Position numbers and translations under genes: made by a program | Shown here: in pieces, positions 1 to 40,186 of the stretch | Layout of the letters: every line of letters starts with the position of its first letter | Position numbering within the stretch: position 1 is the first letter of the stretch | The notes under the pieces: generated by a model | Seen by the model: the letters and a program-made list of their open reading frames with translations, nothing else | Told to the model about the DNA's origin: nothing | Database searches by the model: none | Virus record (IMG/VR): IMGVR_UViG_2728369554_000009 | Span: 1 to 40,186 of that record | DNA length: 40,186 bases | Direction: 5' to 3' (one strand) | Source of the DNA: a virus | Lineage: Duplodnaviria; Heunggongvirae; Uroviricota; Caudoviricetes

Positions 1-1251
1 GTGCTTACCGATACAAAATTAAAAAACCTCAAGCCGCAGGACAAACTGTACAAGGTCTCCGATCGTGACGGGCTGTATGTAGCTGTGCTTACGTCAGGCA
101 CGGTCTCGTTTCGCTATGACTACCGTATCAACGGTCGCCGCGAAACACTGGTAATCGGGCAGTATGGGCGTGACGGTATCAGCCTGGCAGAAGCGCGAGA
201 AGAACTGATTGCTGCAAAGAAGCTGCTTAAAGCAGGCCAGTCACCGGCTGCGGCTAAACGTGACGGTATCAAAAAGATTCGTGGTGCCGAGACGTTTGCG
301 GTACATACCGACAGTTATATGAAACACGTCATCCTGGCTGACAGTACCCGCGCAATGAAGCAGGCGGTGATCGACCGTGACATACTTCCTGTTCTTGGTA
401 ACAAAATGATGGCTGAAATTACCACATCGATGGTTCGTGATTTGTGTGACCGGATTGTCGAACGCGGTGGCCGGGCAACAGCAGTGCAGGCCAGGGAGAT
501 CATCAGTAGCGTATACCGTCACGCCAATGACCGTGGTCATGGTTTGTTTAATCCTGCGGCTGACATTAAACCTTCGTCTATCGCCATATTTAAACCACGA
601 GAGCGAACACTGACACCAGAAGAAATTGGCCTGTTCTTCCGCACGCTGGATGCCATTGGTGCTATGGGCACTATGAAAATGGCTTTAAAACTGGTGCTTA
701 TCACTATGGTTCGTAAGGGCGAATTCACCAATGCAACGTGGGATGAAATAGATTTTAAAAAATGGACATGGACAATTCCTCCAGACCGCATGAAGGGAAG
801 CCGGGCGCACGTTATTTACCTGCCTAAACAGGCACAGGATATATTGGTCGGGTTGCAGATGTGCGCTGGTGGAAGTGAATATCTGGTTCCTGGTCGTTAC
901 AATTTCCGGAAGCCATTATCTAATGCCGCGCTGAACTCTCTGATCGACAGAACGGTGAAAATAATAAATGAAGATGGTGAGCATATTCAGGGCTTCACCG
1001 TACACGATATGCGCCGTACAGCCAGTACGTTGTTGCATGAGGCTGGTTATCCTTCAGACTGGATTGAAAAGGCTCTGGCACATGAGCAGAAAGGTGTGCG
1101 CGCCGTATATAACAAAGCGGAATACGCCAGACAGCGCGCCTACATGTTGCAGCAGTGGGCCGATATGATTGATTCATGGATTGACGGGGAGCATACGGAT
1201 CTGATTCCGTTCTCCCCGTCGAAGTTTGAGAAGTGGATGGCGGGGGAATAA
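1..1251 (+). CDS. int: Tyrosine-type site-specific integrase (P4-like prophage integrase)
   Basis: 416-aa ORF; C-terminal catalytic region HDMRRTASTLLHEAGY...VYNKAEY (His-x-x-Arg and Tyr nucleophile) typical of tyrosine recombinases; ORF begins at window base 1 with GTG so the true start may lie upstream. Confidence 0.9.
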   Translation: MLTDTKLKNLKPQDKLYKVSDRDGLYVAVLTSGTVSFRYDYRINGRRETLVIGQYGRDGISLAEAREELIAAKKLLKAGQSPAAAKRDGIKKIRGAETFAVHTDSYMKHVILADSTRAMKQAVIDRDILPVLGNKMMAEITTSMVRDLCDRIVERGGRATAVQAREIISSVYRHANDRGHGLFNPAADIKPSSIAIFKPRERTLTPEEIGLFFRTLDAIGAMGTMKMALKLVLITMVRKGEFTNATWDEIDFKKWTWTIPPDRMKGSRAHVIYLPKQAQDILVGLQMCAGGSEYLVPGRYNFRKPLSNAALNSLIDRTVKIINEDGEHIQGFTVHDMRRTASTLLHEAGYPSDWIEKALAHEQKGVRAVYNKAEYARQRAYMLQQWADMIDSWIDGEHTDLIPFSPSKFEKWMAGE

Positions 1252-1254
1252 CGT

Positions 1255-1398
1255 TTAATAGTTCTGCTGATTTTCTTCCATCTCTGCTTCTGCTGCCAGT
1301 GATTCAATTTTGTTTTCGAATATTGCTGACAGTGTTGCAAATTCAGCATCAGTGACAGCGGGAATTGGAACAAACCTGATCCCGCTGTGTGCAAGCAT
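1255..1398 (-). CDS. Small hypothetical protein (47 aa), very tentative
   Basis: ATG at 1398 gives MLAHSGIRFVPIPAVTDAEFATLSAIFENKIESLAAEAEMEENQQNY, protein-like and acidic; no convincing Shine-Dalgarno; lies between int and the methyltransferase gene. Confidence 0.2.
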   Translation of the reverse strand: MLAHSGIRFVPIPAVTDAEFATLSAIFENKIESLAAEAEMEENQQNY

Positions 1399-1445
1399 GT
1401 TTGCAGTTTCAAGGCATTTTCTTAAATCTGCTGGTGATGCCCTGT

Positions 1446-2096
1446 TCATGCAGCACGCTCCCGCCCCTGGATGTCTGTTGGTGACAGCGGAGCATTGCTG
1501 AATGCATTTGTTAATCCGCCAATATCCAACGCGTATCCAGGGTGTAGTTGCACTGCCGGGTCTTCGCACTGATTACCCCAAACATCGAAGCCATGAGACG
1601 TCTGGCGGGCGAACAGTTCAATGCGAGAAACATCGCCTAATAATTGCACAAGTTTTTCACGAACGATATCTGGCTTTCTTGAATGCTCAAGCCGCGGTGC
1701 GGTAAATGACTGAACGATCCCTGCATTAATGCGCGTAGGTAGTTTTCCCTTTACCGCAAACAGGCAATCTTCACTATTGGCGCGAGTCATGTGTCCCATA
1801 CCCATAACCAGTTTATCTGGTTGTCGACTACCACATTTTATCCACGTGAAGCCCTTCATCGTCATCAGACGAAATCCCCAGGCTTCAACAACTTTTAGTG
1901 CTTCGAGTGGTTGTGTTGGCACCCACCACATGGCCAACAGACAGTTTTCAGCGGTCAAATCCCACACAGGAAGGCGGCAGATATCCAGCACACTCATAAC
2001 TGGATATTTAAAACCGGCACCGCGATTACCATCTGCGGCTTTGTCCCGGTATACCCAGGGTGGATCTGCATAGATTAGTGTGTATTTCTTAGTCAT
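1446..2096 (-). CDS. MT-A70 family DNA N6-adenine methyltransferase (orphan, no adjacent restriction gene)
   Basis: N-terminal MTKKYTLIYADPPW with the DPPW catalytic motif; ATG at 2096 preceded by GGGGTGG; C-terminal ~45 aa of the ORF look atypical, so the true stop or frame is uncertain. Confidence 0.8.
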   Translation of the reverse strand: MTKKYTLIYADPPWVYRDKAADGNRGAGFKYPVMSVLDICRLPVWDLTAENCLLAMWWVPTQPLEALKVVEAWGFRLMTMKGFTWIKCGSRQPDKLVMGMGHMTRANSEDCLFAVKGKLPTRINAGIVQSFTAPRLEHSRKPDIVREKLVQLLGDVSRIELFARQTSHGFDVWGNQCEDPAVQLHPGYALDIGGLTNAFSNAPLSPTDIQGRERAA

Positions 2097-2388
2097 AAAC
2101 CACCCCACAACATCCTATGCCGCTATAGTCGCCACGGCGAAGGCCGTTACCTTTTGTGATACATTGGTCCCTGCGAACCGCGATCCTTGCACGTTCAACA
2201 TCACCAGAAGCAACATCCATACACTGAAGCCAAAGGTGAGCGGCAATGCGGAACTGCCCTTTTTTCTCTCTTTCAATCGCGCGTTTTTCGATCTCTATCG
2301 CCGCAGGAGTAACGGCGACAATCTTTGACGGACTGCGCATTGAAACCTTATTCATGTGGTATTTTTCAAGTCGGCTTAACTTTCTCAC
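2089..2388 (-). CDS. Hypothetical phage protein
   Basis: 99-aa ORF with GTG start at 2388 preceded by GAGAGGG; alternative ATG at 2355; overlaps methyltransferase start by 8 nt. Confidence 0.4.
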   Translation of the reverse strand: MRKLSRLEKYHMNKVSMRSPSKIVAVTPAAIEIEKRAIEREKKGQFRIAAHLWLQCMDVASGDVERARIAVRRDQCITKGNGLRRGDYSGIGCCGVVYD

Positions 2389-2497
2389 TTAATCCAACCC
2401 TCTCTGAAAATTAATGCCAGCAGATAAAGCCATGCTGAAACAGAGGCCAGGAATAAGTACCATCCTGACCATTTGATCCAGTGCCTTAGCAGCGCAC

Positions 2498-2746
2498 TCA
2501 TGCAGCGTTGCTCACGGGACGATATACACGTTGCTGAACAGGAGGTTTTTTACCCTGGAACTCTGCCGGGCTTGCTGCCTGACGTTCATCAAGCCAACGC
2601 TCAACTTCGTCACGGTTCCATGCGCAGCGTTTATCGGTGATATACCAGCGTTTAGGAAATTCCCCTGCGCGCTCCATACGGTCGATAGTGCTCCATGACA
2701 GTGGCACCACCGCCAGGAGTTCCTTCTTACCTAATGCACCTTTCAT
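2498..2746 (-). CDS. AlpA-family excisionase / transcriptional regulator
   Basis: 82 aa; LSWSTIDRMERAGEFPKRWYITDKRCAWNRDEVERWL matches the AlpA/phage Xis-type HTH pattern; SD AGAGAGGT upstream of ATG 2746. Confidence 0.75.
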   Translation of the reverse strand: MKGALGKKELLAVVPLSWSTIDRMERAGEFPKRWYITDKRCAWNRDEVERWLDERQAASPAEFQGKKPPVQQRVYRPVSNAA

Positions 2747-2795
2747 AAATACCTCTCTTGGTTGCAGTGCGGCGCGCGTGGCGCCGCGGTGGTGG

Positions 2796-3677
2796 TTACA
2801 TAGATGTTTCGTTTAATTCTTCCCGACGAACGCTGTAAACGTCGGTGGCTTTTGCCAGCAGTTCGTCATCATCTGAAAGTTTTTGTGCAATGTATTTGTA
2901 AGCCTTATCCAGTTCGGAGACAGTGCTGTAATTCATCGCTGCGCTGGTAAAGGCCATCAGCATTTCTTCTGGATCACGGCTATCCGCTTTACGAGTTTGC
3001 TCATCAGGCTTTTTCACTGGTTTAGCGTTGATCAGACTGTTCATTCCCGCAGCAGTAGTTGTTTGCGGAGTAATGTCTCGCTCAACGCGCGGTGCCGTTT
3101 CCTGTAATTCGTCAGGGGTGTAAACACCGAGAAGCACATCAGGAGCGTGCAGGCGAGCCCATCGTTTCGTGCAAAGATAGGCAAGCTGCTGGCGCGGATC
3201 CTGTTCCCACAATGGAGAGTTACGCACTCCGGCTTGCGCCATACTGATGGTAAGCTCACGGGGTTCTGTTTCACCTTTAAGAACTGCTGACACAGTTACC
3301 GTCAGATTCGGTGATTTATCTGTTTTGCCGTTAACATTCGACCAGTCACCGCTCCAGCGATAATTCAGGCGTGTCGCCAGCAGGCTGGAAGAGGATACGA
3401 CCGCGTTTACCAACTGTGCTTCGTAGCCTAACGTTCCGTTTACCACATGCGTTTTCTGCGCCACGGCGAAAGGGTTCATTCCCCACTGTGCCGCCTGCAT
3501 AGTCACCGCCAGGCAATCGGCAGGTTTGCCTTCAAGATGTTTCGGTACAGTCGCTTTGCTTTGTGACATCAACTCCGCGAAACGCACCAGTTGATTCATG
3601 CCCTCGGGGCTGAAGATTGCCGCAGCAGTGCCTACAGTTGCGCCTGGTTGTGATGTGATTGCGATATCATTGCTCAT
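2796..3677 (-). CDS. recT: RecT-family single-strand annealing recombinase
   Basis: 293 aa; conserved core LAVTMQAAQWGMNPF...NGTLGYEAQLVNAVV resembles RecT/Redbeta-type annealing proteins; translationally coupled (ATGA overlap) to upstream exonuclease gene. Confidence 0.75.
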   Translation of the reverse strand: MSNDIAITSQPGATVGTAAAIFSPEGMNQLVRFAELMSQSKATVPKHLEGKPADCLAVTMQAAQWGMNPFAVAQKTHVVNGTLGYEAQLVNAVVSSSSLLATRLNYRWSGDWSNVNGKTDKSPNLTVTVSAVLKGETEPRELTISMAQAGVRNSPLWEQDPRQQLAYLCTKRWARLHAPDVLLGVYTPDELQETAPRVERDITPQTTTAAGMNSLINAKPVKKPDEQTRKADSRDPEEMLMAFTSAAMNYSTVSELDKAYKYIAQKLSDDDELLAKATDVYSVRREELNETSM

Positions 3678-4495
3678 ACATACATATCCTGTTTACGTGC
3701 CCAGTCAGGGCGTTTAATAATTTCCACGCCGCCCCATTCATCATTTATGCGGCATTCGTGATAGGTATTCAGATCCCGGCGGAACAGAGCGTGCCCGGCA
3801 TCGACATCCGGCGCATCCAACTCGAACACGCGTACCGGATACCGACCACAATCAATGCTTTCGCTCACGGCAAGAAAGAAAAAACCATGCGGTTGACCAG
3901 TAACCCTCGTTGCGCCTTCGCGGTACATTGCGTCCTGCACGTGGTAGCGGAATTCCTCGATGTGGCGTGCAAAACGGTCCATATCTGCAACCTTTTTCAC
4001 GTCGACGATCACGTTGTGCTCGTTCAGCCATTTGTCTGGACGAATTCGGCACAACTCACCCGTCTCTTCATCGTTCCAGTACATTGATGCTTCGCAGTAA
4101 CCAGGTGCTTCCAACATCCAGCGTGCCGCCGGATGAGCCATTGCGCTATCACGCATGAGCTCAAGTTTTCGCCACTGCTCGACATCAAGTACCGTAATAC
4201 CCATATCCGCCACATCACGAAGAAATGCTTCTTCGTCAGCTTTACCTTGTTTTGTCCGACGATCGAATTTCGGTGACACGATGAAGCGTTTGTCGAATTC
4301 TCCAGGTTCCAGAAGCAGGCAGTGCAATGCGGTTCCCATATCCAATGCAGACTTTTTCTCTTCGTCTTCTGGTGCTGCCTGAACCCATTTAAGAAGCGCC
4401 GGATTCTTGGCAACCATGTCCAGTTGCGACTTACTCACGCCGTCACCTGCGTGGTAGTCTTCGTTGCTGATGCCGAAATAAATTCCCGGTTTCAT
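3674..4495 (-). CDS. PD-(D/E)XK exonuclease (RecE/YqaJ-like partner of RecT)
   Basis: 273 aa; RIRPDKW...NVIVDVKK gives a D...(D/E)xK nuclease motif; position immediately upstream of recT with 4-nt overlap. Confidence 0.75.
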   Translation of the reverse strand: MKPGIYFGISNEDYHAGDGVSKSQLDMVAKNPALLKWVQAAPEDEEKKSALDMGTALHCLLLEPGEFDKRFIVSPKFDRRTKQGKADEEAFLRDVADMGITVLDVEQWRKLELMRDSAMAHPAARWMLEAPGYCEASMYWNDEETGELCRIRPDKWLNEHNVIVDVKKVADMDRFARHIEEFRYHVQDAMYREGATRVTGQPHGFFFLAVSESIDCGRYPVRVFELDAPDVDAGHALFRRDLNTYHECRINDEWGGVEIIKRPDWARKQDMYV

Positions 4496-4791
4496 GCCGC
4501 GTCCTTCTGTCCATCAAGCTGATCCGCCAGATCCCAGCGGGCGATAATTGCCATTGCCTCTCGCCGATAGGCATCCATCAGTTCTTCGAACTCAGGGCTG
4601 TCTTTAGCAGCCTCCAGTACTTCCTGACGAACGCCTTTGCCTGTTACAACGTCGAAAGTTGATGACAGTTGATGAAGTCGGATGCTCTCAATCAGTTCAA
4701 CTTGTCGGTCATATAGCTGTTCTGACAGGTGGTAGTCCTTGTCGAATGCCTGCATGATTTTTTGAAGATTTTTCTGCTGATTAACGTTCAT
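4492..4791 (-). CDS. Hypothetical early protein
   Basis: ATG at 4791 (MNVNQQKNLQKIMQAFDKDY...) preceded by GGGAGGG; stop overlaps exonuclease start. Confidence 0.55.
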   Translation of the reverse strand: MNVNQQKNLQKIMQAFDKDYHLSEQLYDRQVELIESIRLHQLSSTFDVVTGKGVRQEVLEAAKDSPEFEELMDAYRREAMAIIARWDLADQLDGQKDAA

Positions 4792-4793
4792 TA

Positions 4794-4946
4794 TCAGCCC
4801 TCCCATATCTCGTTATCGTTGGCCACATCGCGAGCTTCTTTGCTGACGAAAGCCCACTTAATGCCTTCCTGTAAGGTGCGGAACTTCCAGCTCATGAATC
4901 CGCATGCAGTAACGCAGTACCAACCGTTGATGATTTTCCACTGCAT
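4794..4946 (-). CDS. Small hypothetical protein (50 aa), first gene of early-left operon
   Basis: Not in supplied ORF track (<60 aa). MQWKIINGWYCVTACGFMSWKFRTLQEGIKWAFVSKEARDVANDNEIWEG; SD GAGGT 9 nt upstream; stop 3 nt before next ATG. Confidence 0.45.
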   Translation of the reverse strand: MQWKIINGWYCVTACGFMSWKFRTLQEGIKWAFVSKEARDVANDNEIWEG

Positions 4947-4965
4947 AATTTGTTACCTCGGTCTG

Positions 4966-4980
4966 TTACCGTTGAGGTAA
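4966..4980. promoter_or_regulatory. Operator-like palindrome TTACC-N5-GGTAA
   Basis: TTACCGTTGAGGTAA in early-left promoter region; extra half-site at 4953-4957 doubles as SD of 4794-4946 gene. Confidence 0.5.
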
Positions 4981-5027
4981 TGATTATGCGTATCTGGTTT
5001 GATGTCAATAGATATGAGTTAAAAAAA

Positions 5028-5042
5028 TTACCCATAAGGTAA
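5028..5042. promoter_or_regulatory. Operator-like palindrome TTACC-N5-GGTAA
   Basis: TTACCCATAAGGTAA between repressor terminator and early-left operon. Confidence 0.5.
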
Positions 5043-5053
5043 TCTTGCTGGCA

Positions 5054-5079
5054 ATAAAAAAGCCGCCATGAGGCGGCTT
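5054..5079 (-). terminator. Intrinsic terminator after repressor gene
   Basis: AAGCCGCC-ATGA-GGCGGCTT hairpin followed on minus strand by T-run. Confidence 0.7.
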
Positions 5080-5099
5080 ACTTACTGAAAAATATGATT

Positions 5100-5684
5100 T
5101 TATTGTTTGTTTTTTTCGTTCTGGCTGATGACAAATTCAATGTAACTTTCGATCTTTGCCTTCTCTGTTTCGGGTAACAATGCGTAGCGCGAGCGGTCAT
5201 AGTTGATAGTCGCAGGGTCGTGCGGGTGAATCAGTAATTCATAGCCGTGACGCCCGAATGCGGATGCAACATTCTCCAGGGTGGAAATGGAAACGCTGAC
5301 CTCATTGTTTAACAGGCGGCTGATTGTCACCTGGGCGACGCCGGATGCGCGGTGAAGTTTTCCCTGTGTTGAAAGGTAGCGGCTTTCGCTCATCCAGCGT
5401 TCCAGGTTGTGAGCCGCCAGCTGACCAATGTCGCTTGGGCCGACAGGCTGAAAACCTTCCTGAGAAAGCGAGCGATCGATATCAAGCCAGTTACGGGGTT
5501 TATTGGCGGCAGCTTCAATTTTTCGCGCAACCTGGTCGCCGATAACCTTCTTGCCAAGAGCCCAGCGGTTTACCAGATTTGCCTGAGTTCCAAGTTTTTC
5601 TGCCATCCGCGTCTGAACACCATTGAATTCACGGTCGATCAAGTCGTTGAGATTTTGCCTGCGGACGTCCTGGATACTTTTCAT
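5100..5684 (-). CDS. Prophage repressor candidate with two HTH segments and no S24 peptidase domain
   Basis: 194 aa; HTH-like segments (TRMAEKLGTQANLVNRW and ASGVAQVTISRLLNNE); no GDSM/Ser-Lys autocleavage motif seen; divergent from Cro-like gene; intrinsic terminator just downstream; no SD upstream of ATG 5684. Confidence 0.65.
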   Translation of the reverse strand: MKSIQDVRRQNLNDLIDREFNGVQTRMAEKLGTQANLVNRWALGKKVIGDQVARKIEAAANKPRNWLDIDRSLSQEGFQPVGPSDIGQLAAHNLERWMSESRYLSTQGKLHRASGVAQVTISRLLNNEVSVSISTLENVASAFGRHGYELLIHPHDPATINYDRSRYALLPETEKAKIESYIEFVISQNEKNKQ

Positions 5685-5739
5685 TTTCTGGAAAATCGCC
5701 TCATATATGAATCAGTAGATGATTCAATTTAAAGCAATA

Positions 5740-5754
5740 TTACCCAACAGGTAA
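5740..5754. promoter_or_regulatory. Operator-like palindrome TTACC-N5-GGTAA (immunity region)
   Basis: TTACCCAACAGGTAA in repressor/cro divergent region; imperfect copy TTACCTTATGGGTGA at 5788-5802 and half-site 5767-5771. Confidence 0.55.
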
Positions 5755-5838
5755 ATGCACCTCATAGGTAACTATCCTTGATTTTTGTTACCTTATGGGT
5801 GAATATTTATTATCTGAAATAAATATCAGGCAATAGCT

Positions 5839-6069
5839 ATGAGCGATAACGGACATTTCGATTTCAAAAAGCACTGGCTTGCACTTACTCCGGATGAGCG
5901 TGAAGCCTTCGCACAGGAAGCCGGAACGACGAGTCACTATATCCAGACTCACTTAACAGGTAAGCGAAAAATGCCAGGTAAAGTATTGATGAATGGGCTT
6001 TTTAAAGCCTGTAAAACAAGACAATGGCTGCGCTCAAAAGCAGAACTGGCATACTTCTTCTACTCATGA
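5839..6069 (+). CDS. Cro-like small HTH regulator
   Basis: 76 aa; EREAFAQEAGTTSHYIQTHLTGKRKMP HTH-like; divergent from repressor gene across a 154-bp region holding operator-like palindromes; followed by intrinsic terminator. Confidence 0.55.
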   Translation: MSDNGHFDFKKHWLALTPDEREAFAQEAGTTSHYIQTHLTGKRKMPGKVLMNGLFKACKTRQWLRSKAELAYFFYS

Positions 6070-6089
6070 TATCCAGCTACAACCCTCTG

Positions 6090-6113
6090 TAGACCGCCAC
6101 CCGGCGGTCTTTT
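6090..6113 (+). terminator. Intrinsic terminator after Cro-like gene
   Basis: AGACCGCC-ACCC-GGCGGTCT hairpin followed by TTTTC. Confidence 0.7.
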
Positions 6114-6124
6114 CATATCTATTC

Positions 6125-6139
6125 GTACCTCAAAGGTAA
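6125..6139. promoter_or_regulatory. Operator-like palindrome (imperfect, GTACC-N5-GGTAA)
   Basis: GTACCTCAAAGGTAA downstream of cro-like terminator, upstream of 6219 gene. Confidence 0.4.
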
Positions 6140-6218
6140 TAAAAAACCAAATCTGGTTGATCTTTTTTTGTGTCAGCACAAAATAACCGTAATCCCAATA
6201 CTAATAACAGGGCTTACC

Positions 6219-6419
6219 ATGGAAATCATTACACGTATTGATGCCGCAAAGCGCGGACTTAAACGCTACTACACCGGAAAACCATGTAAGCACGGACATG
6301 ACAGTGAACGCTGGGTTTACAACGGACACTGTGTTGAGTGCACCATGGAATCAAACCGTCGCATCAGGGCAGAGATTAAGCAGATCATGATTAATTCCAC
6401 CCCACAACATTCAAGCTGA
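6219..6419 (+). CDS. Small Cys/His-rich protein at the cII position (function unknown)
   Basis: ATG at 6219 (MEIITRIDAAKRGLKRYYTGKPCKHGHDSERWVYNGHCVECT...); C-x-H-x-H...C-x-x-C suggests a zinc-binding fold; the ORF-track start at 6168 is TTG. Confidence 0.45.
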   Translation: MEIITRIDAAKRGLKRYYTGKPCKHGHDSERWVYNGHCVECTMESNRRIRAEIKQIMINSTPQHSS

Positions 6420-6434
6420 TAGCGGAGATTAATC

Positions 6435-7274
6435 ATGAGCAGACATGCAACAGATTGGGCCTGGGAGACAGATCCAGGTAGCTCGTCATTAAAGCTCATA
6501 CTGCTCTCGATGGCTGACAGAGCCGATGAATATAACCTCTGCTACCCCAGCATAGAACGCCTCGTTAAAGACACTTGCCTGAATAAAAAAACCGTGCAGG
6601 CCGGGCTTATATCACTCATGAAAATGGGGCTTATTTCAGATACCGGAGAGAGAAAGGGAGCGACGAAAAGAGTGCGGGTTTTCTCTCTTAATATAACCAA
6701 AAACGGGAACATTAAAGGCAACCGGGAAGGGGGTAATGAACCCGAAAACGGTAATGTTACCGAAAACGGGAATATACCCAAAAACGGGATGTTGAATGAT
6801 CCCAAAAACGGGATGTTGAATGATCCCAAAAACGGGATGTTGAATGATCCCAAAAACGGGATCCAGAACCAGTCATATAACCAGTCATTTAACCAAGAGA
6901 GGGAGAGCAGGACAAAAAGCGGGGATTCTGTGCCTAATGACCCCGGCGCAAACAACGCCGTGATGAATAACTTTGTTCCTCCTGGTGGGCCAGGGCAATT
7001 AGGCAAATTTGTCATGCATGAACAATGGCAACCATCAGATGACTTTCTTCGGAAAAGCTCATTGCAGGGGATCTACCTGGACAGTCTGCCAACGGCACAG
7101 GAACTTGCAGAGTTCAGAATTTACTGGATGGCTGAGGGTAAGGCATACCATCAGGCACAGTGGGAGCAGAAGCTGGCAAGGCGGCTGCAGATTAGCAGAC
7201 AGAAGCAATCAACATTACCTGATAACAACGTTCCGCACTGGAACAGCCCTGAAGCATGGGAGGATTTCTTGTGA
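6435..7274 (+). CDS. Replication initiator (lambda O-like role; N-terminal HTH, repeat-encoding linker, DnaT-like C-terminus)
   Basis: 279 aa; N-terminal HTH-like LKLILLSMADRADEYNLCYPSIERLVKDTCLNKKTVQAGL; central linker encoded by tandem 24-bp repeats (NGMLNDPK x3); position upstream of P-like gene. Confidence 0.7.
   Translation: MSRHATDWAWETDPGSSSLKLILLSMADRADEYNLCYPSIERLVKDTCLNKKTVQAGLISLMKMGLISDTGERKGATKRVRVFSLNITKNGNIKGNREGGNEPENGNVTENGNIPKNGMLNDPKNGMLNDPKNGMLNDPKNGIQNQSYNQSFNQERESRTKSGDSVPNDPGANNAVMNNFVPPGGPGQLGKFVMHEQWQPSDDFLRKSSLQGIYLDSLPTAQELAEFRIYWMAEGKAYHQAQWEQKLARRLQISRQKQSTLPDNNVPHWNSPEAWEDFL
6696..6865. repeat. Iteron array inside the replication initiator gene (putative origin of replication)
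   Basis: Seven direct copies of RAAAACGG(G/T)A incl. three perfect 24-bp units CCCAAAAACGGGATGTTGAATGAT at 6777-6800, 6801-6824, 6825-6848; followed by AT-rich stretch. Confidence 0.65.
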
Positions 7275-8056
7275 ACAACGTTTTTACCGCGATACAAAAC
7301 CGTGACGGAGAAGCCCTTTCTCGCATGTCAGGTTATGAGCATCAGTACGTCAACAATGACAATGTGGTGAACATGTCAGCAGAGAGGCTTGTTGATGCCC
7401 TTTTCAAACAGCTGAAACAACTGTTTCCGGCGGCAGTGGTAACCAACCTGAAGACGCCAGAGCAGGAAGTTGCTGCAAAACAGCAGTGGATTGCTGCGTT
7501 TGCCGAAGGTGGGATCCGAACCCGTGAACAGGTTTCTGCTGGTATGCGCCACGCTCGCGCCAGTGAGTCTCCGTTCTGGCCGTCGCCAGGGCAATTCATC
7601 AAGTGGTGTAAAGACAGCAAGATGGTTCTTGGCGTCACCATTGACGATGTGATGGCGGAGTTTCACCGGTACAGCAAGGAAAAAAGTTTATATCCTGGTG
7701 GTCCCGAAAGATTCCCGTGGCGGCATCCGGTTATGTACTGGGTCGTATGTGATACCCGCCGTGCAATGTATCAGCGCCAGCTTAGCGAGATTGAGGTTGA
7801 GAAACACGCGCGCAGGTTGCTCGATGATTGGGCGAAAAAGGTGGCTTCCGGACAGCAGATACCCGATCCGGTGATCAGCATACAGGCAAAGCCAGAACCC
7901 ATGAGTACACCTCCGGACACAGGGAGAGACGTTTACCATCCACCAGGGCGAAGTTTCGGGTGCATGCCTAACGCCGCCACCCTGGGGGGAATAACACCGG
8001 CGCAGTGGCTGATGGAGGAATACAGGCGAGGAAAGGCAGCAGGATTTATCAAGTAA
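7256..8056 (+). CDS. Lambda P-like replication protein (helicase loader)
   Basis: GGIRTREQVSAGMRHARASESPFWPSPGQFIKWC closely parallels lambda P NGITTMEQVNAGMRVARRQNRPFLPSPGQFVAWC (recalled from memory); start uncertain (ATG 7256 or GTG 7271). Confidence 0.8.
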   Translation: MGGFLVNNVFTAIQNRDGEALSRMSGYEHQYVNNDNVVNMSAERLVDALFKQLKQLFPAAVVTNLKTPEQEVAAKQQWIAAFAEGGIRTREQVSAGMRHARASESPFWPSPGQFIKWCKDSKMVLGVTIDDVMAEFHRYSKEKSLYPGGPERFPWRHPVMYWVVCDTRRAMYQRQLSEIEVEKHARRLLDDWAKKVASGQQIPDPVISIQAKPEPMSTPPDTGRDVYHPPGRSFGCMPNAATLGGITPAQWLMEEYRRGKAAGFIK

Positions 8057-8093
8057 TACCAGCGCGATAGCGCATTTTTTTACGCCTCAATAG

Positions 8094-8108
8094 TTACCCA
8101 ATGGGTAA
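8094..8108. promoter_or_regulatory. Operator-like palindrome TTACC-N5-GGTAA
   Basis: TTACCCAATGGGTAA after P-like gene. Confidence 0.5.
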
Positions 8109-8155
8109 CAAAATGTTCTTAGATCTATTGATTTCGTGTCTTATGTGGTTTTTAA

Positions 8156-8170
8156 TTACCTTAGAGGTAA
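8156..8170. promoter_or_regulatory. Operator-like palindrome TTACC-N5-GGTAA overlapping SD
   Basis: TTACCTTAGAGGTAA ending 3 nt before ATG 8174; right half is the GAGGT Shine-Dalgarno. Confidence 0.5.
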
Positions 8171-8173
8171 ATC

Positions 8174-8518
8174 ATGAGAAAACAGATACAGGCTCTTGGT
8201 CGACTCAAAACAGGCCAGATGAACAAAACAGAATCTGCGTATTGCCAGCACCTTGAGCTGCGTAAACGTGCAGGGGAAATCGCCTGGTATCGATTCGAGG
8301 GTATCAAGCTGCGGTTAGCTGACAACACGTTCTATACGCCAGATTTCGCTGTGATGCTCGCCACCGGAGAGATGGAACTGCACGAAGTGAAAGGTTTCTG
8401 GACCGACGACGCCAGGGTGAAAACCAAAGTCGCCGCAGATCAGTATCCGTTCCGAATCATCGGGGTAACGGTTAAACCAAAGAAAGCAGGTGGCGGCTGG
8501 AACATCGAAGAGTTCTGA
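8174..8518 (+). CDS. DUF1064-family phage protein
   Basis: 114 aa; NKTESAYCQHLELRKRAGEIAWYRFEGIKLRL...YTPDF...HEVKG pattern typical of DUF1064; ATG 3 nt after a TTACC-N5-GGTAA palindrome whose right half supplies the SD. Confidence 0.55.
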   Translation: MRKQIQALGRLKTGQMNKTESAYCQHLELRKRAGEIAWYRFEGIKLRLADNTFYTPDFAVMLATGEMELHEVKGFWTDDARVKTKVAADQYPFRIIGVTVKPKKAGGGWNIEEF

Positions 8519-8579
8519 ATCGACGATCTTTTTAGTTATCAATGTAATCAATAAGTTATGTGGATAAGCGAGGGTAAAG

Positions 8580-9563
8580 ATGGAAAGTAATATCAAAGGG
8601 TTAGTTGCCGCCGGGCATGAGATGGCTTCGGAACTGAACGCAGAATGTGGTGCCGTTGATATGCGCAGTGTGGCAAAGCTGATCAGCGATTTGGCAACGC
8701 AACTGGAAGTGCAACTGGTGCGTGCTAATGCGCTGGCAGCGGAGAATGCTGGGCTTAAGGCCTTCAAAACCGCCGTTTATCAGCAGATGGGCGTCGGATG
8801 TGATGCTCCTGAATTCTCCATTACGACAGGTTTGAGTAACTTACGTCGTTTTGCTGACACACTCCACGCCATTGAACGTGAGTTCTTTACCAAAGAGCTA
8901 CCTGATGAAGAGCACGAAGGCGAAACATTCAATGAATGTCCACTTAGCTGGGGAATGAGCGTCGAACAGTACGTTTCCGAGTTTCGCAAATGCCTGGCTG
9001 AAGTGCGGGCGCAGGGCGTGGATGCTGCTATAGAAGCTGCAAAAAATCTGGTGGCCCAAGAATATGAGTATAAGGATTTCAAAGCGGCGCAGAGTGATTG
9101 CTGTATGCACCCTGGTTCAGACCTAGTAGGGAAGGTTGAAATGACTGAGTGGTTAGTTGACTTTGCTGCCCAGCTTCGCAAAGGAGGCAACCAGGCTGCC
9201 GAATCCAATCGCGGTAATGAGTGGACTGGCAATCCTGATATTGATAACGCCATCATCATGCTCGACCGCATAGATACGCTGGAAAATTGCGATGATGACC
9301 GTATTGAGGCTGTTAAGGCTGTTTTGCGTAGACTGGCTGGCAACTATCCGGTAATTCCGGATGGTTGGATAAGCTGTAGTGAGCGAATGCCGAAAGAAAC
9401 GGGTGACATTATTGTTGTTTCGGATGGCATTGTAATGTCCGGGATTTCTTATTCTCGTCGTGACGGGTTCTATATAGCCGCATTGGAGTACGACGACGAT
9501 GAGCCAATTGGCGGTGTAACCCACTGGATGCCGCTACCGAAACCGCCGCAGGAGGTGAAGTGA
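8580..9563 (+). CDS. Hypothetical protein with C-terminal DUF551-like domain
   Basis: 327 aa; C-terminal WISCSERMP...HWMPLPKPP matches the DUF551 pattern seen in lambdoid nin-region proteins. Confidence 0.55.
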   Translation: MESNIKGLVAAGHEMASELNAECGAVDMRSVAKLISDLATQLEVQLVRANALAAENAGLKAFKTAVYQQMGVGCDAPEFSITTGLSNLRRFADTLHAIEREFFTKELPDEEHEGETFNECPLSWGMSVEQYVSEFRKCLAEVRAQGVDAAIEAAKNLVAQEYEYKDFKAAQSDCCMHPGSDLVGKVEMTEWLVDFAAQLRKGGNQAAESNRGNEWTGNPDIDNAIIMLDRIDTLENCDDDRIEAVKAVLRRLAGNYPVIPDGWISCSERMPKETGDIIVVSDGIVMSGISYSRRDGFYIAALEYDDDEPIGGVTHWMPLPKPPQEVK

Positions 9564-9847
9564 TGGACTCCTTCGCGAAATATACGATTATTGACTGGAT
9601 AGCATTCCTTCAGGTTTTGCTCATCTGGTTTTATATGGCTTACAGGAGTGGACAGTGGATTGTCAGTGTAGCCTGTAGCAAGGGATGGCGTTGGTGGAAC
9701 CGAAAGAATAAAAAAGCACTGGCCTTGGATTCGTTTTACGAAGCATTCAATCTTAACAGTCTTCAGCCTGGTTCTGTCGTTGTAGTCACCACTCAAAGCG
9801 GAATGACGATACAAATTCACAAGCCAAAGGAGGAAGGTCGTGGCTAA
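9563..9847 (+). CDS. Hypothetical small membrane protein
   Basis: ATG 9563 after GGAGGTGAAG; hydrophobic segment IIDWIAFLQVLLIWFYMAY. Confidence 0.4.
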   Translation: MDSFAKYTIIDWIAFLQVLLIWFYMAYRSGQWIVSVACSKGWRWWNRKNKKALALDSFYEAFNLNSLQPGSVVVVTTQSGMTIQIHKPKEEGRG

Positions 9848-10121
9848 CCTGCAACTTGCCGTAAAAGGTGAATACTTCAATGCCATGATTCGCGGAGAGA
9901 AAACGGAAGAGTATCGCTTGTGTAATGACTACTGGAAAAAGCGAATTATGTTCCGGGAGTATGACCGCCTGATTATCACAAGGGGATATCCGAAGCGCGA
10001 CGACTTCAGTCGCAGAATTGACGTCCCGTATGAAGGGTATGAAATCAAGACAATCACACATCCGCACTTCGGCGATAAACCGGTAAAGGTGTTCGCGATA
10101 AAGGTAAATATTGATGGCTAA
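9840..10121 (+). CDS. Hypothetical protein (possible ASCH/PUA-like fold)
   Basis: GTG 9840 after AAAGGAGGAAGG; 93 aa; fold assignment is a weak guess. Confidence 0.4.
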   Translation: MANLQLAVKGEYFNAMIRGEKTEEYRLCNDYWKKRIMFREYDRLIITRGYPKRDDFSRRIDVPYEGYEIKTITHPHFGDKPVKVFAIKVNIDG

Positions 10122-10452
10122 ATCAGCAGCAGAGCGCAAAGCCGCTCAGAGAGCCAGACAAGCTGCATCTGGTGTGCGTAAGCTGGAGATTGTGCTTGAT
10201 GCTCAGGAAATTGAAATGCTTGAGCGGAACTGCGCCGCCCGGCGCCCTGGTCGCGATCCCTATGAAATGGCCGAGTACATCGCGCTGCTGATCCGCCAGG
10301 ATGATGCACGTGTGCGCGGGCGTATAAAATCGATCAGCAGAAAACTTTGCGGTAAGTGCGGCGAGAGAGTTCCCGTTAATTCATGCCCGTGTAATGGTGA
10401 CTCGCAATGCTGGGTGACTAAAGGCTGGCATGAAACGAAATTAATAGTGTGA
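10114..10452 (+). CDS. Hypothetical Cys-rich protein (possible zinc-ribbon regulator upstream of terminase genes)
   Basis: ATG 10114 after AAAGGTAAA; C-terminal CGKCGERVPVNSCPCNGDSQC; stop codon embedded in GTGACATGTCAC palindrome. Confidence 0.5.
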   Translation: MAKSAAERKAAQRARQAASGVRKLEIVLDAQEIEMLERNCAARRPGRDPYEMAEYIALLIRQDDARVRGRIKSISRKLCGKCGERVPVNSCPCNGDSQCWVTKGWHETKLIV

Positions 10453-10460
10453 CATGTCAC
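10449..10460. repeat. 12-bp perfect palindrome GTGACATGTCAC (copy 1)
   Basis: Overlaps stop codon of 10114-10452 gene; ~40 bp upstream of terminator 10502-10528. Confidence 0.8.
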
Positions 10461-10501
10461 GAGTAGATTATGCATGATGAATTTGATGGGTTTTGAATAC
10501 T

Positions 10502-10528
10502 GCCGCCAACTATGGCGGCTTTATTTTG
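10502..10528 (+). terminator. Intrinsic terminator between early region and terS
   Basis: GCCGCC-AACTAT-GGCGGC hairpin followed by TTTATTTT. Confidence 0.7.
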
Positions 10529-10538
10529 CATGGTACTA

Positions 10539-10553
10539 TTACCACAACGGTAA
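10539..10553. promoter_or_regulatory. Operator-like palindrome TTACC-N5-GGTAA upstream of terS
   Basis: TTACCACAACGGTAA; imperfect TTACCACGGTGGTTA at 10557-10571 overlaps terS start. Confidence 0.5.
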
Positions 10554-10570
10554 CTATTACCACGGTGGTT

Positions 10571-11167
10571 ATGATGCCTGCTGAACCTAAAACCTATAAA
10601 CGCAAATCAACGCAATTTAAGCCACTAACAGCAATGCAGGAGGCTTATTGCCAGTCATACATCAAAACGCCTGAAAACCAGACTCAGGCAGCGATTAACG
10701 CAGGATTCTCCCCAAATACAGCGGCAGTTAAAGCCAGTGTCATGATGCGCGATGAACGCATTCAAAAACGGATTGCCGAGTTGATGGAGGAGCGCAACAA
10801 ACGAATGCGCGTCAGTGCTGATTACGTTCTCATGCGCCTGGTGGAGATCGACCAGATGGACGTGATCGACATCCTCAACGACGATGGGAGCCTTAAGCCA
10901 ATCCGCGAGTGGCCGAAAATCTGGCGCACTACGCTTAGCGGCTTTGATCTGTCATCGACCATCATGAACATGAACGAGGATTCGATAGAGACAATCCTCA
11001 AAAAAATTAAATGGCCTGACAAGGTGAAGAACCTCGAACTGATTGGTAAGCACGTCGACGTCAAAGCATTCAAAGAACGCCTGGATGTTAATGTGAATGT
11101 GACAATTGCTGATCGCATAGCAGCAGCCAGGAAGCGACTCAAAGAACGTCAGGATGGTAATCAGTGA
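10571..11167 (+). CDS. terS: Terminase small subunit
   Basis: AYCQSYIKTPENQTQAAINAGFSPNTAAVKASVMMRDERIQKRI resembles Terminase_2-type small subunits; immediately upstream of and overlapping terL. Confidence 0.75.
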   Translation: MMPAEPKTYKRKSTQFKPLTAMQEAYCQSYIKTPENQTQAAINAGFSPNTAAVKASVMMRDERIQKRIAELMEERNKRMRVSADYVLMRLVEIDQMDVIDILNDDGSLKPIREWPKIWRTTLSGFDLSSTIMNMNEDSIETILKKIKWPDKVKNLELIGKHVDVKAFKERLDVNVNVTIADRIAAARKRLKERQDGNQ

Positions 11168-12639
11168 CAGATACAGTGTTATCTCCTGAAGAGCAGTTGA
11201 TCGAGGATATTGCAGGGTTTACTCACGATCCGCTTGGTTATGCCCTCTATGCGTTCCCGTGGGGGGAAGAGGGGACTGAACTGGCACATGCTACTGGCCC
11301 ACGTCAGTGGCAGGCTGATGCGTTCCGAGAGATACGTGATCACCTGCAGAATCCAGAGACGCGCTATCAGCCGCTTATGCTGGCACGCGCTTCTGGTCAC
11401 GGTATTGGTAAATCCGCATTCATCTCAATGCTGATCAACTGGGGCATGTCCACTTGCGAGGATTGTAAGGTCGTGGTGACCGCCAACACCGACAACCAGC
11501 TACGAACGAAGACCTGGCCGGAAATTATCAAGTGGTCGAACCTTGCTATCACGGAAGACTGGTTTACCTGTACCGCTACCGCGATGTACAGCAATGACCC
11601 TGGGCACGACAAGCGGTGGCGTGCTGACGCAATACCCTGGTCTGAGCACAACACTGAGGCGTTCGCCGGACTACACAACGAGCGCAAACGCATCATCGTG
11701 GTGTTTGATGAAGCGTCGAACATTGCGGATCTGGTGTGGGAAGTTGCTGAGGGTGCGCTTACGGACGAAGACACTGAGATTATCTGGGTGGCGTTCGGAA
11801 ACCCGACGCGTAATACCGGACGTTTCCGTGAATGTTTCCGCAAGTATAAACACCGCTGGAAAACTGCGCAGATTGACAGTCGGACGGTGGAAGGTACCAA
11901 CAAACAGCAGTTGCAGAAATGGGTTGATGACTACGGGGAAGACAGCGACTTCGTTAAAATCCGTGTGCGTGGCATATTCCCTGATGCATCTGAATTGCAG
12001 TTTATCCCTACCGGTCTTACTGACGAGGCAATGAAACGGGTGGTAACCGCTGCGCAGGTTGCACATGCTCCGGTGATAATCGGCGTTGACCCGGCATACT
12101 CCGGCGTTGATGACGCTGTGATATACCTGCGGCAGGGGCTACACAGTAAGGTGCTGTGGACTGGCAACAAGACTACCGACGATCTGATTATGGCGAAGCG
12201 TATCGCTGACTTTGAAGACCAGTATCAGGCTGACGCGGTGTTCATCGACTTCGGTTACGGAACCGGTTTGAAGTCAATCGGTGACGGCTGGGGTCGTACA
12301 TGGCAACTTGTTCCGTTCGGTGGCGCGTCTACTGACCCGCAGATGCTTAACAAGCGTGGGGAGATGTTCAACTCATGTAAGACATGGCTGAGGCTGGGCG
12401 GCATGCTGGATGACCAGGAAACTGCAGACGACCTGTCGGCGGCAGAGTACAAAGTTCGCGTGGACGGTAAAATCGTTATCGAACCGAAGGAGGATATCAA
12501 GGAGCGGCTTGGGCGTTCGCCGGGTAAAGGCGATGCGCTACTGCTGACGTTTGCGTTCCCTGTGTCGAAGCGTCTGCGAATTCCCGGTCAGCAGAACCAG
12601 CAAGGCAAGGCCATCACAGATTACGATCCCTATGCTTAA
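11164..12639 (+). CDS. terL: Terminase large subunit
   Basis: 491 aa; Walker A-like ARASGHGIGKS and Walker B-like IIVVFDEAS; GTG start overlapping terS stop. Confidence 0.92.
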   Translation: MTDTVLSPEEQLIEDIAGFTHDPLGYALYAFPWGEEGTELAHATGPRQWQADAFREIRDHLQNPETRYQPLMLARASGHGIGKSAFISMLINWGMSTCEDCKVVVTANTDNQLRTKTWPEIIKWSNLAITEDWFTCTATAMYSNDPGHDKRWRADAIPWSEHNTEAFAGLHNERKRIIVVFDEASNIADLVWEVAEGALTDEDTEIIWVAFGNPTRNTGRFRECFRKYKHRWKTAQIDSRTVEGTNKQQLQKWVDDYGEDSDFVKIRVRGIFPDASELQFIPTGLTDEAMKRVVTAAQVAHAPVIIGVDPAYSGVDDAVIYLRQGLHSKVLWTGNKTTDDLIMAKRIADFEDQYQADAVFIDFGYGTGLKSIGDGWGRTWQLVPFGGASTDPQMLNKRGEMFNSCKTWLRLGGMLDDQETADDLSAAEYKVRVDGKIVIEPKEDIKERLGRSPGKGDALLLTFAFPVSKRLRIPGQQNQQGKAITDYDPYA

Positions 12640-12688
12640 TCCGCTGGTGGGGATAATATCGTTGATATCCTCTGGTGAGGATAAAACA

Positions 12689-12714
12689 AAGCCAGCTCAT
12701 AGGCTGGCTGTTTG
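12689..12714. terminator. Bidirectional intrinsic terminator after terL / after minus-strand moron
   Basis: GCCAGC-TCATAG-GCTGGC hairpin flanked by A-run and T-rich run. Confidence 0.6.
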
Positions 12715-12725
12715 TGACATGTCAC
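12714..12725. repeat. 12-bp perfect palindrome GTGACATGTCAC (copy 2)
   Basis: Abuts bidirectional terminator 12689-12714 between terL and the minus-strand moron. Confidence 0.8.
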
Positions 12726-12729
12726 GGTG

Positions 12730-13062
12730 TTATTTCGGTAGATTGTGTTTGGCATTCGACTCGTCTATCACGTAACGCATTGCAGTTCGACCGAGATTAC
12801 CAGGATCTTCATGCAGACTCACTCGTGCCTTTAGGAGCACACATTCAGCCTTGACATAGTTTGCTGGAATTATTCCTACCTCGGCATTTTTAAATGCCTC
12901 CTTCACCGCCTCACCGTTGTACTGACCGCCAAGCAACTCTGTACATGTCAGGTTGTTATGGATAATTGCAAGGAGATCTTTAATCTCTTCACGCAGGTTT
13001 ACAATCGCCATCGCGGCATTGATAGCTGCGGCATAGCGCTCAGCTGCAGTCTTCTCTTTCAT
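12730..13062 (-). CDS. Hypothetical moron protein (opposite strand to packaging/structural genes)
   Basis: ATG 13062 (MKEKTAAERYAAAINAAMAIVNLREE...) after AAGGTG; own bidirectional terminator downstream; ORF-track start at 13158 less likely (runs through a terminator hairpin). Confidence 0.5.
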   Translation of the reverse strand: MKEKTAAERYAAAINAAMAIVNLREEIKDLLAIIHNNLTCTELLGGQYNGEAVKEAFKNAEVGIIPANYVKAECVLLKARVSLHEDPGNLGRTAMRYVIDESNAKHNLPK

Positions 13063-13073
13063 GATTTTCACCT

Positions 13074-13099
13074 TAAAAAAATGCCCGGACGAACCGGGC
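13074..13099 (-). terminator. Intrinsic terminator (minus orientation) immediately upstream of moron gene
   Basis: GCCCGG-ACGAA-CCGGGC hairpin followed on minus strand by T8; sits between a short hydrophobic ORF and the moron SD. Confidence 0.6.
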
Positions 13100-13803
13100 G
13101 AATGATCAACGGAGTGCCTTCCTTGGCGGGTGATGCAGGGTTTACAGCGCAACGTCATCGGAATGGCGTTCTGCTGTAAAAAGGGCGGTGGTCAGAAGAA
13201 GGAGAACTGCCACCGCCAAAGCTACACGCATTGCCTGGTACTGCCGTATCACGGTCCTAACGTGATTGGGTTGTGGTGGCCGGTGCTGATCTCCGGCTTG
13301 AAATATGCTCAGTGTTAGCTGCCACTCTCTCAAGAGGATATGCGTCATGATTTTCACTGAGTTTGTTGGGTAACCCTGACTTCCGGCTATTCACGCAGCT
13401 TGTCTTCCAACTCAGGCTTATGCCTTACCCATTCCCCCACGTTCACGGGGTGCGCATCAGCCTGCGCATTCACCACAACGGAAAGAGCACTGACTTCGAG
13501 CAGACCTTGGGCCCAGGAACGACGATCAATCTCAATGCTCTTACCTGTTGCATCCTCGTCTCTTCCGAGGTGTCACACCTGATCGCCGGGATGGTGAATC
13601 CCCGTGCGCGGAATAAAACCGCTCGACTTGCACATTCCGGCTACCTGGTTCGTTTGCCCGAGCAAGGGAGGGTGCCCCTTAAACGTATCCAGACCGCTAT
13701 CGGCGCATGTGCCATACGCCGTACTGCTCAAAATAAAAGCTCACTCCACCTGTTCAATTTAACGACAAGCCAGTCAGGTTAGTAACCGGAATGAACTCTT
13801 TGG

Positions 13804-13818
13804 TTACCTGAAAGGTAA
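13804..13818. promoter_or_regulatory. Operator-like palindrome TTACC-N5-GGTAA upstream of portal operon
   Basis: TTACCTGAAAGGTAA ~90 bp upstream of 13909 gene. Confidence 0.5.
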
Positions 13819-13908
13819 TAATTTGTGCGTTAAATGTCAACTACCTACGATAAATAAATCATATGTGGTTAAATTGGTAATAATTTAATTGCGTACGGAG
13901 TCATTGAT

Positions 13909-14115
13909 ATGTGCATGGGTAGCTCACCATCAGTGCCTGCAACACCAGAAGTTCAGGCAGCACCACAGGAGCAGGATGCCGCCGTTGTTGATGCCCGCGA
14001 CGAAGAAACTCGTCGCCGTCGCGCTGCTGCTGGTCGTAGTTCTACGCTGCTTACCGGTTCTCAGGGTGACACATCAACCGCTAATACCAGCGGTAAAACG
14101 CTGCTTGGTCAGTAA
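13909..14115 (+). CDS. Small hypothetical protein upstream of portal
   Basis: 68 aa; translation-initiation region ACGGAGTCATTGATATG nearly identical to that of the portal gene. Confidence 0.4.
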   Translation: MCMGSSPSVPATPEVQAAPQEQDAAVVDARDEETRRRRAAAGRSSTLLTGSQGDTSTANTSGKTLLGQ

Positions 14116-14129
14116 CCGGAGTCATTGAA

Positions 14130-15809
14130 ATGGCGGAAACAACTAAAGAGCGATTGAACAAACAGTTCGCACAACTTGAAAGCGAGCGTCAGTCGTTCGA
14201 GCCGCACTGGCGCGAGTTGAGTGATTACATCAACCCGCGTGGTTCCCGCTTTCTGACTTCTGAGGTCAACCGTAACGATCGACGCAATACACGCATTATT
14301 GATTCGACCGGGACTATGGCGGCGCGCACTCTCGCCAGCGGCATGATGTCAGGCATCACAAGCCCCGCGCGTCCGTGGTTTCGCCTGGCTACGCCAGATC
14401 CTGAAATGATGGATTATGGCCCTGTTAAGTTGTGGCTTGAGGCGGTGCAGAACCGCATGAACGATATGTTCAATAAGTCGAATCTCTATCAGTCGCTGCC
14501 GCAGTTATACGGAAGCCTCGGCACATACAGCACTGGTGCAATGGCAGTGCTGGAGGATGACGAGGACATCATTCGCACAATGCCATTCCCGATAGGCAGT
14601 TACTACCTGGCTAACTCACCTCGTGGCAGTGTGGACACCTGTTTTCGCAAGTTCTCTATGACTGTTCGTCAGCTTGTTCAGGAGTTCGGGCTAAATAACG
14701 TCAGCGAATCCGTAAAAAGCATGTGGGAAAGCGGCACCTACGAGAAGTGGATTGAAGTGATGCATTCGGTTTACCCGAACATTGACCGCGATACATCGAA
14801 GCTGGATAGCAAGAACAAGCCATTCAAATCGGTTTATTACGAGGTTGGTGGCGATAACGACAAGTTGTTGCGTGAGTCCGGATTCGATGAGTTTCCAATT
14901 ATGGCTCCGAGCTGGGAAGTTAACGGCGAAGATGTTTATGGATCATCATGCCCGGGTATGCTGGCGCTTGGACCTGTTAAGGCATTGCAGCTTCTCCAGA
15001 AGCGCAAGTCGCAGTTGATTGATAAAGCCACCAATCCGCCGATGGTTGCTCCGACTTCCCTCAAGAATCAGCGTGCCTCCCTTCTTCCTGGCGACATCAC
15101 GTATATCGATCAGATTACTGGTCAGGATGGTTTCAGGCCTGCTTATCTGGTTAACCCCAGTACAGCAGATTTGGTGGCAGACATTCAGGACACCCGTCAA
15201 ATCATTAACAGCGCCTACTTTGTCGATCTGTTCATGATGTTGCAGAACATCAATACCCGCTCGATGCCTGTTGAAGCGGTGATCGAAATGAAAGAAGAAA
15301 AACTTCTGATGTTGGGGCCGGTTCTGGAGCGTCTGAACGACGAATGTCTTAATCCTCTCATTGACCGCGCTTTCTCGATGATGGTGCGTAAAAACATGCT
15401 GCCGCCACCGCCTGACGCGATGGAAGGTATGCCCCTGAAGGTCGAATACATTTCCGTCATGGCTCAGGCGCAGAAGTCTATCGGCCTGTCCAGTCTGGCG
15501 TCCACGGTTAACTTCATTGGTCAACTTGCGCAAGCGAAACCAGAAGCTCTCGACAAACTCAACGTTGATCAGGCGATCGATGCATTCGCTGATATGTCCG
15601 GAGTGTCTCCAACCGTCATTGTTCCGCAGGAACAGGTTGAGCAGGCTCGCCAGCAACGGGCACAGCAACAACAGCAGCAACAAATGATGGCGATGGGGAT
15701 GGCGGCGGCACAGGGTGCCAAGACGCTAAGCGAAGCTAAAACTTCGGATCCGAGTGTTTTGTCAGCTATGGCGAATGCAGTTAGTGGTCAGGGTGGGCAA
15801 TCACAATGA
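14130..15809 (+). CDS. Portal (head-to-tail connector) protein, T7-like
   Basis: 559 aa; downstream of terL; Q-rich C-terminus QQRAQQQQQQQMMAMGMAAAQGA resembles the T7 gp8 tail (recalled from memory). Confidence 0.88.
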   Translation: MAETTKERLNKQFAQLESERQSFEPHWRELSDYINPRGSRFLTSEVNRNDRRNTRIIDSTGTMAARTLASGMMSGITSPARPWFRLATPDPEMMDYGPVKLWLEAVQNRMNDMFNKSNLYQSLPQLYGSLGTYSTGAMAVLEDDEDIIRTMPFPIGSYYLANSPRGSVDTCFRKFSMTVRQLVQEFGLNNVSESVKSMWESGTYEKWIEVMHSVYPNIDRDTSKLDSKNKPFKSVYYEVGGDNDKLLRESGFDEFPIMAPSWEVNGEDVYGSSCPGMLALGPVKALQLLQKRKSQLIDKATNPPMVAPTSLKNQRASLLPGDITYIDQITGQDGFRPAYLVNPSTADLVADIQDTRQIINSAYFVDLFMMLQNINTRSMPVEAVIEMKEEKLLMLGPVLERLNDECLNPLIDRAFSMMVRKNMLPPPPDAMEGMPLKVEYISVMAQAQKSIGLSSLASTVNFIGQLAQAKPEALDKLNVDQAIDAFADMSGVSPTVIVPQEQVEQARQQRAQQQQQQQMMAMGMAAAQGAKTLSEAKTSDPSVLSAMANAVSGQGGQSQ

Positions 15810-16102
15810 CAGATTACGAAGACGATCAACTGAAAGAAGAAAACGCCCGTAAGCAACGTGACATGGCACAGCGTGAAATTGATGACATTTGCTTTGTCAT
15901 GAGCAGTGAACAGGGGCGTCGCGTTGTCTGGTCGGTGCTGGAGAAAGGCCGTGTGTTTTCCGCTATCTCACCGATGGACGCTATGGCAATGGCATTTAAT
16001 GAGGGGCAACGCAATCTGGCGCTGGAACTGTTTCAGCGCGTTATGGCGCATTGCCCTGAACAGTATTTGAAGATGGCCAAAGAGGCCAGTGAACAGGAGT
16101 GA
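15806..16102 (+). CDS. Hypothetical head-assembly protein
   Basis: 98 aa, overlaps portal stop; between portal and scaffold. Confidence 0.5.
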   Translation: MTDYEDDQLKEENARKQRDMAQREIDDICFVMSSEQGRRVVWSVLEKGRVFSAISPMDAMAMAFNEGQRNLALELFQRVMAHCPEQYLKMAKEASEQE

Positions 16103-16104
16103 TC

Positions 16105-16800
16105 ATGAATTTATTTGAGCGTTTGCTGTATCGCCGTCTTTGCAATGAGCAACCAGTCGATGGTGGAGCAGCTCCGGCTGCGTCAGAACCGTCAGCGCCT
16201 GCAGGTGATAACCCTGCTCCAGTTGGTGATCCATCACAACAGGAAGGTGATAAGCCACAACCTGTTGCTGATGGCGATAAACCTGATGATGAAAAAAAAT
16301 CTGAAAACGATAAGCAGGGTGAAAAAAAGGACGGCGATAAACCAGAGGGTGCGCCGGAGAAGTACGAATTTCATGCTGCCGAAGGCGTAGAGCTGGATAC
16401 AGAAGCGTTGAAGGAATTCGAGCCGGTGGCGCGAGAACTAAACCTGACCAACGAGCAAGCGCAAAAGCTGGTTGATGCTTATCCGAAGATTCTGGCAGGT
16501 GTGCAGCAGCGCCAGGCAGAAGCCTGGCAGAAAACAACCGAGCAGTGGGCTGCTGATGTAAAAGCTGACAAAGAAATTGGTGGCGACAAGTTGATTTCTA
16601 ACCTTAGCGCCGCACAGCGTGCGCTTGACCAGTTCGGGACACCCGAGCTCAAAGAATATCTGAACACCACCGGGCTGGGTAATCACCCTGATCTGGTCAA
16701 AACGTTCGTGAAAATCGGAAAGGCGATGTCTGAAGATGGCATGGTCACCGGTGGTAATGAAGGCCAGCGTAGTGCGGCCGAAGTGCTCTATGGCAAATAA
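16105..16800 (+). CDS. Scaffolding protein
   Basis: Acidic, low-complexity, helix-prone protein directly upstream of major capsid gene; ATG 16105 after CAGGAG. Confidence 0.7.
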   Translation: MNLFERLLYRRLCNEQPVDGGAAPAASEPSAPAGDNPAPVGDPSQQEGDKPQPVADGDKPDDEKKSENDKQGEKKDGDKPEGAPEKYEFHAAEGVELDTEALKEFEPVARELNLTNEQAQKLVDAYPKILAGVQQRQAEAWQKTTEQWAADVKADKEIGGDKLISNLSAAQRALDQFGTPELKEYLNTTGLGNHPDLVKTFVKIGKAMSEDGMVTGGNEGQRSAAEVLYGK

Positions 16801-16814
16801 GAGAGGAAATGACA

Positions 16815-17801
16815 ATGGCTGTTAAAGGCTTAACTGCGCTAACGCTGGCTGACTGGGGTAAGCGCGTCGATCCAAACGGGAAAGTCGATAAGATTATCGA
16901 GCTTCTCAGTCAAACCAACCCAATCCTTCAGGATATGCCTTTTGTTGAAGGAAACCTTCCTACCGGACACCGAACCACCATTCGTTCTGGTTTGCCTTCC
17001 GCTACCTGGCGTTTGCTGAACTATGGCGTACAACCGAGCAAATCAACAACGGTGCAGGTCACTGATTCCATTGGCATGCTGGAAACCTATGCTGAAGTCG
17101 ATAAGTCTCTGGCTGATCTGAACGGTAATACTGCCGAATTCCGCCTGTCTGAAGACCGAGCATTTATTGAAGCGATGAATCAGGCGATGGCGCAGACGCT
17201 GTTTTACGGTGATTCCAGCGTTAACCCTCAGCAGTTTATGGGACTGTCCTCCCGCTATTCCAGCCTGTCTGCGGGTAATGCTCAGAACATCATTGATGCT
17301 GGTGGCACGGGTACAGATAACACTTCAATCTGGTTAGTGGTGTGGGGCGAAAACACCGTGCATGGCATCTTCCCGAAAGGGAAGAAGGCTGGCATCCAGA
17401 TGGAAGATAAAGGCCAGGTGACACTGGAAGATGCTAATGGCGGCAAGTACGAAGGTTATCGTACCCATTATAAGTGGGACAACGGGCTGACATTGCGTGA
17501 CTGGCGCTATGTTGTTCGCATTGCAAACATCGATGTCAGCAATCTTGACGATCCTTCTACTGCTGCGAATATCGCAAAACTGATGATTCGTGCCCTTCAT
17601 CGAATCCCAAATCGTGGGATGGGACGTCCTATTTTCTACATGAACAGAACCATTAACGAAGTGCTTGACCTGCAATCTCTGGAGAAGAGTTCTCTGGCGA
17701 TCAGCGTGAAAGAGACAGAAGGCGAATGGTGGACAGAACTTCGTGGTGTGCCGATTCGCGAAACTGACGCACTTCTGGAAACAGAAGCCCGCGTGGTGTA
17801 A
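16815..17801 (+). CDS. Major capsid protein (HK97-fold type)
   Basis: ~329 aa after scaffold gene; ATG 16815 6 nt after GAGAGGAA; size and position typical of a podovirus major capsid protein. Confidence 0.8.
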   Translation: MAVKGLTALTLADWGKRVDPNGKVDKIIELLSQTNPILQDMPFVEGNLPTGHRTTIRSGLPSATWRLLNYGVQPSKSTTVQVTDSIGMLETYAEVDKSLADLNGNTAEFRLSEDRAFIEAMNQAMAQTLFYGDSSVNPQQFMGLSSRYSSLSAGNAQNIIDAGGTGTDNTSIWLVVWGENTVHGIFPKGKKAGIQMEDKGQVTLEDANGGKYEGYRTHYKWDNGLTLRDWRYVVRIANIDVSNLDDPSTAANIAKLMIRALHRIPNRGMGRPIFYMNRTINEVLDLQSLEKSSLAISVKETEGEWWTELRGVPIRETDALLETEARVV

Positions 17802-17852
17802 CGCCTGTTATTAACCTGTGGGCCGCAACAGGCCCACTAATGGAGAAAGAAG

Positions 17853-18290
17853 ATGATCACCGACAAACTGTTGATGTTCTCCGAAGCTCAGGCGGTTACG
17901 AATACCGCGGCTTCTACTGACGTAATCGATCTCGGTCCAATTGATGGAAACCGTCGCGATATCGGCGTGGGTTATCCGCTTGAGTTTTGGGCGCTGGTTA
18001 ACACAGCCGCCGCGGCAAGCGGTGATGCAACTGTAAACATCCAGTTGCAGACGAGTGAGAATAACAGCTCATGGACCACTATTTATGATAGTGGCGCACT
18101 GGCAAAGACCGCCCTGACAGCAGGTAAACGAGTTGTTTCTGCAAAGGTGCCTGCCGGTGTTCAGCGATATCTGCGTGTTAACTACTCCGTCGCAACTGGC
18201 CCACTAACGGCTGGCGAATTCACTGCTGGTATCAGTCTTGATGTTGATGCCAATACGCCGTATCCGATCCGCTCAAAAGTAACTGGTTAA
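17853..18290 (+). CDS. Hypothetical virion structural protein (possible capsid decoration)
   Basis: 145 aa; SD GGAGAAAG; directly after capsid gene. Confidence 0.5.
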   Translation: MITDKLLMFSEAQAVTNTAASTDVIDLGPIDGNRRDIGVGYPLEFWALVNTAAAASGDATVNIQLQTSENNSSWTTIYDSGALAKTALTAGKRVVSAKVPAGVQRYLRVNYSVATGPLTAGEFTAGISLDVDANTPYPIRSKVTG

Positions 18291-18300
18291 GGTGATATCG

Positions 18301-18636
18301 ATGTCAGGTGAGAAACCAAGATACCGCGTTCTGCGCCTCTCTCATATCCATAACACTCTGTGGCCGGAGGGGGCAGAAATCGAATACGAAGGTGAGCCTG
18401 GTAGCGCACTGGAACCTGTTAACGATGCAGCCAGACAGGCAAAAGCAAAAGTTGCAGGAAAGGTGTCAATGGCAGCAACCAGCACCAAAATCATCAACGA
18501 TGTGTCAGATGATGGTGAACTGGATAAGCTCCGTGAAGAGTACGAATTGCTCTTTAACGAGAAGCCACACCATAATGCCAAAGCAGAAACGCTCCGCGAG
18601 AAGATCGCAGATAAGCGTAAAGAACTGGGCGTGTAA
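18301..18636 (+). CDS. Hypothetical structural-module protein
   Basis: ATG 18301 after AAGGTGA; followed by intrinsic terminator 18654-18674. Confidence 0.5.
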   Translation: MSGEKPRYRVLRLSHIHNTLWPEGAEIEYEGEPGSALEPVNDAARQAKAKVAGKVSMAATSTKIINDVSDDGELDKLREEYELLFNEKPHHNAKAETLREKIADKRKELGV

Positions 18637-18653
18637 GCCTCGCGAATCAGACA

Positions 18654-18674
18654 AGGGGCTTCGGCCCCTTTATT
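18654..18674 (+). terminator. Intrinsic terminator inside structural operon
   Basis: AGGGGC-TTCG-GCCCCT hairpin followed by TTATT. Confidence 0.6.
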
Positions 18675-18686
18675 GCAGGAGTGTAT

Positions 18687-19010
18687 ATGGAACTCGTAAA
18701 CCTCAAAACCGGCACTGACAGCTACCAGGATGAGAGCGGAGAAACCAGAACTCGAGATGAATACCCGTGGGGGCTGTGCATCACTCTTAATAACGACACA
18801 TTGAATAAGCTGAAGGCGCAACCTCAGGGCGTCGGAACAGAAGTGATGATAACTGCAAAAGCTGTTATTCGAGGCCTGTCTGCCAGAGAAACTGACGATG
18901 GTGTTAATCGCAGCGCCGATCTGCAGATCACTGATATGGCGATCGCTCCTGTTTCCGGGGATGTAGAAAAATCAGCGGCTGAAACCCTGTACGGCAATGG
19001 GGGTGAGTAA
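18687..19010 (+). CDS. Hypothetical virion protein carrying scaffold-like C-terminal motif
   Basis: ATG 18687 after AGGAG; C-terminus KSAAETLYG shares motif with scaffold C-terminus RSAAEVLYGK. Confidence 0.5.
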   Translation: MELVNLKTGTDSYQDESGETRTRDEYPWGLCITLNNDTLNKLKAQPQGVGTEVMITAKAVIRGLSARETDDGVNRSADLQITDMAIAPVSGDVEKSAAETLYGNGGE

Positions 19011-19615
19011 TGGCCTCTGTAGTAGAGATCTGCAATCGTGCGCTGTCCAATATTGGCAACAGCCGCAGTATTAACAGCCTGACGGAAGCCAGCAAGGAAG
19101 CGGGGGAATGTTCGCTGCACTTTGAGGCCTGCCGTGATGCTGTGCTTTCTGATTTTGACTGGAACTTTGCTACCAAACGCGTGGCGCTTGCAGATACGAG
19201 CAATCCACCGCCTGACTGGGAATATGCGTATCAGTACCCGTCCGATTGTCTGCGCATTACTGAAATTATGCTTCCTGGTGTACGCAATCCAACAGCAGCA
19301 ATGCGCGTTCAGTACGAAGTTGGTGCAGACACCAACGGAACAGGAAAGTTGATCTACACAGACCAGCCGCAGGCATGGCTCAAGTATGTCTCTCGCGTTT
19401 CAGATGTGAACATGTTTGATGCCATTTTTATGGAGGCGTTGGCCTGGCGTCTTGCGGCAGCTATTAACATGGCGTTGACTGGGAATGCAGACCTCGGTAC
19501 GTTTGCCCTCAATATGTACAATCGCGTGATTCTTAGTGCTGGCTCGCATAGCCAGAATGAATCACAGGAACCACTGCCACCGGTTGACGAGTTTACCATT
19601 GCGAGGTTGTCCTGA
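19010..19615 (+). CDS. Tail adaptor (T7 gp11-like tail tubular protein A)
   Basis: 201 aa; position directly before nozzle gene; loose similarity to T7 gp11; TAATG overlap with upstream gene. Confidence 0.6.
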   Translation: MASVVEICNRALSNIGNSRSINSLTEASKEAGECSLHFEACRDAVLSDFDWNFATKRVALADTSNPPPDWEYAYQYPSDCLRITEIMLPGVRNPTAAMRVQYEVGADTNGTGKLIYTDQPQAWLKYVSRVSDVNMFDAIFMEALAWRLAAAINMALTGNADLGTFALNMYNRVILSAGSHSQNESQEPLPPVDEFTIARLS

Positions 19616-22086
19616 TGGCTATCAGTTGGATCCAGCCCAGCTTTGCCGGTGGTGAGATTGGACCGTCGTTGTACGGTCGTATTGACATGGCGAAGTACCA
19701 GGTGGCATTGCGCAAGTGCGATAACTTTATCGTGCGGCAGTATGGCGGAGTTGAGAATCGACCTGGTACGCGTTTTGTCGGTGCCGCCAAATACCCAAAT
19801 CGGAAATGCCGCCTGATCCCGTTCCAGTTCTCGACGGTTCAGACTTATGCTCTGGAGTTCGGACACCAGTACATGCGCGTTATCAAAGATGGTGCGTTGG
19901 TGCTGAACAGCAGCAATGTTATTTATGAAATTTCCACGCCATATACTGAAGCCGATCTGTTCCGAATTAAATTCACGCAAAGCGCAGACGTGCTTACGCT
20001 GGTTCATCCGGCATACCCGCCGAAAGAGTTGCGCCGCTATGCGCATGACAACTGGCAACTGGTTGATGTGGTAACGAAGAACGGGCCATTTGAAGATATC
20101 AATATTGACGAGTCAGTGACGGTTTATGCCAGCGCCAGCACCGGGACAATTACGCTAACGGCAAGCGCCTCTATTTTTGGCGCGGAGCAGGTAGGCAAAT
20201 TGTTCTATCTGGAACAGCCTGCAGTGGATTCTGTGCCGGTATGGGAAACCAGTAAGAGTACGTCGATTGGCGATATTCGCCGTGCAGACAGTAACTACTA
20301 TCGCGCCGTTACAGCAGGCAAAACAGGTACTTTGCGCCCTTCGCATACAGAAGGCACATCATGGGATGGCTGGGGCGGATCCGGTGATGATGATACTGGC
20401 ATTGAGTGGGAATATCTGCACAGTGGTTTTGGCATTGCCCGTATCACTGCTGCAAATGGAACTACTGCAACTGCCGAGGTGATTTCCTATATCCCTTCGC
20501 AGGTCGTGGGCGAGGATAATGCCAGCTATAAATGGGCTAAATATGCCTGGAACAGTGTTAATGGTTATCCTGGCACTGTTGTTTATTATCAACAACGTCT
20601 TTACTTCGCCGCATCGACTGCGTTTCCTCAGACTATCTGGGCCAGCCGTACCGGGGATTATAAGGATTTTGGCAAAAGCAATCCTACGCAGGATGACGAC
20701 AGAATTATCTACACCTATGCCGGACGTCAGGTTAATGAGATCCGCCACCTGATTGATGTTGGTTCTCTGGTGGCGCTGACTTCCGGAGGTGAGTACGTCA
20801 TCACCGGCGACCAGAACAAAGTGTTAACCCCATCATCATTTGCATTCAGCTCTCAGGGATCAAATGGCTCAAGCAACGTCCCGCCAATTGCCGTGGCGAA
20901 TATTGCTCTGTTCGTCCAGGAGAAAGGCAGCGTTGTCCGTGATCTGGCCTACTCATTCGATGTTGACGGCTATCAGGGGAACGACCTGACCATCCTTGCC
21001 AATCATCTTTTTCAGAAGCACAGCATTGTTGACTGGTGCTTCTCGATTGTCCCTTACTCCAGTGCCTTCTGCATTCGTGATGACGGTAAATTACTGGTGA
21101 TGACCTATTTGCGTGATCAGCAGGTTTTTGCATGGGCACCACAATCCAGTACCGGAAAATATGAAAGCACATGCAGTATCAGCGAAGGCAATGAAGATGC
21201 GGTGTATTTCGTCGTTAACCGAACCGTTAACGGGCAAACAGTGAGATACATCGAGCGACTGTCCAGCCGTTTATTTACCAGCGATGAAGATGCTTTCTTT
21301 GTTGATTCTGGCCTTAGCTATGATGGAAGAAATACGTCTGACAGAACGATGATCATCACTGGTGGTTCTGGCGAATGGGATTACCGCGCGGAATATACAA
21401 TCAGTGTTTCTGGTGGTGCGTACTTCACCAGTAGTGATGTCGGCGCGCAACTACAGTTCCCTTATACCGGAACGGATCCTGATACTGGCGATGAAGTGTC
21501 AAAAGAATTACGTTGCGACATTATTTCTGTAACCAGCAATACCGCTGTAGTGGTTCGTCCTAACAGGAACGTCCCGCCATCCCTCAGGAATGTGGCCACC
21601 ACGAACTGGCAGATGGCGCGCCGGGCATTTGGCGGCTTGTCTCATCTTGAAGGTCAGACCGTAAACATTCTCTCTGATGCGAACGTGGAACCACAGAAAG
21701 TGGTTTCCGGAGGTGCCGTCACGCTGGAATCTACGGGGGCTGTAGTGCACATCGGCCTGCCAATAACTGCTGAATTCGAAACACTGGATATCAACATTAA
21801 CGGACAGGAAACGCTGCTGGACAAAAAACAGGTGATCCCCTCCGTTACTCTGGTTGTGAATGCCAGTCGCGGCATCTGGGCGACTACGCCCGGCGGTAAA
21901 TGGTACGAATATCCACAGCGTGAATTCGAGTTCTACGATGATCCTGTTGATGATGCTACCGGAAAAGTAGAAGTGAAACTGGACAGTAACTGGGGCAAAA
22001 ACGGACGTGTAAAAATCCGTCAGCTTGACCCGTTGCCGCTGTCTGTTCTTGCCGTTATTCCTCGCCTTACTGTTGGGGGATTCTGA
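19615..22086 (+). CDS. Tail nozzle (T7 gp12-like tail tubular protein B)
   Basis: 823 aa; N-terminal GGEIGPSLYGR and central SRTGDYKDF...DDD segments parallel T7 gp12 (recalled). Confidence 0.75.
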   Translation: MAISWIQPSFAGGEIGPSLYGRIDMAKYQVALRKCDNFIVRQYGGVENRPGTRFVGAAKYPNRKCRLIPFQFSTVQTYALEFGHQYMRVIKDGALVLNSSNVIYEISTPYTEADLFRIKFTQSADVLTLVHPAYPPKELRRYAHDNWQLVDVVTKNGPFEDINIDESVTVYASASTGTITLTASASIFGAEQVGKLFYLEQPAVDSVPVWETSKSTSIGDIRRADSNYYRAVTAGKTGTLRPSHTEGTSWDGWGGSGDDDTGIEWEYLHSGFGIARITAANGTTATAEVISYIPSQVVGEDNASYKWAKYAWNSVNGYPGTVVYYQQRLYFAASTAFPQTIWASRTGDYKDFGKSNPTQDDDRIIYTYAGRQVNEIRHLIDVGSLVALTSGGEYVITGDQNKVLTPSSFAFSSQGSNGSSNVPPIAVANIALFVQEKGSVVRDLAYSFDVDGYQGNDLTILANHLFQKHSIVDWCFSIVPYSSAFCIRDDGKLLVMTYLRDQQVFAWAPQSSTGKYESTCSISEGNEDAVYFVVNRTVNGQTVRYIERLSSRLFTSDEDAFFVDSGLSYDGRNTSDRTMIITGGSGEWDYRAEYTISVSGGAYFTSSDVGAQLQFPYTGTDPDTGDEVSKELRCDIISVTSNTAVVVRPNRNVPPSLRNVATTNWQMARRAFGGLSHLEGQTVNILSDANVEPQKVVSGGAVTLESTGAVVHIGLPITAEFETLDININGQETLLDKKQVIPSVTLVVNASRGIWATTPGGKWYEYPQREFEFYDDPVDDATGKVEVKLDSNWGKNGRVKIRQLDPLPLSVLAVIPRLTVGGF

Positions 22087-22550
22087 TGATTGACGTTCAA
22101 ATTATTCCCGCTACCGAAGAGCATCTTCAGATGATTTTGCCGGATGTTCGTCAGGCTGATATTGACGAACTGTATGCGGTATCGCTGATGACTACCGAAG
22201 ATGCACTGCGTGTTGGCCTGCGTACTGCGACTATGGCTTGGTCAGGGTTCGCGAACGGAGAACTGGTAACCATGTTTGGTGTATCTCCGGCGTCAATGAT
22301 CGGTGGCAATGGTACGCCCTGGCTGGTCGGAACCAGCCGTATTGAAAAATATCAGAAGACATTTCTGCGCCACTGCCGCCCTGTATTGCAGCAGATGCTG
22401 GCAGTTTATCCGCGCCTGGAAAACTATGTCGACGAGCGAAACCATGTTGCCAAAGCATGGCTGCACTGGCTTGGATTCAGGCTTGAAGAAGCCGCGCCTT
22501 ATGGTGCTCTTGGTCTTAATTTCCACAGATTTCACATGGAGAGAAAATAA
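22086..22550 (+). CDS. Internal virion protein (gp13 position)
   Basis: 154 aa; ATGA overlap with nozzle gene. Confidence 0.5.
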   Translation: MIDVQIIPATEEHLQMILPDVRQADIDELYAVSLMTTEDALRVGLRTATMAWSGFANGELVTMFGVSPASMIGGNGTPWLVGTSRIEKYQKTFLRHCRPVLQQMLAVYPRLENYVDERNHVAKAWLHWLGFRLEEAAPYGALGLNFHRFHMERK

Positions 22551-23125
22551 TGTGCGATCCGGTTATTGCTGGTGGCGCAATGCTCGCCATGAGTGGCATT
22601 CAGGCATACACCCAGTACCAACAGGGAAAGTATGCCTCGAAGGTTGCAGAAGCGAACGCAGATATAGCCACTGCTCAGGCAAATGATGCAATAAACAGAG
22701 GTAACGCTGAAGCTGAGCAACGGCGCAGAGAGACCCGACAGCGGCTTGGTACACAGGCGGCGACAATGGGGGCTACCGGCGCTGATTTATCTACAGGTAA
22801 CGCGCTGGATATATTTGGCGACACTGCCCAGTTTGGCGCTCTTGATTCTCTGACGACGGTGAATAACGCGCAACGCGAGGCTTACGGTTATCAGGTTCAG
22901 GCTGCCAACTATAAAGCAGAAGCCAGTTCAGCCCGTAAACAGGGGAATGTGGGAGCAGCAACAACATTGCTCACTGCGCCTCTGAAGGCATACGGTGCGT
23001 ACCAGATGTTTGGTGGGACGTGGAGTCCGTTCTCTAAAGGAAGTACATCTAGTGGTGGGACGCCAATGTTATCTAACTCAGGTTTTATGAATTCTGACTC
23101 CCGATTCAAAATAGGAGGTTACTGA
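22550..23125 (+). CDS. Internal virion / ejection protein (gp14 position)
   Basis: 191 aa, Ala/Gln-rich low complexity. Confidence 0.55.
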   Translation: MCDPVIAGGAMLAMSGIQAYTQYQQGKYASKVAEANADIATAQANDAINRGNAEAEQRRRETRQRLGTQAATMGATGADLSTGNALDIFGDTAQFGALDSLTTVNNAQREAYGYQVQAANYKAEASSARKQGNVGAATTLLTAPLKAYGAYQMFGGTWSPFSKGSTSSGGTPMLSNSGFMNSDSRFKIGGY

Positions 23126-25833
23126 TGCCTGTTGTTCCTACTACATCCGGACGCCAGGTGCAAAGTCGTGGTGTGCAAACCGGTGGTTTTCAAACCTTCG
23201 ATGTTCCTCAGGCAGGTCAGGTGCTGGCGAATGTCGCAGATCAGTATGCGGTGGCATATGGTGAAGCCAGGCAGAAAGCGAATGTTGCATTGTCTCAGGA
23301 TGCCATCCTTCAGCTTAATCAGCGCAGCAATGAACGTCTTTATAACCCTCAAACCGGTTTTTATGCACAACAAGGCAAAAATGCGATTGGTAAGGGGCAA
23401 GAGTACATATCTGGATTTGATCAGGATGTGGAAGAAATAGCTGCTTCATTGACTGATGAAGCAGCAAGAAATATGTTTTTGCAACAAGCCAGAACACAGA
23501 AAATTCAGTTCAGTACTGGAGTTCTCAGACATGAGATAGGGCAGACAAATGCCTATGAAGATGAGCAATATCAGGCAACGAGAAAATTATGGATACAAAA
23601 TGAAGCGGATGCCTGGAATGACCCGCAAACTGCCACTTTAGCCAGAAATTCCAGAATGGTAGCCATTGCCAGATATGGAGCAGCCAGGGGATGGTCACAA
23701 GAACGCATTCTGGAAGAAATAGAAAGTGATGATCGCAGTGCCACAGAAATGCGGGCGAAGAATTATGCCGCTGCTAATCCGGAAGGATGGTTAAATGGTC
23801 AGTTTCAGAAAAATGATTCTGGAGGCATGGACATGCGTGCCATACGCCTTGTTGAATCAGGTGATCGTCATTTTAATCCTGATGGTAGTATTCTTGAAGG
23901 ACCGAAAACATCTTCTGGAGAGAGGGCCCAGGGGAAATACCAGTTAATGCCGGGCACAGGGAAAGAACTGGCGGCCAAACGTGGCGTTGAATACAACCCT
24001 ACGGACGAACAACAGCATGAAATGCTCGCCAGTGACTATGTAAATCAACTGTATGGTAAGTACGGTTCCGAAATATTGACCGGAGCAGCATATAACTGGG
24101 GGATGGGTAACGTGGATAAACTGATCGCCAAAGTCGGTGATCCACGTAAAGGTGAAATATCAGAAGAAGAATTTATCCGAAATCTTCCATCAGAAACACA
24201 AGGGTGGCTTTCCCGATATAGAAAAAATAAAACTGGAATGGATCCGCTGACTATTTATCAAATAGATAACCTTGCTAATAGTCAGATAGAAAAGCAAAGG
24301 AAGTTAATATTAGAACAGCTTGAGCCAGCTATTAATAACACCATGGCCCAGCTATATAACGGTGAGGTTCCAGATTATATACCGGCTCAGGAGACCATCA
24401 TCAGGGGGTATGGAAAAAACGCAGATAAAATAATCAATCAACTGGATATAGCGATTGATAACGCGAGAATATTCCAGACAATTCAGTATTTGCCTCCTTC
24501 TCAGCAGCAAGAAGAAATGCAGAAAGTGAAGCCTGAGGTTAACGATCCTCACTATGCGTTAAAACTCGATGCTTACGGAAAATTGTCTGCATTGCTTCAG
24601 AGATCAAATGAAGCAATTCAGGCGCAACGGGATTCACGCAGATTTAATGAGGCGCTGACAATAGGTGAAAAATTAGACCCAAGCAACAAGTCAATGCAGA
24701 AAGCTGCTGATTACACAGAAATGGCGCAGAACTTTCGTATTAATGATGCCTCCACTCATGATGGGGTTGTTCGGCTTGTGGCTCAGACTGGCATAATGCC
24801 TTCGCAGGTCATCACGCAGCTTTCAGCAGTATCCCGATCCAGCAATCAGGAAGTGGTTAAAAATGCGGCGGAACTGTTTAGTCGGTTATATGAAACAGAC
24901 AATGCATCTATTGGAAATATGCCGAAGGATATGCAGGGTTTTTATCTGACTGTTAAGCAACTAACTGATGCAGGGATGTCTTCAGATGCTGCTATTGTGG
25001 AAGCGCAGAGTAAGACATACAACCAGACAGATGCACTAAGGGCGCAGCTCTCATCTGTTCAGAGTACAAGAGAATACAAAAAAGAGCGTGACAGCGCAGC
25101 CAATTCTGCTGTCAGTAATATGACTCACTGGCTTCGCTGGGATCCGTCTGCGGATGACCAGACACCGGAAGCAGCGCTCTTTCGCAATGACTATCAGATG
25201 CTGTATGACGTTAACTATCGCCTTGCTGGTGGTAACGCTGACGTAGCGAAGCAAATGACCAACCAGCAGATAGCCCGCACTTGGAGTATCAGCGAGGTCA
25301 ACGGGGAAGCACAGTTTATGAAATATGCACCGGAGGCGCTTTATCAATATGGGCCGTCAGGCTGGATTGCAGCGCAATGGAAGGCTGAAAAAGAAAAAAT
25401 CATGTATGGCGATGACTTACATAAACCGGCTCCTTCATTTAACCGACCTTCAACTGAGGCTGGTGCATTGGGACTGAATAAGCCACGCTCACTGGTTGGA
25501 GGTGAGTTGATTCTCGTTCCTGACTTATCAACTCCGAGAGATAAGCTTTATTCAGTTGTGATCAGAACAAAAGATAAAGATGGTATTACGAGGGATGATT
25601 TATTTTATGACAAGCATGGAAGACAGATGCGCTGGGGGCCATCACTAGAAGATTGGGAACCTTATAAGAAAATGCAGCAGGAACGGGAGCAGCACGAGCA
25701 GGAAGAAATTATGCGTGGACAGGCTATACGAAACTTCAAAGACAAGCATCGCGCTCTGGATGAGCAGTATCAGCGCCTGCATAACGAACGTATGGACAAA
25801 TTTAAAGATTACTTTTCGTGGGGATCTAAATAA
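23125..25833 (+). CDS. Internal core protein with soluble lytic transglycosylase (SLT) domain
   Basis: 902 aa; ERAQGKYQLMPGTGKELAAKRGVEYNP...AYNWGMGNV matches the SLT catalytic region (E...Q.MP.T...Y.WG). Confidence 0.75.
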   Translation: MPVVPTTSGRQVQSRGVQTGGFQTFDVPQAGQVLANVADQYAVAYGEARQKANVALSQDAILQLNQRSNERLYNPQTGFYAQQGKNAIGKGQEYISGFDQDVEEIAASLTDEAARNMFLQQARTQKIQFSTGVLRHEIGQTNAYEDEQYQATRKLWIQNEADAWNDPQTATLARNSRMVAIARYGAARGWSQERILEEIESDDRSATEMRAKNYAAANPEGWLNGQFQKNDSGGMDMRAIRLVESGDRHFNPDGSILEGPKTSSGERAQGKYQLMPGTGKELAAKRGVEYNPTDEQQHEMLASDYVNQLYGKYGSEILTGAAYNWGMGNVDKLIAKVGDPRKGEISEEEFIRNLPSETQGWLSRYRKNKTGMDPLTIYQIDNLANSQIEKQRKLILEQLEPAINNTMAQLYNGEVPDYIPAQETIIRGYGKNADKIINQLDIAIDNARIFQTIQYLPPSQQQEEMQKVKPEVNDPHYALKLDAYGKLSALLQRSNEAIQAQRDSRRFNEALTIGEKLDPSNKSMQKAADYTEMAQNFRINDASTHDGVVRLVAQTGIMPSQVITQLSAVSRSSNQEVVKNAAELFSRLYETDNASIGNMPKDMQGFYLTVKQLTDAGMSSDAAIVEAQSKTYNQTDALRAQLSSVQSTREYKKERDSAANSAVSNMTHWLRWDPSADDQTPEAALFRNDYQMLYDVNYRLAGGNADVAKQMTNQQIARTWSISEVNGEAQFMKYAPEALYQYGPSGWIAAQWKAEKEKIMYGDDLHKPAPSFNRPSTEAGALGLNKPRSLVGGELILVPDLSTPRDKLYSVVIRTKDKDGITRDDLFYDKHGRQMRWGPSLEDWEPYKKMQQEREQHEQEEIMRGQAIRNFKDKHRALDEQYQRLHNERMDKFKDYFSWGSK

Positions 25834-28800
25834 TGCCGTTCTATCCTGTATCTGAATCAAACAATAACGGATTTATTTCTGCTGGTCTCGCCATTCCTGA
25901 ACCTGATGAACAGAGTTTTGATGTGCATCCGCCAGAAGGTAAGAACCCTGAACCTCGTCCCAAAGAGCCTTCATTGCTTGCCGCAGCAATACGACAGAAC
26001 AATATTCTGGCTGGTTTTTTCCGTCCTGCCAGACAGTTTGAACCGGTCGAAGGTTATAACCCATATGCTGATAAAAATGAGTTGCACGGTTATGAATACT
26101 GGGGGGCGAAATTTGCAGATTCCCGATCGCCAGAGGAAACGGCGTGGATTAAGCAGCAGATAGATGATGAAAATGAAGACAGACGTTTATTGTCTGATGC
26201 TGGCGTAGTTGGAACTCTTGCCAGTATTGCTGCAGGAATGGATCCGGTTACCGTTGCGTCAATGTTTATCCCCGGTGCTCAAGGAGGGGCACTGGCGCGT
26301 ATTGGCTCACAGATTGCGATTGGTGCTGCCGGTACAGCATTAAGCGAGGTTGTGCTGAATAATCAGCAAATAACACGCTCATGGGGTGAAAGTGCCGCTC
26401 ACGTTGCAGCGGGTGCGATGATGAGCGGCGTGTTTGCCAGTGCTGGTGTTGCGCTTTCGCCATCCGTCCGGGCTGCAGCCACGCGTGAGGTTGCTGATGC
26501 TCTTGATAATATGAGCATTACATCAGCGACTGACAGGGCTGCCGCTTCGCTTTCTGATGGTGGTAGTGTTGGTGCTATGAAAATTGATACAGCGACTCTG
26601 GATGATTTAACCCCTGTTTCCGGTGGGTGGGTTGGAAAGGCTGCATGGAAAGCAGGGAGCTATCTTACTCCTTTGACAAGGTTAATGGAGTCTCCGTCCA
26701 AGACAGTGCGAAAAACAACGCTGGAGTTAGCCGAAAATAATTTCACCCTTAAAGGAAATGAAAGGGGGATTGAAACACCGGTAGCTGTAGAAACCCGTAC
26801 ACGTGGATGGCAGCGTGAAGAAGCTGCTGTTGTTGTCGGAAATAAACAGGCATACGCAAAGTATAAAGCTGATGGTGGTGACATGAGTTTTGATTCATTT
26901 CGTCAGCAGGTTGGGAATGCTATGCGAAGCGGTGATGTGCATGCTAATCCTGTTGTTCAGGAAACGGCGCAGGCGATGCGAACTGTATTAAATCGGGTGA
27001 AAGTTGAAATGCAAAAGCTTGGTTTATTGCCGCCAGATGAAGAACTGAAAGCATTAGGCCAGGCAAGCTATTTCCCACGCATATATAAAGTTGGAAAAAT
27101 AATCAGTGAACGCGATAAATTTCGACGTATTTTGGTTGACTGGTGGTCGAGAGGAAATAAAACACTGGATCCTGAGGATGCTGAAATTGCAGCGGATATC
27201 GTAATTAATAAAATTACTGGTGCTAAGGTTCCACAGGATTTTGTCAGCGTATTTTCTGTAAAAGCCGCAGGTAGTACGAAAGAAAGAACATTAAATGTTC
27301 CTGATAGTCTTATCGGTGATTATCTTGAAAGTGATGTGAATTACGTGCTGCAACGTCATATCCGTGAAGCGGCAGCAGAAATTGAGTTGATGAGAACATT
27401 TGGCAAACGAACTATGACTGAGCGTCTGCAATTAATTGAGGACGAATATGACAGTCTGTTACGGGAAGTGCCTGAAAAAATAAAGGCGAAATATGACGAA
27501 AGTGTGGCAAATCTGAAAGCACGTTATGAGAGCAATGGTGAAGTTGTTCCTCAGGGTAAACTCGATTCATTAATGCGAAAGTACGAAAAGGAATTACGGA
27601 AAGAACAGTCCAGACTTTCAAAATCAAGAGCAAATGATCTCAGAGACATAACAGCATTACGCGATCGTCTTGTTGGTACATATGGGATGCCTGATGATCC
27701 GTCTTCGTTTTTTGTTCGTGCTGGCGCTTTTCTGCGGGATGTGAACTTCACGACCAAACTCGGTGGAATGACAGTATCAGCTATTCCAGATCTGGCCAGA
27801 GGGGTTATGGTTAATGGTTTCCGTAACACCATGAAAGGCTATGCTTCTCAGATATCCCAATCACCGGCATTTAAGGCCAGCAAAGAAGATATGTTGAAGA
27901 TGGGGATTGGATTGGAAGCTGTACTACATTCACGTTCTCGTGCAATTGGTGATCTTGTTGACAGTTCTTCCAGGACAACAGCAGTCGAAGCAGGAATGGA
28001 GCGAATTACTGATGCCTTCGGCAAGCTGACACTCATGGATCGATTTAATGACATAAACAAATCCATGAACGGAATGCTCACGTCAGACGGTATTTTGTCC
28101 GGTGCGTTTTCTGCACGTCGCATGGCAAAACTCGGTATCAACGACAATATGGCTGCGCGTATTCGCAGTGAGTTCGAGAAACATGGTGAGGTAATTGATG
28201 GATGGCACATTGGTAACTTTGATAAATGGGACGATCAGTACGTTGCCGGAGTATTCCAGTCAGCGGTTCTGAAAGACGTTAATAACACTATCATCACCCC
28301 CGGTATTGGTGACACACCTTTATGGGCGAGTACTCCAATGGGGCGAACGATATTTCAGTTTAAATCATTCACAACGGCTTCATACAACCGTGCGCTACTT
28401 GGTGGGTTACAGGAAGGAACTGCGCAATTTTATTATGGCACTGCATTTCAGATTGCTCTTGGCTCACTGGTCTATGCGCTTAAAGAAGCATCGAAAGGGA
28501 AAAATGTTGACTGGTCACCAGAGAAGCTGGTGCTTGAGGGTATAGATAGATCCGGTATTCTTGGGCCATTGATGGAATATAACAACATGGCTGAAAAGGC
28601 GACTGGTGGTGCTGTTGGGCTGGGGGCTTTATTTGGCACTGGCACACAGTCCAGGTATGCCAGTCGTGGATTCGTAGGATCTCTATTCGGACCGTCATTT
28701 GGTCTTGCGGATAGCATCATTGATGTGACCTCAGGAGTGTTGAATGGTGATGCCGGTGATCGTATTGTGCATAATGTCCGAACCCTGATACCCGGCAATA

Positions 28801-28853
28801 ACCTGTTCTGGATTGCGCCACTAATAAACCAAGTGGATCCGGTGATGCGTTAA
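25833..28853 (+). CDS. Large internal core / ejection protein (gp16 position)
   Basis: 1006 aa; last of the coupled run of large virion proteins. Confidence 0.65.
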   Translation: MPFYPVSESNNNGFISAGLAIPEPDEQSFDVHPPEGKNPEPRPKEPSLLAAAIRQNNILAGFFRPARQFEPVEGYNPYADKNELHGYEYWGAKFADSRSPEETAWIKQQIDDENEDRRLLSDAGVVGTLASIAAGMDPVTVASMFIPGAQGGALARIGSQIAIGAAGTALSEVVLNNQQITRSWGESAAHVAAGAMMSGVFASAGVALSPSVRAAATREVADALDNMSITSATDRAAASLSDGGSVGAMKIDTATLDDLTPVSGGWVGKAAWKAGSYLTPLTRLMESPSKTVRKTTLELAENNFTLKGNERGIETPVAVETRTRGWQREEAAVVVGNKQAYAKYKADGGDMSFDSFRQQVGNAMRSGDVHANPVVQETAQAMRTVLNRVKVEMQKLGLLPPDEELKALGQASYFPRIYKVGKIISERDKFRRILVDWWSRGNKTLDPEDAEIAADIVINKITGAKVPQDFVSVFSVKAAGSTKERTLNVPDSLIGDYLESDVNYVLQRHIREAAAEIELMRTFGKRTMTERLQLIEDEYDSLLREVPEKIKAKYDESVANLKARYESNGEVVPQGKLDSLMRKYEKELRKEQSRLSKSRANDLRDITALRDRLVGTYGMPDDPSSFFVRAGAFLRDVNFTTKLGGMTVSAIPDLARGVMVNGFRNTMKGYASQISQSPAFKASKEDMLKMGIGLEAVLHSRSRAIGDLVDSSSRTTAVEAGMERITDAFGKLTLMDRFNDINKSMNGMLTSDGILSGAFSARRMAKLGINDNMAARIRSEFEKHGEVIDGWHIGNFDKWDDQYVAGVFQSAVLKDVNNTIITPGIGDTPLWASTPMGRTIFQFKSFTTASYNRALLGGLQEGTAQFYYGTAFQIALGSLVYALKEASKGKNVDWSPEKLVLEGIDRSGILGPLMEYNNMAEKATGGAVGLGALFGTGTQSRYASRGFVGSLFGPSFGLADSIIDVTSGVLNGDAGDRIVHNVRTLIPGNNLFWIAPLINQVDPVMR

Positions 28854-28874
28854 TCAATATTTATTGGAGTTCTT

Positions 28875-29402
28875 TCAATGGCTGTTTATGGCTTCTAAAG
28901 AAGCTTCTGCACTTATCGGCAAAGCAATAGTATCCTTGTTAGATGTGCTATTGCTTTCCAGAACTATGGAAATCCAATCCTCTTGGTTTTCATTAATTGT
29001 GCTGACAGCCATGATAGCATTCAAATCATTTTTATATATTTCTGATCGAATAAGACCTTTCCTGAATAATTTAGTTAAGTTTTCAGCTATCGACATCGCA
29101 CGAATGCTAACTTTACTAAGCTCAATTGCGTCACTACCTGCGACTTTGGCGTGTTGAGAAAGAGCCATCAAAGCTATATGTGAAAATGTTTCTTCTTTTG
29201 AAAAACCGTTACTTAAAGACATGAGTGATACACCAGCTCCGTATGGGGTGAGTTTATATCCTGATACATTCAGTGCATGCTCTACAAAGGTAAGATCATC
29301 AGTTGTAGAAACATGCATATCGTTACTTTTTTGTTTTTTTGCAATAAATAAAAAAACAAAATTAATAATCACGATGCCGACGATGATTAAGAAAACTTCC
29401 AT
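28875..29402 (-). CDS. Membrane-anchored hypothetical moron protein
   Basis: 175 aa; N-terminal TM helix MEVFLIIVGIVIINFVFLFIA; gene is AT-rich relative to neighbours; SD GAGGAA; operator-like palindrome 29423-29437 just upstream. Confidence 0.55.
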   Translation of the reverse strand: MEVFLIIVGIVIINFVFLFIAKKQKSNDMHVSTTDDLTFVEHALNVSGYKLTPYGAGVSLMSLSNGFSKEETFSHIALMALSQHAKVAGSDAIELSKVSIRAMSIAENLTKLFRKGLIRSEIYKNDLNAIMAVSTINENQEDWISIVLESNSTSNKDTIALPISAEASLEAINSH

Positions 29403-29422
29403 TGCTTTTCCTCACAATAACA

Positions 29423-29437
29423 TTACCTTAAAGGTAA
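29423..29437. promoter_or_regulatory. Operator-like palindrome TTACC-N5-GGTAA
   Basis: TTACCTTAAAGGTAA ~20 bp upstream of membrane-protein moron start (29402). Confidence 0.5.
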
Positions 29438-29462
29438 TATTTTGTGCTAATGTGATCAAGTG

Positions 29463-29861
29463 TTAAGTGTATACCTCCTGCTGTTCAGTCGTGATTTTAC
29501 CCGGCAACACCTTTTTAGCTTTGCGCGGGTTAACCACATGGCCTTTAGTCCAGTACTCGTAGAGCACATCATCACACTCTTCCTGATACTGGATTACCTT
29601 ATCGCGGATTTCAGGGCGGACTTTGTTTGGACTGATGCTGTTCAACCAAGCTGCCAATTTTCGTAAAGCCATACAAATCATGGCTTGCACCCCTCCGGCA
29701 GAAGGTATGGTGATTTCCACCATACCCTTCGAGAAGCGTTGAGAAATCTTCTTATGTTGAGATTTCCAGTCTAGACCCATTCCCTCAACGATAGGTTTCA
29801 TTGGGGTGTACGGTTCGCCGTTGTGATTGACAACATAAAGTTCTACGCCGTGGAATGGCAC
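29463..29861 (-). CDS. Hypothetical phage protein (possibly regulatory)
   Basis: 132-aa protein-like ORF; start ambiguous (GTG 29861 or ATG 29801); divergent from antirepressor leader. Confidence 0.45.
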   Translation of the reverse strand: MPFHGVELYVVNHNGEPYTPMKPIVEGMGLDWKSQHKKISQRFSKGMVEITIPSAGGVQAMICMALRKLAAWLNSISPNKVRPEIRDKVIQYQEECDDVLYEYWTKGHVVNPRKAKKVLPGKITTEQQEVYT

Positions 29862-30008
29862 GTTGATAGTAGTGACAAGTTTGAAACATCGCTGGTTGTA
29901 AGCCAGCAGATGCTCGTTATTTTACATCGCGGTACAATTTCTCGCTGGTGGCTCTTTTATACACCTTAACCAAATATGGTTGATTTTGATATTTATCTTC
30001 GTCTATTA

Positions 30009-30023
30009 TTACCTTTTCGGTAA
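30009..30023. promoter_or_regulatory. Operator-like palindrome TTACC-N5-GGTAA at head of Bro-N antirepressor leader
   Basis: TTACCTTTTCGGTAA, followed by TTTACA-N17-CATAGT promoter-like hexamers. Confidence 0.5.
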
Positions 30024-30103
30024 ATTTACATCGCACTCCTCTTGTGCCATAGTAATCGGGCACTGGCAAAATCCAGTGCCGGGATTGGTCTCCCGGATTA
30101 CTA
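30009..30103. repeat. Left arm of perfect 95-bp inverted repeat (antirepressor leader)
   Basis: Reverse complement of 33103-33197 with no mismatches by eye; includes palindrome 30009-30023, -35-like TTTACA and two hairpins. Confidence 0.85.
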
Positions 30104-30290
30104 CAGAGGCACATATGCCGCATAAGCGGTTTTTTTATGTGTAAAGCGCACCTATTCTATGGTGGGCTGTGTGGGGGCACCGAAAGGTGCGCCGGGTTCC
30201 TTTGTAGCCGGTAAGACCAACTCTGCACAGTTCACCACCATCTGATTGGTCTCAGCGGTGGTGATTAACCTAACTACAAAGGTGATCGCC
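30024..30290 (+). ncRNA. Structured 5' leader / candidate sRNA upstream of Bro-N antirepressor gene
   Basis: Hairpins at 30059-30080, 30079-30096, terminator hairpin+T7 at 30118-30136, GAAA-tetraloop hairpin 30177-30190, 8-bp-stem hairpin 30232-30264; mirrored with compensatory changes in the AntA leader. Confidence 0.45.
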
Positions 30291-30983
30291 ATGAATACCA
30301 AACCTTCCATCTTTTCCTTTGAGTCATCCTGCCAGATCCGTATGTTCATGATTGACGGAGAACCTTGGTTTGTCACCAAAGATGTGTGCAATGCTTTGAA
30401 TATTGATGTTACACAAGCGAGAAAACTTGATAAAAAAGGCTGGAACAAAAAGGGGCTGTATTCAATACAGACCCCTGGTGGAATACAAGAACTATCCATC
30501 GTTTCAGAATCAGGTCTCTACATCCTTATTCTGCGTTGCAAAGAGGCAATGACTGAGGGAACGAGAGCATTCAGATTTCTTGAATGGGTTACAGGTGAGG
30601 TTCTTCCTCAGATCCGCCGCACCGGAAGTTACATTAAAAACTCGCTCCCGCAGGAAGAACGCATAAAGATGGTTGCCGACCAGGTAGCCAACGCCACGGC
30701 GTCAGCAGTAATGCAGGCGATGAAGATAGAGAACAAAACCTACAGTGCCCCGCTGAAGCCCGGCTACCGCAGCCTGATTCATTCTCCGTCTGGTGTTCTC
30801 GGCCTGACGGAGAACTCACTGCTGATGAATCTGCTGAACCAGTTACAGGAAGACGGGCACGATGTATCGGGCGCGGCGGCGGAGCTGACCACCATGTTCT
30901 GCTACATCGTCGGTGTGAGCAAATGCCTGCGTGATATCCAGACGCACGCGGAATACATCAACGACAAGGCAGGGTTCTTCTGA
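30291..30983 (+). CDS. Antirepressor-family protein: Bro-N domain fused to shared C-terminal (KilAC-like) domain
   Basis: N-terminus FSFESSCQIRMFMIDGEPWFVTKDVCNAL...ESGLYILILR fits Bro-N; C-terminal ~78 aa near-identical to C-terminus of 32255-32911 gene; ATG 30291 after AAAGGTGA. Confidence 0.7.
   Translation: MNTKPSIFSFESSCQIRMFMIDGEPWFVTKDVCNALNIDVTQARKLDKKGWNKKGLYSIQTPGGIQELSIVSESGLYILILRCKEAMTEGTRAFRFLEWVTGEVLPQIRRTGSYIKNSLPQEERIKMVADQVANATASAVMQAMKIENKTYSAPLKPGYRSLIHSPSGVLGLTENSLLMNLLNQLQEDGHDVSGAAAELTTMFCYIVGVSKCLRDIQTHAEYINDKAGFF
30741..30983. repeat. Left copy of ~243-bp inverted repeat encoding the shared antirepressor C-terminal domain
   Basis: Near-identical (a handful of substitutions) to reverse complement of 32255-32497. 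Confidence 0.85.
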
Positions 30984-31021
30984 CAGAACGGCGGCACAGG
31001 GACGTGCAAAACGAAACTAGC

Positions 31022-31033
31022 GTGACATGTCAC
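31022..31033. repeat. 12-bp perfect palindrome GTGACATGTCAC (copy 3)
   Basis: Between Bro-N antirepressor stop and terminator 31034-31058. Confidence 0.8.
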
Positions 31034-31058
31034 AGGCCGCTTTCGCGGCCTTGTTTTT
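31034..31058 (+). terminator. Intrinsic terminator after Bro-N antirepressor gene
   Basis: AGGCCGC-TTTC-GCGGCCT hairpin followed by TGTTTTT. Confidence 0.65.
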
Positions 31059-31218
31059 AACGAATGCCACCGCCACCCGGGCGGGAATCCGCAGAACGCC
31101 CACCGCAGCGGGAGCCGTCAGCAGCAGTGTCGCTGTCGTGCTGACAACGACCGGCAAAGGCCTGAGTTGAAGCTACCAGAGACAACAAAACGAACAGTGC
31201 AGCAAATGCTTTTTTCAT
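31057..31218 (-). CDS. Small predicted secreted peptide (tentative)
   Basis: MKKAFAALFVLLSLVASTQAFA signal-peptide-like N-terminus followed by ~31 aa with two Cys; weak SD; 3' end runs into the terminator hairpin. Confidence 0.3.
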   Translation of the reverse strand: MKKAFAALFVLLSLVASTQAFAGRCQHDSDTAADGSRCGGRSADSRPGGGGIR

Positions 31219-31299
31219 TGTGAAATTTCCATCTATAAACCACCTCAATGTGGCGTCAATGAGTGTAGCACTGACTTTTGTTTCGTCCATAAAAAACTA

Positions 31300-31812
31300 C
31301 TATGCAGGCTTTTTGGATTTGTACGAATAATCCCACGGATAAACATTTCTACTAAGTGGAGCTGTATTCGTTCGTTCATGAAATAATTTTGTGAAATTCA
31401 ATACGGAATCCATCCAAACTTTTGCGTTAGCTTTGGTGTGTGCGGGCGGGTCCCAATAAGCTAGTAAGGCTGCATCTCTTATTTCATTGACTGCATATAT
31501 GAGATATGCGTTACTGGTTGGTTTTGGCCTGTAATTTCCTTGTTCATCAATCAATCCATATGACCACTCATCCCAACACTGTTCAGTACATGAGTATGAA
31601 TATGATGCATATTCACCAATATTGACATGAACCTTTCTGAGATGGAAGCCTAATACTTCCTCTGGTCTTTCAAAAAGAGTATCTTTTCCCAGATCAGGAT
31701 GATGACCATGACGCCAGTGTTGTTTAAAAGCATCTTTTAGCGAAATCAGAAAGTCATCAGTTTTAAACTCACCAGTAGGTATAACCTTCCCGCTATACTC
31801 ACTCAAAAACAT
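31300..31812 (-). CDS. YafO-like putative toxin (AT-rich moron)
   Basis: 170 aa; PDLGKDTLFERPEEV...AYLIYAVNEIRDAALLAYWDPPAH parallels my recollection of E. coli YafO (PDTFGRDALYDD...AHLVYCQGAFDEQAWLLIAILKPEPH); SD GGAAGAGG; overlaps upstream gene by 14 nt. Confidence 0.45.
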   Translation of the reverse strand: MFLSEYSGKVIPTGEFKTDDFLISLKDAFKQHWRHGHHPDLGKDTLFERPEEVLGFHLRKVHVNIGEYASYSYSCTEQCWDEWSYGLIDEQGNYRPKPTSNAYLIYAVNEIRDAALLAYWDPPAHTKANAKVWMDSVLNFTKLFHERTNTAPLSRNVYPWDYSYKSKKPA

Positions 31813-32125
31813 CGAATTCCTCTTCCTTCATATGCGTTTCTAATGAGTTAAGCTGGCGGAAAGATATCTCTTTTGATTCTGCAGATGAGAGCTTTTTTAT
31901 CCGCTTTATATTCTTTGTGATAGGAATAGACATTGTATGCACATCAGCGGATGCTCTTGGCTTTGTGCTGATAAAAATATGGCGCAATGCCGCATTTTCA
32001 CTATTGAACGAGCCAATAGCTGATTTACGTGCTACAACCTTACCAGTAAAAATACGACTCTTGCTACGCTTTGCATGAGTTCCGCTTCTTACCGGACCTC
32101 TCATCACGAATCCAAGTTTTGTCAT
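31799..32125 (-). CDS. Basic hypothetical protein, upstream partner of YafO-like gene
   Basis: 108 aa, Lys/Arg-rich with acidic C-terminus EEEFDVFE; SD GGAGAT; operator-like palindrome 32168-32182 upstream; not recognisably a known antitoxin. Confidence 0.4.
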   Translation of the reverse strand: MTKLGFVMRGPVRSGTHAKRSKSRIFTGKVVARKSAIGSFNSENAALRHIFISTKPRASADVHTMSIPITKNIKRIKKLSSAESKEISFRQLNSLETHMKEEEFDVFE

Positions 32126-32167
32126 CTTTAATCTCCGGTAAGTTACAGGTATAAAATAAAAACAGGT

Positions 32168-32182
32168 TTACCTTTAAGGTAA
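32168..32182. promoter_or_regulatory. Operator-like palindrome TTACC-N5-GGTAA
   Basis: TTACCTTTAAGGTAA ~45 bp upstream of 32125 gene start. Confidence 0.5.
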
Positions 32183-32254
32183 TAGTACGCTATTCACCCC
32201 CGGTCTGCAATCTGTACAGAATTATTTAAAGGCACATCCCTGTGCCACCGCCCG

Positions 32255-32497
32255 TCAGAAGAACCCTGCCTTGTCGTTGATGTACTCCGCGTGGGTCTGG
32301 ATATCACGCAGGCATTTGCTCACACCGACGATGTAGCAGAACATGGTGGTCAGCTCCGCCGCCGCGCCCGATACGTCGTGCCCGTCGTCCTGTAACTGGT
32401 TCAGCAGATTCATCAGCAGTGAGTTCTCCGTCAGGCCGAGAACACCAGACGGCGAATGAATCAGGCTGCGGTAGCCGGGCTTCAGTGGGGCGCTGTA
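32255..32497. repeat. Right copy of ~243-bp inverted repeat encoding the shared antirepressor C-terminal domain
   Basis: Near-identical to reverse complement of 30741-30983. Confidence 0.85.
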
Positions 32498-32911
32498 TTC
32501 TTTTTTGTCTTCCAGCTTGATCGCCTCCATTATGGCGGGCATGAAGCCTGACAAGACCTTCTCCACTTTTGTTTCTTGTTGTCTTAAACGTTTCTCGCAT
32601 TCAATGAAGTAGCGTCGCACCTGGCGACCTTTTTCGTTACGCTCGACCATCGCCAGCTCTTTGGCTGTATCAAGGGTGAGGTGGTACTCTTTGCGGTTGT
32701 GGCCGCCTCTACCAGATGTTTGCTTTCCCAAATTGGAAAGCAAAATATAGTCTTGATTTTCAATGAATTCGTATTCTGATATGCGATTTGTAATCCATGC
32801 TGCAAACACCTTTTTAACACCTAAAAAAGCGTGCAGATCGCGGGCATTACAAAGTAGGGCTGTTTCGTTAGATATAGTGCCGTTGAATACGGGGATGAGT
32901 TGAGCGTTCAT
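32255..32911 (-). CDS. Antirepressor-family protein: AntA-like N-terminal domain fused to shared C-terminal (KilAC-like) domain
   Basis: N-terminus [28 protein letters not shown]...[22 protein letters not shown] fits AntA; C-terminal ~78 aa near-identical to the Bro-N gene. Confidence 0.7.
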
Positions 32912-33182
32912 GATGGCGTCTCCACTTAGCGAATTACATCACCACCGCTGAGACCAATCAGATGGTGGTGAACTGAACGGAGTTGGTCTTACCGGCCTAA
33001 GTGGTACCGGCGTCCTTTCGGACCCCCATTCAGCCCACCATAATTCTGGCATGACTGTGCTATACGCATAAAAAAACCACGTCTGGCGTGGTATGCGCCA
33101 CTTAGTAATCCGGGAGACCAATCCCGGCACTGGATTTTGCCAGTGCCCGATTACTATGGCACAAGAGGAGTGCGATGTAAAT
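32912..33182 (-). ncRNA. Structured 5' leader / candidate sRNA upstream of AntA antirepressor gene
   Basis: Mirror of the Bro-N leader: same hairpins, terminator stem CCACG-CCAGA-CGTGG+T7 (33076-33090), GTCC-GAAA-GGAC (33012-33023), conserved hairpin 32939-32971. Confidence 0.45.
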
Positions 33183-33197
33183 TTACCGAAAAGGTAA
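33103..33197. repeat. Right arm of perfect 95-bp inverted repeat (antirepressor leader)
   Basis: Reverse complement of 30009-30103. Confidence 0.85.
33183..33197. promoter_or_regulatory. Operator-like palindrome TTACC-N5-GGTAA at head of AntA antirepressor leader
   Basis: TTACCGAAAAGGTAA; mirror of 30009-30023. Confidence 0.5.
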
Positions 33198-33228
33198 ATA
33201 TAAGCACTCCACTTGGTAATTGCAAACC

Positions 33229-33486
33229 TTATCTGGTTTGTTTTCGTAATTGTTCGGCACAATAGTCGAGATGTGTTTGCAGATCCTGCATAGACATCTG
33301 TGAGCTGGTGACGTAGTTAATCAGTGCAGTCAGTTCGGCAAGTGGGCCATCGACATTAAATCCATCCTTATCGAGATCCCGGAGTAATTTCATCAAGTGC
33401 GATCCCTCCACCAGTGACCTGACGCCTCCCGGCGTGTGAATCCTTTCGGTAAATCCGTCTTCCAGTGGATAGTGATACTGCTGCAT
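33229..33486 (-). CDS. Stand-alone paralogue of the antirepressor C-terminal domain
   Basis: ATG 33486 after GGAGAA; MQQYHYPLEDGFTERIHTPGGVRSLVEGSHLMKLLRDL...QTHLDY aligns at ~40% identity by eye with the shared C-terminal domain of the two antirepressor genes. Confidence 0.5.
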   Translation of the reverse strand: MQQYHYPLEDGFTERIHTPGGVRSLVEGSHLMKLLRDLDKDGFNVDGPLAELTALINYVTSSQMSMQDLQTHLDYCAEQLRKQTR

Positions 33487-33562
33487 CTTATCTTCTCCAT
33501 GCAATAACTGTATATTTATACAGTAGCAAATAATTTGTTTGCTATCCAGCACGTTTTGCAAA

Positions 33563-33577
33563 TTACCTGAAAGGTAA
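33563..33577. promoter_or_regulatory. Operator-like palindrome TTACC-N5-GGTAA
   Basis: TTACCTGAAAGGTAA upstream of stand-alone C-terminal-domain gene (start 33486). Confidence 0.5.
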
Positions 33578-33681
33578 TATCTATTCGTATTTACAGCCTT
33601 TCTATCCATATGTGGTTTTCCAGGTAATAGAATAACCAGATATGCGGCGCAACGGGTGCTGCGACTATCTGGAGATTTAAC

Positions 33682-36600
33682 ATGACGGTCTCAACCGAAG
33701 TTGACCACAACGAATACACCGGTAACGGCGTTACGACATCGTTTCCGTATACTTTTCGAATTTTCAGAAAATCAGACCTGGTTGTTCAGGTGTCTGACCT
33801 GAACGGAAACGTAACAGAATTGGTTCTGGATACCGGTTATACGGTAACTGGGGCGGGCACTTATAGTGGCGGTTCTGTGGTTCTTCCGTCTCCGCTTGCT
33901 ACTGGATGGCGAATTACGATAGATCGTGTGCTTGATGTAGTGCAGGAGACAGACCTTCGCAATCAGGGAAAATTTTTCCCCGAAGTGCATGAAGATGCCT
34001 TTGACTACCTGACGATGCTGATCCAGCAATGTTTTGGGTGGTTCAGACGTGCATTGATGAAACCATCTTTGCTTGCAAAATATTACGATGCAAAGCAAAA
34101 CAAAATTTCTAACCTTGCAGATCCATCATTTGAGCAGGACGCTGTAAATAATCGCTCAATGCGTAATTATGTCGATGCTGCAATCGCCGGGGTTGTTGGT
34201 GGTTTTGGTTGGTTTATTCAGTATGGTTCTGGGGCTGTGTACCGAACGTTCCAGGATAAAATGCGTGATGCTATTAGCCCCAAAGATTTTGGAGCTGTTG
34301 GTGATGGTATAAATGACGATTCCACTGCAATAAGCGCGTGCCTTGAAGCCTCATCTCCAGGTTATAAAATTGACGGATTAGGGCTTACTTTTAAAGTATC
34401 AACTCTTCCGGATGTCAGTCGATTTAAAAATGCTCGTTTTTTATTTGAGAGAATACCGGGCCAGCCTCTTTTTTATGCTTCTGAAGATTTTATCCAGGGA
34501 GAGTTATTTAAAATTACAGATACACCGTGGTACAACGCCTGGACGCAGGATAAAACGTTTGTATATGACAATGTCATCTATGCGCCTTTTATGGCTGGAG
34601 ACCGCCATGGTGTAAATAACCTCCATGTTGCATGGGTTCGCTCAGGAGATGACGGGAAGACCTGGACAACGCCGGAATGGCTTACAGATTTACATGAAAA
34701 CTATCCCACAGTTAACTATCACTGCATGAGTATGGGGGTTGTCAGAAATCGCCTTTTTGCTGTAATTGAGACGCGGACCGTGAGCGGAAATAAACTGCAG
34801 GTTGCAGAGTTGTGGGATCGCCCAATGAGTCGCAGCCTTCGCGTTTATGGTGGTATAACGAAAGCAGCAAATCAGCAAGTCGCTTATATTCGCATTACTG
34901 ATCACGGATTATTTGCTGGTGATTTTGTCAACTTCTCAAACTCTGGTGTTACAGGTGTTACCGGGAATATGACGGTGACTACTGTTATTGATAAAAATAC
35001 TTTTACAGTTACGACGCAAAATACCCAGGATGTGGATCAGAATAACGAGGGTAGATACTGGAGTTTTGGTACATCATTTCACTCGTCACCATGGAGAAAA
35101 ACCAGTCTTGGAACTATTCCTTCTTTTGTTGACGGAAGCACTCCTGTTACTGAGATTCACAGTTTTGCGACGATTAGCGATAACAGTTTTGCTGTTGGCT
35201 ACCATAATGGTGATATTGGTCCACGCGAGCTTGGGATACTCTATTTCTCTGATGCTTTCGGTTCTCCTGGTAGCTTTATTCGCAGACGCATACCTGCAGA
35301 ATATGAGGCGAATGCATCTGAGCCATGTGTAAAATATTATGATGGCATTCTGTATCTGACGACCAGGGGGACATTAAGTACTCAACCCGGTAGTTCATTG
35401 CACAGAAGCTCTGATTTAGGTACATCATGGAATTCTCTTCGCTTCCCAAATAATGTTCATCACTCAAACCTTCCTTTTGCCAAAGTTGGCGATGAGCTGA
35501 TTATTTTTGGCAGTGAGCGCGCATTTGGTGAGTGGGAAGGAGGAGAACCTGATAACCGTTATGCAGGAAATTATCCAAGAACATTTATGACCAGAGTTAA
35601 CGTCAATGAGTGGAGTCTGGATAATGTAGAGTGGGTTAATGTTACTGATCAGATTTATCAGGGCGGAATAGTTAACTCTGCGGTTGGTGTTGGTTCAGTT
35701 TGTATCAAAGACAACTGGCTGTACTACATTTTCGGTGGGGAAGACTTTCTAAACCCATGGAGCATAGGGGATAACAACAGAAAATATCCTTATGTTCACG
35801 ATGGTCACCCGGCTGATTTATATTGTTTCAGGGTGAAAATCAAACAGGAAGAATTTGTTTCAAGGGATTTTGTCTACGGAGCCACTCCTAACAGAACGCT
35901 TCCTACTTTTATGTCGACGTCAGGCGTGAGGACGGTTCCTGTACCCGTTGATTTCACAGATGATGTTGCCGTCCAGTCACTGACTGTCCATGCAGGTACA
36001 TCAGGACAAGTTCGCGCGGAAGTCAAACTTGAGGGTAATTACGCCATTATTGCGAAGAAAGTACCGTCTGATGATGTTACCGCTCAGAGATTAATCGTTA
36101 GCGGCGGTGAAACAACGTCTTCAGCAGATGGTGCAATGATAACGTTGCATGGTTCCGGAAGCAGTACTCCACGTCGCGCGGTATATAACGCACTCGAACA
36201 TCTTTTTGAGAACGGAGATGTTAAACCTTATCTTGATAATGTAAATGCTCTTGGTGGTCCGGGAAACAGGTTCTCGACAGTTTATCTTGGCTCCAATCCT
36301 GTGGTTACCAGTGACGGAACATTAAAGACAGAGCCGGTCTCTCCTGACGAAGCATTGCTGGATGCCTGGGGTGACGTCAGGTATATCGCTTATAAATGGC
36401 TGAACGCTGTCGCTATAAAGGGGGAAGAAGGGGCGAGGATACATCATGGTGTAATCGCGCAGCAACTTCGTGATGTTCTTATTTCTCACGGACTCATGGA
36501 AGAAGAAAGCACAACATGCCGCTATGCCTTTCTTTGCTATGACGATTATCCCGCAGTATATGATGACGTCATTACTGGCCAAAGGGAAATGCCGCTGACT

Positions 36601-36801
36601 GATAATGAAGGGAGCATCATTGTTGATGAGGATGATAATCCAGTGATGGTAATGGAAGACATCATTGAGCGCGTTGAAATAACGCCAGCAGGATCTAGAT
36701 GGGGGGTCAGACCTGATCTCTTATTCTATATCGAGGCAGCATGGCAGCGCAGAGAAATGGATAAGATAAAAGAGCGGATTCAGTCTCTGGAAGAACGTTA
36801 A
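33682..36801 (+). CDS. Tailspike / tail fibre with beta-helix depolymerase-like domain and C-terminal intramolecular chaperone (peptidase S74-type) domain
   Basis: 1039 aa; DFGAVGDGINDDSTAI pectate-lyase-like beta-helix signature; C-terminal ...ARIHHGVIAQQLRDVL... matches the GVIAQE-type chaperone domain of endosialidase-like fibres. Confidence 0.8.
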   Translation: MTVSTEVDHNEYTGNGVTTSFPYTFRIFRKSDLVVQVSDLNGNVTELVLDTGYTVTGAGTYSGGSVVLPSPLATGWRITIDRVLDVVQETDLRNQGKFFPEVHEDAFDYLTMLIQQCFGWFRRALMKPSLLAKYYDAKQNKISNLADPSFEQDAVNNRSMRNYVDAAIAGVVGGFGWFIQYGSGAVYRTFQDKMRDAISPKDFGAVGDGINDDSTAISACLEASSPGYKIDGLGLTFKVSTLPDVSRFKNARFLFERIPGQPLFYASEDFIQGELFKITDTPWYNAWTQDKTFVYDNVIYAPFMAGDRHGVNNLHVAWVRSGDDGKTWTTPEWLTDLHENYPTVNYHCMSMGVVRNRLFAVIETRTVSGNKLQVAELWDRPMSRSLRVYGGITKAANQQVAYIRITDHGLFAGDFVNFSNSGVTGVTGNMTVTTVIDKNTFTVTTQNTQDVDQNNEGRYWSFGTSFHSSPWRKTSLGTIPSFVDGSTPVTEIHSFATISDNSFAVGYHNGDIGPRELGILYFSDAFGSPGSFIRRRIPAEYEANASEPCVKYYDGILYLTTRGTLSTQPGSSLHRSSDLGTSWNSLRFPNNVHHSNLPFAKVGDELIIFGSERAFGEWEGGEPDNRYAGNYPRTFMTRVNVNEWSLDNVEWVNVTDQIYQGGIVNSAVGVGSVCIKDNWLYYIFGGEDFLNPWSIGDNNRKYPYVHDGHPADLYCFRVKIKQEEFVSRDFVYGATPNRTLPTFMSTSGVRTVPVPVDFTDDVAVQSLTVHAGTSGQVRAEVKLEGNYAIIAKKVPSDDVTAQRLIVSGGETTSSADGAMITLHGSGSSTPRRAVYNALEHLFENGDVKPYLDNVNALGGPGNRFSTVYLGSNPVVTSDGTLKTEPVSPDEALLDAWGDVRYIAYKWLNAVAIKGEEGARIHHGVIAQQLRDVLISHGLMEEESTTCRYAFLCYDDYPAVYDDVITGQREMPLTDNEGSIIVDEDDNPVMVMEDIIERVEITPAGSRWGVRPDLLFYIEAAWQRREMDKIKERIQSLEER

Positions 36802-36827
36802 AAAAAAGCCCGCAATATTTTGCGGGT
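36801..36827. terminator. Terminator-like hairpin after tailspike gene (T-run on minus strand side)
   Basis: A7 then CCCGCAA-TATT-TTGCGGG; U-run only when read on minus strand, so efficiency for the plus-strand tailspike transcript is uncertain. Confidence 0.45.
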
Positions 36828-37107
36828 ATCAAAAACGGAGTTTGTGAAAAGTTATCTTTGAATTCTATCATGAATCAGTACGTATTTTAAATACATGTTC
36901 AGGTTTATTACACCATAGCATTATTAAATACAAAATTAAGTCTATGGTTCCTGTACAACTGCCCCCACTCTGCTGGCTCGTTCTGTAAAATCATTAGTAC
37001 TTTTATTGAGATATATGATATGGAACAATAATGATTTATATATGGTTTACTATGCGGGTTTAGTCATCAATAATTGACTGGCTTATAGATAGTAAACAGG
37101 AGAAAGT

Positions 37108-37512
37108 ATGTCTGCTCAAGTAACAAGTGAGCAATTAAATCAGTTGCTTAGTTTTAGTTCTCTTGCTGCGGTTATTGCAGGTGCCCCTCCGGAGGTTGCT
37201 TTAGGGGCTTTGGCTGGGGCGGTAATTTTTGTTACCTCTGCAGTAGAGTACCCCATCCGTCGCCGGGTGCTCCTGTCGATGCTCAGCTTTCTTTGCGGCC
37301 TTCTCTTTTACAAACCAGCAGCATCAATTCTTATCGGCATAGCCAGCCTGATCCCTACCATCACGCAGGACTCTTTTGAAAAAGGGATTGTTTTCTCTGC
37401 AGGCGCATTCGTGTCAGCAATTGTCGCTGTGCGTATTGGTATATGGCTCTATCACCGTTCCGATAATCCACGCGAGTTAATTCTGGGGAGAAAAGACGAT
37501 GGTAACGCATGA
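37108..37512 (+). CDS. Holin-like multi-pass membrane protein
   Basis: 134 aa with several hydrophobic helices; first gene of lysis cassette; SD AGGAGAAAG. Confidence 0.55.
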   Translation: MSAQVTSEQLNQLLSFSSLAAVIAGAPPEVALGALAGAVIFVTSAVEYPIRRRVLLSMLSFLCGLLFYKPAASILIGIASLIPTITQDSFEKGIVFSAGAFVSAIVAVRIGIWLYHRSDNPRELILGRKDDGNA

Positions 37513-37807
37513 GTTTTTTTTGCTTATCACCAATGCAGTTATTTGCACTGGCATAGCAATTCGCGTTGTCACATTCCGGCGTAACGGCTCTCAACATCGA
37601 AGGTGGGGAGGATGGCTTGCTTATTTCCTGATTGTTGCTGCGGCCAGTATTCCTGTTCGAGTCGCCTATGCAATCTGGTTACGTACGCCAATGGCTGTGG
37701 ATTTATCTGAGGTCATTATCAACGCTGTCATGCTGGCTGCGGTTATTAAAACGCGCGGTAACGTCGTTCAAATTTTTAAAGTATCGAGGTCTAAACATGG
37801 AGATTAA
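37499..37807 (+). CDS. Second small membrane protein (holin or antiholin)
   Basis: 102 aa, ~3 predicted TM segments; overlaps holin-like gene stop; immediately upstream of endolysin. Confidence 0.5.
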
Positions 37808-38426
37808 ACAATTCCAGCGAGCTGCTGGTATCAGCGAGGCACTGGCCGCACGCTGGTTCTCGCATATAACTTCTGCGATGAAAGAGTTTGGTATCAGCAA
37901 AGCAGAAGATCAGGCAATGTTTATTGCTCAAGTCGGGCATGAGTCTGGGGGCTTCACCAGGTTGCAGGAGAATTTCAACTACAGTGTCAGCGGACTGGCT
38001 AACTTCGTTCGGGCTGGGCGTCTCACTCAGGGGCAGGCTAATGCACTGGGGCGCCGTGCTGGTGAACCACCATTGCCACTTGAGCGCCAGCGCGTGATCG
38101 CAAATCTGGTATACAGCAAACGCATGGGGAACAATGCCCCTGGTGATGGCTGGAATTACCGAGGGCGCGGACTTATCCAGATTACCGGTTTGAATAACTA
38201 TCGTGATTGCGGAAACGGTCTGAAGGTTGACCTGCTGGAGAGCCCTGAACTGCTGGCGCAGGACGAATATGCGGCTCGTAGCGCGGCGTGGTTCTTCGCC
38301 AGCAAAGGATGCATGAAGTATACCGGCGATATTGCACGTGTAACTCTGATTATCAATGGTGGCCGGAACGGCATCGACGACCGGCGAGCGCGGTACATCA
38401 CTGCCAGTAAGGTGCTGGCGGTATGA
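37797..38426 (+). CDS. Endolysin, glycoside hydrolase family 19-type
   Basis: ATG 37797 after GAGGT; [19 protein letters not shown]...[15 protein letters not shown] matches GH19 phage endolysins of Salmonella/E. coli phages (recalled); ORF-track start 37632 is inside the preceding gene. Confidence 0.85.
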
Positions 38427-38920
38427 TCTGGGCATTCGTAAAAGCATACTGGAAACAGTTGCTTATCGTGGCAGTGCTTGCTGTTCTGGTCATATCAGGA
38501 GTGGTTGCCTGGAATATACACGGCAGTCGCCAGTACGATGCCGGGTATGCTCAGGCGAAGGAAGATCAGAAACAGGCTGATGATAAGTTAAGGTCACAGC
38601 GTGAACAGGAGAAAACACAAATTGAACGTGAAGCACAATCCCGTATCGATGCGGCGCGTGCTGATGCTGAGTATGCTAATTCCGCTGCTGACAGCATGCG
38701 CGCCGAGCTTGACAAAACCAGGCGGCTCGCCGAACACTATACCGGATCTTTCCTCCCTGGCACGCCAGCCAGCAAGGTCATCGGTGTGCTCGCCGACATG
38801 CTTGAAGAAAGCAACCGAGTTTACAACGCAACAGCAGCTGAGGCTGAAAAGTATCGTATCGCAGGGGAATTCTGCGAGCAGCAATACGATTCACTGAAGA
38901 AGCAAAAATCGTGGCACTGA
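38423..38920 (+). CDS. Rz: Rz-like inner-membrane spanin (i-spanin)
   Basis: 165 aa; N-terminal [20 protein letters not shown] then charged coiled-coil; start overlaps endolysin stop. Confidence 0.75.
38649..38897 (+). CDS. Rz1: Rz1-like outer-membrane lipoprotein spanin embedded in +1 frame of Rz
   Basis: [17 protein letters not shown] with lipobox LTAC; Pro-rich mature region; wholly inside the Rz gene in another frame. Confidence 0.6.
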   Translation: MRRVLMLSMLIPLLTACAPSLTKPGGSPNTIPDLSSLARQPARSSVCSPTCLKKATEFTTQQQLRLKSIVSQGNSASSNTIH

Positions 38921-39044
38921 TTTCCGGTGACGGTATATAAAACGGTACGGGAAAAGTTGAGGTTTGTAAAAGTGTTATCACTCAATTGGTTATGGTTGTC
39001 GTAAATAATAGAGTGGGAATGATTTGACCCTGCACTATGAATGA

Positions 39045-39077
39045 ACAAAACCCTCTGTTACTACAGAGGGTTTTTTT
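39045..39077. terminator. Bidirectional intrinsic terminator at prophage/host junction
   Basis: AAAA-CCCTCTG-TTACTA-CAGAGGG-TTTTTTT; serves spanin gene (+) and host-like gene (-). Confidence 0.8.
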
Positions 39078-39115
39078 ATCCTAAAGAATTATAGGTTTGA
39101 AGTTACTAACATCGT

Positions 39116-39655
39116 TTAGTTAAACCAGCTATCTGATTTATTCTCTTCTGCTTTACCCACGCTTTTCATCAGATCGCGACCGCCTTCAGTCATATTTCTG
39201 TTTGCGTCAGCTTCAGATTGCACCACATCGGTTTGCGCAGCTTTGTGCTTCAGTTCCTGATCGATAAATTCGTTTTCGCGCTTGACGCGGGCTTCTTCTT
39301 TCGCCAGCGCCAGTTTTTGTTTCTGAATCTCTAAGCTACGTAGCTCATCTTCATAACTTTGATCGCGTTTTTTGTCCGCAGTGGCTTCGGCGTCCAGTTT
39401 ATCCTGACGAGCTTTCTTATTCGCTGCTGCCGTTGCCGCTCTTTTATTAGCCGCGGCCTGGGCGTTTGCGCGACGTTGCTTCTCTTGCTGGATTTCCCTG
39501 TTGCGCTCCGCGACCCATTCGTCATGCTGCCTTTGCTCTTCATTTTTACCTTGCTGTTCCGCTTCTGCGACAGCCGAGAGTTGATCCTGCAATGATGAGG
39601 CGATAGCCGGATAGCTTAAGGAGGCTAAGATGGCGCAAAGAAAAACTTTCTTCAT
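39116..39655 (-). CDS. Periplasmic coiled-coil protein with signal peptide (host-like)
   Basis: 179 aa; MKKVFLCAILASLSYPAIAS signal peptide then Lys/Glu/Gln/Ala-rich helical region; beyond the phage lysis terminator. Confidence 0.6.
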   Translation of the reverse strand: MKKVFLCAILASLSYPAIASSLQDQLSAVAEAEQQGKNEEQRQHDEWVAERNREIQQEKQRRANAQAAANKRAATAAANKKARQDKLDAEATADKKRDQSYEDELRSLEIQKQKLALAKEEARVKRENEFIDQELKHKAAQTDVVQSEADANRNMTEGGRDLMKSVGKAEENKSDSWFN

Positions 39656-39670
39656 GACTCCTCCTGATTA

Positions 39671-40186
39671 TTAGCTCTTTTCAGGACATTTGGTATTTGG
39701 CTGAATACGCGTTTCGTTATACGTCGTGGTAATAACAACGGCTAAACCTGTCGTAAACTGGCACTCTTTACCCACCTGGGTGGAGGTATACACTTTGGTG
39801 CCTTCCTTATATGTTAAAGAAACACCTTCCACTAAGGTTTTATCATTCACCATAGAACCCGCTGCCGCGCCTACAGCTCCGCCGCCAACTGCACCTGCCG
39901 TCGTTCCGGAATTGCTGCCAGACCCGACGTTGTGGCCGATAACACCGCCAGCGACAGCGCCAATAAGCGCGCCGAAGGCTTGTGCGTTCCGTTTATTTTG
40001 GGCGTTGTCTACGGCAACTTTTGCGGGAAGAATGGAAATAATATTAACGGTTTTAGTTTCTTGTTTGGTATTCAGTTGATCGGTTTGATAAACATCGGCG
40101 GCATGATCATCAGCATTTGACTGGCATCCTGCCAGAGTGAATGACGCTAACATTGCCACAGGCAGAAGACATTTTTTAAATTTCAT
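39671..40186 (-). CDS. Outer-membrane lipoprotein with glycine-zipper domain (SlyB/Pcp-like, host-like)
   Basis: 171 aa; lipobox LAGC; glycine-zipper GALIGAVAGGVIGHNVG...GAVGGGAVGAAAG; start codon ends at window edge. Confidence 0.7.
   Translation of the reverse strand: MKFKKCLLPVAMLASFTLAGCQSNADDHAADVYQTDQLNTKQETKTVNIISILPAKVAVDNAQNKRNAQAFGALIGAVAGGVIGHNVGSGSNSGTTAGAVGGGAVGAAAGSMVNDKTLVEGVSLTYKEGTKVYTSTQVGKECQFTTGLAVVITTTYNETRIQPNTKCPEKS

Follow-up and report, generated by a model that had tools for sequence, protein, structure and literature searches.

The stretch of DNA analysed here, referred to as the window (40,186 nucleotides), is a phiV10-like Escherichia coli prophage at guaA and belongs to the ε15-like phages of the genus Uetakevirus. 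It raises the question of which protein reads a 15-bp palindrome, TTACC-N5-GGTAA, that recurs in front of most of its transcription units, and what such a protein would control.

Occurrence and conservation of the palindrome

The 12 perfect copies reported in the initial annotation were all recovered, as were the three copies with one mismatch at 5788, 6125 and 10557. From base composition 0.04 perfect copies are expected, and 100 dinucleotide shuffles gave 0.00 perfect copies per shuffle, which puts a figure on the enrichment that had been suspected; for copies with at most one mismatch, 0.8 are expected by chance and 15 observed. The copies had also been described as intergenic, and 15 of 15 indeed lie between genes of the curated gene list. 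As only 7.5% of the prophage is non-coding, the chance of all 12 perfect copies falling there is about 3e-14. The copies at 30009 and 33183 are not independent, since both are arms of one inverted duplication (100 bp, 98% complementary). When a copy with two mismatches is added to the 12 perfect and three one-mismatch copies, 10 of the 16 are situated outside the immunity region. A conserved one-mismatch copy, TTACCTTAAAGGTAT, is also found just beyond the window (L006:49845-49859), 43 bp upstream of int. Within the window none is present at the lysis cassette (from 37108), where relatives do carry one.

TTACC-N5-GGTAA is the top-ranked 5+5 palindrome, at syntenic positions, in six Uetakevirus genomes (including phiV10, ε15, SPC32H, Tyrion and BUCT711), the hosts of which span four genera. 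In the ε15 record (AY150271.2) seven sites are labelled 'protein_bind: repressor', among them sites before terS, the portal operon and the tailspike gene, and 7/7 contain the palindrome. Dispersed operators are an already annotated trait of the genus and not a peculiarity of the window prophage. Over 80 related loci, variable columns amount to 5/110 in the half-sites, 31/55 in N5 and 117/660 in the flanks (half-sites versus flanks, p = 2e-4). Half-sites that stay nearly fixed while N5 varies freely, without compensatory change, are, as judged from these alignments, the signature of base-specific recognition by a protein, as opposed to RNA structure or common descent. The consensus first proposed, TTACCY-N3-RGGTAA, is broadly upheld: in symmetrised site profiles position 6 is mostly T, the dyad centre is almost always A or T, and N5 is 69-90% A+T. 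A second palindrome, AACCA-N4-TGGTT, co-occurs with TTACC-N5-GGTAA.

Rep, the Cro-like protein and Ant

Two regulators flank the OR copies in the immunity region, and a small antirepressor gene with a LexA box is located further to the right (control sites are listed without strand here and below):

5100-5684, minus strand: rep, repressor, homologue of SPC32H Rep (PDB 5D50_A, E 1.4e-41, residues 1-190; full-length homology)
5839-6069, plus strand: Cro-like small HTH protein of 76 aa, a possible second reader of the operators (PHROG 35 'transcriptional repressor')
33229-33489, minus strand: ant, small SPC32H-type antirepressor, 88% identical to SPC32H Ant (PDB 5D50_E, E 3.5e-47)
33508-33523: LexA (SOS) box upstream of ant, CTGTATATTTATACAG (CTGT-N8-ACAG), conserved in six of six genomes

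Rep (194 aa) comprises an N-terminal HTH and a middle HTH_3-like domain (Pfam HTH_3 at 106-147; a weak YdaS-type HTH at 21-61). The Pfam search gave HTH families only for this protein and no S24 (LexA-like) autocleavage domain and, unlike for lambda CI, induction would thus run through the antirepressor. According to Kim et al. (2016), SPC32H Rep forms a tetramer on palindromic DNA, and Ant breaks the tetramer. When a repressor identical to that of the window was overexpressed in phage ZX5, transcripts for holin and endolysin fell by over 99.9%. The overall identity between the window Rep and the Rep of the SPC32H/ε15 group is only about 42%, while an N-terminal core (..ANLVNRW..G.K.IG..AR.IE) is invariant in the genus-wide alignment. 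That the two main Rep groups differ to this extent yet share a core site implies that operator specificity alone may not define immunity. The cI of PseuP_224 and a JGI lambdoid contig (L090) have only the Rep N-terminal domain in common with the window, and both carry TTACC-N4-GGTAA (spacer 4) only around their cI gene or immunity region. This suggests that the N-terminal domain reads the half-site and that the half-site travels with that domain.

The palindrome is very probably the operator of the immunity repressor Rep, a member of the ε15/SPC32H Rep family, dispersed over the genome. The initial proposal that one prophage-encoded DNA-binding protein reads it before most transcription units agrees with the ε15 annotation, the Rep homology, the conservation footprint of the half-sites and the relatives sharing the N-terminal domain. 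A role of the Cro-like protein as main reader in place of Rep, with the sites damping or timing lytic transcription, is improbable. Its conservation exceeds that of Rep (58-84% identity across the genus), in line with the invariance of the half-sites, and in classical switches such as that of lambda Cro and CI use common operators. Against this, the two lambdoid relatives have the half-site together with the Rep N-terminal domain, while the cro-like ORF of PseuP_224 shows no similarity to the window protein (BLASTP, E up to 10), and the ε15 depositor ascribed the sites to the repressor. A Pfam search with the Cro-like protein gave no match.

Predicted operators at early and late promoters

The predicted Rep operators of the immunity region and of the conserved early and late transcription units are as follows:

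4966-4980: OL1, predicted proximal operator of PL, the leftward early promoter; perfect copy, abutting the PL -10
5028-5042: OL2, predicted distal PL operator; perfect copy, 19 nt upstream of the PL -35
5740-5754: predicted OR operator closest to rep; perfect copy, kept in the rep-cro gap in 6/6 genomes
5757-5771: predicted middle OR operator, degenerate; GCACCTCATAGGTAA (GCACC..GGTAA), two mismatches
5788-5802: predicted OR operator overlapping PR; one mismatch, conserved
6125-6139: imperfect predicted operator before the replication genes; GTACC..GGTAA, directly after the cro terminator 6091-6110
8094-8108: predicted distal operator of the DUF1064-operon promoter; perfect copy, directly after the P-gene terminator
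8156-8170: predicted proximal operator of the DUF1064-operon promoter; perfect copy, abutting a -10-like TTTAAT
10539-10553: predicted operator upstream of terS; perfect copy, 20 bp past the terminator 10502-10519
10557-10571: second, imperfect predicted terS operator; one mismatch, 18 bp beyond 10539, with 2 nt between its end and the terS ATG (10574)
13804-13818: predicted operator with leftward cargo genes on one side and the gp3-portal structural operon on the other; perfect copy
33563-33577: predicted operator in the divergent ant/tailspike control region; perfect copy, with a -35-like TTGCAA 1 nt away towards ant

Three sites in the rep-cro gap plus two at PL make up a layout typical of immunity operators. 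PL (TTGACA 5008-5003, 17 nt, AATCAT 4985-4980) matches the sigma-70 consensus at 10/12 positions, and its geometry relative to OL1 is kept in six genomes, the centre-to-centre distance between OL1 and OL2 being 62 bp in five of them and 63 bp in BUCT711. The 5788 copy is placed between the -35 (TTGTTA 5785-5790) and the -10 (TATTAT 5808-5813) of PR, as located by promoter match, and the degenerate middle position is a perfect copy in ε15, SPC32H and BUCT711. The one-mismatch copy at 6125 is identical in phiV10 and Tyrion, and BUCT711 also has a one-mismatch copy at that position. At the DUF1064 operon the two operators are exactly 62 bp apart in 6/6 genomes; on inspection of the sequence, the -35 (TTGATT 8128-8133) sits 19 nt downstream of the 8094 operator, and the right half of the 8156 copy (GAGGTAA) includes the Shine-Dalgarno sequence for ATG 8174. 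In every genome compared, PL and the DUF1064 promoter have one and the same layout of operator, 19 nt, -35, 17 nt, -10 and operator, and the sequence inside the two 62-bp pairs differs between the promoters.

Three late sites are syntenic with ε15 sites annotated 'repressor' (10539 with 12-27, 13804 with 2931-2947, 33563 with 19895-19911), and the homology block shared with ε15 and SPC32H begins exactly at 13804. The terS start at ATG 10574 matches those of ε15 and SPC32H. A mechanical TTG ORF (10493-11167) encloses the sites 10539 and 10557, both of which are upstream of this ATG. For the portal and tailspike units no convincing sigma-70 promoter could be placed over the operator, and a strongly conserved promoter-like block is found 40-60 bp downstream of it, which renders direct repression at these two units uncertain.

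From the SPC32H structure work and the sequence, the paired N-terminal HTH domains of a Rep tetramer would read two TTACC half-sites one helical turn apart, which would give two palindrome-binding units per tetramer. At PL and the DUF1064 promoter the two units may occupy the -10-abutting operator and its partner 62 bp, or about six helical turns, upstream, thereby clamping the promoter in a small loop, and at PR the operator would act from between the -35 and -10. Single or double operators would overlap or adjoin the promoters of the replication genes, terS, the pre-portal gap, the ant/tailspike gap, the accessory cassettes and both isrK-C4-antirepressor modules, and the three operators directly after terminators may form a roadblock to read-through. 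In the lysogen one protein could in this manner silence essentially every unit by promoter occlusion, possibly combined with roadblocks. By homology, DNA damage would cause LexA to leave the box upstream of ant, upon which Ant would dismantle the Rep tetramer and all units would be released together. The sites themselves, their non-random number, their placement and conservation and the homologies of Rep and Ant are observed directly, and from these we infer binding by Rep, loop formation and direct action on the late promoters (terS, portal, tailspike).

The position of the portal and tailspike sites relative to the most conserved promoter-like block resembles that of upstream activator sites, and the right half of the palindrome with its flank (GGTAATAAT) resembles a -10 element. 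Such features would suit an activator site or core promoter element, for instance for a phage activator of middle or late genes. We nevertheless give this reading little credence: the same palindrome makes up both clusters near rep (OL and OR), its positions over the -10/+1 region of PL, of the DUF1064 promoter and of the promoter at 29423 are those of a repressor, and relatives carry the site only in the cI-cro region.

Accessory cassettes

The remaining predicted Rep operators accompany accessory genes:

29423-29437: predicted operator for ORF 28875-29402; perfect copy, 1 nt past the -10 of a leftward promoter
30009-30983, plus strand: antirepressor module 1, with predicted operator 30009-30023, isrK-like sRNA 30060-30136, C4 antisense RNA 30155-30242 and Bro-N antirepressor 30246-30983
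32168-32182: predicted operator of the leftward three-gene cargo operon 32125-31057; perfect copy, upstream of the operon
32255-33197, minus strand: antirepressor module 2, paralogous to module 1 but inverted, with predicted operator 33183-33197, isrK 33146-33070, C4 33045-32961 and AntA-type antirepressor 32911-32255

The promoter at 29423 (TTAACA 29466-29461, 16 nt, CAAAAT 29444-29439) would serve an ORF belonging to PHROG 21690, to which PHROG assigns no function, and this operator recurs with its flank in TL-2011b at 34478, in another place and inverted. The cargo operon has a weak YafO-like match, and a copy of the 32168 type with an identical GGTAAtagtac flank is present in TL-2011b at 33333. 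In module 1 the RNAs match Rfam RF01394 (74.7 bits) and RF01695 (78.6 bits), the antirepressor has a Pfam Bro-N match, and promoters are found on either side of the operator. The order known from P1 immI, here operator, RF01394, RF01695 and a Bro-N or AntA gene, thus occurs twice in the window, and the isrK-C4-antirepressor module is also present in phiV10, Tyrion and TL-2011b. That the cassettes appear to bring their own operator argues for Rep as the reader, and each acquired antirepressor cassette would arrive with, or have gained, the predicted operator of the resident repressor.

Boundaries of homology blocks between genomes frequently coincide with or adjoin copies (13804, 10528, about 8061, 30019), two copies arose by duplication, and a 5-7 bp hairpin is possible at each copy, all of which could fit passive repeats without a bound protein, whether recombination-spread 'linkers' at module junctions or weak RNA hairpins or terminators. 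The hairpins are, however, weak (-3 to -9 kcal/mol) and lack a T-run, the half-sites are fixed while loop and flanks vary without compensatory change, and conservation extends to the 62-bp phasing and to the overlap with promoters, so that we regard such an origin as highly unlikely. Recognition by a host transcription factor has nothing specific in its favour beyond the occurrence of the sites in phages of four enterobacterial genera with many common regulators, and can practically be dismissed, as, in strain 04-00955, about 98 kb of host DNA around this same prophage contain 0 perfect and 7 one-mismatch copies, a Pseudomonas phage whose cI has a homologous N-terminal domain carries the same half-sites at its own immunity region, and we know of no E. 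coli regulator with a TTACC-N5-GGTAA consensus.

Precedents and extent of control

The closest systems are the sites annotated as repressor-binding in Salmonella phage ε15 (AY150271.2) and the Rep-Ant-LexA switch that operates in SPC32H (PDB 5D50, 5D4Z), two phages that belong to the same genus and share the core palindrome, with syntenic sites at PL, OR, before DUF1064/RuvC, terS and the portal operon, and at ant/tailspike; SPC32H also shares the homologous Rep, the closely similar Ant and the LexA box before ant. The Salmonella sites differ in extending to ATTACC..GGTAAT with a more A+T-rich centre, whereas the window adds operators before two isrK-C4-antirepressor modules and two cargo operons and has none before the lysis cassette. 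Since this class of site is already annotated for ε15, current understanding is not overturned.

Phage P1 and mycobacteriophage L5 provide other precedents for dispersed operators. The P1 C1 repressor has many of them, including Op51 before the immI operon (c4 antisense RNA, icd, ant). The window resembles P1 in having one immunity repressor with genome-scattered operators, and in the sequence of a repressor-controlled promoter, C4 antisense RNA and antirepressor gene, which is present twice (RF01695) with operator control predicted. Assignment to the C1 type was rejected: P1 operators are asymmetric 17-mers while the window site is a symmetric 15-mer with a perfect dyad, and Rep is of the HTH_3/SPC32H-Rep type, with nothing in its Pfam and PDB matches that links it to C1. 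A further difference is the isrK-like sRNA that precedes C4. The stoperators of the cluster A mycobacteriophages (L5 gp71, Bxb1) are asymmetric and orientation-dependent, number 24 or more and block elongation. As in those phages, many window sites occupy short intergenic gaps throughout the genome, away from the immunity region, and the three that follow terminators could act as roadblocks; in contrast, they number about 15, mostly overlap promoters and, being palindromic, have no orientation, which sets them apart from asymmetric stoperators. Multiple asymmetric operators are mentioned in PMC1934351. As in lambda CI/Cro, the repressor and cro genes point away from each other, three predicted operators occupy the gap and PL has a further cluster, and the lambdoid relatives PseuP_224 and L090 have the same half-site at OL and OR. 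A lambda-type CI was nonetheless rejected, given the missing S24 domain and operators that extend beyond OL and OR; unlike in lambda, no Q-type antiterminator was detected in the window prophage.

A more far-reaching model would make Rep the sole gatekeeper of the Uetakevirus genome, with an operator at every unit (terminase, structural genes, tailspike, acquired cassettes). A new cassette would then have to gain TTACC-N5-GGTAA to be tolerated, Rep tetramers would bridge operators (62 bp apart, perhaps also over long range) into a looped, silenced prophage, a dedicated late-gene regulator would be unnecessary, and temporal order would come from a second factor reading AACCA-N4-TGGTT. Taken as a whole, this model is tentative and we consider it rather doubtful. 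The more limited reading of the palindrome as the Rep operator would offer a clear Gram-negative case of one repressor with predicted operators at most transcription units, and the conserved 62-bp operator pairs lead to a directly testable looping model for a tetrameric Rep of known structure (SPC32H). The immunity region of the window prophage type is present in 562/5426 complete E. coli genomes, and phiV10 and SPC32H serve as reporter phages; a correct operator map is therefore useful for both annotation and engineering.

Distribution and conservation of the probable operator

The palindrome TTACC-N5-GGTAA (TTACCNNNNNGGTAA) has 12 exact matches in the window, which coincide one by one with the perfect copies of the initial annotation, while only 0.04 are expected from base composition and none of the shuffled controls reached even one. 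The three imperfect copies reported with them were recovered when one mismatch was allowed, giving 15 copies against 0.8 expected. Checked against curated genes, each of the 15 copies lies between genes, as had been proposed, and the non-coding share of the prophage is only 7.5%. The comparison with host density also bore the claim out, as approximately 98 kb of chromosome flanking the prophage in E. coli 04-00955 holds no perfect and seven one-mismatch copies. Copies with two mismatches are at the background level, with 25 in the window and 22-31 per 50 kb of host DNA; the exception is 5757-5771, which occupies the middle OR position in the rep-cro gap. Two of the 12 perfect copies (30009 and 33183) are the arms of one inverted duplication.

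The window represents a phiV10-like prophage belonging to the ε15-like podoviruses (genus Uetakevirus), with 97.8% identity to phiV10 across the immunity and replication region. It starts at the int start codon, and the sequence beyond the attR core (39008-39024) is host DNA (yfgI, yfgH). The same prophage resides at guaA in E. coli 04-00955, and its immunity region is present in 562 of 5426 complete E. coli genomes. When all 5+5 palindromes with spacers from 0 to 12 were ranked blind, TTACC-N5-GGTAA came first in each genome tested, with 12 perfect copies in the window, 11 in ε15, 10 in SPC32H, nine each in Tyrion and BUCT711, and eight in phiV10. The copies are syntenic among the Uetakevirus genomes compared.

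Syntenic operators in the compared Uetakevirus genomes
PL (leftward early promoter): two or three
rep-cro gap: three
3' of the cro terminator: one, imperfect
Ahead of the DUF1064 or RuvC gene: a pair
Ahead of terS: one or two
Ahead of the gp3-portal operon: one
ant-tailspike gap: one
Ahead of the lysis cassette: one, in relatives
Ahead of int: one, imperfect

Ahead of the lysis cassette of the window itself no operator is found at up to two mismatches. The pre-int copy, TTACCTTAAAGGTAT, has one mismatch, is kept in all Uetakevirus genomes compared, and precedes int by 43 bp, which places it immediately outside the window (L006:49845-49859); the ε15 annotation assigns integrase and RNase III sites to this stretch, not a repressor site. 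Seven sites elsewhere in the ε15 GenBank record are labelled 'protein_bind, repressor, lysogeny', the terS, portal-operon and tailspike sites among them, and the palindrome is present in all seven. The phiV10 record carries no annotation of these sites, and text searches of the literature for the motif or for Uetakevirus operators returned nothing specific.

Variation within the sites was followed in 80 IMG/VR loci, in all of which the N-terminal domain of the repressor is identical. Of 110 half-site columns 5 vary, as do 31 of the 55 columns of the central N5 and 117 of the 660 flanking columns (half-sites versus flanks, p = 2e-4; N5 versus flanks, p = 1e-9), and between genera the half-sites persist while spacers and flanks diverge. 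Such a pattern indicates that specific bases are recognised in two half-sites spaced by one helical turn. An RNA hairpin or terminator was rejected as an alternative, the stems being weak and lacking a T-run, and the pattern of variation not fitting an RNA structure.

The probable reader of the site

Three genes of the prophage are of concern here:
5100-5684, minus strand, repressor (Rep)
5839-6069, plus strand, Cro-like protein
33229-33489, minus strand, antirepressor (ant)

The 194-aa product of the first matches SPC32H Rep (PDB 5D50; E 1.4e-41). A secondary account of the SPC32H work describes Rep as a tetramer on palindromic DNA, with DNA-binding pairs drawn from different dimers, and a tetrameric Ant that breaks the complex; the C-terminal part is a tetramerisation domain. 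The Ant of the window is 88% identical to that of SPC32H, and a textbook LexA box upstream of ant, at 33508-33523, is kept genus-wide. In all membership tests run, the system of the window grouped with the Rep-operator-Ant family of ε15 and SPC32H.

Since the Rep N-terminal domain and the Cro-like protein are both well conserved genus-wide, comparisons within the genus do not separate the two as readers of the site. Outside the genus, the cI of Pseudomonas phage PseuP_224 resembles Rep only over its first 70 residues (E 1e-12) and has an S24-type domain at its C-terminus. The top palindrome of this 43-kb genome, which encodes a Q antiterminator, is TTACC-N4-GGTAA, which is restricted to four sites around cI, and its cro-like ORF has no detectable similarity to the Cro-like protein of the window. 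The search for further homologues of the domain gave mostly short fragments, and usable context came from one protein only (P0018), encoded on a JGI lambdoid contig (L090), where another such domain is accompanied by TTACC-N4-GGTAA in the cI-cro gap. On the basis of these two outgroups, the half-site travels with the Rep N-terminal domain. The initial annotation held that one prophage regulator would act through this site ahead of most transcription units, a reading that gains support from the family tests and the outgroups.

Operator placement at promoters

PL matches the sigma-70 consensus at 10 of 12 positions; its -10 is directly adjoined by one operator, and another is located 19 nt ahead of the -35. 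The DUF1064-operon promoter is arranged likewise (operator, 19 nt, TTGATT, 17 nt, TTTAAT, operator), and at both promoters the operator centres are 62 bp apart in six genomes (63 bp at the BUCT711 PL). This spacing, approximately six helical turns, fits a tetramer with two DNA-binding units. Within 8156-8173, the proximal DUF1064 operator includes the Shine-Dalgarno GAGG and ends 3 nt before the ATG in six of six genomes; the transcript would have only a very short leader, consisting mostly of operator sequence. At the rightward promoter PR the operator is positioned between -35 and -10, the 29423 operator begins 1 nt past a -10, and in the antirepressor modules the operator has the isrK promoter on one side and a further, upstream promoter on the other, and the start predicted for the isrK promoter agrees with the Rfam match. 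Sites 6125, 8094 and 10539 directly follow terminators (by terminator prediction and phiV10 annotation), and a roadblock role is therefore possible there.

No convincing promoter could be placed on the operator of the portal and tailspike units, where the best-conserved block lies 40-60 bp downstream of it; direct repression of these units by Rep is a prediction. In phage ZX5, overexpression of an identical repressor abolished holin and endolysin transcripts, a result that does not distinguish direct from indirect control. A minus-strand TTGACA (13840-13835), 16 nt from the 13804 operator, is kept in six of six genomes. A leftward promoter for the cargo or tRNA region may lie here, and the 'portal' operator would then serve two divergent promoters, but no acceptable -10 accompanies the TTGACA. 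A tRNA gene lies between terL and the portal operon in phiV10 (L001:2856-2929), TL-2011b and SPC32H; the window has none, with unrelated sequence (13190-13534) at the corresponding place.

Accessory cassettes, known systems and other repeats

The region at 28.9-33.6 kb is larger than its phiV10 counterpart and includes two antirepressor modules, which are inverted paralogues:
30004-30984 and 32254-33202, operator, isrK-like sRNA (RF01394), C4 antisense RNA (RF01695), Bro-N or AntA antirepressor

The architecture is that of the P1 immI region, here under the operator of the resident repressor. The same module occurs once each in phiV10, Tyrion and TL-2011b. Four antirepressor-like genes are thus present in the prophage: the two of the modules, ant of the SPC32H type, and one (29463-29861) for a truncated P22_AR_N protein. 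Two cargo operons of unassigned function likewise begin with an operator; no PADLOC or NCBIfam match supports a defence or toxin-antitoxin identity for them. Operators of the 29423 and 32168 types reappear with the same flanks at other positions in TL-2011b, the former inverted, which suggests that cassettes move together with their own operators. In the accessory region of TL-2011b, a match to the P22 sar antisense RNA (RF00262, L091:31231-31298; 44.8 bits, just above the cutoff of 43) adjoins a 315-aa ORF, a hint that this relative has a P22 immI-like module.

The system resembles P1 C1 in its dispersed operators and controlled c4-ant module, and L5 stoperators in part, but belongs to neither family, since its site is symmetric and its protein is of a different family. 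From lambda CI it differs in two respects, as Rep has no S24 domain and operators also occur outside the immunity region. Dispersed operators are already annotated in ε15, the type phage of the genus. Added here are the quantified enrichment, the genus-wide site map, the half-site following the Rep N-terminal domain, the 62-bp paired geometry and the operator-bearing antirepressor cassettes, some of which may already be published.

A second palindrome, AACCA-N4-TGGTT with an A+T-rich centre, has 10 matches at up to one mismatch against 1.4 expected, a number reached in none of 100 shuffles.

Copies of AACCA-N4-TGGTT
Window: 6145-6158; 13857-13870; 29968-29981; 33225-33238; 33604-33617 (inverted partner 33634-33644)
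Relatives: phiV10 L001:24736; SPC32H L002:24826; Tyrion L004:26452

Those copies that fall in regulatory regions are found at the promoters of the antirepressor modules and the lysis cassette and at the post-cro, portal and tailspike promoters, each with a TTACC operator 20-53 bp away; several are kept genus-wide. A second regulator, either the Cro-like protein or a late activator, may bind this palindrome, or it may form part of the promoters. The 11-mer CATATGTGGTT, of which AACCA-N4-TGGTT is the palindromic form, is not enriched as a separate late-promoter motif (19 versus 12.3 expected at two mismatches). Finally, repeated terminator-like matches brought to light three tandem copies of a 24-bp unit, TGGGATCATTCAACATCCCGTTTT (minus strand), at 6785-6852 within the DnaT-like replication gene (6435-7274), and by sequence these look like replication-origin iterons.

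Follow-up and report, generated by a model that had tools for sequence, protein, structure and literature searches.

Predicted SOS control of a small antirepressor gene in an epsilon15/phiV10-like prophage of Escherichia coli

How can a prophage be induced when its repressor has no self-cleavage domain? This question is raised by rep, a minus-strand gene at 5100-5684 which encodes a 194-aa prophage maintenance repressor. The gene lies in a 40,186-nt stretch of DNA (the window), which as a whole represents an E. coli prophage of the epsilon15/phiV10-like (Uetakevirus) type. The switch is of the SPC32H/epsilon15 Rep-Ant family and not of the Gifsy GfoR/GfoA family; LexA-controlled antirepressor switches of this type are already published, and the present one is an ordinary example. 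In epsilon15-like podophages the Rep-Ant-LexA switch was reportedly worked out genetically by Kim & Ryu in 2013 (J Virol 87:11775) and structurally by Kim et al. in 2016 (PNAS 113:E2480). Phage SPC32N of the former study reportedly carries a LexA-box mutation. The solved structures, PDB entries 5D50 and 5D4Z, are from the Salmonella podophage SPC32H, and the switch is common to epsilon15-like phages (Uetakevirus).

As in SPC32H, Rep is a two-domain protein of ~195 aa which can be aligned end to end with its homologue. Pfam finds HTH_3 in two stretches (E 1.2e-9; best aa 106-147) and YdaS/HTH at aa 21-61; both halves are recognised in PHROGs as transcriptional repressor or regulator. The two HTH-like segments described in the original prediction are borne out by the Pfam matches. 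The N-terminal HTH DNA-binding domain covers aa ~1-70; the C-terminal HTH-like domain, at aa ~89-190, matches the tetramerisation/Ant-binding domain of SPC32H Rep. Alignment with 5D50_A spans aa 1-190 (E 1.4e-41), while aa 89-190 align with 5D4Z_A, which holds residues 92-198 of SPC32H Rep (E 1.4e-19). Identity with SPC32H Rep is 42% end to end by BLASTP (54% in the N-terminal domain and 39% in the C-terminal domain), and two patches, A.AFG..YE and I.YD...Y..LP..EK.KI, are kept in the C-terminal domain. A single-sequence AlphaFold2 model of Rep was unusable (mean pLDDT 45, pTM 0.22); the solved homologue makes such a model unneeded.

Rep is 99% identical to ZX5 ORF21 and phiV10 p40. When overexpressed, ZX5 ORF21 prevents lytic growth (PMC9782041). 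Full-length tblastn matches to Rep are confined to Uetakevirus-type phages.

The repressor had been said to lack an S24 autocleavage domain, and this holds: a Pfam search of Rep for Peptidase_S24 returned nothing, even at E<=1. No Ala-Gly or Cys-Gly dipeptide is found anywhere in the Rep sequence. In having neither an S24 domain nor an Ala-Gly site, and in the HTH-like nature of its C-terminal domain, Rep differs from lambda CI, P22 C2 and LexA.

The rep start codon has no recognisable Shine-Dalgarno (SD) sequence, as was also stated in the original prediction. The end of the sole GAGG stands 14 nt ahead of the ATG (5684), and six aligned relatives show no conserved SD at this start. The likeness to leaderless lambda cI mRNA which was drawn from this is an analogy and not an observation. 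There is no -10-like hexamer 5-8 nt upstream of the ATG, the distance which a leaderless start needs (the sequence there is ATTTTC), and no promoter for such a start was placed by consensus scan. The sole invariant -10-like hexamer, TAATAT at 5737-5742 (minus strand), is kept in six genomes, overlaps the operator at 5740-5754 and is a candidate -10 of the rep maintenance promoter. With a promoter at this position the mRNA would have a leader of ~46 nt rather than none. Unlike that of lambda cI, a leaderless rep mRNA is unsupported by the sequence. A seven-codon upstream ORF (ATGAGGCGATTTTCCAGAAAATGA) overlapping the rep start is a chance feature, as it is missing in Tyrion, SPC32H, epsilon15 and BUCT711. 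The intrinsic terminator after rep (5060-5079, minus strand) is annotated at the same place in phiV10.

The motif TTACC-N5-GGTAA occurs in 12 exact copies in the window (~0.04 expected), every one at a promoter. SPC32H has the same motif and the same genome-wide placement, and epsilon15 has the motif as well; its RefSeq record, NC_004775.2, annotates such sites as 'protein_bind repressor'. These copies are putative Rep operators. Wherever the TTACC half-site is invariant, so is NLVNRW, the putative recognition helix. With the switch of epsilon15-like podophages already described and its operators annotated in RefSeq, the present example carries little weight as a discovery.

The immunity region is laid out like those of lambda CI and P22 C2: OL/PL on one side of the repressor gene, a three-part OR on the other, and a cro-like gene that runs divergently. 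OL (4966-5042) consists of two exact operators found by motif scan, TTACCGTTGAGGTAA at 4966-4980 and TTACCCATAAGGTAA at 5028-5042; they are 62 bp apart, and this spacing is kept in 6/6 Uetakevirus genomes. One stands on either side of PL, the predicted leftward promoter (-35 TTGACA at 5008-5003, -10 AATCAT at 4985-4980). OR (5740-5802), between rep and the cro-like gene, has one exact operator at 5740-5754, one with two mismatches at 5757-5771 and one with a single mismatch at 5788-5802; all three are kept in six genomes, and their epsilon15 equivalents are annotated 'protein_bind: repressor'. The operator at 5788-5802 lies within the spacer of the predicted PR (TTGTTA-17-TATTAT, 5785-5813, plus strand). 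The cro-like gene (5839-6069, plus strand; 76 aa) matches phrog_35 (E 5.6e-13) and is syntenic with epsilon15 gp39 and phiV10 p41. Further along the plus strand, a terminator at 6091-6110 is followed by the operator GTACCTCAAAGGTAA at 6125-6139, ahead of the replication genes.

Other operators are spread over the prophage. A pair at 8094-8108 and 8156-8170, again 62 bp apart, lies upstream of the DUF1064 gene. A second pair, at 10539-10553 (exact) and 10557-10571 (one mismatch), stands at the head of the terminase/late operon, where the epsilon15 equivalent is an annotated repressor site. Single operators are found upstream of the gp3-like gene (13804-13818), of the moron gene at 28875-29402 on the minus strand (29423-29437) and of a three-gene cassette at 31057-32125 on the minus strand (32168-32182).

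The predicted inducer is encoded elsewhere. The gene ant (33229-33486, minus strand) specifies an 85-aa antirepressor which matches phrog_450 and PDB 5D50_E, the 'Anti-repressor protein' of SPC32H (~86 aa), with 88% identity (E 4.1e-47). The family has no model in Pfam or NCBIfam. The gene is far from rep and adjoins the divergent tailspike gene, which starts at 33682 on the plus strand. SPC32H has the same layout (ant at 19676-19936 on the minus strand, tsp start at 20134 on the plus strand), and 'rep' and 'ant' are annotated at syntenic positions in its GenBank record, KC911856.

A LexA box, TACTGTATAAATATACAGTT on the minus strand, is located directly before ant at 33506-33525. This 20-mer matches the LexA consensus TACTGTATATATATACAGTA at 18/20 positions; the next best site in the window scores 13/20, and the best of 200 shuffles 16/20. 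It contains an exact CTGT-N8-ACAG (CTGTATATTTATACAG) at 33508-33523. Upstream of the ant ATG at 33486, the edge of the box is reached after 19 nt and the CTGT/ACAG core after 21 nt; a good SD, GGAG, is present at 33495-33498. The box is conserved in phiV10, SPC32H, epsilon15, Tyrion and BUCT711, at the same place before ant in SPC32H, and box, SD and start codon are kept together in six genomes from four host genera. Two other sites were rejected: an exact CTGT-N8-ACAG at 17816, with a spacer rich in GC, stays below 12/20 when compared with the 20-mer consensus, and a one-mismatch LexA-like site at 33581-33596 shows conservation only among phiV10-like genomes.

The predicted ant promoter (33520-33548, minus strand) consists of a -35 TGGATA at 33548-33543, a 17-nt spacer and an extended -10 TGcTACTGT at 33528-33520. 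Its positions are invariant in the alignment, and its -10 shares nucleotides with the left arm of the box. At the level of sequence, the box thus appears to overlap the ant promoter, as in a switch of the SPC32H type.

The original prediction had found no LexA box and had called the inducing signal unknown. The first statement is wrong; the box was probably missed because it falls inside the longest possible ORF, 33229-33609. The second gives way with it: a conserved, near-consensus LexA box precedes a fourth, small antirepressor gene, a homologue of SPC32H ant, and the signal predicted from this is the SOS response acting through LexA. An operator, TTACCTGAAAGGTAA at 33563-33577, also lies between ant and the tailspike gene, with its centre ~57 bp ahead of the predicted start of ant. 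All six genomes have it, and its epsilon15 homologue is an annotated repressor site; if it represses ant, the logic exceeds a simple LexA gate.

The mechanism proposed for this prophage follows from its homologues. In the lysogen, Rep would occupy TTACC-N5-GGTAA at OL, OR and nearly every other promoter and keep the lytic genes off, while host LexA would sit on the box at 33506-33525 and overlap the ant promoter. Lacking the S24 protease domain, Rep would stay uncut during the SOS response. DNA damage would lead to LexA self-cleavage, and Ant would be made; in this phage group the antirepressor is made after LexA self-cleavage, according to a passage of PMC7380047 which cites Kim & Ryu 2013. 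Ant would then bind the C-terminal domain of Rep and split the DNA-binding tetramer into dimers which hold DNA poorly, and the prophage would be derepressed. For SPC32H, a passage of PMC9638917 describes a Rep tetramer which binds DNA and an Ant tetramer which takes two Rep dimers and so breaks the Rep tetramer. The model as a whole (uncleavable Rep, LexA-gated small Ant, Rep tetramer disassembly and prophage derepression) is very probably correct.

The prophage also carries the three antirepressor-family genes counted in the original prediction, with P22_AR_N only, Bro-N and AntA domains. SPC32H has none of the three: neither the two RNA-gated proteins that end in an Ant-like module nor the truncated P22-type Ant. 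The latter is a 132-aa ORF (29463-29861, minus strand) with only the P22_AR_N domain according to Pfam and PHROGs, probably an antirepressor remnant; PGAP marks the same gene as 'incomplete; missing C-terminus' in strain BCE049, the near-identical prophage of which has no ant gene and, on the present model, should not respond to SOS. Accessory module 1 (32254-33202, minus strand) consists of an operator at 33183-33197, a promoter at 33181-33153, an isrK sRNA at 33146-33070, a C4 antisense RNA at 33045-32961 and an AntA-domain protein at 32911-32255, the last ~80 aa of which are 39% identical to Ant. Accessory module 2 (30004-30984, plus strand) is an inverted duplicate of module 1, with its operator at 30009-30023, promoter at 30025-30053, isrK at 30060-30136 and C4 at 30155-30242. 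Its Bro-N protein (ORF 30246-30983, probable start 30291) has the same Ant-like C-terminus as the AntA protein and is 81% identical to the ZX5 ORF4 anti-repressor (100% in the C-terminal half). The RNAs upstream of both genes exceed the Rfam gathering thresholds, with 78.6 and 61.2 bits for C4 (gathering 45) and 74.7 and 67.7 bits for isrK (gathering 50). No LexA box was found at any of the three large genes in the scan of the window.

The order isrK, short leader, antirepressor-like gene is that of the Gifsy-1 isrK-orf45-anrP locus (Hershko-Shalev et al. 2016, PMC4825925), and the presence of isrK and C4 before both large ant genes also recalls P1 immI (c4-icd-ant). Unlike those loci, the modules form an inverted duplication, stand behind a Rep operator and encode proteins with the Uetakevirus Ant module at their C-terminus. 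With Rep operators and isrK/C4 gates ahead of their genes, the Bro-N and AntA proteins would appear only once the prophage is derepressed or upon infection. Their genes are accessory, serving to amplify induction or to communicate with other prophages, and do not act as the SOS sensor.

Could one or more of these large proteins (P22_AR_N, Bro-N, AntA) nevertheless be the inducer and respond to an unknown, non-LexA signal, as first proposed? Two of the three end in the Ant-like module, overexpression of ZX5 ORF4, the orthologue of the Bro-N protein, reduces lysogeny (PMC9782041), and isrK and C4 without a LexA box could give an SOS-independent trigger. However, promoters which abut Rep operators should be silent in the lysogen, the P22_AR_N gene is truncated, and a conserved LexA-controlled ant gene exists. 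The large genes are also missing from phages with the same or a related Rep, namely SPC32H, epsilon15 and phiV10, whose only gene of the kind is the small Ant-like one. Induction by the large proteins is therefore unlikely. What stands of the Gifsy-type logic in the original prediction is an uncleavable repressor inactivated by an antirepressor; what does not stand is the role of the three large genes as inducers, two being behind a Rep operator and isrK/C4, one truncated, and all without a LexA box.

A different doubt concerns the partners. The small LexA-controlled protein might not be cognate to a diverged Rep; the box would then serve another SOS function, and Rep would be inactivated otherwise. 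Identity to SPC32H of 39% in the Rep C-terminal domain against 88% in Ant is uneven in a way that would be strange for co-evolving partners, and for this reason the binding of Ant to its cognate Rep is inferred. Against a mismatch, full-length homologues of Rep and Ant occur in essentially the same ~35 phage records by tblastn, and the conserved patches persist in the Rep C-terminal domain. Furthermore, phiV10, with an identical Rep, has only the small Ant-like gene, and microcin Mcc1229, a bacteriocin, induces prophages of the phiV10 species 21-47 fold (bioRxiv 10.64898/2026.05.26.727859, a preprint on DNA-damaging bacteriocins). A non-cognate Ant is thus very unlikely. Inactivation of Rep directly by RecA*, or by proteolysis without an S24 domain, is highly improbable: Rep has neither that domain nor the dipeptides noted above, and a passage of PMC7380047 attributes induction in this group to the antirepressor and not to repressor cleavage.

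The LexA-gated Rep-Ant switch shares its general logic with Gifsy-1, -2 and -3 (GfoR/GftR/GfhR with GfoA/GftA/GfhA), in which the repressor likewise cannot be cleaved and a LexA box governs a small antirepressor gene located at a distance from the immunity region. Proteins and gene order set the two apart. The Gifsy repressors have a single domain and about 136-150 aa, similar over almost their full length to the lambda CI N-terminal domain (Lemire et al. 2011, PMC3121763), unlike the two-domain Rep. The Gifsy antirepressor sits in a LexA-controlled dinI-ant-irsA operon (PMC3121763); in contrast, ant stands alone directly after its LexA box, with no dinI-like ORF found. Tblastn with Rep or Ant yields Uetakevirus-type phages only. 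LexA-controlled antirepressors which act on uncleavable repressors are also known from coliphage 186 (CI/Tum) and phage N15 (CB/AntC), as cited in a passage of PMC3121763. Their proteins are unrelated to Rep and Ant; no homology was detected in Pfam, PHROGs or NCBIfam.

The accessory modules suggest a further level of control, which is possible but doubtful. In such a two-tier system the LexA-gated Ant would be backed by the same module on Bro-N and AntA heads, behind operators and isrK/C4, as a latch or an SOS-independent route. If true, this would provide a positive-feedback latch making induction irreversible or, alternatively, RNA-triggered induction independent of SOS, or cross-induction of related prophages. 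The contrast between a well-conserved Ant and a diverged Rep C-terminal domain could mean that one Ant inactivates the divergent Reps of Salmonella, E. coli and Enterobacter phages.

The practical value of the finding lies in the annotation of the small ant gene. Roughly 10% of complete E. coli genomes (530/5426) carry it under the label 'hypothetical protein'. Unlabelled and without a Pfam or NCBIfam model, it leads automated or by-eye readings to deny wrongly the SOS link of such prophages. The inducibility of these O-antigen-modifying prophages by DNA-damaging drugs or bacteriocins hinges on the 85-aa ant product and its LexA box.

Over the 2 kb around rep, the maintenance repressor gene (5100..5684, minus strand, 194 aa), the sequence shares 98% identity with Escherichia phage phiV10 and with further epsilon15-like podophages (genus Uetakevirus). 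Gene order across the whole window is that of phiV10; there rep corresponds to p40, which carries the annotation 'two helix-turn-helix motifs; similar to putative repressor epsilon15p38'. A prophage carrying the first 25 kb of the window is found in hundreds of E. coli genomes.

The original prediction described a repressor with two HTH-like segments and no S24 autocleavage domain; both features hold. Pfam matches HTH_3 to two stretches of Rep (E 1.2e-9; strongest at aa 106-147), together with HTH_26 and a YdaS-type HTH at aa 21-61, and PHROGs assigns each half to repressor or regulator families. The profile search for Peptidase_S24 finds no Pfam match in Rep even at E<=1, and the Ala-Gly dipeptide is absent from the Rep sequence. 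Residues 1-190 match PDB 5D50 chain A, 'Repressor' (E 1.4e-41), and Rep also matches 5D4Z, which covers Rep residues 92-198 (E 1.4e-19); BLASTP identity to the rep product of Salmonella phage SPC32H is 42%. A single-sequence AlphaFold model of Rep has a pLDDT of 45 and is unusable. The ZX5 repressor ORF21 is 99% identical to Rep; its overexpression abolished free phage and lysis-gene transcription (PMC9782041).

The palindrome TTACC-N5-GGTAA occurs in the window in 12 exact copies, where a palindrome of 10 bases should occur ~0.04 times by chance in 40 kb, and in 15 copies with at most one mismatch; allowing up to two mismatches brings the count to 40, whereas shuffled sequences give 11.4 +/- 3.7. 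All copies with at most one mismatch are located at promoter regions. Operators 4966 and 5028 lie on either side of the predicted PL; 5740, 5757 and 5788 occupy the interval separating rep from the cro-like gene, and one of them falls within the spacer of the PR predicted there (5757 has two mismatches and is excluded from the 15). Others are found after the terminator downstream of cro (6125), ahead of the DUF1064 gene (8094, 8156), at the head of the terminase operon (10539, 10557), ahead of the gp3-like gene (13804) and in the accessory region (29423, 30009, 32168, 33183, 33563). The five other genomes compared (phiV10, SPC32H, epsilon15, Enterobacter phage Tyrion and Klebsiella phage BUCT711) each contain 8-11 exact copies in syntenic places, and the epsilon15 RefSeq record annotates the palindrome as 'protein_bind: repressor; lysogeny'. 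The putative Rep recognition helix, NLVNRW, is invariant in all six phages, parallel to the invariant TTACC half-site.

The pairs 4966/5028 and 8094/8156 are spaced by 62 bp at both loci in the six Uetakevirus genomes, except for one BUCT711 locus (63 bp). This is about six helical turns and would suit one Rep tetramer bridging both sites on the same DNA face. The longest ORF for the terminase small subunit (10493-11167, plus strand, TTG start) encloses the operator pair 10539-10571; the true terS start is probably downstream of this pair. In epsilon15 and SPC32H the operator lies ahead of terS. In the replication-initiator gene (6435-7274, plus strand), the coding repeat NGMLNDPK is present three times in tandem at ~6770-6850; the copies are probably origin iterons inside the gene.

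The rep start codon was also described as having no recognisable SD. This is confirmed: the sole purine-rich element before the ATG (5684) is GAGG, ending 14 nt away, and no SD is conserved upstream of rep across six aligned relatives. A leaderless rep mRNA does not find support in the sequence; no -10-like hexamer lies at a leaderless-compatible distance from the ATG, and a promoter consensus scan gives nothing there. The single invariant -10-like hexamer upstream is TAATAT (5737-5742), which overlaps an operator; as the rep -10 it would mean a leader of ~46 nt. An upstream ORF of 7 codons that overlaps the start of rep is unconserved and was dismissed.

The original finding of no LexA box is wrong: an exact CTGT-N8-ACAG is present at 33508-33523. 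The enclosing LexA 20-mer (33506-33525) agrees with TACTGTATATATATACAGTA in 18 of 20 positions; the runner-up in the window reaches 13/20, and 0 of 200 shuffles score above 16/20. Other LexA-like sites in the window were judged not credible. The box lies upstream of ant (33229-33486, minus strand), 85 codons running from ATG 33486 to 33229; 19 nt separate the box from the ATG, and an SD, GGAG (33498-33495, minus strand), lies in this interval. The longest possible ORF over ant starts further upstream, at 33609, and encloses both the box and an operator, which probably explains why the box was missed.

Ant (85 aa) matches PDB 5D50 chain E, 'Anti-repressor protein' (E 4.1e-47), and is 88% identical to the product of the gene annotated 'ant' in SPC32H. 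Ant has no model in Pfam or NCBIfam and is identified solely by PHROG 450 and PDB 5D50_E. Of 5426 complete E. coli genomes, 530 carry the small gene and its LexA box, with the gene annotated 'hypothetical protein'. In the six-genome alignment upstream of ant, the LexA box, SD and start codon are conserved, as is a Rep operator ~35 bp beyond the box. Invariant positions in this alignment outline a plausible extended -10 promoter (33548-33520, minus strand; TGGATA, 17 nt, TGcTACTGT), whose -10 would be the left arm of the LexA box. The operator (33563-33577) is conserved in six of six genomes, ~57 bp ahead of the position where ant transcription is predicted to begin. It would be paradoxical for Rep to repress ant from this site; the operator may instead serve the divergent tailspike promoter.

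In several Salmonella prophages, as summarised in PMC7380047 (citing Kim & Ryu 2013), LexA self-cleavage leads to production of an antirepressor, which inhibits the repressor by protein-protein contact. SPC32H Rep is described as a tetramer on palindromic DNA; the Ant tetramer binds two Rep dimers, breaking the Rep tetramer, and the dimer has only weak affinity for DNA (PMC9638917, citing Kim et al. 2016; bioRxiv 10.1101/2025.11.27.690993). Together with this literature on the phage group, the Ant and Rep homologies, LexA box and operators found here make it very likely that this prophage is induced in the same way: DNA damage would cause LexA cleavage and hence ant transcription, and Ant would bind the Rep C-terminal domain, so that Rep loses operator binding. 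By analogy with the homologues, Rep would not be cleaved, and its tetramer would be disassembled upon binding by Ant. The ~35 phage records with a full-length Rep homologue are essentially the same as those with an Ant homologue. Between the window and SPC32H or epsilon15, Ant is 85-88% identical while Rep is 43% identical overall and its C-terminal (Ant-binding) domain 39-40%; two interacting proteins would not be expected to differ so much in conservation. A preprint about DNA-damaging bacteriocins reports 21- and 47-fold induction of phiV10-species prophages by microcin Mcc1229, a bacteriocin, in gut E. coli isolates (bioRxiv 10.64898/2026.05.26.727859).

The three antirepressor-family genes noted originally are indeed present: a P22_AR_N-only ORF (29463-29861, minus strand; N-terminal domain alone, marked truncated by PGAP in a sister prophage), a Bro-N gene (30246-30983, plus strand) and an AntA gene (32255-32911, minus strand). 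Motif and 20-mer scans of the window find no LexA box at any of them. The Bro-N module (30004-30984, plus strand) and the AntA module (32254-33202, minus strand) are inverted duplicates joined by inverted repeats of 100, 59 and 257 nt. In each, a Rep operator adjoins the -35 of a predicted promoter, followed by the isrK sRNA and its terminator, a C4 antisense RNA and the antirepressor-family gene; the isrK and C4 matches (Rfam, 4/4) are above the gathering thresholds. P1 immI has this architecture, as does the isrK-orf45-anrP locus of Gifsy-1, in which the sRNA gates translation of an antirepressor-like gene (PMC4825925). Since they are placed behind Rep operators, the large genes should be expressed only after derepression or upon infection. 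This resembles the case of Fels-1 FsoA, whose control lies with the repressor of its own phage rather than with LexA (PMC3121763).

The Bro-N and AntA proteins have different heads and nearly identical C-termini, a ~80-aa module with 39% identity to Ant. They are mosaics, because the AntA head alone occurs in ~800 phage records while the full fusion occurs in two only. ZX5 ORF4 and the Bro-N protein share 81% identity, and their C-terminal halves are identical; ORF4 overexpression reduced lysogeny (PMC9782041). All three large genes are accessory. Between the two modules is a three-gene cassette (31057-32125, minus strand) with its own Rep operator (32168-32182); the products are 108 aa (phrog_5933), 170 aa (weak YafO-toxin match, E 7e-4) and 77 aa (predicted membrane-associated), and the cassette may be a toxin or defence moron. 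A prophage of E. coli BCE049 (region NZ_CP042250.1, 3628054-3635100) is 99.9% identical to the window across the first 25 kb; the small ant gene with its LexA box and the AntA module have been lost from it, and the annotation treats its Bro-N and P22_AR_N genes as partial pseudogenes. This prophage is predicted to be unresponsive to the SOS signal.

The Gifsy-type induction logic originally proposed is right as to the scheme but not the family. Gifsy, 186 Tum and N15 AntC share with the window an uncleavable repressor and a LexA-controlled antirepressor. Gifsy repressors, however, are single-domain proteins of ~136-150 aa (PMC3121763), and the window lacks the Gifsy-type dinI-ant-irsA operon; because Rep has two domains and 194 aa and this operon is absent, the switch does not belong to the Gifsy family. 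By every sequence-level criterion tested, it belongs to the SPC32H/epsilon15 Rep-Ant family, and is therefore a switch that is already known.

Follow-up and report, generated by a model that had tools for sequence, protein, structure and literature searches.

Within the replication initiator gene at positions 6435-7274 of the analysed DNA (a stretch of 40,186 bp, referred to as the window at its full length), a short motif is repeated several times. This raises the question of what the repeats are good for: do they mark the replication origin of the phage, do they have another function as DNA or RNA, or do they matter only for the protein they encode? The first-pass annotation had favored a lambda-style origin containing seven direct repeats of RAAAACGG(G/T)A.

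The repeat array and its genetic context

RAAAACGGKA matched the window exactly seven times, always on the + strand and between 6699 and 6861, while in shuffled versions of the window 0.22 matches were found on average and two at most. This confirmed the seven repeats, all of which lie within the array. With Tandem Repeats Finder a segment of period 24 (6777-6862, 3.6 copies, 100% matches) was obtained, in agreement with the three perfect tandem 24-bp units described before, along with segments of period 18 (6732-6787, 3.1 copies, 78% matches) and period 12 (6867-6895, 2.4 copies, 94% matches). The 16-mer ATCCCAAAAACGGGAT is present in perfect form at 6799, 6823 and 6847 and with two mismatches at 6775; no further copy was detected in the window at up to three mismatches. 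The repeat unit is a dyad of 16-18 bp, (G)ATCCC-AAAAAC-GGGAT(C), by which the 10-mer proposed earlier is refined; its 18-bp form reads GATCCCAAAAACGGGATC. The weaker iterons upstream follow a common plan (TAACC.., AACCC.., TTACC-GAAAAC-GGGAA, TACCC..), and the distances from start to start amount to 45, 18, 18, 24, 24 and 24 bp (Table 1). The tetranucleotide GATC occurs four times within 6798-6863, its highest density per 100 bp anywhere in the window. A link of this cluster to Dam/SeqA control was set aside, since GATC belongs to the iteron arm in enterobacterial lineages only.

The array provides the codons for residues 89-143, after the HTH_36 domain (aa 18-67) and before the DnaT-like one (aa 192-260), and thus resides where it had been placed, in the part of the gene encoding the linker (aa 88-165). 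All seven copies are read in one frame, and the tandem peptide repeat that had also been noticed, DPKNGMLN, is seen in the translation. Lambdoid origins are characterized by at least four direct dyad-symmetric repeats between the N- and C-domains of the initiator, and by a P-like loader gene or a helicase gene directly downstream of it. Here, seven copies were found between these domains (6694-6863), and the gene at 7256-8056, whose first 19 nt are also the last of the initiator gene, encodes a product that is 31% identical to lambda P (E=2e-35).

Table 1. Features of the initiator locus and their positions in the window
Feature	Position	Strand	Remarks
Replication initiator gene, 279 aa	6435..7274	+	HTH_36 N-domain, repeat-encoding linker, DnaT-like C-domain
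Iteron 1, weak dyad, TAACCAAAAACGGGAA	6694..6709	+	Core match
Iteron 2, AACCCGAAAACGGTAA	6739..6754	+	Core match
Iteron 3, TTACCGAAAACGGGAA	6757..6772	+	Core match; 15/16 bases as in the phi80 site TTCCCGAAAACGGGAA
Iteron 4, TACCCAAAAACGGGAT	6775..6790	+	Core match; 16-mer with 2 mismatches
Iteron 5, perfect dyad ATCCC-AAAAAC-GGGAT, inside 24-bp tandem unit	6799..6814	+	
Iteron 6, perfect dyad ATCCC-AAAAAC-GGGAT	6823..6838	+	
Iteron 7 (terminal), GATCCC-AAAAAC-GGGATC, perfect 6-bp arms	6846..6863	+	Begins the family-wide terminal block GGNNNNC(A/G)(G/T)AAYC
Post-iteron element, CAG + AACCAGTCATAT / AACCAGTCATTT / AACCAAGAGAGG, three 12-mers	6864..6902	+	Candidate unwinding or helicase-loading zone
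Purine-rich tract AAGAGAGGGAGAGCAGGACAAAAAGCGGGGA, right of the 12-mers	6895..6926	+	Purine fraction 0.71-0.76
Lambda-P-like helicase-loader gene	7256..8056	+	PF06992, E=1.5e-56; phrog_109

The initiator was assigned to the HTH_36-type phage replication initiators by PF13730 (aa 18-67, E=1.9e-10, above the gathering score; the wing extends to about aa 87) as well as by phrog_1032, 'replication initiation protein' (E=3.9e-113 over residues 1-277). Its C-domain (aa 188-273) is DnaT-like (PF17948, Pfam match at aa 192-260, E=1.2e-15) and matched the solved DnaT C-domains of the PDB with E-values of about 1e-20. In GenBank the gene is labelled 'primosomal protein I/DnaT' or 'replication initiation protein'. 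We rejected the possibility of a DnaT orthologue, as only residues 188-273 match, to DnaT residues 85-170, and the N-terminal half is made up of HTH_36 and the iteron linker. The full DnaT architecture, a PriB-interacting N-domain joined to an ssDNA-binding C-domain, is absent, and 'primosomal protein I' names one domain only.

Phage_rep_O (PF04492), which is matched strongly by lambda O, phi80 gp15 and P22 gp18, gave no match to the window initiator even at E<=10, HTH_36 being the only type found, and no similarity to phi80 gp15 emerged from pairwise BLASTP. Comparisons of the initiator with single O sequences by hhalign yielded probabilities of 5-9% and thus no homology; with 46 N-domains and a profile of three O sequences the probability was 78%, covering the HTH plus wing only. 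This value is suggestive of a common winged-helix ancestry of the HTH_36 and lambda O N-domains, and in both families the iterons begin directly after the wing. An AlphaFold2 model of the N-domain calculated without an alignment (pLDDT 52) was unusable. Judged by these comparisons, the window initiator does not belong to the lambda O family, while the arrangement of the locus resembles ori-lambda and ori-phi80.

The DNA of the region is 95-97% identical to that of Escherichia phage phiV10 and other Uetakevirus podophages, and the initiator gene was found in 424 of 5,426 complete E. coli genomes (about 8%). The GenBank record of phiV10 contains no annotated origin. The literature, searched for the phage names, the concept and the iteron sequences as such, did not disclose any description of an origin of the phiV10 group; the sole retrieval by iteron sequence, papillomavirus E2 sites (ACCGAAAACGGT), was set aside as a coincidence. 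The cumulative GC skew of the window has its minimum near 5-6 kb but gives no independent support for an origin, because this minimum coincides with the switch to divergent transcription. Neither DnaA-box nor IHF consensus sequences were present in 6200-7400, an Rfam scan of 5000-8500 produced chance-level matches only, all of them outside the array, and a scan for promoters and terminators revealed nothing meaningful. Three weak terminator-like hairpins called on the minus strand of the array were dismissed, since they are due to neighbouring iteron arms pairing with each other.

The flank beyond the last iteron

A further trait of lambdoid origins is an AT-rich unwinding region directly promoter-distal to the iterons, and an AT-rich stretch with short direct repeats had been reported to follow the array. 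The repeats were recovered, CCAGTCAT being present twice inside the 12-mers at 6867-6902, but with 61% AT the region 6860-6900 is only modestly AT-rich. With a duplex dG of -50 kcal per 40 steps (window average -56 +/- 4.1), its stability is about 1.5 SD below that of the window as a whole, and approximately 10% of the window positions are less stable still. The least stable 40-mer of the initiator gene (6677-6717) is located left of the array. A set of conserved 12/13-mer repeats is therefore a better description of the flank.

This conservation was seen in the corresponding loci of relatives. In 77 of 82 distinct loci the terminal block GGNNNNC(A/G)(G/T)AAYC follows directly after the last dyad, one copy each, which corresponds to a density of 2.35/kb versus 0.028/kb elsewhere. 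At least three copies of a unit headed by (G)AAYC are chained at steps of 11-14 nt in 52 of the 77 loci bearing the block, and Acinetobacter relatives exhibit an extra A-run (GAATCTAAAAATAAAAA) at this place. The block is read in all three codon phases (62:12:3 in all loci; 60:12:1 if only the 75 with an intact ORF are counted). Given its conservation in 77 of 82 loci and in three phases, the two copies of CCAGTCAT are part of a conserved, frame-independent DNA element, and the 12-mer block at 6864-6902 appears to be the best candidate for an unwinding or loading zone.

Iterons of plasmids and of lambda also have inhibitory or titration roles, and beside the window array there is no strongly AT-rich unwinding element. 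Both facts would suit an explanation in which the dyads are bound by the initiator or another DNA-binding protein for regulation (autoregulation, handcuffing and copy control, phage exclusion or a roadblock), the true origin lying elsewhere. In lambda, ITN3-4 are required for the 'inhibition phenotype' (PMC3349717). However, position, polarity and order of the elements (iterons, repeat block, C-domain, loader) are those of the experimentally established ori of lambda and of the annotated ori of P22 and phi80, the motif is absent elsewhere in the 40-kb window, and titration alone would hardly account for a conserved 12/13-mer block at the last iteron. We therefore regard a purely regulatory role as improbable.

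Dyads and initiator domains among related phages

To what extent the repeats are constrained as DNA can be read from both close and distant relatives. The homologue search returned close ones: among the 120 matches listed, all were approximately 89-100% identical to the initiator. In 78 IMG/VR relatives whose N-domains are 99-100% identical, the number of perfect 24-bp junctions per gene ranges from one to five with a mode of two (the window has three), the number of cores from four to nine and that of AACCAGTCAT copies from one to three. Their genes are 792-888 nt long, with the exception of two truncated copies (549 and 696 nt), and the database entries of initiator proteins with 279, 287, 292 and 311 aa fit such variation in copy number.

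By tblastn, residues 1-147, which contain the repeat zone, revealed 37-50% identity to initiators of several other phages, namely Edwardsiella phage GF-2, Vibrio phage H20, Acinetobacter phage AP22 and PPompW prophages. The same DNA motif is translated differently in these phages: CCC AAA AAC GGG gives PKNG in the window, ACC CAA AAA CGG GAT gives TQKRD in GF-2 and PPompW, and GAC CCA AAA ACG GAA gives DPKTE in Vibrio H20. We fetched 80 diverse loci with a gene for the N-domain (40-87% identity), originating from gamma-, beta-, alpha- and deltaproteobacteria. In the 330 nt after the N-domain, 77 diverse loci contained 141 coding-strand copies of the 11-mer [ACT]CC[AG]AAA[AT][CT]GG (5.57/kb), as against seven copies in 218 kb of flanking DNA of the same loci (0.032/kb), an enrichment of about 170-fold. 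Most of these seven belong to a second array in one Arsenophonus locus or result from a short contig whose start was offset. When the count was limited to the 75 loci whose ORF is intact, the motif was distributed over the codon phases in the ratio 112:31:10, more than one phase being used in 26 loci. The occurrence of the motif in all three phases indicates selection on the DNA and not on the peptide.

These data bear on the assumption that the repeats matter only as protein, i.e., as a low-complexity DPKNGMLN linker made by slippage without any role of the DNA. The window taken by itself would fit it well, as its seven copies share one frame and yield a tidy peptide repeat, and the drift of the copy number among near-identical phages is reminiscent of neutral, microsatellite-like arrays. 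Nevertheless, we consider it highly improbable, since relatives read the motif in three phases, partly mixed within one locus, and obtain the unrelated peptides PKNG, TQKRD and PKTE. Furthermore, the motif is strand-specific and strongly enriched, its arms covary as a DNA dyad (see below), and it matches the phi80 iteron. The DPKNGMLN repeat is more probably a passive by-product of in-frame duplications of a 24-bp binding site in a tolerant linker.

The arms of the dyad change in pairs by lineage (GTCCC/GGGAC, ATCCC/GGGAT, CACCC/GGGTG, CCCCC/GGGGG, GTACC/GGTAC). Arm positions were complementary in 111 of 188 cases compared to 78 +/- 5 with shuffled partners, and none of 5000 shuffles reached 111, a count that is not a true probability as the loci are phylogenetically related. 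Among the relatives the A/T-rich centre of the dyad is more variable than the arms. Covarying arms around a variable centre are the pattern expected of a site for a symmetric dimer. Hairpins of mRNA or single-stranded DNA (for translational pausing, antisense termination or as a signal similar to primosome assembly), with which the preserved complementarity, the three weak minus-strand calls and the somewhat better folding of the RNA 6690-6905 relative to shuffles (z = -2.77) would agree, are very unlikely to be the function of the dyads in place of duplex sites, as the stems comprise just 5-6 bp with an A-rich loop of 6 nt and have no Rfam match, a dimer-binding palindrome predicts the same covariation, and iterons of the same form exist in lambda and phi80, those of lambda being bound as duplex DNA by O (PMC7466680).

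The distribution of domains among the relatives is also informative. In Edwardsiella phage GF-2, the same N-domain and array are joined to a lambda O C-domain (62% identity over 144 residues, E=2e-67), followed by a P gene. Vibrio phage H20 and Acinetobacter phage AP22 combine the same type of N-domain with other C-domains, and in AP22 a gene for a DnaB-type helicase comes next. Conversely, the DnaT-like C-domain recurs on its own in further phages; in one of them, SPN1S, it is linked to a different N-domain, and the repeats differ as well (GTCCGCAT/AAGCGGAC). Thus, N-domain and array are inherited together, while the C-terminal domains are exchanged. That the type of repeat follows the N-domain is as expected if this domain reads the repeats.

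A candidate origin and its relation to known systems

Against this background, we think it very probable that 6694-6902 is the theta-replication origin of a phiV10-like temperate phage, constructed like ori-lambda and ori-phi80 and situated inside its own initiator gene. The lambda-style origin suggested by the first-pass annotation is supported by the phi80-like dyads, their conservation independent of the frame, the joint inheritance of N-domain and array and the P-like loader gene downstream. The same comparisons support the interpretation of the dyads as initiator-binding iterons. As the N-domain is of the HTH_36 and not of the Phage_rep_O type, we infer this binding and do not transfer it from a proven homologue.

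By analogy to lambda O and oriλ, initiation could proceed as follows. Dimers of the winged-helix N-domain would bind to the seven dyads, with the four promoter-distal ones as the best sites, and would assemble a complex similar to the O-some on phased DNA bent by A-tracts. This complex might destabilise the adjoining 12-mer and purine-rich zone, by the opening of which the strain would be relieved. The DnaT-like C-domain, a type that binds single-stranded DNA in E. coli DnaT, may then bind to the exposed single strand and/or recruit the P-like loader together with host DnaB, so that replication can start.

An origin inside an initiator gene is a well-known arrangement; here it is attached to a different and widespread initiator family. 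What goes beyond routine is the near-identity of the iterons to those of phi80 despite the different family of the initiator, and the conserved 12/13-mer block. The block (GAAYCnnnCAnn x3) exists in three codon phases whichever C-domain or loader follows, and is common to P22. A more far-reaching proposal would be that two winged-helix families without demonstrable homology, Phage_rep_O and HTH_36, recognise nearly the same 16-bp iteron, and that the block is a previously undescribed, Proteobacteria-wide signal for unwinding or helicase loading. We put this forward as a rather doubtful possibility. If the two families did share their iteron, the initiators of phiV10-like prophages, which about 8% of the complete E. 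coli genomes carry, and those of replicons of the phi80 type might bind to, or disturb, each other's origins.

The probable origin has several implications. A precise and testable candidate becomes available for the phiV10 (Uetakevirus) group, whose phages serve as reporter and typing phages for O157, and likewise for the large family of HTH_36 initiators of Vibrio, Acinetobacter, Edwardsiella, Pseudoalteromonas and other phages, the genes of which are mislabelled as 'primosomal protein I/DnaT'. A minimal fragment is thereby defined for phiV10-based replicons, and recoding or truncating the initiator gene would be predicted to damage the origin. The locus also offers a clean natural case of coding sequence being constrained by a signal in the DNA, with one site in three frames across relatives. 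Moreover, it suggests that N-domain and iterons form a lambdoid cassette which is exchanged as a unit, apart from the C-domain that recruits the loader.

Among known origins, that of phi80 is very similar. Its record contains four gp15-binding sites inside gene 15 (AACCGGAAACGGGAA, TTCCCGAAAACGGGAA, TTCCCGAAATCAGGAA and TTCCCGAAAACGGTAG; spacing 20-21 bp), which as 'binding sites' are an annotation of the record. Like the window dyads, these TTCCC-GAAAAC-GGGAA sites reside in the linker of the initiator and are 16-bp dyads (5+6+5) with an A-tract on the sense strand and a spacing of about two helical turns. The copy at 6757-6772 (TTACCGAAAACGGGAA) is identical in 15 of 16 positions, the perfect copies in 13 of 16, and in both phages a P-like loader gene (gene 14 in phi80) lies downstream. 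On the other hand, the N-domain of gp15 is of the Phage_rep_O type (PF04492, E=6e-25) and its C-domain of the lambda O type, in place of HTH_36 and the DnaT-like domain, the phi80 sites are read in mixed frames whereas those of the window are spaced by 18 or 24 bp in one frame, and the AACCAGTCAT 12-mers of the window are missing from phi80.

Ori-lambda consists of four 18-bp iterons and a 38-bp AT-rich tract; O binds to the iterons to form the O-some and unwinding takes place in the AT-rich tract (PMC3349717; PMC7466680). As in the window, it occupies the central part of the initiator gene, flanked by the codons for the N-domain, which binds DNA, and those for the C-domain, which recruits the loader, and its iterons, of which four are annotated inside O in the lambda record, are dyads with an A-tract centre (ATCCCTCAAAACGAGGGA), followed by a purine-rich flank and the P gene. 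The strand asymmetry of the tract at 6895-6926 resembles that of the purine-rich AT tract of ori-lambda. The arms of the lambda iterons, however, are 3 bp further apart (a CCC..GGG gap of 9 nt versus 6 nt), the AT-rich tract is pronounced, while the window flank has 61% AT and 12-mers, and N- and C-domain belong to other families than those of the window initiator. In Stx phages such as 933W and P27, the origins contain six iterons instead of the four of lambda and O is 13 residues longer (PMC7466680). In these phages, too, the number of iterons varies inside the initiator gene and changes the length of the linker, but they possess true variants of lambda O and ori, from which the window differs in both protein family and iteron geometry.

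In Salmonella phage P22 the iterons also lie within the initiator gene (gene 18), and GAATCAGTCA directly after the last of them is the junction element found as GAACCAGTCAT in the window and as GAATCAGTCAT in GF-2. The right-hand palindrome of P22, CCCCCTAAAGGGGG, recurs in the Edwardsiella and Serratia relatives. The P22 iterons themselves are different (CGGTAAAAC..TTTACCG), the initiator is of the Phage_rep_O type, and a gene for a DnaB-type helicase is next to it and not one for a P-like loader. Plasmid iterons are located outside the rep gene, are non-palindromic and are bound by a Rep monomer, whereas the sites of the window are palindromic and intragenic. Iteron plasmid origins (pSC101, RK2, P1 oriR) consist of direct arrays of Rep sites beside unwinding repeats of the 13-mer type and are served by winged-helix initiators (review PMC4980987). 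Compared by their sequences, the origins of the window phage, phi80, lambda and P22 are evidently mosaics of common parts.

The window array and its surroundings

The neighbourhood of the initiator gene in the window is that of a typical early region of a temperate phage, collinear with p37-p45 of phiV10. A repressor-like protein with two HTHs is encoded divergently from the replication operon, a PDDEXK-like DUF3799 gene is located upstream, and a DUF1064 gene follows the lambda-P-like helicase-loader gene (P).

Within the iteron array, four GATC sites were found in 66 bp (6798-6863), one per dyad arm, and no other 100-bp stretch of the window is as rich in GATC. The total number of GATC sites in the window equalled expectation (157 vs 156 expected). 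Among the compared loci, GATC-bearing iteron arms were restricted to enterobacterial lineages. An involvement of Dam/SeqA is therefore possible.

A scan also disclosed tandem terminator-like hairpins on the minus strand of the array, which arise from neighbouring iteron arms pairing with each other. The predicted structures are probably a by-product; they could hinder antisense transcription.

Features discussed in the text, with their positions in the window or in the compared loci
Feature	Sequence	Position	Strand	Remark
Three tandem "terminator-like" hairpins	window	6785-6852	-	scan; TGGGATCATTCAACATCCCG + T5
Early-region gene	window	3674-4495	-	
Early-region gene	window	5100-5684	-	
Early-region gene	window	5839-6069	+	
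Early-region gene	window	8174-8518	+	
Second iteron array, Arsenophonus nasoniae	L110	467-540		~1 kb upstream of initiator gene
Initiator, Salmonella phage SPN1S (Uetakevirus)	L007	1048-1863		
Chimeric initiator, Edwardsiella phage GF-2	L003	1501-2343		

Additional and variant arrays and shortened initiator ORFs

The second array of Arsenophonus nasoniae, comprising four iteron copies and the terminal CAGAATC block, may be left over from an initiator gene that was duplicated or has decayed. In five other loci (L103, L117, L125, L144 and L162) the initiator ORF ended inside or right behind the repeat zone, after 112-148 codons. These ORFs may be frameshifted pseudogenes caused by out-of-frame slippage in the array. 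If so, this would be one price of keeping repeats within a gene.

The iteron variant ACCGAAAACGGT(A) of two loci from Vibrio and Neptuniibacter (L004, L119) is an exact match to the papillomavirus E2-binding consensus ACCGN4CGGT, and E2 sites were the sole literature match when the iteron sequence was searched. We rejected homology in favor of a coincidence of dyad and A-tract design.

Modular initiators and probable exchange of origin elements

The SPN1S initiator shares the DnaT-like C-domain of the window protein, while its N-terminus is unrelated. Its gene contains different intragenic repeats, GTCCGCAT and AAGCGGAC (three copies each), which are reverse complements of each other. Since the next gene is DUF1064 and no P-like gene follows, the data suggest that a P-type loader is not always required for the DnaT-like domain to function.

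The GF-2 initiator is a natural chimera that combines the lambda O C-terminal domain (62% identity) with the HTH_36 N-domain, the CCCAAAATTGGG iterons and the 12-mers. The fusion junction lies immediately 5' of a lambda-like palindrome, GAGAATTCTGACGAATCCTCAGAC. In Edwardsiella, Serratia and Plesiomonas prophages (L155, L159, L165, L147), another palindrome, CCCCCCTAGCCCCCAAGGGGGAGGGG, resides approximately 60 nt past the last iteron. The annotated P22 origin carries a closely similar element, CCCCCTTACCCCCTAAAGGGGG, on its right side, which points to a mosaic exchange of origin sub-elements.

Follow-up and report, generated by a model that had tools for sequence, protein, structure and literature searches.

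A strictly spaced 12-bp palindrome linked to the gp49 gene of diverse phages is a candidate matS-like protein-binding site

The window, by which we mean the whole stretch of 40,186 nucleotides that was analysed, is a phiV10/epsilon15-like prophage located between yfgI and guaA of its host. It contains the 12-bp palindrome GTGACATGTCAC exactly at 10449, 12714 and 31022 (n = 3), so that all three copies listed in a preliminary description of this DNA were recovered, while 100 dinucleotide-preserving shuffles of the window gave a mean of 0.01 copies and none reaching 3. Throughout, dyad denotes GTGAC-N2-GTCAC, and the exact 12-mer is the dyad with centre AT. A copy with one mismatch, GTGACATGGCAC, is present at 15858, within a gene.

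As previously described, copy 1 overlaps the stop codon of the last early gene, and in this phage each of the three copies is found at the 3′ end of a different transcription unit, beside a terminator (Table 1). The terminator of the early-right operon begins 41 nt past copy 1, and the epsilon15 annotation also has a terminator there. Copy 2 is situated 5 nt past its hairpin, and 4 nt separate it from the stop of the gene 12730–13158 on the minus strand, along which the stop is followed in turn by dyad, hairpin and U-tract. This hairpin, which our analysis predicts as a minus-strand terminator and the phiV10 record annotates as a plus-strand one, had been proposed to act bidirectionally; the hairpin is indeed present, but a good U-tract follows it on the minus strand only. 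Copy 3 lies downstream of a Bro-N antirepressor gene (30246–30983), and its terminator folds at −16.5 kcal/mol (z = −3.2) when the dyad is included. Promoters just downstream of each dyad/terminator are defined by Rep operators, TTACC-N5-GGTAA, a motif with 15 matches in the window against 0.8 expected, to which the epsilon15 annotation led (epsilon15/SPC32H Rep type). The dyad itself was rejected as a repressor operator, since the true operator differs in sequence and occupies 15 other positions.

Table 1. Dyad copies, adjoining hairpins and the gp49-family gene in the window.
Feature	Position	Strand	Remarks
gp49-family gene, 112 aa, proposed dyad binder	10114..10452	+	phiV10 p55, epsilon15 gp49, N15 gp46 family; PHROG 536
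Dyad copy 1 (GTGACATGTCAC)	10449..10460		includes TGA stop (10450-10452) of gp49-family gene
Intrinsic terminator, ends early-right operon	10502..10527	+	7-bp stem, 6 GC pairs, then TTTATTTT
Hairpin common to terL and moron	12690..12709		plus strand weak U-tract TGTTT; minus strand good U-tract
Dyad copy 2 (GTGACATGTCAC)	12714..12725		between terL terminator hairpin and minus-strand moron stop
Dyad copy 3 (GTGACATGTCAC)	31022..31033		abuts terminator; meeting point of two convergent antirepressor operons
Intrinsic terminator directly 3′ of copy 3	31034..31061	+	AGGCCGC-TTTC-GCGGCCT (31034-31051), then TGTTTTTAAC

The gene that ends within copy 1, for which an ORF of 10111–10452 with the same stop has also been given, belongs to a family of 776 protein clusters that is found in ~12% of complete E. 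coli genomes. The first structure model of gp49 had a pLDDT of 60, and Foldseek found nothing with it; a later model used a deeper alignment. Structure modelling predicts an N-terminal basic helix, a ribbon-helix-helix-like core and a C-terminal Cys4 knuckle, and the predicted structure is matched best by ribbon-helix-helix proteins, MatP in complex with matS among them. A BFVD fold search returned solely a fragment of the same protein. A Pfam search of gp49 gave no match, MatP domains and Q families included, and MatP as a tblastn query found nothing in the phage collection. No sequence homology to MatP was detectable, hhalign of the family against MatP giving E = 0.66.

Uetakeviruses of E. 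coli, Salmonella and Enterobacter carry the 12-mer without any mismatch at the same three syntenic places, and the flanks diverge. Copy 1 is exact, in the register NNG TGA CAT GTC AC, in 78 of 80 related viral contigs. The position of copy 2 is syntenic in phiV10, PAS61, epsilon15, ZX5, SPN1S and Tyrion, and 55 viral contigs have it 2.2–2.5 kb past copy 1. At copy 3 the unit of dyad and terminator is kept, the left-hand gene varying among phages; of 5426 complete E. coli genomes, 527 contain this unit, as a rule in a single copy. Flanked dyad units in general number ~1 per genome in 10–12% of E. coli genomes, in prophage context only. Copy 3 is dispensable for prophage maintenance, because a near-identical prophage in E. 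coli BCE049 has lost it through a 2.8-kb deletion. No such unit is present in the 13.5 kb of host flank that was read; a REP/BIME-like repeat would number hundreds of copies across the host chromosome.

The dyad is a real site under strong selection, and its spacing is strict. This was seen in an unbiased set of 54 genome loci picked solely by a gp49 homolog (46–82% identity, ~45 species), in which the dyad stands at the gene end in 37 loci, 28 times exactly and nine times with one mismatch. The change falls in the central 2 bp in seven of these nine, and the other two (L211, L239) are at different stop offsets; 30 of the 54 show the register of copy 1, allowing for a single mismatch. The remaining 17 loci are without a dyad at the gene end, three of them without any dyad in 20 kb. 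Over the 1.03 Mb of these loci the exact 12-mer, whose count in related phages had been put forward as a check, is strongly enriched (59 occurrences against 0.06 expected), and GTGAC-N2-GTCAC occurs 75 times against 1 expected. Spacings of N0, N1 and N3–N8 are found one to three times each, which is background, and so are swapped half-sites (0–3 per spacing). In the pooled 4.55 Mb there are 381 N2 dyads and 3 N3 dyads, where 4.3 of each are expected. The strict 2-bp spacing, the conserved half-sites and the free centre favour a protein-binding site among the three roles that had been suggested initially.

The palindrome is found in hundreds of temperate phages, and its linkage to the gp49 gene extends over Uetakevirus, lambdoid, N15-like, Mu-like, P2-like and Vibrio phages. 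In N15, the stop of gene 46 (37% identity) lies within GTGACTGGTCAC and two more dyads are present, Vibrio phage K233 has three dyads and a Yersinia P2-like phage has one (distant gp49 homologs are present in these), and a Mu-like phage keeps the dyad at the former position of the stop codon. The gene downstream of gp49 and dyad varies (terS, xis-int, dinI or an HNH gene), and the site therefore goes with gp49 and not with the neighbour; for the same reason a late-gene activator was rejected. Lambda and P22 have neither a gp49 homolog nor a dyad, a control of two phages that is too small to carry weight.

This linkage alters the picture of a motif defined by module boundaries, as the preliminary description had it: the constant partner is one gene, the downstream gene is variable, and some copies are inside ORFs. 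The latter occur in lambdoid relatives, in Q-like, CII-like and terL-like genes. The dyad codons are kept in 59 of 61 Q-like genes with MRDMSQ, a codon test that is uninformative given the close relationship of these genes and the presence of MRDMSQVL in the pattern used to retrieve them; the in-ORF copies could be inherited coding coincidences. Strong hairpins (≤ −12 kcal/mol) within 45 nt accompany 27% of dyads versus 9.5%, a moderate association (p = 0.012 against random positions, which are mostly coding), and in some homolog loci a terminator starts 11 nt past the dyad.

By sequence, the closest known relative of the phage dyad is matS, the consensus of which is GTGACRNYGTCAC / GTGACATTGTCAC, or GTGAC-RNY-GTCAC (PMC6907758, PMC8669397). 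MatP, a dimer, binds matS through a ribbon-helix-helix domain. The inverted half-sites GTGAC and GTCAC are identical in matS and in the phage dyad (three copies in the window, 381 in related DNA), and E. coli matS, GTGAC-ATT-GTCAC, equals the phage palindrome plus one central base. The phage 12-mer is accordingly one base shorter than GTGACATTGTCAC, and its preferred centre is also A/T-rich; whereas matS is a 13-bp site with a 3-bp centre (RNY), the phage centre is strictly 2 bp and the window has no N3 site. In both systems few sites are dispersed over the replicon, although matS occupies the chromosomal Ter at ~3 per 100 kb and the phage sites lie on phage genomes at ~1 per 13 kb. The host clade is also the same, the range of the gp49 family and of the dyad phages matching the MatP/MukBEF clade (Enterobacterales, Vibrionales, Aeromonadales). 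Unlike in MatP-matS, one phage site overlaps the stop codon of the proposed binder's own gene. Furthermore, gp49 shows no sequence homology to MatP and has neither its N-terminal four-helix bundle nor its C-terminal coiled coil, but a single N-terminal helix and the Cys4 knuckle.

Several other known sites resemble the dyad less closely. CRP, whose site TGTGA-N6-TCACA has the GTGA / TCAC core in common with the dyad, was rejected, in agreement with the preliminary description, for the pentamers are separated by N4 and not N6. The extended form TGTGA-N4-TCACA proposed there keeps its N4 spacing, but the outer flanking T/A is found on one side only in each copy (T...G, T...G and C...A). The SlmA-binding sequence GTGAGTACTCAC, likewise palindromic over 12 bp, has GTGA....TCAC in common with the dyad. 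SlmA requires G, T, A and G at positions 1, 2, 4 and 5 and favours a pyrimidine at position 6 (PMC3020112); the phage dyad has C and A at positions 5 and 6, and this identity was rejected on position 5. Arc and Mnt of P22 and other phage ribbon-helix-helix repressors have operators that overlap promoters, whereas the dyads are at operon ends or inside genes, and Arc and Mnt are without the extra basic helix and zinc knuckle predicted for gp49. A mechanistic analogy is offered by ParB, a DNA-organising protein whose palindromic site parS often lies within or beside the ParB gene, an arrangement that transfers the two as a pair. gp49 is without a ParB fold or CTPase domain, and the site sequences are unrelated.

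We consider it on balance probable that the 12-mer is a dimer-binding site paired with the gp49 gene, most likely bound by gp49, matS-like, and probably orthogonal to the host system. That gp49 is the binder we infer by association only. The half-sites are those of matS with one central base pair fewer, and therefore point to a phage-borne matS-like protein/site pair, probably orthogonal to the host's. In the literature, the 12-mer was not found in any paper, and matS/MatP was not linked to phage-borne sites.

That the dyad is instead bound by host MatP, or by a host factor of matS-like specificity, with gp49 a mere neighbour or cofactor and the phage borrowing the Ter system, seems unlikely to us. 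The identical half-sites, the preferred centre AT as a sub-string of ATT and the shared MatP/MukBEF clade would fit, but a site made for MatP is expected to have a 3-bp centre, against which stand the 381 N2 and 3 N3 dyads in 4.55 Mb; nor is it explained why the overlap with the gp49 stop codon is kept down to 35–37% protein identity. Still more doubtful is an antitermination system of the lambda Q/qut kind, in which gp49 would load at the dyad upstream of terminators to allow read-through into terS and beyond. As in lambda Q-qut-tR′, the regulator gene lies immediately upstream of the presumed site, followed by terminator and late genes; the order stop, dyad, terminator recurs, and the protein is small and predicted to bind zinc through the Cys4 knuckle. 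Yet downstream of each terminator the late operons are served by repressor-controlled promoters of their own, and a Q is already encoded by the lambdoid relatives, whose gp49 gene belongs to the leftward operon beside xis-int or the att site. The canonical terminator at copy 2 is oriented towards the moron, so that read-through would yield only terL antisense RNA. The dyad, unlike qut, is present in multiple copies, also at convergent junctions and inside ORFs, and it is without a promoter, sigma-pause context or conserved −10-like pause element at a fixed distance; gp49 has no homology to Q and matches no Q family in Pfam.

A slightly lower probability attaches to the dyad, with or without its terminator, being a recombination or mobility signal, either a junction for cassette exchange or a small mobile terminator cassette. 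The hotspot envisaged in the preliminary description finds a partial basis in the variable cargo abutting copies 2 and 3, where the DNA on one side differs between collinear phages up to the dyad or the neighbouring stop, and in Serratia prophages a similar unit of dyad and hairpin stands between unrelated genes (protease and major head protein). It leaves the gene linkage unexplained, however: copy 1, with both flanks conserved, is not a mosaic junction, nor are the fixed stop-codon register and the in-ORF copies, the divergence at copy 2 begins at the moron stop, as selection on intact genes predicts, and no recombinase or nuclease signature was found in gp49. Least probable is that the dyad is an RNA element (3′-end hairpin or processing site), a promoter element or a pac/cos site. 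Although dyads are located in 3′ UTRs beside terminators, the earlier suggestion of an RNA 3′-end element is disfavoured by the folding of the 12-mer, which at −2.9 to −3.5 kcal/mol (z near 0) is no better than that of shuffled sequence, by the tolerance of non-palindromic centres and by the lack of any Rfam family match at dyad sites; the terminators are separate, adjoining hairpins. GTGACA resembles a −35 hexamer, and GTGACA-18-CATGAT is predicted as a promoter at copy 1, but no −10 follows copies 2 and 3 or the copies in epsilon15 (copy 1), SPN1S and other homolog loci. As for pac/cos, the phiV10 record starts inside copy 1, but this start is merely the first base past the last gene's stop, and the lambdoid dyad adjoins xis-int rather than terminase genes.

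Returning to gp49 as the probable binder, we envisage that its dimers, produced late in the early operon, would sit at a handful of sites scattered over the phage chromosome. The leading, though tentative, view of function, drawn by analogy with MatP-matS, is that they may label the phage DNA either for or against the action of an SMC-type machine, be it MukBEF or a related complex, or organise the DNA otherwise. A nearly equal alternative, held just as tentatively, is that the bound protein forms a two-way barrier to RNA polymerase, which together with the neighbouring hairpin would seal the ends of repressor-controlled operons; with the operon-end placement in this phage, a tightly bound protein would be harmless or useful to transcription there. 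More speculatively, temperate phages and plasmid-prophages of Enterobacterales, Vibrionales and Aeromonadales might carry their own mini MatP/matS system, in which a ribbon-helix-helix-plus-zinc protein and 12-bp sites (matS minus one base), invisible to host MatP, would stop or unload SMC extruders (MukBEF or Wadjet-like defence) or position the replicon. A site overlapping the stop codon of its own gene would hold protein and site together in mosaic exchange.

If the pairing of gp49 and dyad is true, a widespread accessory gene at present annotated as hypothetical would acquire a cognate DNA site along with a function open to testing, and the 12-mer becomes a practical marker for the gp49 gene family. 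N15, with gene 46 and three sites, would offer a simple genetic test system. On the modest reading, in which a protein barrier seals operon ends, a new kind of phage transcription-unit boundary would be recognised. The near-identity to matS would tie phage biology to chromosome organisation by MatP/MukBEF, and suggests that phages may insulate themselves from, or imitate, host SMC activity.

The 12-bp palindrome GTGACATGTCAC is present in three exact copies in the window, at the positions that the preliminary description had assigned to it, and its recurrence is as improbable as was supposed there, since dinucleotide-preserving shuffles contain 0.01 copies on average and none of 100 reaches three. 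The extended form TGTGA...TCACA did not hold up, the outer base being present on one side only of each copy. One-mismatch matches are expected about 0.09 times by chance, and one such copy, GTGACATGGCAC, lies inside a small gene. It is kept in all E. coli Uetakeviruses examined, and it is read in the x-D-M-S-x frame, as are all the exact copies that lie within ORFs of lambdoid relatives.

Palindrome copies and associated regulatory features of the window
Feature	Position	Context
Copy 1	10449	contains the TGA stop (10450-10452) of ORF 10111-10452
Intrinsic terminator after copy 1	10502-10527	41 nt downstream
Copy 2	12714	5 nt past hairpin 12690-12709, itself 3' of terL; 4 nt from the stop of minus-strand gene 12730-13158
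One-mismatch copy	15858-15869	inside the small gene following the portal gene, frame R-D-M-A-Q
Copy 3	31022	after the Bro-N antirepressor gene; adjoins terminator 31034-31051
TTACC-N5-GGTAA sites	4966, 5028, 5740, 5788, 6125, 8094, 8156, 10539, 10557, 13804, 29423, 30009, 32168, 33183, 33563	span 4966-33577
isrK sRNA and C4 antisense RNA cassettes (P1/P7 immI type)	30060-30242 (+), 32961-33146 (-)	inverted pair

The window represents a Uetakevirus prophage of the phiV10/epsilon15 type. The repressor operator of such phages, annotated in epsilon15 as TTACC-N5-GGTAA, has 15 matches in the window against 0.8 expected; they lie around the repressor gene, but also ahead of structural operons. Operators stand closely upstream of terS (10539, 10557), the portal operon (13804), the two antirepressor modules (30009, 33183) and the tailspike gene (33563), and the repressor therefore appears to control the structural and lysis operons directly, in place of a late activator. 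It follows from the operator positions that all three palindromes mark 3' ends of repressor-controlled operons, in agreement with their earlier placement at the ends of transcription units. In the direction of the hairpin U-tract (the minus strand for copy 2), each stop codon is followed by the palindrome and, after 0-41 nt, by the hairpin with its U-tract. In its longest form, annotated in phiV10 and starting at 10493, the terS ORF crosses the terminator behind copy 1 and the two repressor operators; a shorter terS, with a start equivalent to about window 10574, is annotated in ZX5 and TL-2011b and fits the regulatory layout better. One isrK/C4 cassette lies ahead of each antirepressor-like gene, and the two convergent modules meet at copy 3; the minus-strand module alone is present in most relatives. 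A prophage of E. coli BCE049 (NZ_CP042250.1), located between yfgI and guaA, is 99.9-100% identical to the window and lacks 30776-33593 through a clean 2.8-kb deletion. One end of the deletion lies within the Bro-N antirepressor gene and the other just short of the tailspike promoter, so that copy 3 is lost together with its terminator and the second antirepressor module.

Within Uetakevirus, the 12-mer is exact at all three syntenic places in PAS61, epsilon15, ZX5 and SPN1S, while the flanks diverge. All three are also kept in Tyrion, where copy 1 spans the linear record's ends; copy 1 of phiV10 differs at one base, copy 2 is missing from TL-2011b, and EC.W1-9 retains copy 1 only. The exact 12-mer covers the stop codon in 78 of 80 related viral contigs, and 55 of the 80 carry copy 2 at 2.2-2.5 kb downstream. 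The palindrome-plus-hairpin unit is constant, and what varies among phages is its neighbors: the gene on the left of copy 3 and, on the right of copy 2, the minus-strand moron.

When viral contigs were scanned for the 14-mer, the palindrome turned up on contigs devoid of Uetakevirus terminase genes, again at a stop codon, namely that of homologs of ORF 10114-10452 with only 47-56% identity. This gene belongs to the gp49 family, named after epsilon15 gp49. In a palindrome-blind sample of 54 loci, taken from one-genome-per-species contigs with a gp49 homolog at 46-82% identity (genera including Pantoea, Erwinia, Serratia, Providencia, Klebsiella, Citrobacter, Pectobacterium, Rahnella and Brenneria), an exact 12-mer lies -1 to +26 nt from the gene stop at 28 loci, and a one-mismatch version at the gene end of nine others. 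The mismatch falls in the central two bases at seven of these nine; the remaining two (L211 and L239) have different stop offsets. The register NNG TGA CAT GTC AC is used by 30 loci; dyads of the form GTGAC-N2-GTCAC, one or more per locus, are present in 51 of the 54. Over the 1.03 Mb of this sample, the exact 12-mer was observed 59 times (0.06 expected) and the dyad 75 times (1.0 expected); spacings N0, N1 and N3-N8 occur 1-3 times each and swapped half-sites 0-3 times per spacing, against about 1 expected for each, and the runner-up 12-bp palindrome has 5 occurrences. When four locus sets were pooled (4.55 Mb), 381 N2 dyads stood against three N3 dyads, with 4.3 expected for each. The palindrome is real and non-random, and the strictly spaced dyad is under strong purifying selection.

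The association reaches far beyond close relatives. The stop of N15 gene 46, whose product is 37% identical, falls within GTGACTGGTCAC, and N15 bears two additional dyads, after gene 33 and inside repA. Three dyads, including one 20 nt ahead of terS, are found in Vibrio phage K233, whose homolog is 32% identical, and a Yersinia P2-like phage has one; lambda and P22, a small control of two phages, have neither the gene nor the dyad. In a Mu-like phage (L432 10349-10381, Logan SRR8515669), the stop codon TGA has become ACC and the dyad GTGACCGGTCAC is retained in place; the homolog there is longer by 11 residues and lies directly ahead of gemA and mor of the Mu early region. The gene downstream of the dyad is terS in the window, and an excisionase-integrase, dinI or HNH gene elsewhere, which indicates that the site goes with the gp49-family gene and not with late genes or module junctions; the module boundary stressed in the preliminary description is not the defining feature. 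The dyad is tied physically and phylogenetically to one small gene, across phages of unrelated lifestyles and gene orders. At several non-Uetakevirus loci, with or without the palindrome, a LexA-box-like dyad TACTGT-N8-ACAGTA occurs just 3' of the homolog (L209 ~10380-10410, L218 ~1150-1180, L222/L226/L227 ~10350-10375), and its sequence suggests that an SOS-controlled gene follows.

Copies are also found away from this gene. Serratia and Symbiopectobacterium prophages repeat the stop-palindrome-terminator order between protease-like and major head genes, Samsonia shows it behind a terL-like operon, and N15 behind gene 33. The Serratia/Symbiopectobacterium unit (L222 15399, L226 15407, L227 18126) is very similar over ~40 nt to window 12683-12731 (minus strand), and the flanking genes are unrelated to those of copy 2; this likeness could reflect a shared mobile terminator cassette or convergence. 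A hairpin of -12 kcal/mol or lower lies within 45 nt of 27% of dyads versus 9.5% of random positions (p = 0.012), an enrichment limited to a subset of dyads. ORF-internal copies, always in the frame xGT GAC ATG TCA Cxx (x-D-M-S-x), occupy codons 2-5 of a Q-like antiterminator and also occur in a CII-like, a PHROG 2479 and a terL-like gene; shared contig names show that a gp49 homolog is also encoded on at least 20 of the Q-like contigs. The ORF-internal copies may be selected DNA sites or inherited coding coincidences. In five unrelated viral contigs (L027, L046, L056, L075, L113), the 12-mer lies inside dense iteron-like arrays of single GTGAC/GTCAC(G) half-sites; these may be targets of another protein that prefers such half-sites, or part of an origin or packaging region.

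The window product (112 aa, PHROG 536) bears the label "transcriptional regulator" without experimental basis and matches nothing in Pfam, NCBIfam or PDB sequences; its homologs fall into 776 clusters, almost all of them called "hypothetical". R8, R13, R43, Y50, E54, L59, C79, C82 and C99 are invariant in three subfamilies. A first structure model reached pLDDT 60 and its fold search gave no match; a deeper-alignment model reached pLDDT 83. In the predicted structure, residues 5-18 form a helix that is followed by an extended segment; two more helices (30-42 and 52-74) come next, then a Cys knuckle and a last helix at 100-107.

Among known sites, the closest likeness is to matS, the site of the E. 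coli Ter macrodomain protein MatP, given as GTGACRNYGTCAC (PMC6907758) or as the E. coli consensus GTGACATTGTCAC (PMC8669397), from which the phage palindrome differs by the absence of one central base. As in matS, the outer pentamers are fixed and the centre is free. MatP binds matS via its central ribbon-helix-helix dimer, and MatP, matS and MukBEF are restricted to Enterobacterales, Pasteurellales and Vibrionales (PMC10945525), essentially the hosts of the gp49 family. On the other hand, the spacer is 2 bp instead of 3 bp, sequence homology between the gp49 family and MatP was not found (hhalign E = 0.66), and the four-helix bundle and coiled coil of MatP are absent from the gp49 protein. 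Therefore, the phage system resembles MatP/matS and is not a member of that family. Spacing rules out a CRP site, as already noted in the preliminary description, the G needed at position 5 rules out SlmA (PMC3020112), and the Rep operator has a different sequence. The RNA 3'-end element once considered is not supported, as the sites fold at only -2.9 to -3.5 kcal/mol (z near 0) and match no Rfam family. The literature searched yielded no description of the 12-mer or of a phage-borne matS-like site.

The most likely mechanism is that the gp49-family product, predicted to form a ribbon-helix-helix dimer whose N-terminal helix is basic, binds the dyad; the one-base difference from matS would keep phage sites apart from host MatP. 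A site over the gene's own stop codon would hold protein and site together in mosaic exchange, and may favor cis action. The gene lies among accessory early genes (nin or ea regions, the Mu semi-essential region, beside att) and is portable between phage types. Both features speak against a regulator of the core circuit and favor a MatP-type role in host interaction or DNA organisation, candidates being the stopping or unloading of SMC complexes, DNA bridging and replicon positioning. The operon-end placement beside hairpins suggests that a bound dimer also acts as a two-way RNA polymerase block, or is at least tolerated there. We consider the DNA-organisation role and the polymerase block about equally likely.

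The distribution bears indirectly on the host-wide repeat that, according to the preliminary description, would refute its reading: of 5426 complete E. coli genomes, 638 contain the region with gp49 and copy 1 and 527 the copy-3-plus-terminator unit, at a median of one place per genome and all in prophage context; the BCE049 host flank has no dyad within the 13.5 kb read. Taken together, this appears to be a widespread and previously undescribed phage protein/site pair, with a site equal to matS minus one base and gp49 as its putative binder. The palindrome is therefore more interesting than first proposed, as a candidate for such a pair.

Follow-up and report, generated by a model that had tools for sequence, protein, structure and literature searches.

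The interval at positions 13063-13908 of the window (the whole 40,186-nt stretch of caudoviricete DNA analyzed here) appears to be a noncoding RNA (ncRNA) transcription unit on the minus strand that doubles as the leader of a moron gene, with its promoter, RNA ends and processing predicted from the sequence. It is probably neither a toxin-peptide locus nor a dead gene, but a structured ncRNA operon putatively under repressor control. Conserved minus-strand RNA structure seems to take in nearly all of its bases. The order of the unit is promoter/operator, module A (a pseudoknotted RNA), cassette B, element C, hairpin H, terminator T1, a conserved spacer, terminator T2 and the ribosome-binding site of the moron gene (Table 1).

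A preliminary description of this DNA had found no protein-coding gene in 13100-13900, and the searches agreed: Pfam returned no match for the ORFs of this region, and PHROGs returned weak matches only. When eight ORFs on both strands were compared with Pfam and PHROGs, a meaningful match was obtained for the two genuine flanking genes only. The 5 kb around the interval contain 57 ORFs of at least 25 codons, and the two short frames singled out earlier are within chance expectation. All the sequence features previously listed were present where they had been placed. As for their interpretation, the noncoding character of the region and the terminator-containing leader upstream of the moron stood, whereas the peptide, decayed-gene and debris readings did not; the supposed debris of a lost module is an ordered, conserved array.

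Table 1. Location of the features of the interval, listed in the direction of predicted transcription
Feature	Position	Strand	Description
Predicted promoter and operator	13804..13840	minus	sigma-70-type hexamers, palindromic operator over the -10
5' leader of the predicted transcript	13733..13803	minus	conserved among Uetakevirus-type copies only (alignments)
Module A, conserved pseudoknotted RNA	13548..13732	minus	covariation, covariance model
Module A, P1	13721-13714 with 13708-13701	minus	
Module A, P2 base	13693-13689 with 13648-13644	minus	
Module A, invariant block	13645-13627	minus	GGUAGCCGGAAUGUGCAAG
Module A, P3		minus	variable hairpin
Module A, P4	13602-13599 with 13591-13588	minus	loop UUCACCA
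Module A, pseudoknot	13596-13593 with 13579-13576	minus	CACC with GGUG
Module A, P5	13570-13566 with 13558-13554	minus	loop GAAGAGA
60-codon open frame	13572->13393	minus	not a gene; shares sequence with P5 (module A), cassette B and the 5' portion of element C
Cassette B	13483..13542	minus	stem-enclosed variable insert
Element C, tRNA-slot RNA	13270..13479	minus	closing stem, two end hairpins, structured variable interior
Trailer hairpin H	13248..13266	minus	AUCACG, loop UUAGGAC, CGUGAU; conserved
29-codon ORF	13231->13142	minus	reads MRVALAVAVLLLLTTALFTAERHSDDVAL; not a gene
Terminator T1	13178..13217	minus	GGCGGUGGCAG with CUGACCACCGCC, then C + U5
Spacer T1-T2	13100..13177	minus	conserved, non-coding
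Terminator T2	13075..13099	minus	GCCCGG, loop UUCGU, CCGGGC, then A + U7; scan match
Moron gene and ribosome-binding site	12730..13074	minus	AAGGUG 13074-13069 abuts the T2 U-tract; ATG at 13062

Module A is a structured RNA family, about 185 nt long, that contains five helices and one or more covarying pseudoknots. Its copies measure about 170-185 nt, and the covariance model comprises 167 positions. Across 43 diverse sequences, 97.2% of the cells were paired and 12 of the 29 pairs had changed on both sides; none of 500 shuffles paired equally well, and slid controls were 24-49% paired. The pseudoknot alternates between CACC:GGUG and AACC:GGUU in several lineages. The RNA was assigned to the minus strand because its G-U pairs fit as pairs on that strand only, about 139 G-U cells becoming A-C mismatches if read on the opposite strand. 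tRNAs lie near module A in 44 of 127 loci, all on the same strand and none opposed. The window has a single copy, which scored 150.9 bits with the covariance model. The invariance of the 19-nt block is partly built in, because this block was the search pattern used to collect the sequences, and RNAalifold favors an alternative long-range pairing for it. The single-sequence fold of module A was unremarkable (z = -0.82). No Rfam 15 family matched 13270-13732 (module A, cassette B and element C) or the homologous parts of 12 related loci, whether the gathering score or E up to 10 was applied; apart from a weak DicF match, these scans returned noise. A literature search by sequence and by concept yielded no description of module A.

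Part of the interval, mostly the module A stretch, matched 796 of 5,426 complete E. coli genomes. Module A was found, at one copy per genome, in Uetakeviruses, P1/P7, SfV-like and Stx2 phages, a Stenotrophomonas phage and 22 Enterobacterales species. The unit is common to phiV10, BUCT554 and Tyrion; mEp460 carries A-B-C-T1, SopranoGao carries promoter-A-B-C, and the Stenotrophomonas phage BUCT708 carries promoter-A-B-H-T2. Half-elements also exist, with the 5' domain only in epsilon15 and the 3' domain only in two other loci (L187 and L220). In several database records, module A is either unannotated or called a "hypothetical protein" (for example PhiV10p04, ORFs of BUCT554 and Tyrion, and gp36/gp37 of mEp460).

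Of five contexts examined closely, four have module A in a repressor-linked operon, upstream of co-oriented genes. The order in mEp460 is the cI terminator, two TTGC-N7-GCAA operator-like sites, a promoter and module A, and T1, which follows A-B-C there, stands before the first early-left gene. A cI-like gene and a promoter are immediately upstream of module A in BUCT708. In P7, module A is inside the C1-controlled ban operon (Op(ban)), far from the promoter; in P1/P7, no promoter was found immediately upstream of module A, and no terminator was seen before ban in the 64 nt after it.

The predicted promoter of the window consists of a -35 hexamer TTGACA (13840-13835), a 17-nt spacer and a -10 hexamer TACCTT (13817-13812), the latter overlapped by the palindromic operator TTACCTTTCAGGTAA (13818-13804). 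Both hexamers are maintained, with a variable spacer, in the window, phiV10, BUCT554 and Tyrion. In the window, the operator motif TTACCN5GGTAA is present 15 times compared to 0.8 expected, and a repressor site is annotated at the equivalent place in the epsilon15 record. The data suggest a sigma-70-type promoter whose -10 element is overlapped by an operator recurring across this prophage. A generic promoter scan did not report the candidate at 13840-13812, because its -10 fits the consensus at three of six positions only. The fold of the 5' leader was not significant (z = -0.65).

Downstream of module A, cassette B is closed by a stem of AAGAGCAUUGA (13542-13532) with UCAGUGCUCUU (13493-13483), which was paired at eight or more of nine positions in 109 of 111 copies and occurs in the compensatory types AAGAGCAUU/AGUGCUCUU, GAGAGCAUU/AGUGCUCUC and GAGCGCACU/AGUGCGCUC. 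The enclosed inserts range from 33 to 128 nt, some with T-arm-like hairpins, and the window cassette folds at -24.7 kcal/mol (z = -2.3). The motif GUGCUCUUU was considered as a boxA/nut site and set aside, because this strand pairs and covaries in cassette B and because the motif is also present in lytic phages.

Element C is closed by GUUGUGGUG (13479-13471) pairing with CACCACAAC (13278-13270). Its 5' hairpin (13467-13452, loop GGCUGA) and 3' hairpin (13297-13279, loop AGAUCAGCA) have mutually complementary loops. In phiV10, a tRNA-Arg(UCU) fills this slot, and both flanks, the leader (..CGUU|GUGG) and the trailer hairpin, are the same. Hairpin H follows this tRNA-Arg in phiV10, element C in the window, BUCT554 and Tyrion, and cassette B in BUCT708. 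Both ends of element C are kept in 81 of 112 relatives, while total lengths vary from 68 to 218 nt through the variable interior. Codon-position bias is absent from this interior, and its hairpins differ by compensatory changes from those of two relatives (L191 and L206). Element C itself was rejected as a tRNA: ARAGORN detected no tRNA in the window, the Rfam tRNA model gave no match at E up to 10 in 12600-14150, and the element lacks an anticodon arm. The ends of element C form an inverted repeat. A miniature transposable element was rejected as an identity for element C because the leader junction is fixed, the slot is shared with a tRNA and the interior is hypervariable.

The pseudoknots and highly conserved unpaired nucleotides of module A, its 5'-terminal place in an array of putatively processed RNAs and the absence of a linked protein would suit a self-cleaving ribozyme, or another processing element, releasing the tRNA-like RNAs downstream of it. 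We consider this quite unlikely, as module A matches no known Rfam ribozyme class, the 5' and 3' half-elements mentioned above occur alone, and host RNase P and RNase E would suffice for the processing.

Both open frames pointed out in the preliminary description are by-products of these RNA structures. The 60-codon frame exists as described, with an in-frame TGA (13575-13573) before it, but it could not be upheld as a decayed or recoded gene: the tblastn matches hold no intact gene, the frame length is variable, and codon-position bias is absent, the differences from the closest relative being spread 5/4/6 over the three codon positions. This tblastn search, with the 59 residues of the frame, matched three phage records, and an intact gene was missing from all of them. 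Following the GTG of element C, the frame runs for 9 to more than 100 codons among 112 relatives, and these lengths, together with the missing codon-position bias, excluded a small protein starting at this GTG.

The 29-codon hydrophobic ORF at 13142-13231 on the minus strand is likewise real as a reading frame, and it is the T1 stem in translation; the hydrophobic peptide is simply what GGCGGUGGCAG...CUGACCACCGCC encodes. Its earlier interpretation as a type I toxin or leader peptide was contradicted by 25 distinct homologous hairpins, just three of which keep any ATG-started ORF. An in-frame UGA interrupts the equivalent frame of phiV10, and in BUCT554 the ATG is lost and the hairpin loop carries an indel, whereas the hairpin and the U-run are maintained throughout by compensatory changes. 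A type I toxin-antitoxin system, for which the small hydrophobic ORF should be conserved among relatives, was therefore rejected; a promoter scan of the plus strand found none for a would-be antisense RNA. The combined earlier reading, a type I toxin-like membrane peptide or leader peptide next to a decayed or recoded gene, has in its favor that both frames are present and that the peptide is hydrophobic. We regard it as exceedingly unlikely given the three ORFs in 25 covarying hairpins, the lack of protein relatives and codon-position bias, and the lack of any visible Shine-Dalgarno sequence before the GTG at 13476, the start of the final 29 codons of the 60-codon frame.

T1 and T2 each consist of a GC-rich hairpin directly before a U-run, as in intrinsic terminators. 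T1 folds at -25.6 kcal/mol (z = -4.76), and the stems of its 25 homologous hairpins carry compensatory changes; it was absent from the terminator scan output because its loop is 11 nt. The T1 hairpin resembles the DicF RNA (RF00039) in its UUUGGCGGU..CAG stem start, its U-run and its C/U-rich, anti-Shine-Dalgarno-like loop, and it gave a sub-threshold match to the DicF model (E = 0.0057). DicF lies in the early-left operon of the Qin prophage, and the mEp460 copy of T1 is in an early-left operon as well. On these grounds, T1 could be a small RNA of the DicF type, blocking cell division through base pairing to the ftsZ mRNA. This is very unlikely, however: the match reached 25.7 bits against a gathering cut-off of 48, no DicF match at that cut-off was obtained in 12 related loci, including four with a T1 homologue (L001, L002, L012 and L127), and the loop is not conserved. 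Across the 25 hairpins the loop sequences differ, and only a short YCCUU core recurs.

The T1-T2 spacer is about 80% conserved in four Uetakeviruses, with substitutions that are non-synonymous in every frame read by eye. A separate moron promoter between T1 and T2 was detected neither by scan nor by eye. T2, whose GCCCGG/CCGGGC stem (13099-13083) folds at -13.1 kcal/mol, has a near-identical counterpart closing the unit in BUCT708, and its equivalent in the epsilon15 record is annotated as a rho-independent terminator. The previously proposed terminator at 13074-13099 was confirmed by the scan match, and the moron Shine-Dalgarno sequence, AAGGUG, comes directly after it. The moron protein gave a full-length match to phrog_27507 (E = 3.5e-75). 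BUCT554, Tyrion and phiV10 have this ribosome-binding site, at the same spacing, before cargo genes unrelated to the moron.

The best explanation of these data may be that the ncRNA unit is the moron leader, with module A as a cis-acting leader RNA that gates read-through downstream; the role of module A in it is a guess, and we give this explanation an even chance. The promoter would fire once the repressor is released. Cassette B and element C (a tRNA in relatives) would be excised from the transcript in the manner of tRNA precursors, and T1 or T2 would end most transcripts. The moron would be translated solely from transcripts passing both terminators, a limit proposed because no separate promoter was found and the ribosome-binding site is fused to T2. 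Module A would act on the transcribing RNA polymerase or on termination, either letting its transcripts pass downstream terminators or shielding the long untranslated RNA from Rho. The put RNA of HK022, a protein-independent processive antiterminator, does this work from that same place in its genome. Module A has an early-leader position in mEp460, BUCT708 and P7, and in the window the operator overlaps the -10. Weighing against this explanation are the poor consensus fit of the -10, the differences from put in copy number, size and architecture, the P1/P7 context, the invariant block that served as search pattern and has an alternative pairing, and the unremarkable single-sequence fold.

A strong terminator is conserved in the unit, even in the Stenotrophomonas phage, and a stand-alone RNA gene fits this as well as an antiterminated leader does. 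Module A may be a trans-acting RNA, processed and stable, that serves a conserved host factor as scaffold, sponge or decoy and forms with cassette B and element C a gene of its own that ends at T1/T2 and has the moron as unrelated cargo. With a predicted promoter and strong terminators as its boundaries, the unit travels as a block among unrelated phages, it is predicted to be co-transcribed with genuine tRNAs, and each genome has one module A, whose long invariant single-stranded blocks suggest a conserved partner. However, a partner protein is linked in none of the contexts, the ribosome-binding site of the downstream gene belongs to the conserved block, and four of the five contexts place module A upstream of co-oriented genes in a repressor-linked operon. 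We judge the trans-acting RNA to be possible rather than probable. On a similar footing, and tentatively, module A could represent an undescribed class of functional RNA (a catalytic RNA, a protein-independent antiterminator or a leader that blocks Rho); cassette B and element C would be tRNA-shaped scaffolds whose hypervariable cargo loops serve as decoys or guides.

Module A is absent from Rfam yet present in textbook phages (P1/P7 and Stx2 phages), and its recognition would correct "hypothetical protein" annotations in several phage records. The early regulatory regions of temperate phages would thereby gain an RNA with a pseudoknot and strong covariation. If the preferred cis-acting reading is right and module A controls terminator read-through, this might explain the expression of lambdoid phages lacking an N-like gene and of Uetakevirus morons; no N-like gene was seen in the loci read.

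The C4 antisense RNA of P1/P7 (RF01695) is a phage ncRNA in a repressor-controlled operon upstream of the affected genes, as is proposed for module A, and it is released by tRNA-type (RNase P) processing. The C4 model had no match anywhere in 13063-13908. Two isrK-C4 copies are located elsewhere in this prophage. Unlike C4, the interior of element C has no complementarity to the downstream transcript beyond that of shuffles (best duplex -45.9 kcal/mol vs. -44.6 +/- 3.2), and an antisense RNA to this transcript was rejected as its identity.

Compared to the phage tRNA cassette of the phiV10 type (tRNA-Arg UCU), element C has the identical slot, leader, trailer hairpin and strand. Its acceptor-like closing stem and two arm-like hairpins are tRNA-like, whereas the missing anticodon arm, the hypervariable interior and the total length are not. 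Such tRNA-slot elements suggest that phages reuse tRNA processing signals for other RNAs.

The put RNA of HK022 is about 70 nt long and has two stem-loops, and putL sits just downstream of PL (PMC9378689). Module A is longer, shares no sequence similarity with put, and has five helices and a pseudoknot, where put has its stem-loops arranged as a V with a short triplex; HK022 has two put sites, at PL and PR, whereas module A occurs once per genome. Both are without a dedicated or linked protein, put being a cis-acting nascent RNA. As putL lies just downstream of the repressor-controlled PL and ahead of terminators, so does module A in mEp460-type phages and BUCT708, and in mEp460, BUCT708 and the window an early, putatively repressor-controlled promoter is predicted upstream of module A and terminators downstream.

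The interval 13063-13908 of this phiV10/epsilon15-like (Uetakevirus) prophage holds a minus-strand, non-coding array of conserved RNA structures, with a promoter-operator at one end and two intrinsic terminators (T1 and T2) at the other. E. coli BCE049 (NZ_CP042250.1) was 100% identical over 13063-13908; the whole interval was present in only 2 of 5,426 complete E. coli genomes and part of it in 796. Every feature listed in the preliminary description was found in the sequence where it had been placed. ORFs of the interval yielded no Pfam match on either strand and only weak PHROGs matches, and frames of such size are common here, with 57 ORFs of 25 or more codons within 5 kb. An ATG at 13158 opens a 142-codon minus-strand ORF (13158-12730) through T2 into the frame of the moron, an accessory gene; this upstream extension is not conserved, since phiV10 has a stop inside it.

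Features of the interval and related sites (window coordinates unless a related locus is named)
Feature	Position	Strand	Remark
Large terminase gene	11164-12639	plus	flanks the interval
Moron, phrog_27507	12730-13062	minus	flanks the interval
Moron ribosome-binding site (RBS), then ATG at 13062	directly after T2	minus	found in sequence
Terminator stem (T2), then A and U7	13099-13083	minus	found in sequence
29-codon ORF	13231 to 13142	minus	found in sequence
Trailer hairpin (H)	13266-13248	minus	also follows phiV10 tRNA-Arg
Element C	13479-13270	minus	closing stem GUUGUGGUG/CACCACAAC
60-codon open frame	13572 to 13393	minus	found in sequence, after in-frame TGA
Module A	13732-13548	minus (sense)	covariation and covariance model
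Small gp3-like gene and portal operon	from 13909	plus	flanks the interval
TTACCN5GGTAA sites	4966, 5028, 5740, 5788, 6125, 8094, 8156, 10539, 10557, 13804, 29423, 30009, 32168, 33183, 33563
isrK and C4 antisense RNA, two units in inverted orientation	30060-30242; 32961-33146	plus; minus
ORFs annotated over the array	phiV10 (L001) 1985-2236; BUCT554 (L002) 2229-2480; Tyrion (L127) 1616-1777; mEp460 (L126) 2180-2733		PhiV10p04; mEp460 gp36/gp37

The first RNA of the array, module A, lies in the only segment (13534-13910) that megablast found common to the window and phiV10-type phages, and its core (13560-13722) also matched, at ~80% identity, the region of P1/P7 that separates tRNA-Ile(CAU) from ban. 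In the alignment, invariant blocks alternated with variable hairpins, and a scan of viral contigs with an invariant 19-nt block as search pattern gave more than 120 loci. Covariation was tested on 43 sequences, mutually <94% similar, for a structure comprising P1, the base of P2, P4, P5, a loop-to-downstream pseudoknot and an invariant second pseudoknot. Pairing was kept in 97.2% of cells, both sides had changed in 12 of 29 pairs (99 cells), and none of 500 shuffles did as well; slid controls paired in 24-49% of cells. One pseudoknot pair was C-G in 39 sequences, A-U in 4 and broken in none, and the switch from CACC:GGUG to AACC:GGUU recurred in further lineages. About 139 G-U cells become A-C mismatches if read on the other strand, and the tRNA was on the same strand as module A at 44 of 44 loci with one nearby; the fold thus belongs to the minus strand of the window. 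The single-sequence folding energy was unremarkable. The invariance of the 19-nt block is to some extent a product of its use as search pattern. RNAalifold favored pairing of this block with the 5' strand, so an alternative fold or switch may exist.

The covariance model detected a single copy in the window (150.9 bits) and full-length copies in Stenotrophomonas phage BUCT708 and Klebsiella phage SopranoGao. Among 185,579 species genomes, full-length copies occurred in 22 Enterobacterales species and on a single short contig assigned to a Bacillota MAG. Epsilon15 retains only the 5' domain (L231 1433-1545), at a place annotated in its record as an "RNaseIII" site, and two viral contigs (L187 3180-3265 and L220 7063-7210) carry only the 3' domain (P4, pseudoknot and P5). 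These half-copies indicate a two-domain element that can decay or be modular. No Rfam family matched module A in the window or 12 related loci, and searches of the accessible literature found nothing describing it; it represents an RNA family with strong covariation support and no match in either source. Several "hypothetical proteins" in public phage records overlie module A, cassette B, element C or T1, some on the opposite strand, and are probably mis-annotated conserved RNA sequence.

Cassette B directly follows module A. Its closing stem, formed by AAGAGCAUUGA (13542-13532) and UCAGUGCUCUU (13493-13483), encloses a variable insert; 109 of 111 copies retained 8 or more of the 9 pairs, compensatory types among them. 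Some inserts contain canonical T-arm-like hairpins. Those such as GGGUUCGAAUCCC stack on the long closing stem (BUCT554, L002 2390-2450, and loci L130, L142, L214, L213 and L219); ARAGORN reported no tRNA in BUCT554, the sole one of these loci scanned.

Many unrelated phages share, at 95-100% identity, a 40-nt stretch (13451-13493) that runs from the last part of cassette B into element C; none of them has it annotated. Among these phages are HK620, mEp460, HK629, IME10, the 72.6-kb phage IME11 and phiEt88, as well as several ~160 kb Klebsiella phages (Magnus, cp21, UPM 2146); an overlapping stretch (13470-13543) matches ~150-kb Phapecoctavirus-type phages at 80-85%. Within the 40-nt stretch, a GTG opens the second half of the 60-codon frame, for which a decayed or recoded gene had been suggested. 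The frame after this GTG ran for 9 to more than 100 codons of unrelated sequence in 112 distinct relatives, and tblastn of the 60-codon frame matched three phage records, in which no gene was intact. Compared with its nearest relatives (L191 and L206), conservation passed straight across its stop codon, the split of differences among the codon positions was 5/4/6, and several compensatory changes preserved one hairpin. The variable length, the lack of an intact relative and the absence of a codon-position pattern led us to reject a gene remnant.

Element C has a 5' hairpin loop (GGCUGA) complementary to its 3' hairpin loop AGAUCAGCA, with a structured, hypervariable interior. In phiV10, tRNA-Arg(UCU) occupies the same slot, with the same leader (..CGUU|GUGG) before it and the same trailer hairpin after it. 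Element C can therefore be read as an RNA that would use tRNA processing signals. After the trailer hairpin come T1, a conserved spacer, T2 and the moron RBS. The order of the array was the same in BUCT554, Tyrion and phiV10; mEp460 carries A-B-C-T1, BUCT708 promoter-A-B-H-T2 and SopranoGao promoter-A-B-C.

The middle of the 29-codon ORF consists of GGCGGUGGCAG-UUCUCCUUCUU-CUGACCACCGCC followed by CUUUUU, the T1 hairpin (-25.6 kcal/mol, z = -4.76); its only Rfam hit was DicF, below threshold (25.7 bits vs a cut-off of 48). Related loci held 25 distinct versions of hairpin and U-run, with stems differing by compensatory changes (GGCGGUGAU..AUCACCGCC, GGCGGUACCAG..CUGGUACCGCC, GGCGGUGCCAG..CUGGCACCGCC). 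An ATG-started frame across the hairpin was kept in only 3 of the 25; the homologous frame has an in-frame UGA in phiV10, and in BUCT554 the ATG is gone and the hairpin loop has an indel. Selection thus acts on the RNA hairpin; the hydrophobic peptide simply reflects translation of T1, and the proposed type I toxin is rejected. A C/U-rich motif, YCCUUG(AA), which resembles the 16S anti-Shine-Dalgarno sequence, is common to the T1 loop (13206-13196) and the module A P2 loop (~13665-13660), also at L001, L127 and L031 (CCCUUGAAG in phiV10 T1, Tyrion T1 and L031 P2); hairpin H carries a complementary-looking UUAGGAC.

Upstream of the leader are TTGACA (13840-13835), a 17-nt spacer and TACCTT; both hexamers were kept and the spacer varied in four Uetakeviruses. 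The palindrome TTACCTTTCAGGTAA (13818-13804) overlaps the -10 element. The window has 15 sites with its pattern, TTACCN5GGTAA, where 0.8 are expected; they look like a dispersed operator set that serves a single repressor, as P1 has, and several adjoin TTGACA- or TTGATT-type -35 boxes. Each isrK-C4 unit has an operator ~37-50 nt upstream (30009 and 33183), and the pair is similar to the P1/P7 immI immunity module. At the position that corresponds to the 13804 site, the epsilon15 record has a repressor site annotated. In mEp460, the cI terminator is followed by two TTGC-N7-GCAA operator-like sites, which match a site of the cI-cro region; next come a promoter (TTGCAT-17-TATCTT), A-B-C-T1 and the early-left genes. 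BUCT708 has this same arrangement downstream of its cI-like gene, and in P7 module A lies within the C1-controlled ban operon. Together with the window, these layouts place module A in a repressor-linked operon upstream of co-oriented genes in four of five contexts read in detail. On the plus strand, ATATGTGGTT occurs at 13859-13868 and 33610-33619, 40-50 nt downstream of operators 13804 and 33563, and the variant ATGTGGTT at ~8139-8146, just upstream of operator 8156; all precede plus-strand genes, and the motif may be a promoter element.

The arrangement suggests an RNA operon of the phage early-leader type that is linked to tRNAs. Upon derepression the array transcript would be made, processed in the manner of a tRNA precursor and ended mostly at T1 or T2. 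Read-through would be needed for moron expression, since the stretch from T1 to T2 shows no promoter and the RBS is fused to T2 ahead of different cargo genes. The earlier idea of a leader for the moron survives in altered form, as an RNA leader with terminators and not as a peptide. Our best guess is that module A is a cis-acting leader RNA affecting termination; almost as probable is a trans-acting RNA that stands alone, and a ribozyme is possible. As a cis-acting leader, module A would resemble the HK022 put RNA, which acts on termination from the same position (PMC9378689), but it is no homologue of put, since put is ~70 nt with two stem-loops.

Follow-up and report, generated by a model that had tools for sequence, protein, structure and literature searches.

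In phage P22 the C-terminus of the scaffold binds coat protein, and we know of no natural P22 protein that copies this C-terminal element of gp8. Protease and scaffold genes are nested in lambda (C/Nu3), Mu (I/Z) and P2 (gpO), and the HK97 protease is said, in 2013 work by Duda, Oh and Hendrix that PMC12749128 cites, to have a C-terminal targeting tail. The T4 internal proteins IPI-III and Alt share a portable capsid targeting sequence that takes them into the core of the prohead; their injection follows later. Cargo that has been fused to the C-terminal element of the P22 scaffold loads P22 shells (PMC9962691). The closest known system to that described here is formed by the 80alpha scaffold and SaPI1 CpmB, whose common C-terminal helix-and-hook binds one coat-protein site (PMC5644958).

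The window, the whole 40,186-nt stretch of viral DNA that was analyzed, is assigned to an epsilon15/phiV10-type podophage, and its head module has the tailed-phage set with portal, terminase and scaffold. Two proteins of this module, one scaffold-like and one from a family named for a capsid staple, have a C-terminal peptide in common that is most likely a portable address tag into the assembling capsid.

Two tail carriers in one head module

The scaffold-like protein of 231 aa is encoded at 16105..16800 (this and all features below are on the plus strand). Its ORF starts at an ATG, with a GTG present at 16099, and ends 8 nt upstream of the gene for the major capsid protein (16809..17801; epsilon15 gp7/BPP-1 Bbp17 type, Pfam PF20911, E=2e-148); in all related loci (about 150) the capsid gene is preceded by that of a scaffold homologue. 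A predicted disordered N-terminus rich in Pro, Asp and Lys is followed by a putative helical core and then by a flexible Gly/polar linker, GMVTGGNEGQR (16738..16770), that is variable in length and sequence in the alignment, has low pLDDT and tethers the tail. The C-terminus, GQRSAAEVLYGK before the stop codon, i.e. ...RSAAEVLYGK, contains the tail motif SAAEVLYG (codons 223-230, 16771..16794), with one lysine after it. Close homologues show no variation at R222, A224, A225, E226, V227, Y229 or G230. A tail of this motif class is found in 81/87 prophage scaffolds and 70/72 metagenome scaffolds, and the scaffold tail is present even in phages that lack the gene for the second carrier.

Databases call the 231-aa protein a 'peptidase' or 'endoprotease', and the label of PHROG 458 is 'protease'. 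Identity as a prohead protease was considered and rejected: Pfam and NCBIfam gave no peptidase domain or family, 27 diverse homologues have no invariant column, and the all-helical, low-confidence AF2 model has no protease fold. In that model (mean pLDDT 48) residues 1-81 are disordered and 99-211 all helical. A profile search against PDB sequences gave no real match, and no homologue of the protein was found in Pfam, NCBIfam or PDB. Gene position, composition and the low-confidence all-helical model suggest that the so-called peptidase is probably the scaffold.

The second carrier, a 107-aa protein (18687..19010; Pfam PF21628, E=1.1e-51, profile positions 1-98 of 98), is a homologue of epsilon15 gp10 and BPP-1 Bbp20 and matches the epsilon15 gp10 sequence in PDB 3J40 with E=2e-21, a relationship that an earlier, sequence-only reading of this DNA had missed. 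The protein, hereafter gp10-like, is acidic (pI 4.4), and its family comprises 3,460 clusters at 50% identity. Its AF2 model (pLDDT 77) has a beta-hairpin body with residues 92-107 disordered, and gave no fold match outside its own family and no match to a PDB structure. A linker, APVSGDVEK (18945..18971), whose sequence and length vary among homologues and whose pLDDT is <50, leads from the conserved LQITDM strand to the tail motif SAAETLYG (residues 96-103, 18972..18995), and NGGE and the stop codon follow; the C-terminus reads VEKSAAETLYGNGGE up to the stop (also given as ...KSAAETLYGNGGE). K95, A98, T100, L101, Y102 and G103 are at least 90% conserved among 89 homologues. With an [LMFIV][YF] pair in the last 16 aa as the criterion, 131 of 141 diverse representatives (<50% mutual identity) have the tail motif, after a variable linker and 1-6 residues from the end, and some gp10-like proteins bear two tandem tails. 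The position of the BPP-1 gene between those for portal and scaffold had prompted the idea of a mini-protease, which was dropped as there is no invariant His, Ser, Cys or Asp. ClpP domain matches on two proteins (P0021 and P0117) are due to assembly chimeras with the junction at 'QITDMAI'.

At every locus examined the gp10-like gene is inside the phage head module, in three different positions among loci, and the tail always matches that of its own scaffold. Related loci were collected with the capsid protein as bait, and a scan of viral contigs with the gp10-like alignment gave 80 identical loci. Only about 30% of related head modules carry the gene, and its role is therefore accessory. A terminator-like hairpin 5′ of the gp10-like gene was also considered and rejected; its folding is no better than that of shuffled sequence (z = -0.84) and the scanner did not call a terminator.

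The shared tail and its evolution

SAAEVLYG and SAAETLYG are identical at seven of eight residues, and the same codon is used at three of these seven. The sequence-only reading had noticed the shared SAAE[VT]LYG, had placed both genes correctly to within a few bases and had taken the differing codons as a sign of conservation at the protein level; the ORF translations and codon comparison bear it out in each respect. When the second tail was shuffled, the observed ungapped BLOSUM62 score of 38 was reached in 2 of 20,000 trials. When the C-terminal 16-mers of window ORFs with 60 aa or more were compared in 15,576 pairs, the two tails ranked second, the top-ranked pair being a true inverted gene duplication. 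More generally the tail has the form A-A-x-x-[L/M/F]-[Y/F]-[G/P/A/D] on a disordered linker, and for both window proteins AF2 predicts, after low-confidence linkers, a short helix, AAE[VT]L, and then Y-G.

Across phages the two tails differ from lineage to lineage and match within each. In epsilon15 gp6 ends ..SAFYPKK and gp10 ..DAFYPDGEDD, and in BPP-1 Bbp18 ends ..ARRLYAASNMNP and Bbp20 ..AQRLYGASSMSA, with RLY.AS.M as the common pattern. BcepC6B has ..RAAKLYDKS and ..RAAKFYANT (pattern RAAK[LF]Y), CP2 has ..NRMYPDM and ..ARMYADD, and a Burkholderia prophage (L149) has PEQRAAKFYANTKT and PEQRAAKFYSNTTT. In Proteus and Providencia prophages (L126, L157) the tails are SAADVLFG and SAADVLFDGGE, with Y replaced by F in both proteins, while two Herminiimonas loci (L102, L103) both have scaffolds with RMYG, the gp10-like proteins having RLYG and RMYG. 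The scaffold of MW202640 ends ..ASALYT and its gp10-like protein has two tail copies, ..ATALYG and ..SNALYG. With each clade represented by a single genome (n=11), a permutation test gave own pairs a score of 285 versus 134 +/- 28 for shuffled pairs, and the observed similarity was reached by 0 of 200,000 permutations. Identical tail residues have the same codon in 49 of 134 cases overall (4 of 12 in L149). From this codon use gene conversion was rejected as the source of the identity, and it is in protein sequence that the two tails are kept alike.

The tail is also specific to certain carriers. When 7,614 ORF tails from 89 related loci were compared with the scaffold tail of their own locus, the top of the ranking was almost entirely gp10-like ORFs. 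A stricter core-motif scan of same-strand ORFs (4,834 tail-versus-core comparisons) gave 21 matches and none beyond these: 19 gp10-like proteins, a divergent gp10-like protein (L140) and an unrelated 297-aa protein (L111). The last ends RRARRFYDRTYRR, its own scaffold ending ARARRLYDNTYKD; the phage collection contains no homologue of it, and its one domain match, to DUF6973, is sub-threshold. In DC33 and MW202722 a small basic protein of 55-59 aa, recognizable by 'LWANIHAKR', has SAAEKLYG or SSAEKLYP at its end. Homologues from T7-like marine phages have no such tail, which the protein bears only in phages of this capsid type. With the scaffold and the gp10-like protein there are thus four unrelated carriers, the two extra ones represented by one or two genomes each, and judged by this distribution the tail is portable to other proteins. 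Two further resemblances were discarded. The tail-like 'CPELYPxM' of Bbp19-like proteins is neither conserved nor co-varying with the scaffold, and cement proteins ending DANT[FP]Y represent a regular-expression coincidence, with this end on the exterior in the BPP-1 structure.

A docking model and its alternatives

The proposal that the shared tail reflects one docking mechanism, made in the sequence-only reading together with the expectation that homologues would conserve the motif, has gained support. The motif is conserved both in the scaffold family and in the gp10-like representatives counted above, and co-variation of the tails, codon use and the grafting of the tail onto two more proteins argue in the same direction. 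The main reading, to which we give a probability of roughly 0.6, is that a shared, co-evolving docking peptide carries the gp10-like protein into the procapsid, with the inner face of the coat protein as the likely partner. [KR]-S-A-A-E-x-L-Y-G would be a short linear docking motif that a disordered linker presents a few residues before the C-terminus. On the scaffold it would be the element that holds this protein onto its procapsid partner, for which the HK97-fold coat protein, with its inner face, is the likeliest candidate. With the same motif on a tether of its own, the gp10-like protein would go to the same kind of site and be carried into the procapsid interior during assembly, where it may be retained cargo or an auxiliary internal scaffold. 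The tails would drift together within each phage lineage because both must fit one pocket. That the major capsid protein is the docking partner of both tails is presumed from the analogy with P22 and 80alpha; we infer likewise that binding is inside the procapsid and that the gp10-like protein is encapsidated.

Co-variation of the motif with the coat protein, which the sequence-only reading had also raised, gave a lead that is not significant: coat residue D116 tracks the Y-to-F change in the scaffold tail with Fisher p=0.0035 and family-wise p=0.15. D116 is the top coat column in two data sets (family-wise p 0.25 and 0.15) and is weak in the new loci alone; the top-ranked coat columns for the Y/F state of the tail cluster at residues 105-116. 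A broader proposal, tentative and with somewhat less than an even chance of being right, is that epsilon15/BPP-1-type podophages have general encapsulin-like cargo loading, in which the scaffold tail has been copied onto unrelated proteins that are packed and probably delivered to the host. The carriers would be the PF21628 family, the basic, DNA-binding-like mini-protein and the enzyme-sized 297-aa protein.

One unlikely but serious alternative casts the gp10-like protein as an auxiliary internal scaffold of the CpmB kind: its beta-hairpin oligomer would cross-link coat proteins via the tails and compete with the main scaffold. It would tune shell curvature, stability or scaffold release and be lost or displaced at maturation, and so not be cargo. 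As a sub-case of the docking model, this alternative differs only in the fate and purpose of the protein. The architecture matches, with a small body of predicted oligomerization type, a linker and a scaffold-derived C-terminal motif, and tandem tails on some gp10-like proteins suit cross-linking; however, the 111-aa gp10 of epsilon15 has been reported by proteomics in infectious virions (PMC9207676), and about 70% of the related head modules with this type of capsid lack the gp10-like gene. That the docking motif is shared but has a partner other than coat, such as portal, the conserved Bbp19-like protein or another assembly factor at a unique site, e.g. the portal vertex, seems distinctly unlikely. 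In the BPP-1-type order (7 loci) the gp10-like gene is directly after the portal gene, the co-variation of the tails shows a common partner and not the identity of that partner, and the coat-residue test was not significant. Yet nearly every scaffold bears the motif, and a procapsid requires hundreds of scaffold copies; no co-varying motif was seen in the Bbp19-like protein, and the cluster of coat columns at 105-116 is a weak hint for the coat protein. The precedent of P22, with its scaffold C-terminus on coat, also points away from another partner. So does that of 80alpha, whose scaffold C-terminus binds coat protein as well (PMC5644958).

The family name given to PF21628 by NCBI is 'capsid staple protein', and PDB 3J40 models gp10 in the exterior two-fold density; both still place gp10 outside the capsid, which would contradict the docking inference of the sequence-only reading. 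On that assignment the gp10-like protein would be an exterior staple or decoration protein, and its tail, with no part in procapsid targeting, would be a relic of common ancestry or would serve a host factor, e.g. a protease, a chaperone or a reader of degrons. We regard this as very improbable. The AF2 model of gp10 fails to fit the exterior staple density of epsilon15, whereas a 130-aa protein does fit it (PMC9207676); this protein, gp8, is homologous to Bbp16. The 3.5 A structure of BPP-1 has Bbp16 as its cement protein (PMC3863775), and the AF2 model of the window's gp10-like protein is without any PDB match. The window itself encodes an alternative cement candidate, a Bbp16-like jellyroll protein (17853..18290; Pfam PF21190, E=5e-47), which is likely the true exterior 'staple' of its capsid and would free the gp10-like protein from that role. 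'Capsid staple' is probably the wrong name for the gp10-like family, the cryo-EM assignment behind the name having since been questioned. As to the tail, an ancestral relic should show no protein-level co-variation with the scaffold, and a host-factor site should not differ within one host, as between epsilon15 (AFYP) and other enterobacterial phages (LYG), nor would it lie 1-8 residues from the end. The probability that two short C-terminal peptides resemble each other by chance is practically negligible. A 7/8 peptide match somewhere in a 40-kb window is by itself not very rare, but conservation, co-variation and specificity in >20 independent genomes refute this explanation.

Significance and relation to known systems

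Docking via the tail would provide a testable role for the whole of PF21628 and narrow the likely scaffold-coat contact to about eight residues for a whole capsid lineage. The coat protein of this BPP-1/epsilon15 lineage has a non-circularly permuted HK97 fold, and to our knowledge there is no procapsid structure for the lineage. As a portable loading tag, if it is one, the tail would be a natural route for proteins into these capsids, of relevance for knowing which proteins the phages inject and for engineering BPP-1/epsilon15-type particles. Should the cargo proposal be true, the tail would be a ready-made lineage-specific tag for foreign proteins, with the forms LYG, AFYP, LFG, RMY and RLY.AS.M of different lineages as ready specificity variants.

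Like the T4 capsid targeting sequence, the tail is a short portable peptide on several proteins, but in T4 the signal stands at the N-terminus, is cleaved off by the prohead protease and addresses the scaffold core, whereas the tail mimics the presumed coat-binding end of the scaffold. As with the nested protease/scaffold genes and the HK97 protease, a second protein would enter the procapsid via a C-terminal element of the scaffold or of a delta-domain partner. In those systems an in-frame gene overlap or an entire domain accounts for the shared end, with a protease as passenger; the window, in contrast, has separate genes whose products have about eight residues in common and no detectable protease domain. 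With P22 gp8 the likeness is that a scaffold which is elongated and mostly disordered or helical would dock by a C-terminal element, though the gp8 element is a folded, charge-based helix-turn-helix of about 30 residues and has no sequence similarity to the window tail. In encapsulins too, a short C-terminal peptide on a disordered tether is portable among unrelated carriers and directs them to the inner face of an HK97-fold shell, as the tail putatively does in loading cargo. Encapsulins are without scaffold, portal or DNA, have different consensus peptides and carry an enzyme as cargo, whereas the tag in the window is the scaffold's own tail.

The comparison with 80alpha gp46 and CpmB goes furthest. 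In both cases a flexible region leads to one and the same short C-terminal motif on two different proteins, of which the second is small (the body of CpmB is oligomerizing), and the window motif is predicted to be a short helix and then a hook-like turn (..AAEVL-YG), similar to the helix-and-hook. The 80alpha motif has been found by cryo-EM and genetics to bind one HK97-fold coat site inside the procapsid, where a corresponding site is presumed for the window. The motif here, A-A-x-x-L-Y-G, is unrelated to RIIK, and while CpmB comes from a pirate island, a satellite that competes with the phage, the gp10-like protein belongs to the phage's own head module, in a family of 3,460 clusters, and co-evolves with the scaffold.

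The capsid-adjacent protein and its neighbors

Across 16000-19200 the DNA is ~96% identical to that of the Escherichia phages phiV10, TL-2011b and PAS61 (genus Uetakevirus), and ~77% identical to that of Salmonella relatives. The head genes are, in order, those for the portal (14130-15809; PF12236), a Bbp19-like protein recognized by Pfam (15806-16102), a 231-aa protein without a Pfam domain (16105-16800), the major capsid protein (16809-17801; PF20911 'GP7'), a Bbp16-like protein (17853-18290; PF21190), a 114-aa protein with no assigned product (18292-18636), a 107-aa gp10-like protein (18687-19010; PF21628 'Gp10-like') and a tail adaptor (19010-19615; PHROG 394 'tail protein') whose epsilon15 homologue, gp11, is annotated as tail tubular protein A. 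The slot between cement and adaptor genes is very changeable across related loci (L089-L168), being occupied by the gp10-like gene in enterobacterial phages, by ORFs of 1,246 aa (L109) or 532 aa (L115), or by a multi-gene block (L111). The 114-aa ORF and the gp10-like gene are separated by sequence with a GC-rich hairpin (18653-18671; AAGGGGC-TTCG-GCCCCTT, then TATTG), and rho-independent terminators are annotated at the matching position of the epsilon15 record. Its fold is not better than that of shuffled sequence (z = -0.84) and a terminator scanner made no call on it; if it does attenuate transcription, gp10-like output would fall below that of the coat and cement proteins.

The 231-aa protein is named 'protease' or 'peptidase' in PHROGs and at NCBI. 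Every related locus has a homologue directly 5′ of its capsid gene. After a low-complexity N-terminus the layout shows two conserved segments, PExYxF..PEG and TGLGNHP..IGKA..ED, then a linker rich in Gly, and last the C-terminal tail considered below. Neither a peptidase domain nor a PDB relative was found, invariant residues are absent from its alignment, and its AF2 model, of low confidence (pLDDT 48), has 81 disordered residues and then helices. From its position, its layout, the lack of a peptidase domain or PDB relative and the disordered and helical model we infer, on good grounds, that it is the scaffold; the database name 'peptidase' or 'endoprotease' looks like an inherited mis-annotation.

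The 107-aa protein is a homologue of epsilon15 gp10 (E=2e-21 against PDB 3J40 chain N) and of BPP-1 Bbp20, and its NCBI family name, "capsid staple protein", originated with the 2008 and 2013 epsilon15 cryo-EM models. On re-analysis in 2022 an AlphaFold model of the 111-aa gp10 misfitted the exterior density (map-model correlation 0.10) and a 130-aa protein fitted it (0.61, or 0.81 after refinement), and the authors judged the earlier assignment of the staple to gp10 probably wrong (PMC9207676). The 130-aa protein, epsilon15 gp8, is tied by its GenBank entry to Bbp16, the BPP-1 cement protein resolved at 3.5 Å (PMC3863775), and a Bbp16 homologue is also encoded in the window (17853-18290). With the staple density now assigned to the Bbp16 homologue, 'capsid staple protein' looks to be the wrong name for the 107-aa family. 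The AF2 model of the gp10-like protein (pLDDT 77) has two short and one long beta-hairpin and one helix, with residues 92-107 disordered, and has no structural neighbors outside its own family. Apparent ClpP fusions of family members P0021 and P0117, from metagenome assemblies, are assembly chimeras joined at 'QITDMAI' and not true domain fusions.

A common tail that co-varies between the two proteins

The scaffold ends GQRSAAEVLYGK and the gp10-like protein ends VEKSAAETLYGNGGE, as the sequence-only reading had it, and the octapeptides in common (SAAEVLYG, 16771-16794, and SAAETLYG, 18972-18995) use the same codon at only 3 of their 7 identical residues. The score of the pair was reached in 2 of 20,000 shuffles of one tail. 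Among the 15,576 pairings of C-termini from window ORFs the pair comes second, the only one above it belonging to genes that are a genuine inverted duplication. The window contains a large inverted-repeat structure (30004-30984 and 32254-33202) with arms of 100 nt (98% complementary), 59 nt (95%) and 257 nt (95%), the inner arms being 1,269 nt apart; two antirepressor-like genes, framed by the repeat, run toward each other, 30246-30983 with a Bro-N domain on the + strand and 32255-32911 with an AntA domain on the - strand, and their C-terminal 16-mers are identical.

In each genome the gp10-like tail is closer to the tail of its own scaffold than to those of other scaffolds. The respective scaffold and gp10-like forms are SAFYP and DAFYP in epsilon15, ARRLYAASNMNP and AQRLYGASSMSA in BPP-1, RAAKLYD and RAAKFYA in BcepC6B, PEQRAAKFYANTKT and PEQRAAKFYSNTTT in the Burkholderia prophage L149, NRMYPD and ARMYAD in Xanthomonas CP2, SAADRMYGK and SAADRLYGK in Herminiimonas (L102), SAADVLFG and S[AT]ADVLFD in Providencia/Proteus (L126, L157), MYPSM and LYPTM in L100, and ERIYPTM and ERMYPTM in L140. 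When each of 11 clades is represented once and BLOSUM62 scores are summed, own pairs total 285 versus 134 +/- 28 for shuffled pairings. No permutation in 200,000 attained the own-pair total, and the outcome held with a second set of representatives. Across genomes just 49 of 134 identical residues are encoded by the same codon in both genes (4/12 in L149), which bears out the earlier claim that the match is held at the protein level and argues that it is maintained by selection on the peptide and not by recent gene conversion. The gp10-like gene lies before the adaptor in 14 loci, after the portal in 7 and before the portal in CP2 and L140, and its tail tracks its own scaffold at all three module positions.

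Distribution of the motif and its other carriers

Conservation in homologues, whose lack would by the sequence-only reading's own terms have counted against it, is extensive. Searched with a profile at E <= 1e-3, a set of 1.84 billion cluster representatives yielded 3,460 gp10-like clusters, and among 141 full-length top representatives with <50% mutual identity [LMFIV][YF] occurs inside the last 16 residues of 131; in several of the other ten a longer stretch comes after the motif. As a consensus the tail reads K-[SD]-A-A-[DE]-x-L-Y-G, with the aromatic residue 1-6 from the end and a linker variable in length and sequence, and in the enterobacterial clade K[ST]AA[EDQ]TLYG is near-invariant between variable flanks. 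Some gp10-like proteins have two tandem tails, as in MW202640 (6007-6375), ending ..ATALYGAGSEGSRINNLSNALYGGG, and in P0129. Scaffolds have the same motif class in 81/87 prophage loci and 70/72 metagenome loci, including the ~70% of loci without a gp10-like gene, so the tail is a scaffold feature in the first place.

When the C-terminal 20 residues of each of 7,614 six-frame ORFs were scored against the scaffold tail of the same locus, gp10-like proteins came out on top. A strict core-motif scan (4,834 same-strand tail-versus-core comparisons) gave 21 matches: 19 gp10-like proteins, the divergent one of L140, and an unrelated 297-aa protein of the Rhodospirillales prophage L111 (15078-15971), which ends SERRARRFYDRTYRR where its own scaffold has PEARARRLYDNTYKD. 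The latter is encoded just 5′ of the adaptor gene in the variable ORF block between cement and adaptor genes; it has no homologue in sister loci or the phage collection, and its match to DUF6973 is sub-threshold only. A basic protein of 55-59 aa, MPGxGLWANIHAKRERIKxGSGERMRK..., makes a fourth carrier. In Limnohabitans phage DC33 (6330-6497) and MW202722 (5001-5180) its gene lies directly 3′ of that for the gp10-like protein, and its C-terminus there is SAAEKLYGKDKDKK or SSAEKLYPDQ.... Its 43-residue domain, which Pfam does not recognize, is also present in ~90 T7-like marine phages, there without the motif (CRP-804 ends ...SAKTAKRDK and P-RSP2 ...SKAYLKKKNA), as the product of head-module genes, in CRP-804 one between the scaffold and capsid genes. 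The GenBank record of DC33, PQ492659.1, has an Inoviridae taxonomy line for a podovirus-type genome, and its overlapping ends leave the scaffold gene partly duplicated across the junction of the record.

A probable docking site on the coat protein

Chance resemblance of the tails is excluded. In the simplest account a flexible tether would present a short linear motif to a single pocket on a partner common to both proteins. By analogy the likeliest partner is the coat protein's inner face, on which both tails would dock in the procapsid, given the occurrence of the motif throughout the scaffolds and the precedents of P22, 80alpha and CpmB. In P22 the scaffold C-terminus is the coat-binding element. 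That of phage 80alpha also binds coat, and its helix-and-hook is copied by the island protein CpmB, which uses the same coat site (PMC5644958). On those precedents a common partner other than coat, for example the portal, is rather unlikely. Co-variation of the motif with the coat protein, which the sequence-only reading had proposed to look for, shows only as a lead. When coat alignment columns were compared with loss of the scaffold-tail Tyr hydroxyl (Tyr to Phe or Trp), D116 came first among 81 loci and again among 151, in the conserved FRLSED segment and, judged from sequence, at the start of the putative spine helix. It is non-Asp in 9/13 non-Tyr lineages versus 14/57 Tyr lineages (Fisher p=0.0035, non-significant family-wise at p 0.25 and 0.15 for the two sets); the association is weak in new loci alone and is a lead, not evidence.

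Docking on coat leaves room for the gp10-like protein to be an auxiliary scaffold like CpmB, a role set apart from that of cargo only by the fate of the protein; this is unlikely, and gp10 has reportedly been seen in virions by proteomics (PMC9207676). The exterior staple of its family name is highly improbable, being in conflict with the re-analysis (PMC9207676), with BPP-1 and with the co-variation of the tails. A degron for a host factor would explain neither why the tails co-vary by lineage among phages that share hosts nor why the motif lies at varying distances from the C-terminus.

A literature search found no paper on a tail common to scaffold and gp10-like proteins. With docking on coat as the preferred reading, a large and apparently misnamed family is re-interpreted, a scaffold-coat contact is proposed for the BPP-1/epsilon15 capsid lineage, and the tail suggests a natural cargo tag. 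A shared element for capsid entry is itself already known, from 80alpha and CpmB, nested protease and scaffold genes, the HK97 protease tail and the loading peptides of encapsulins.
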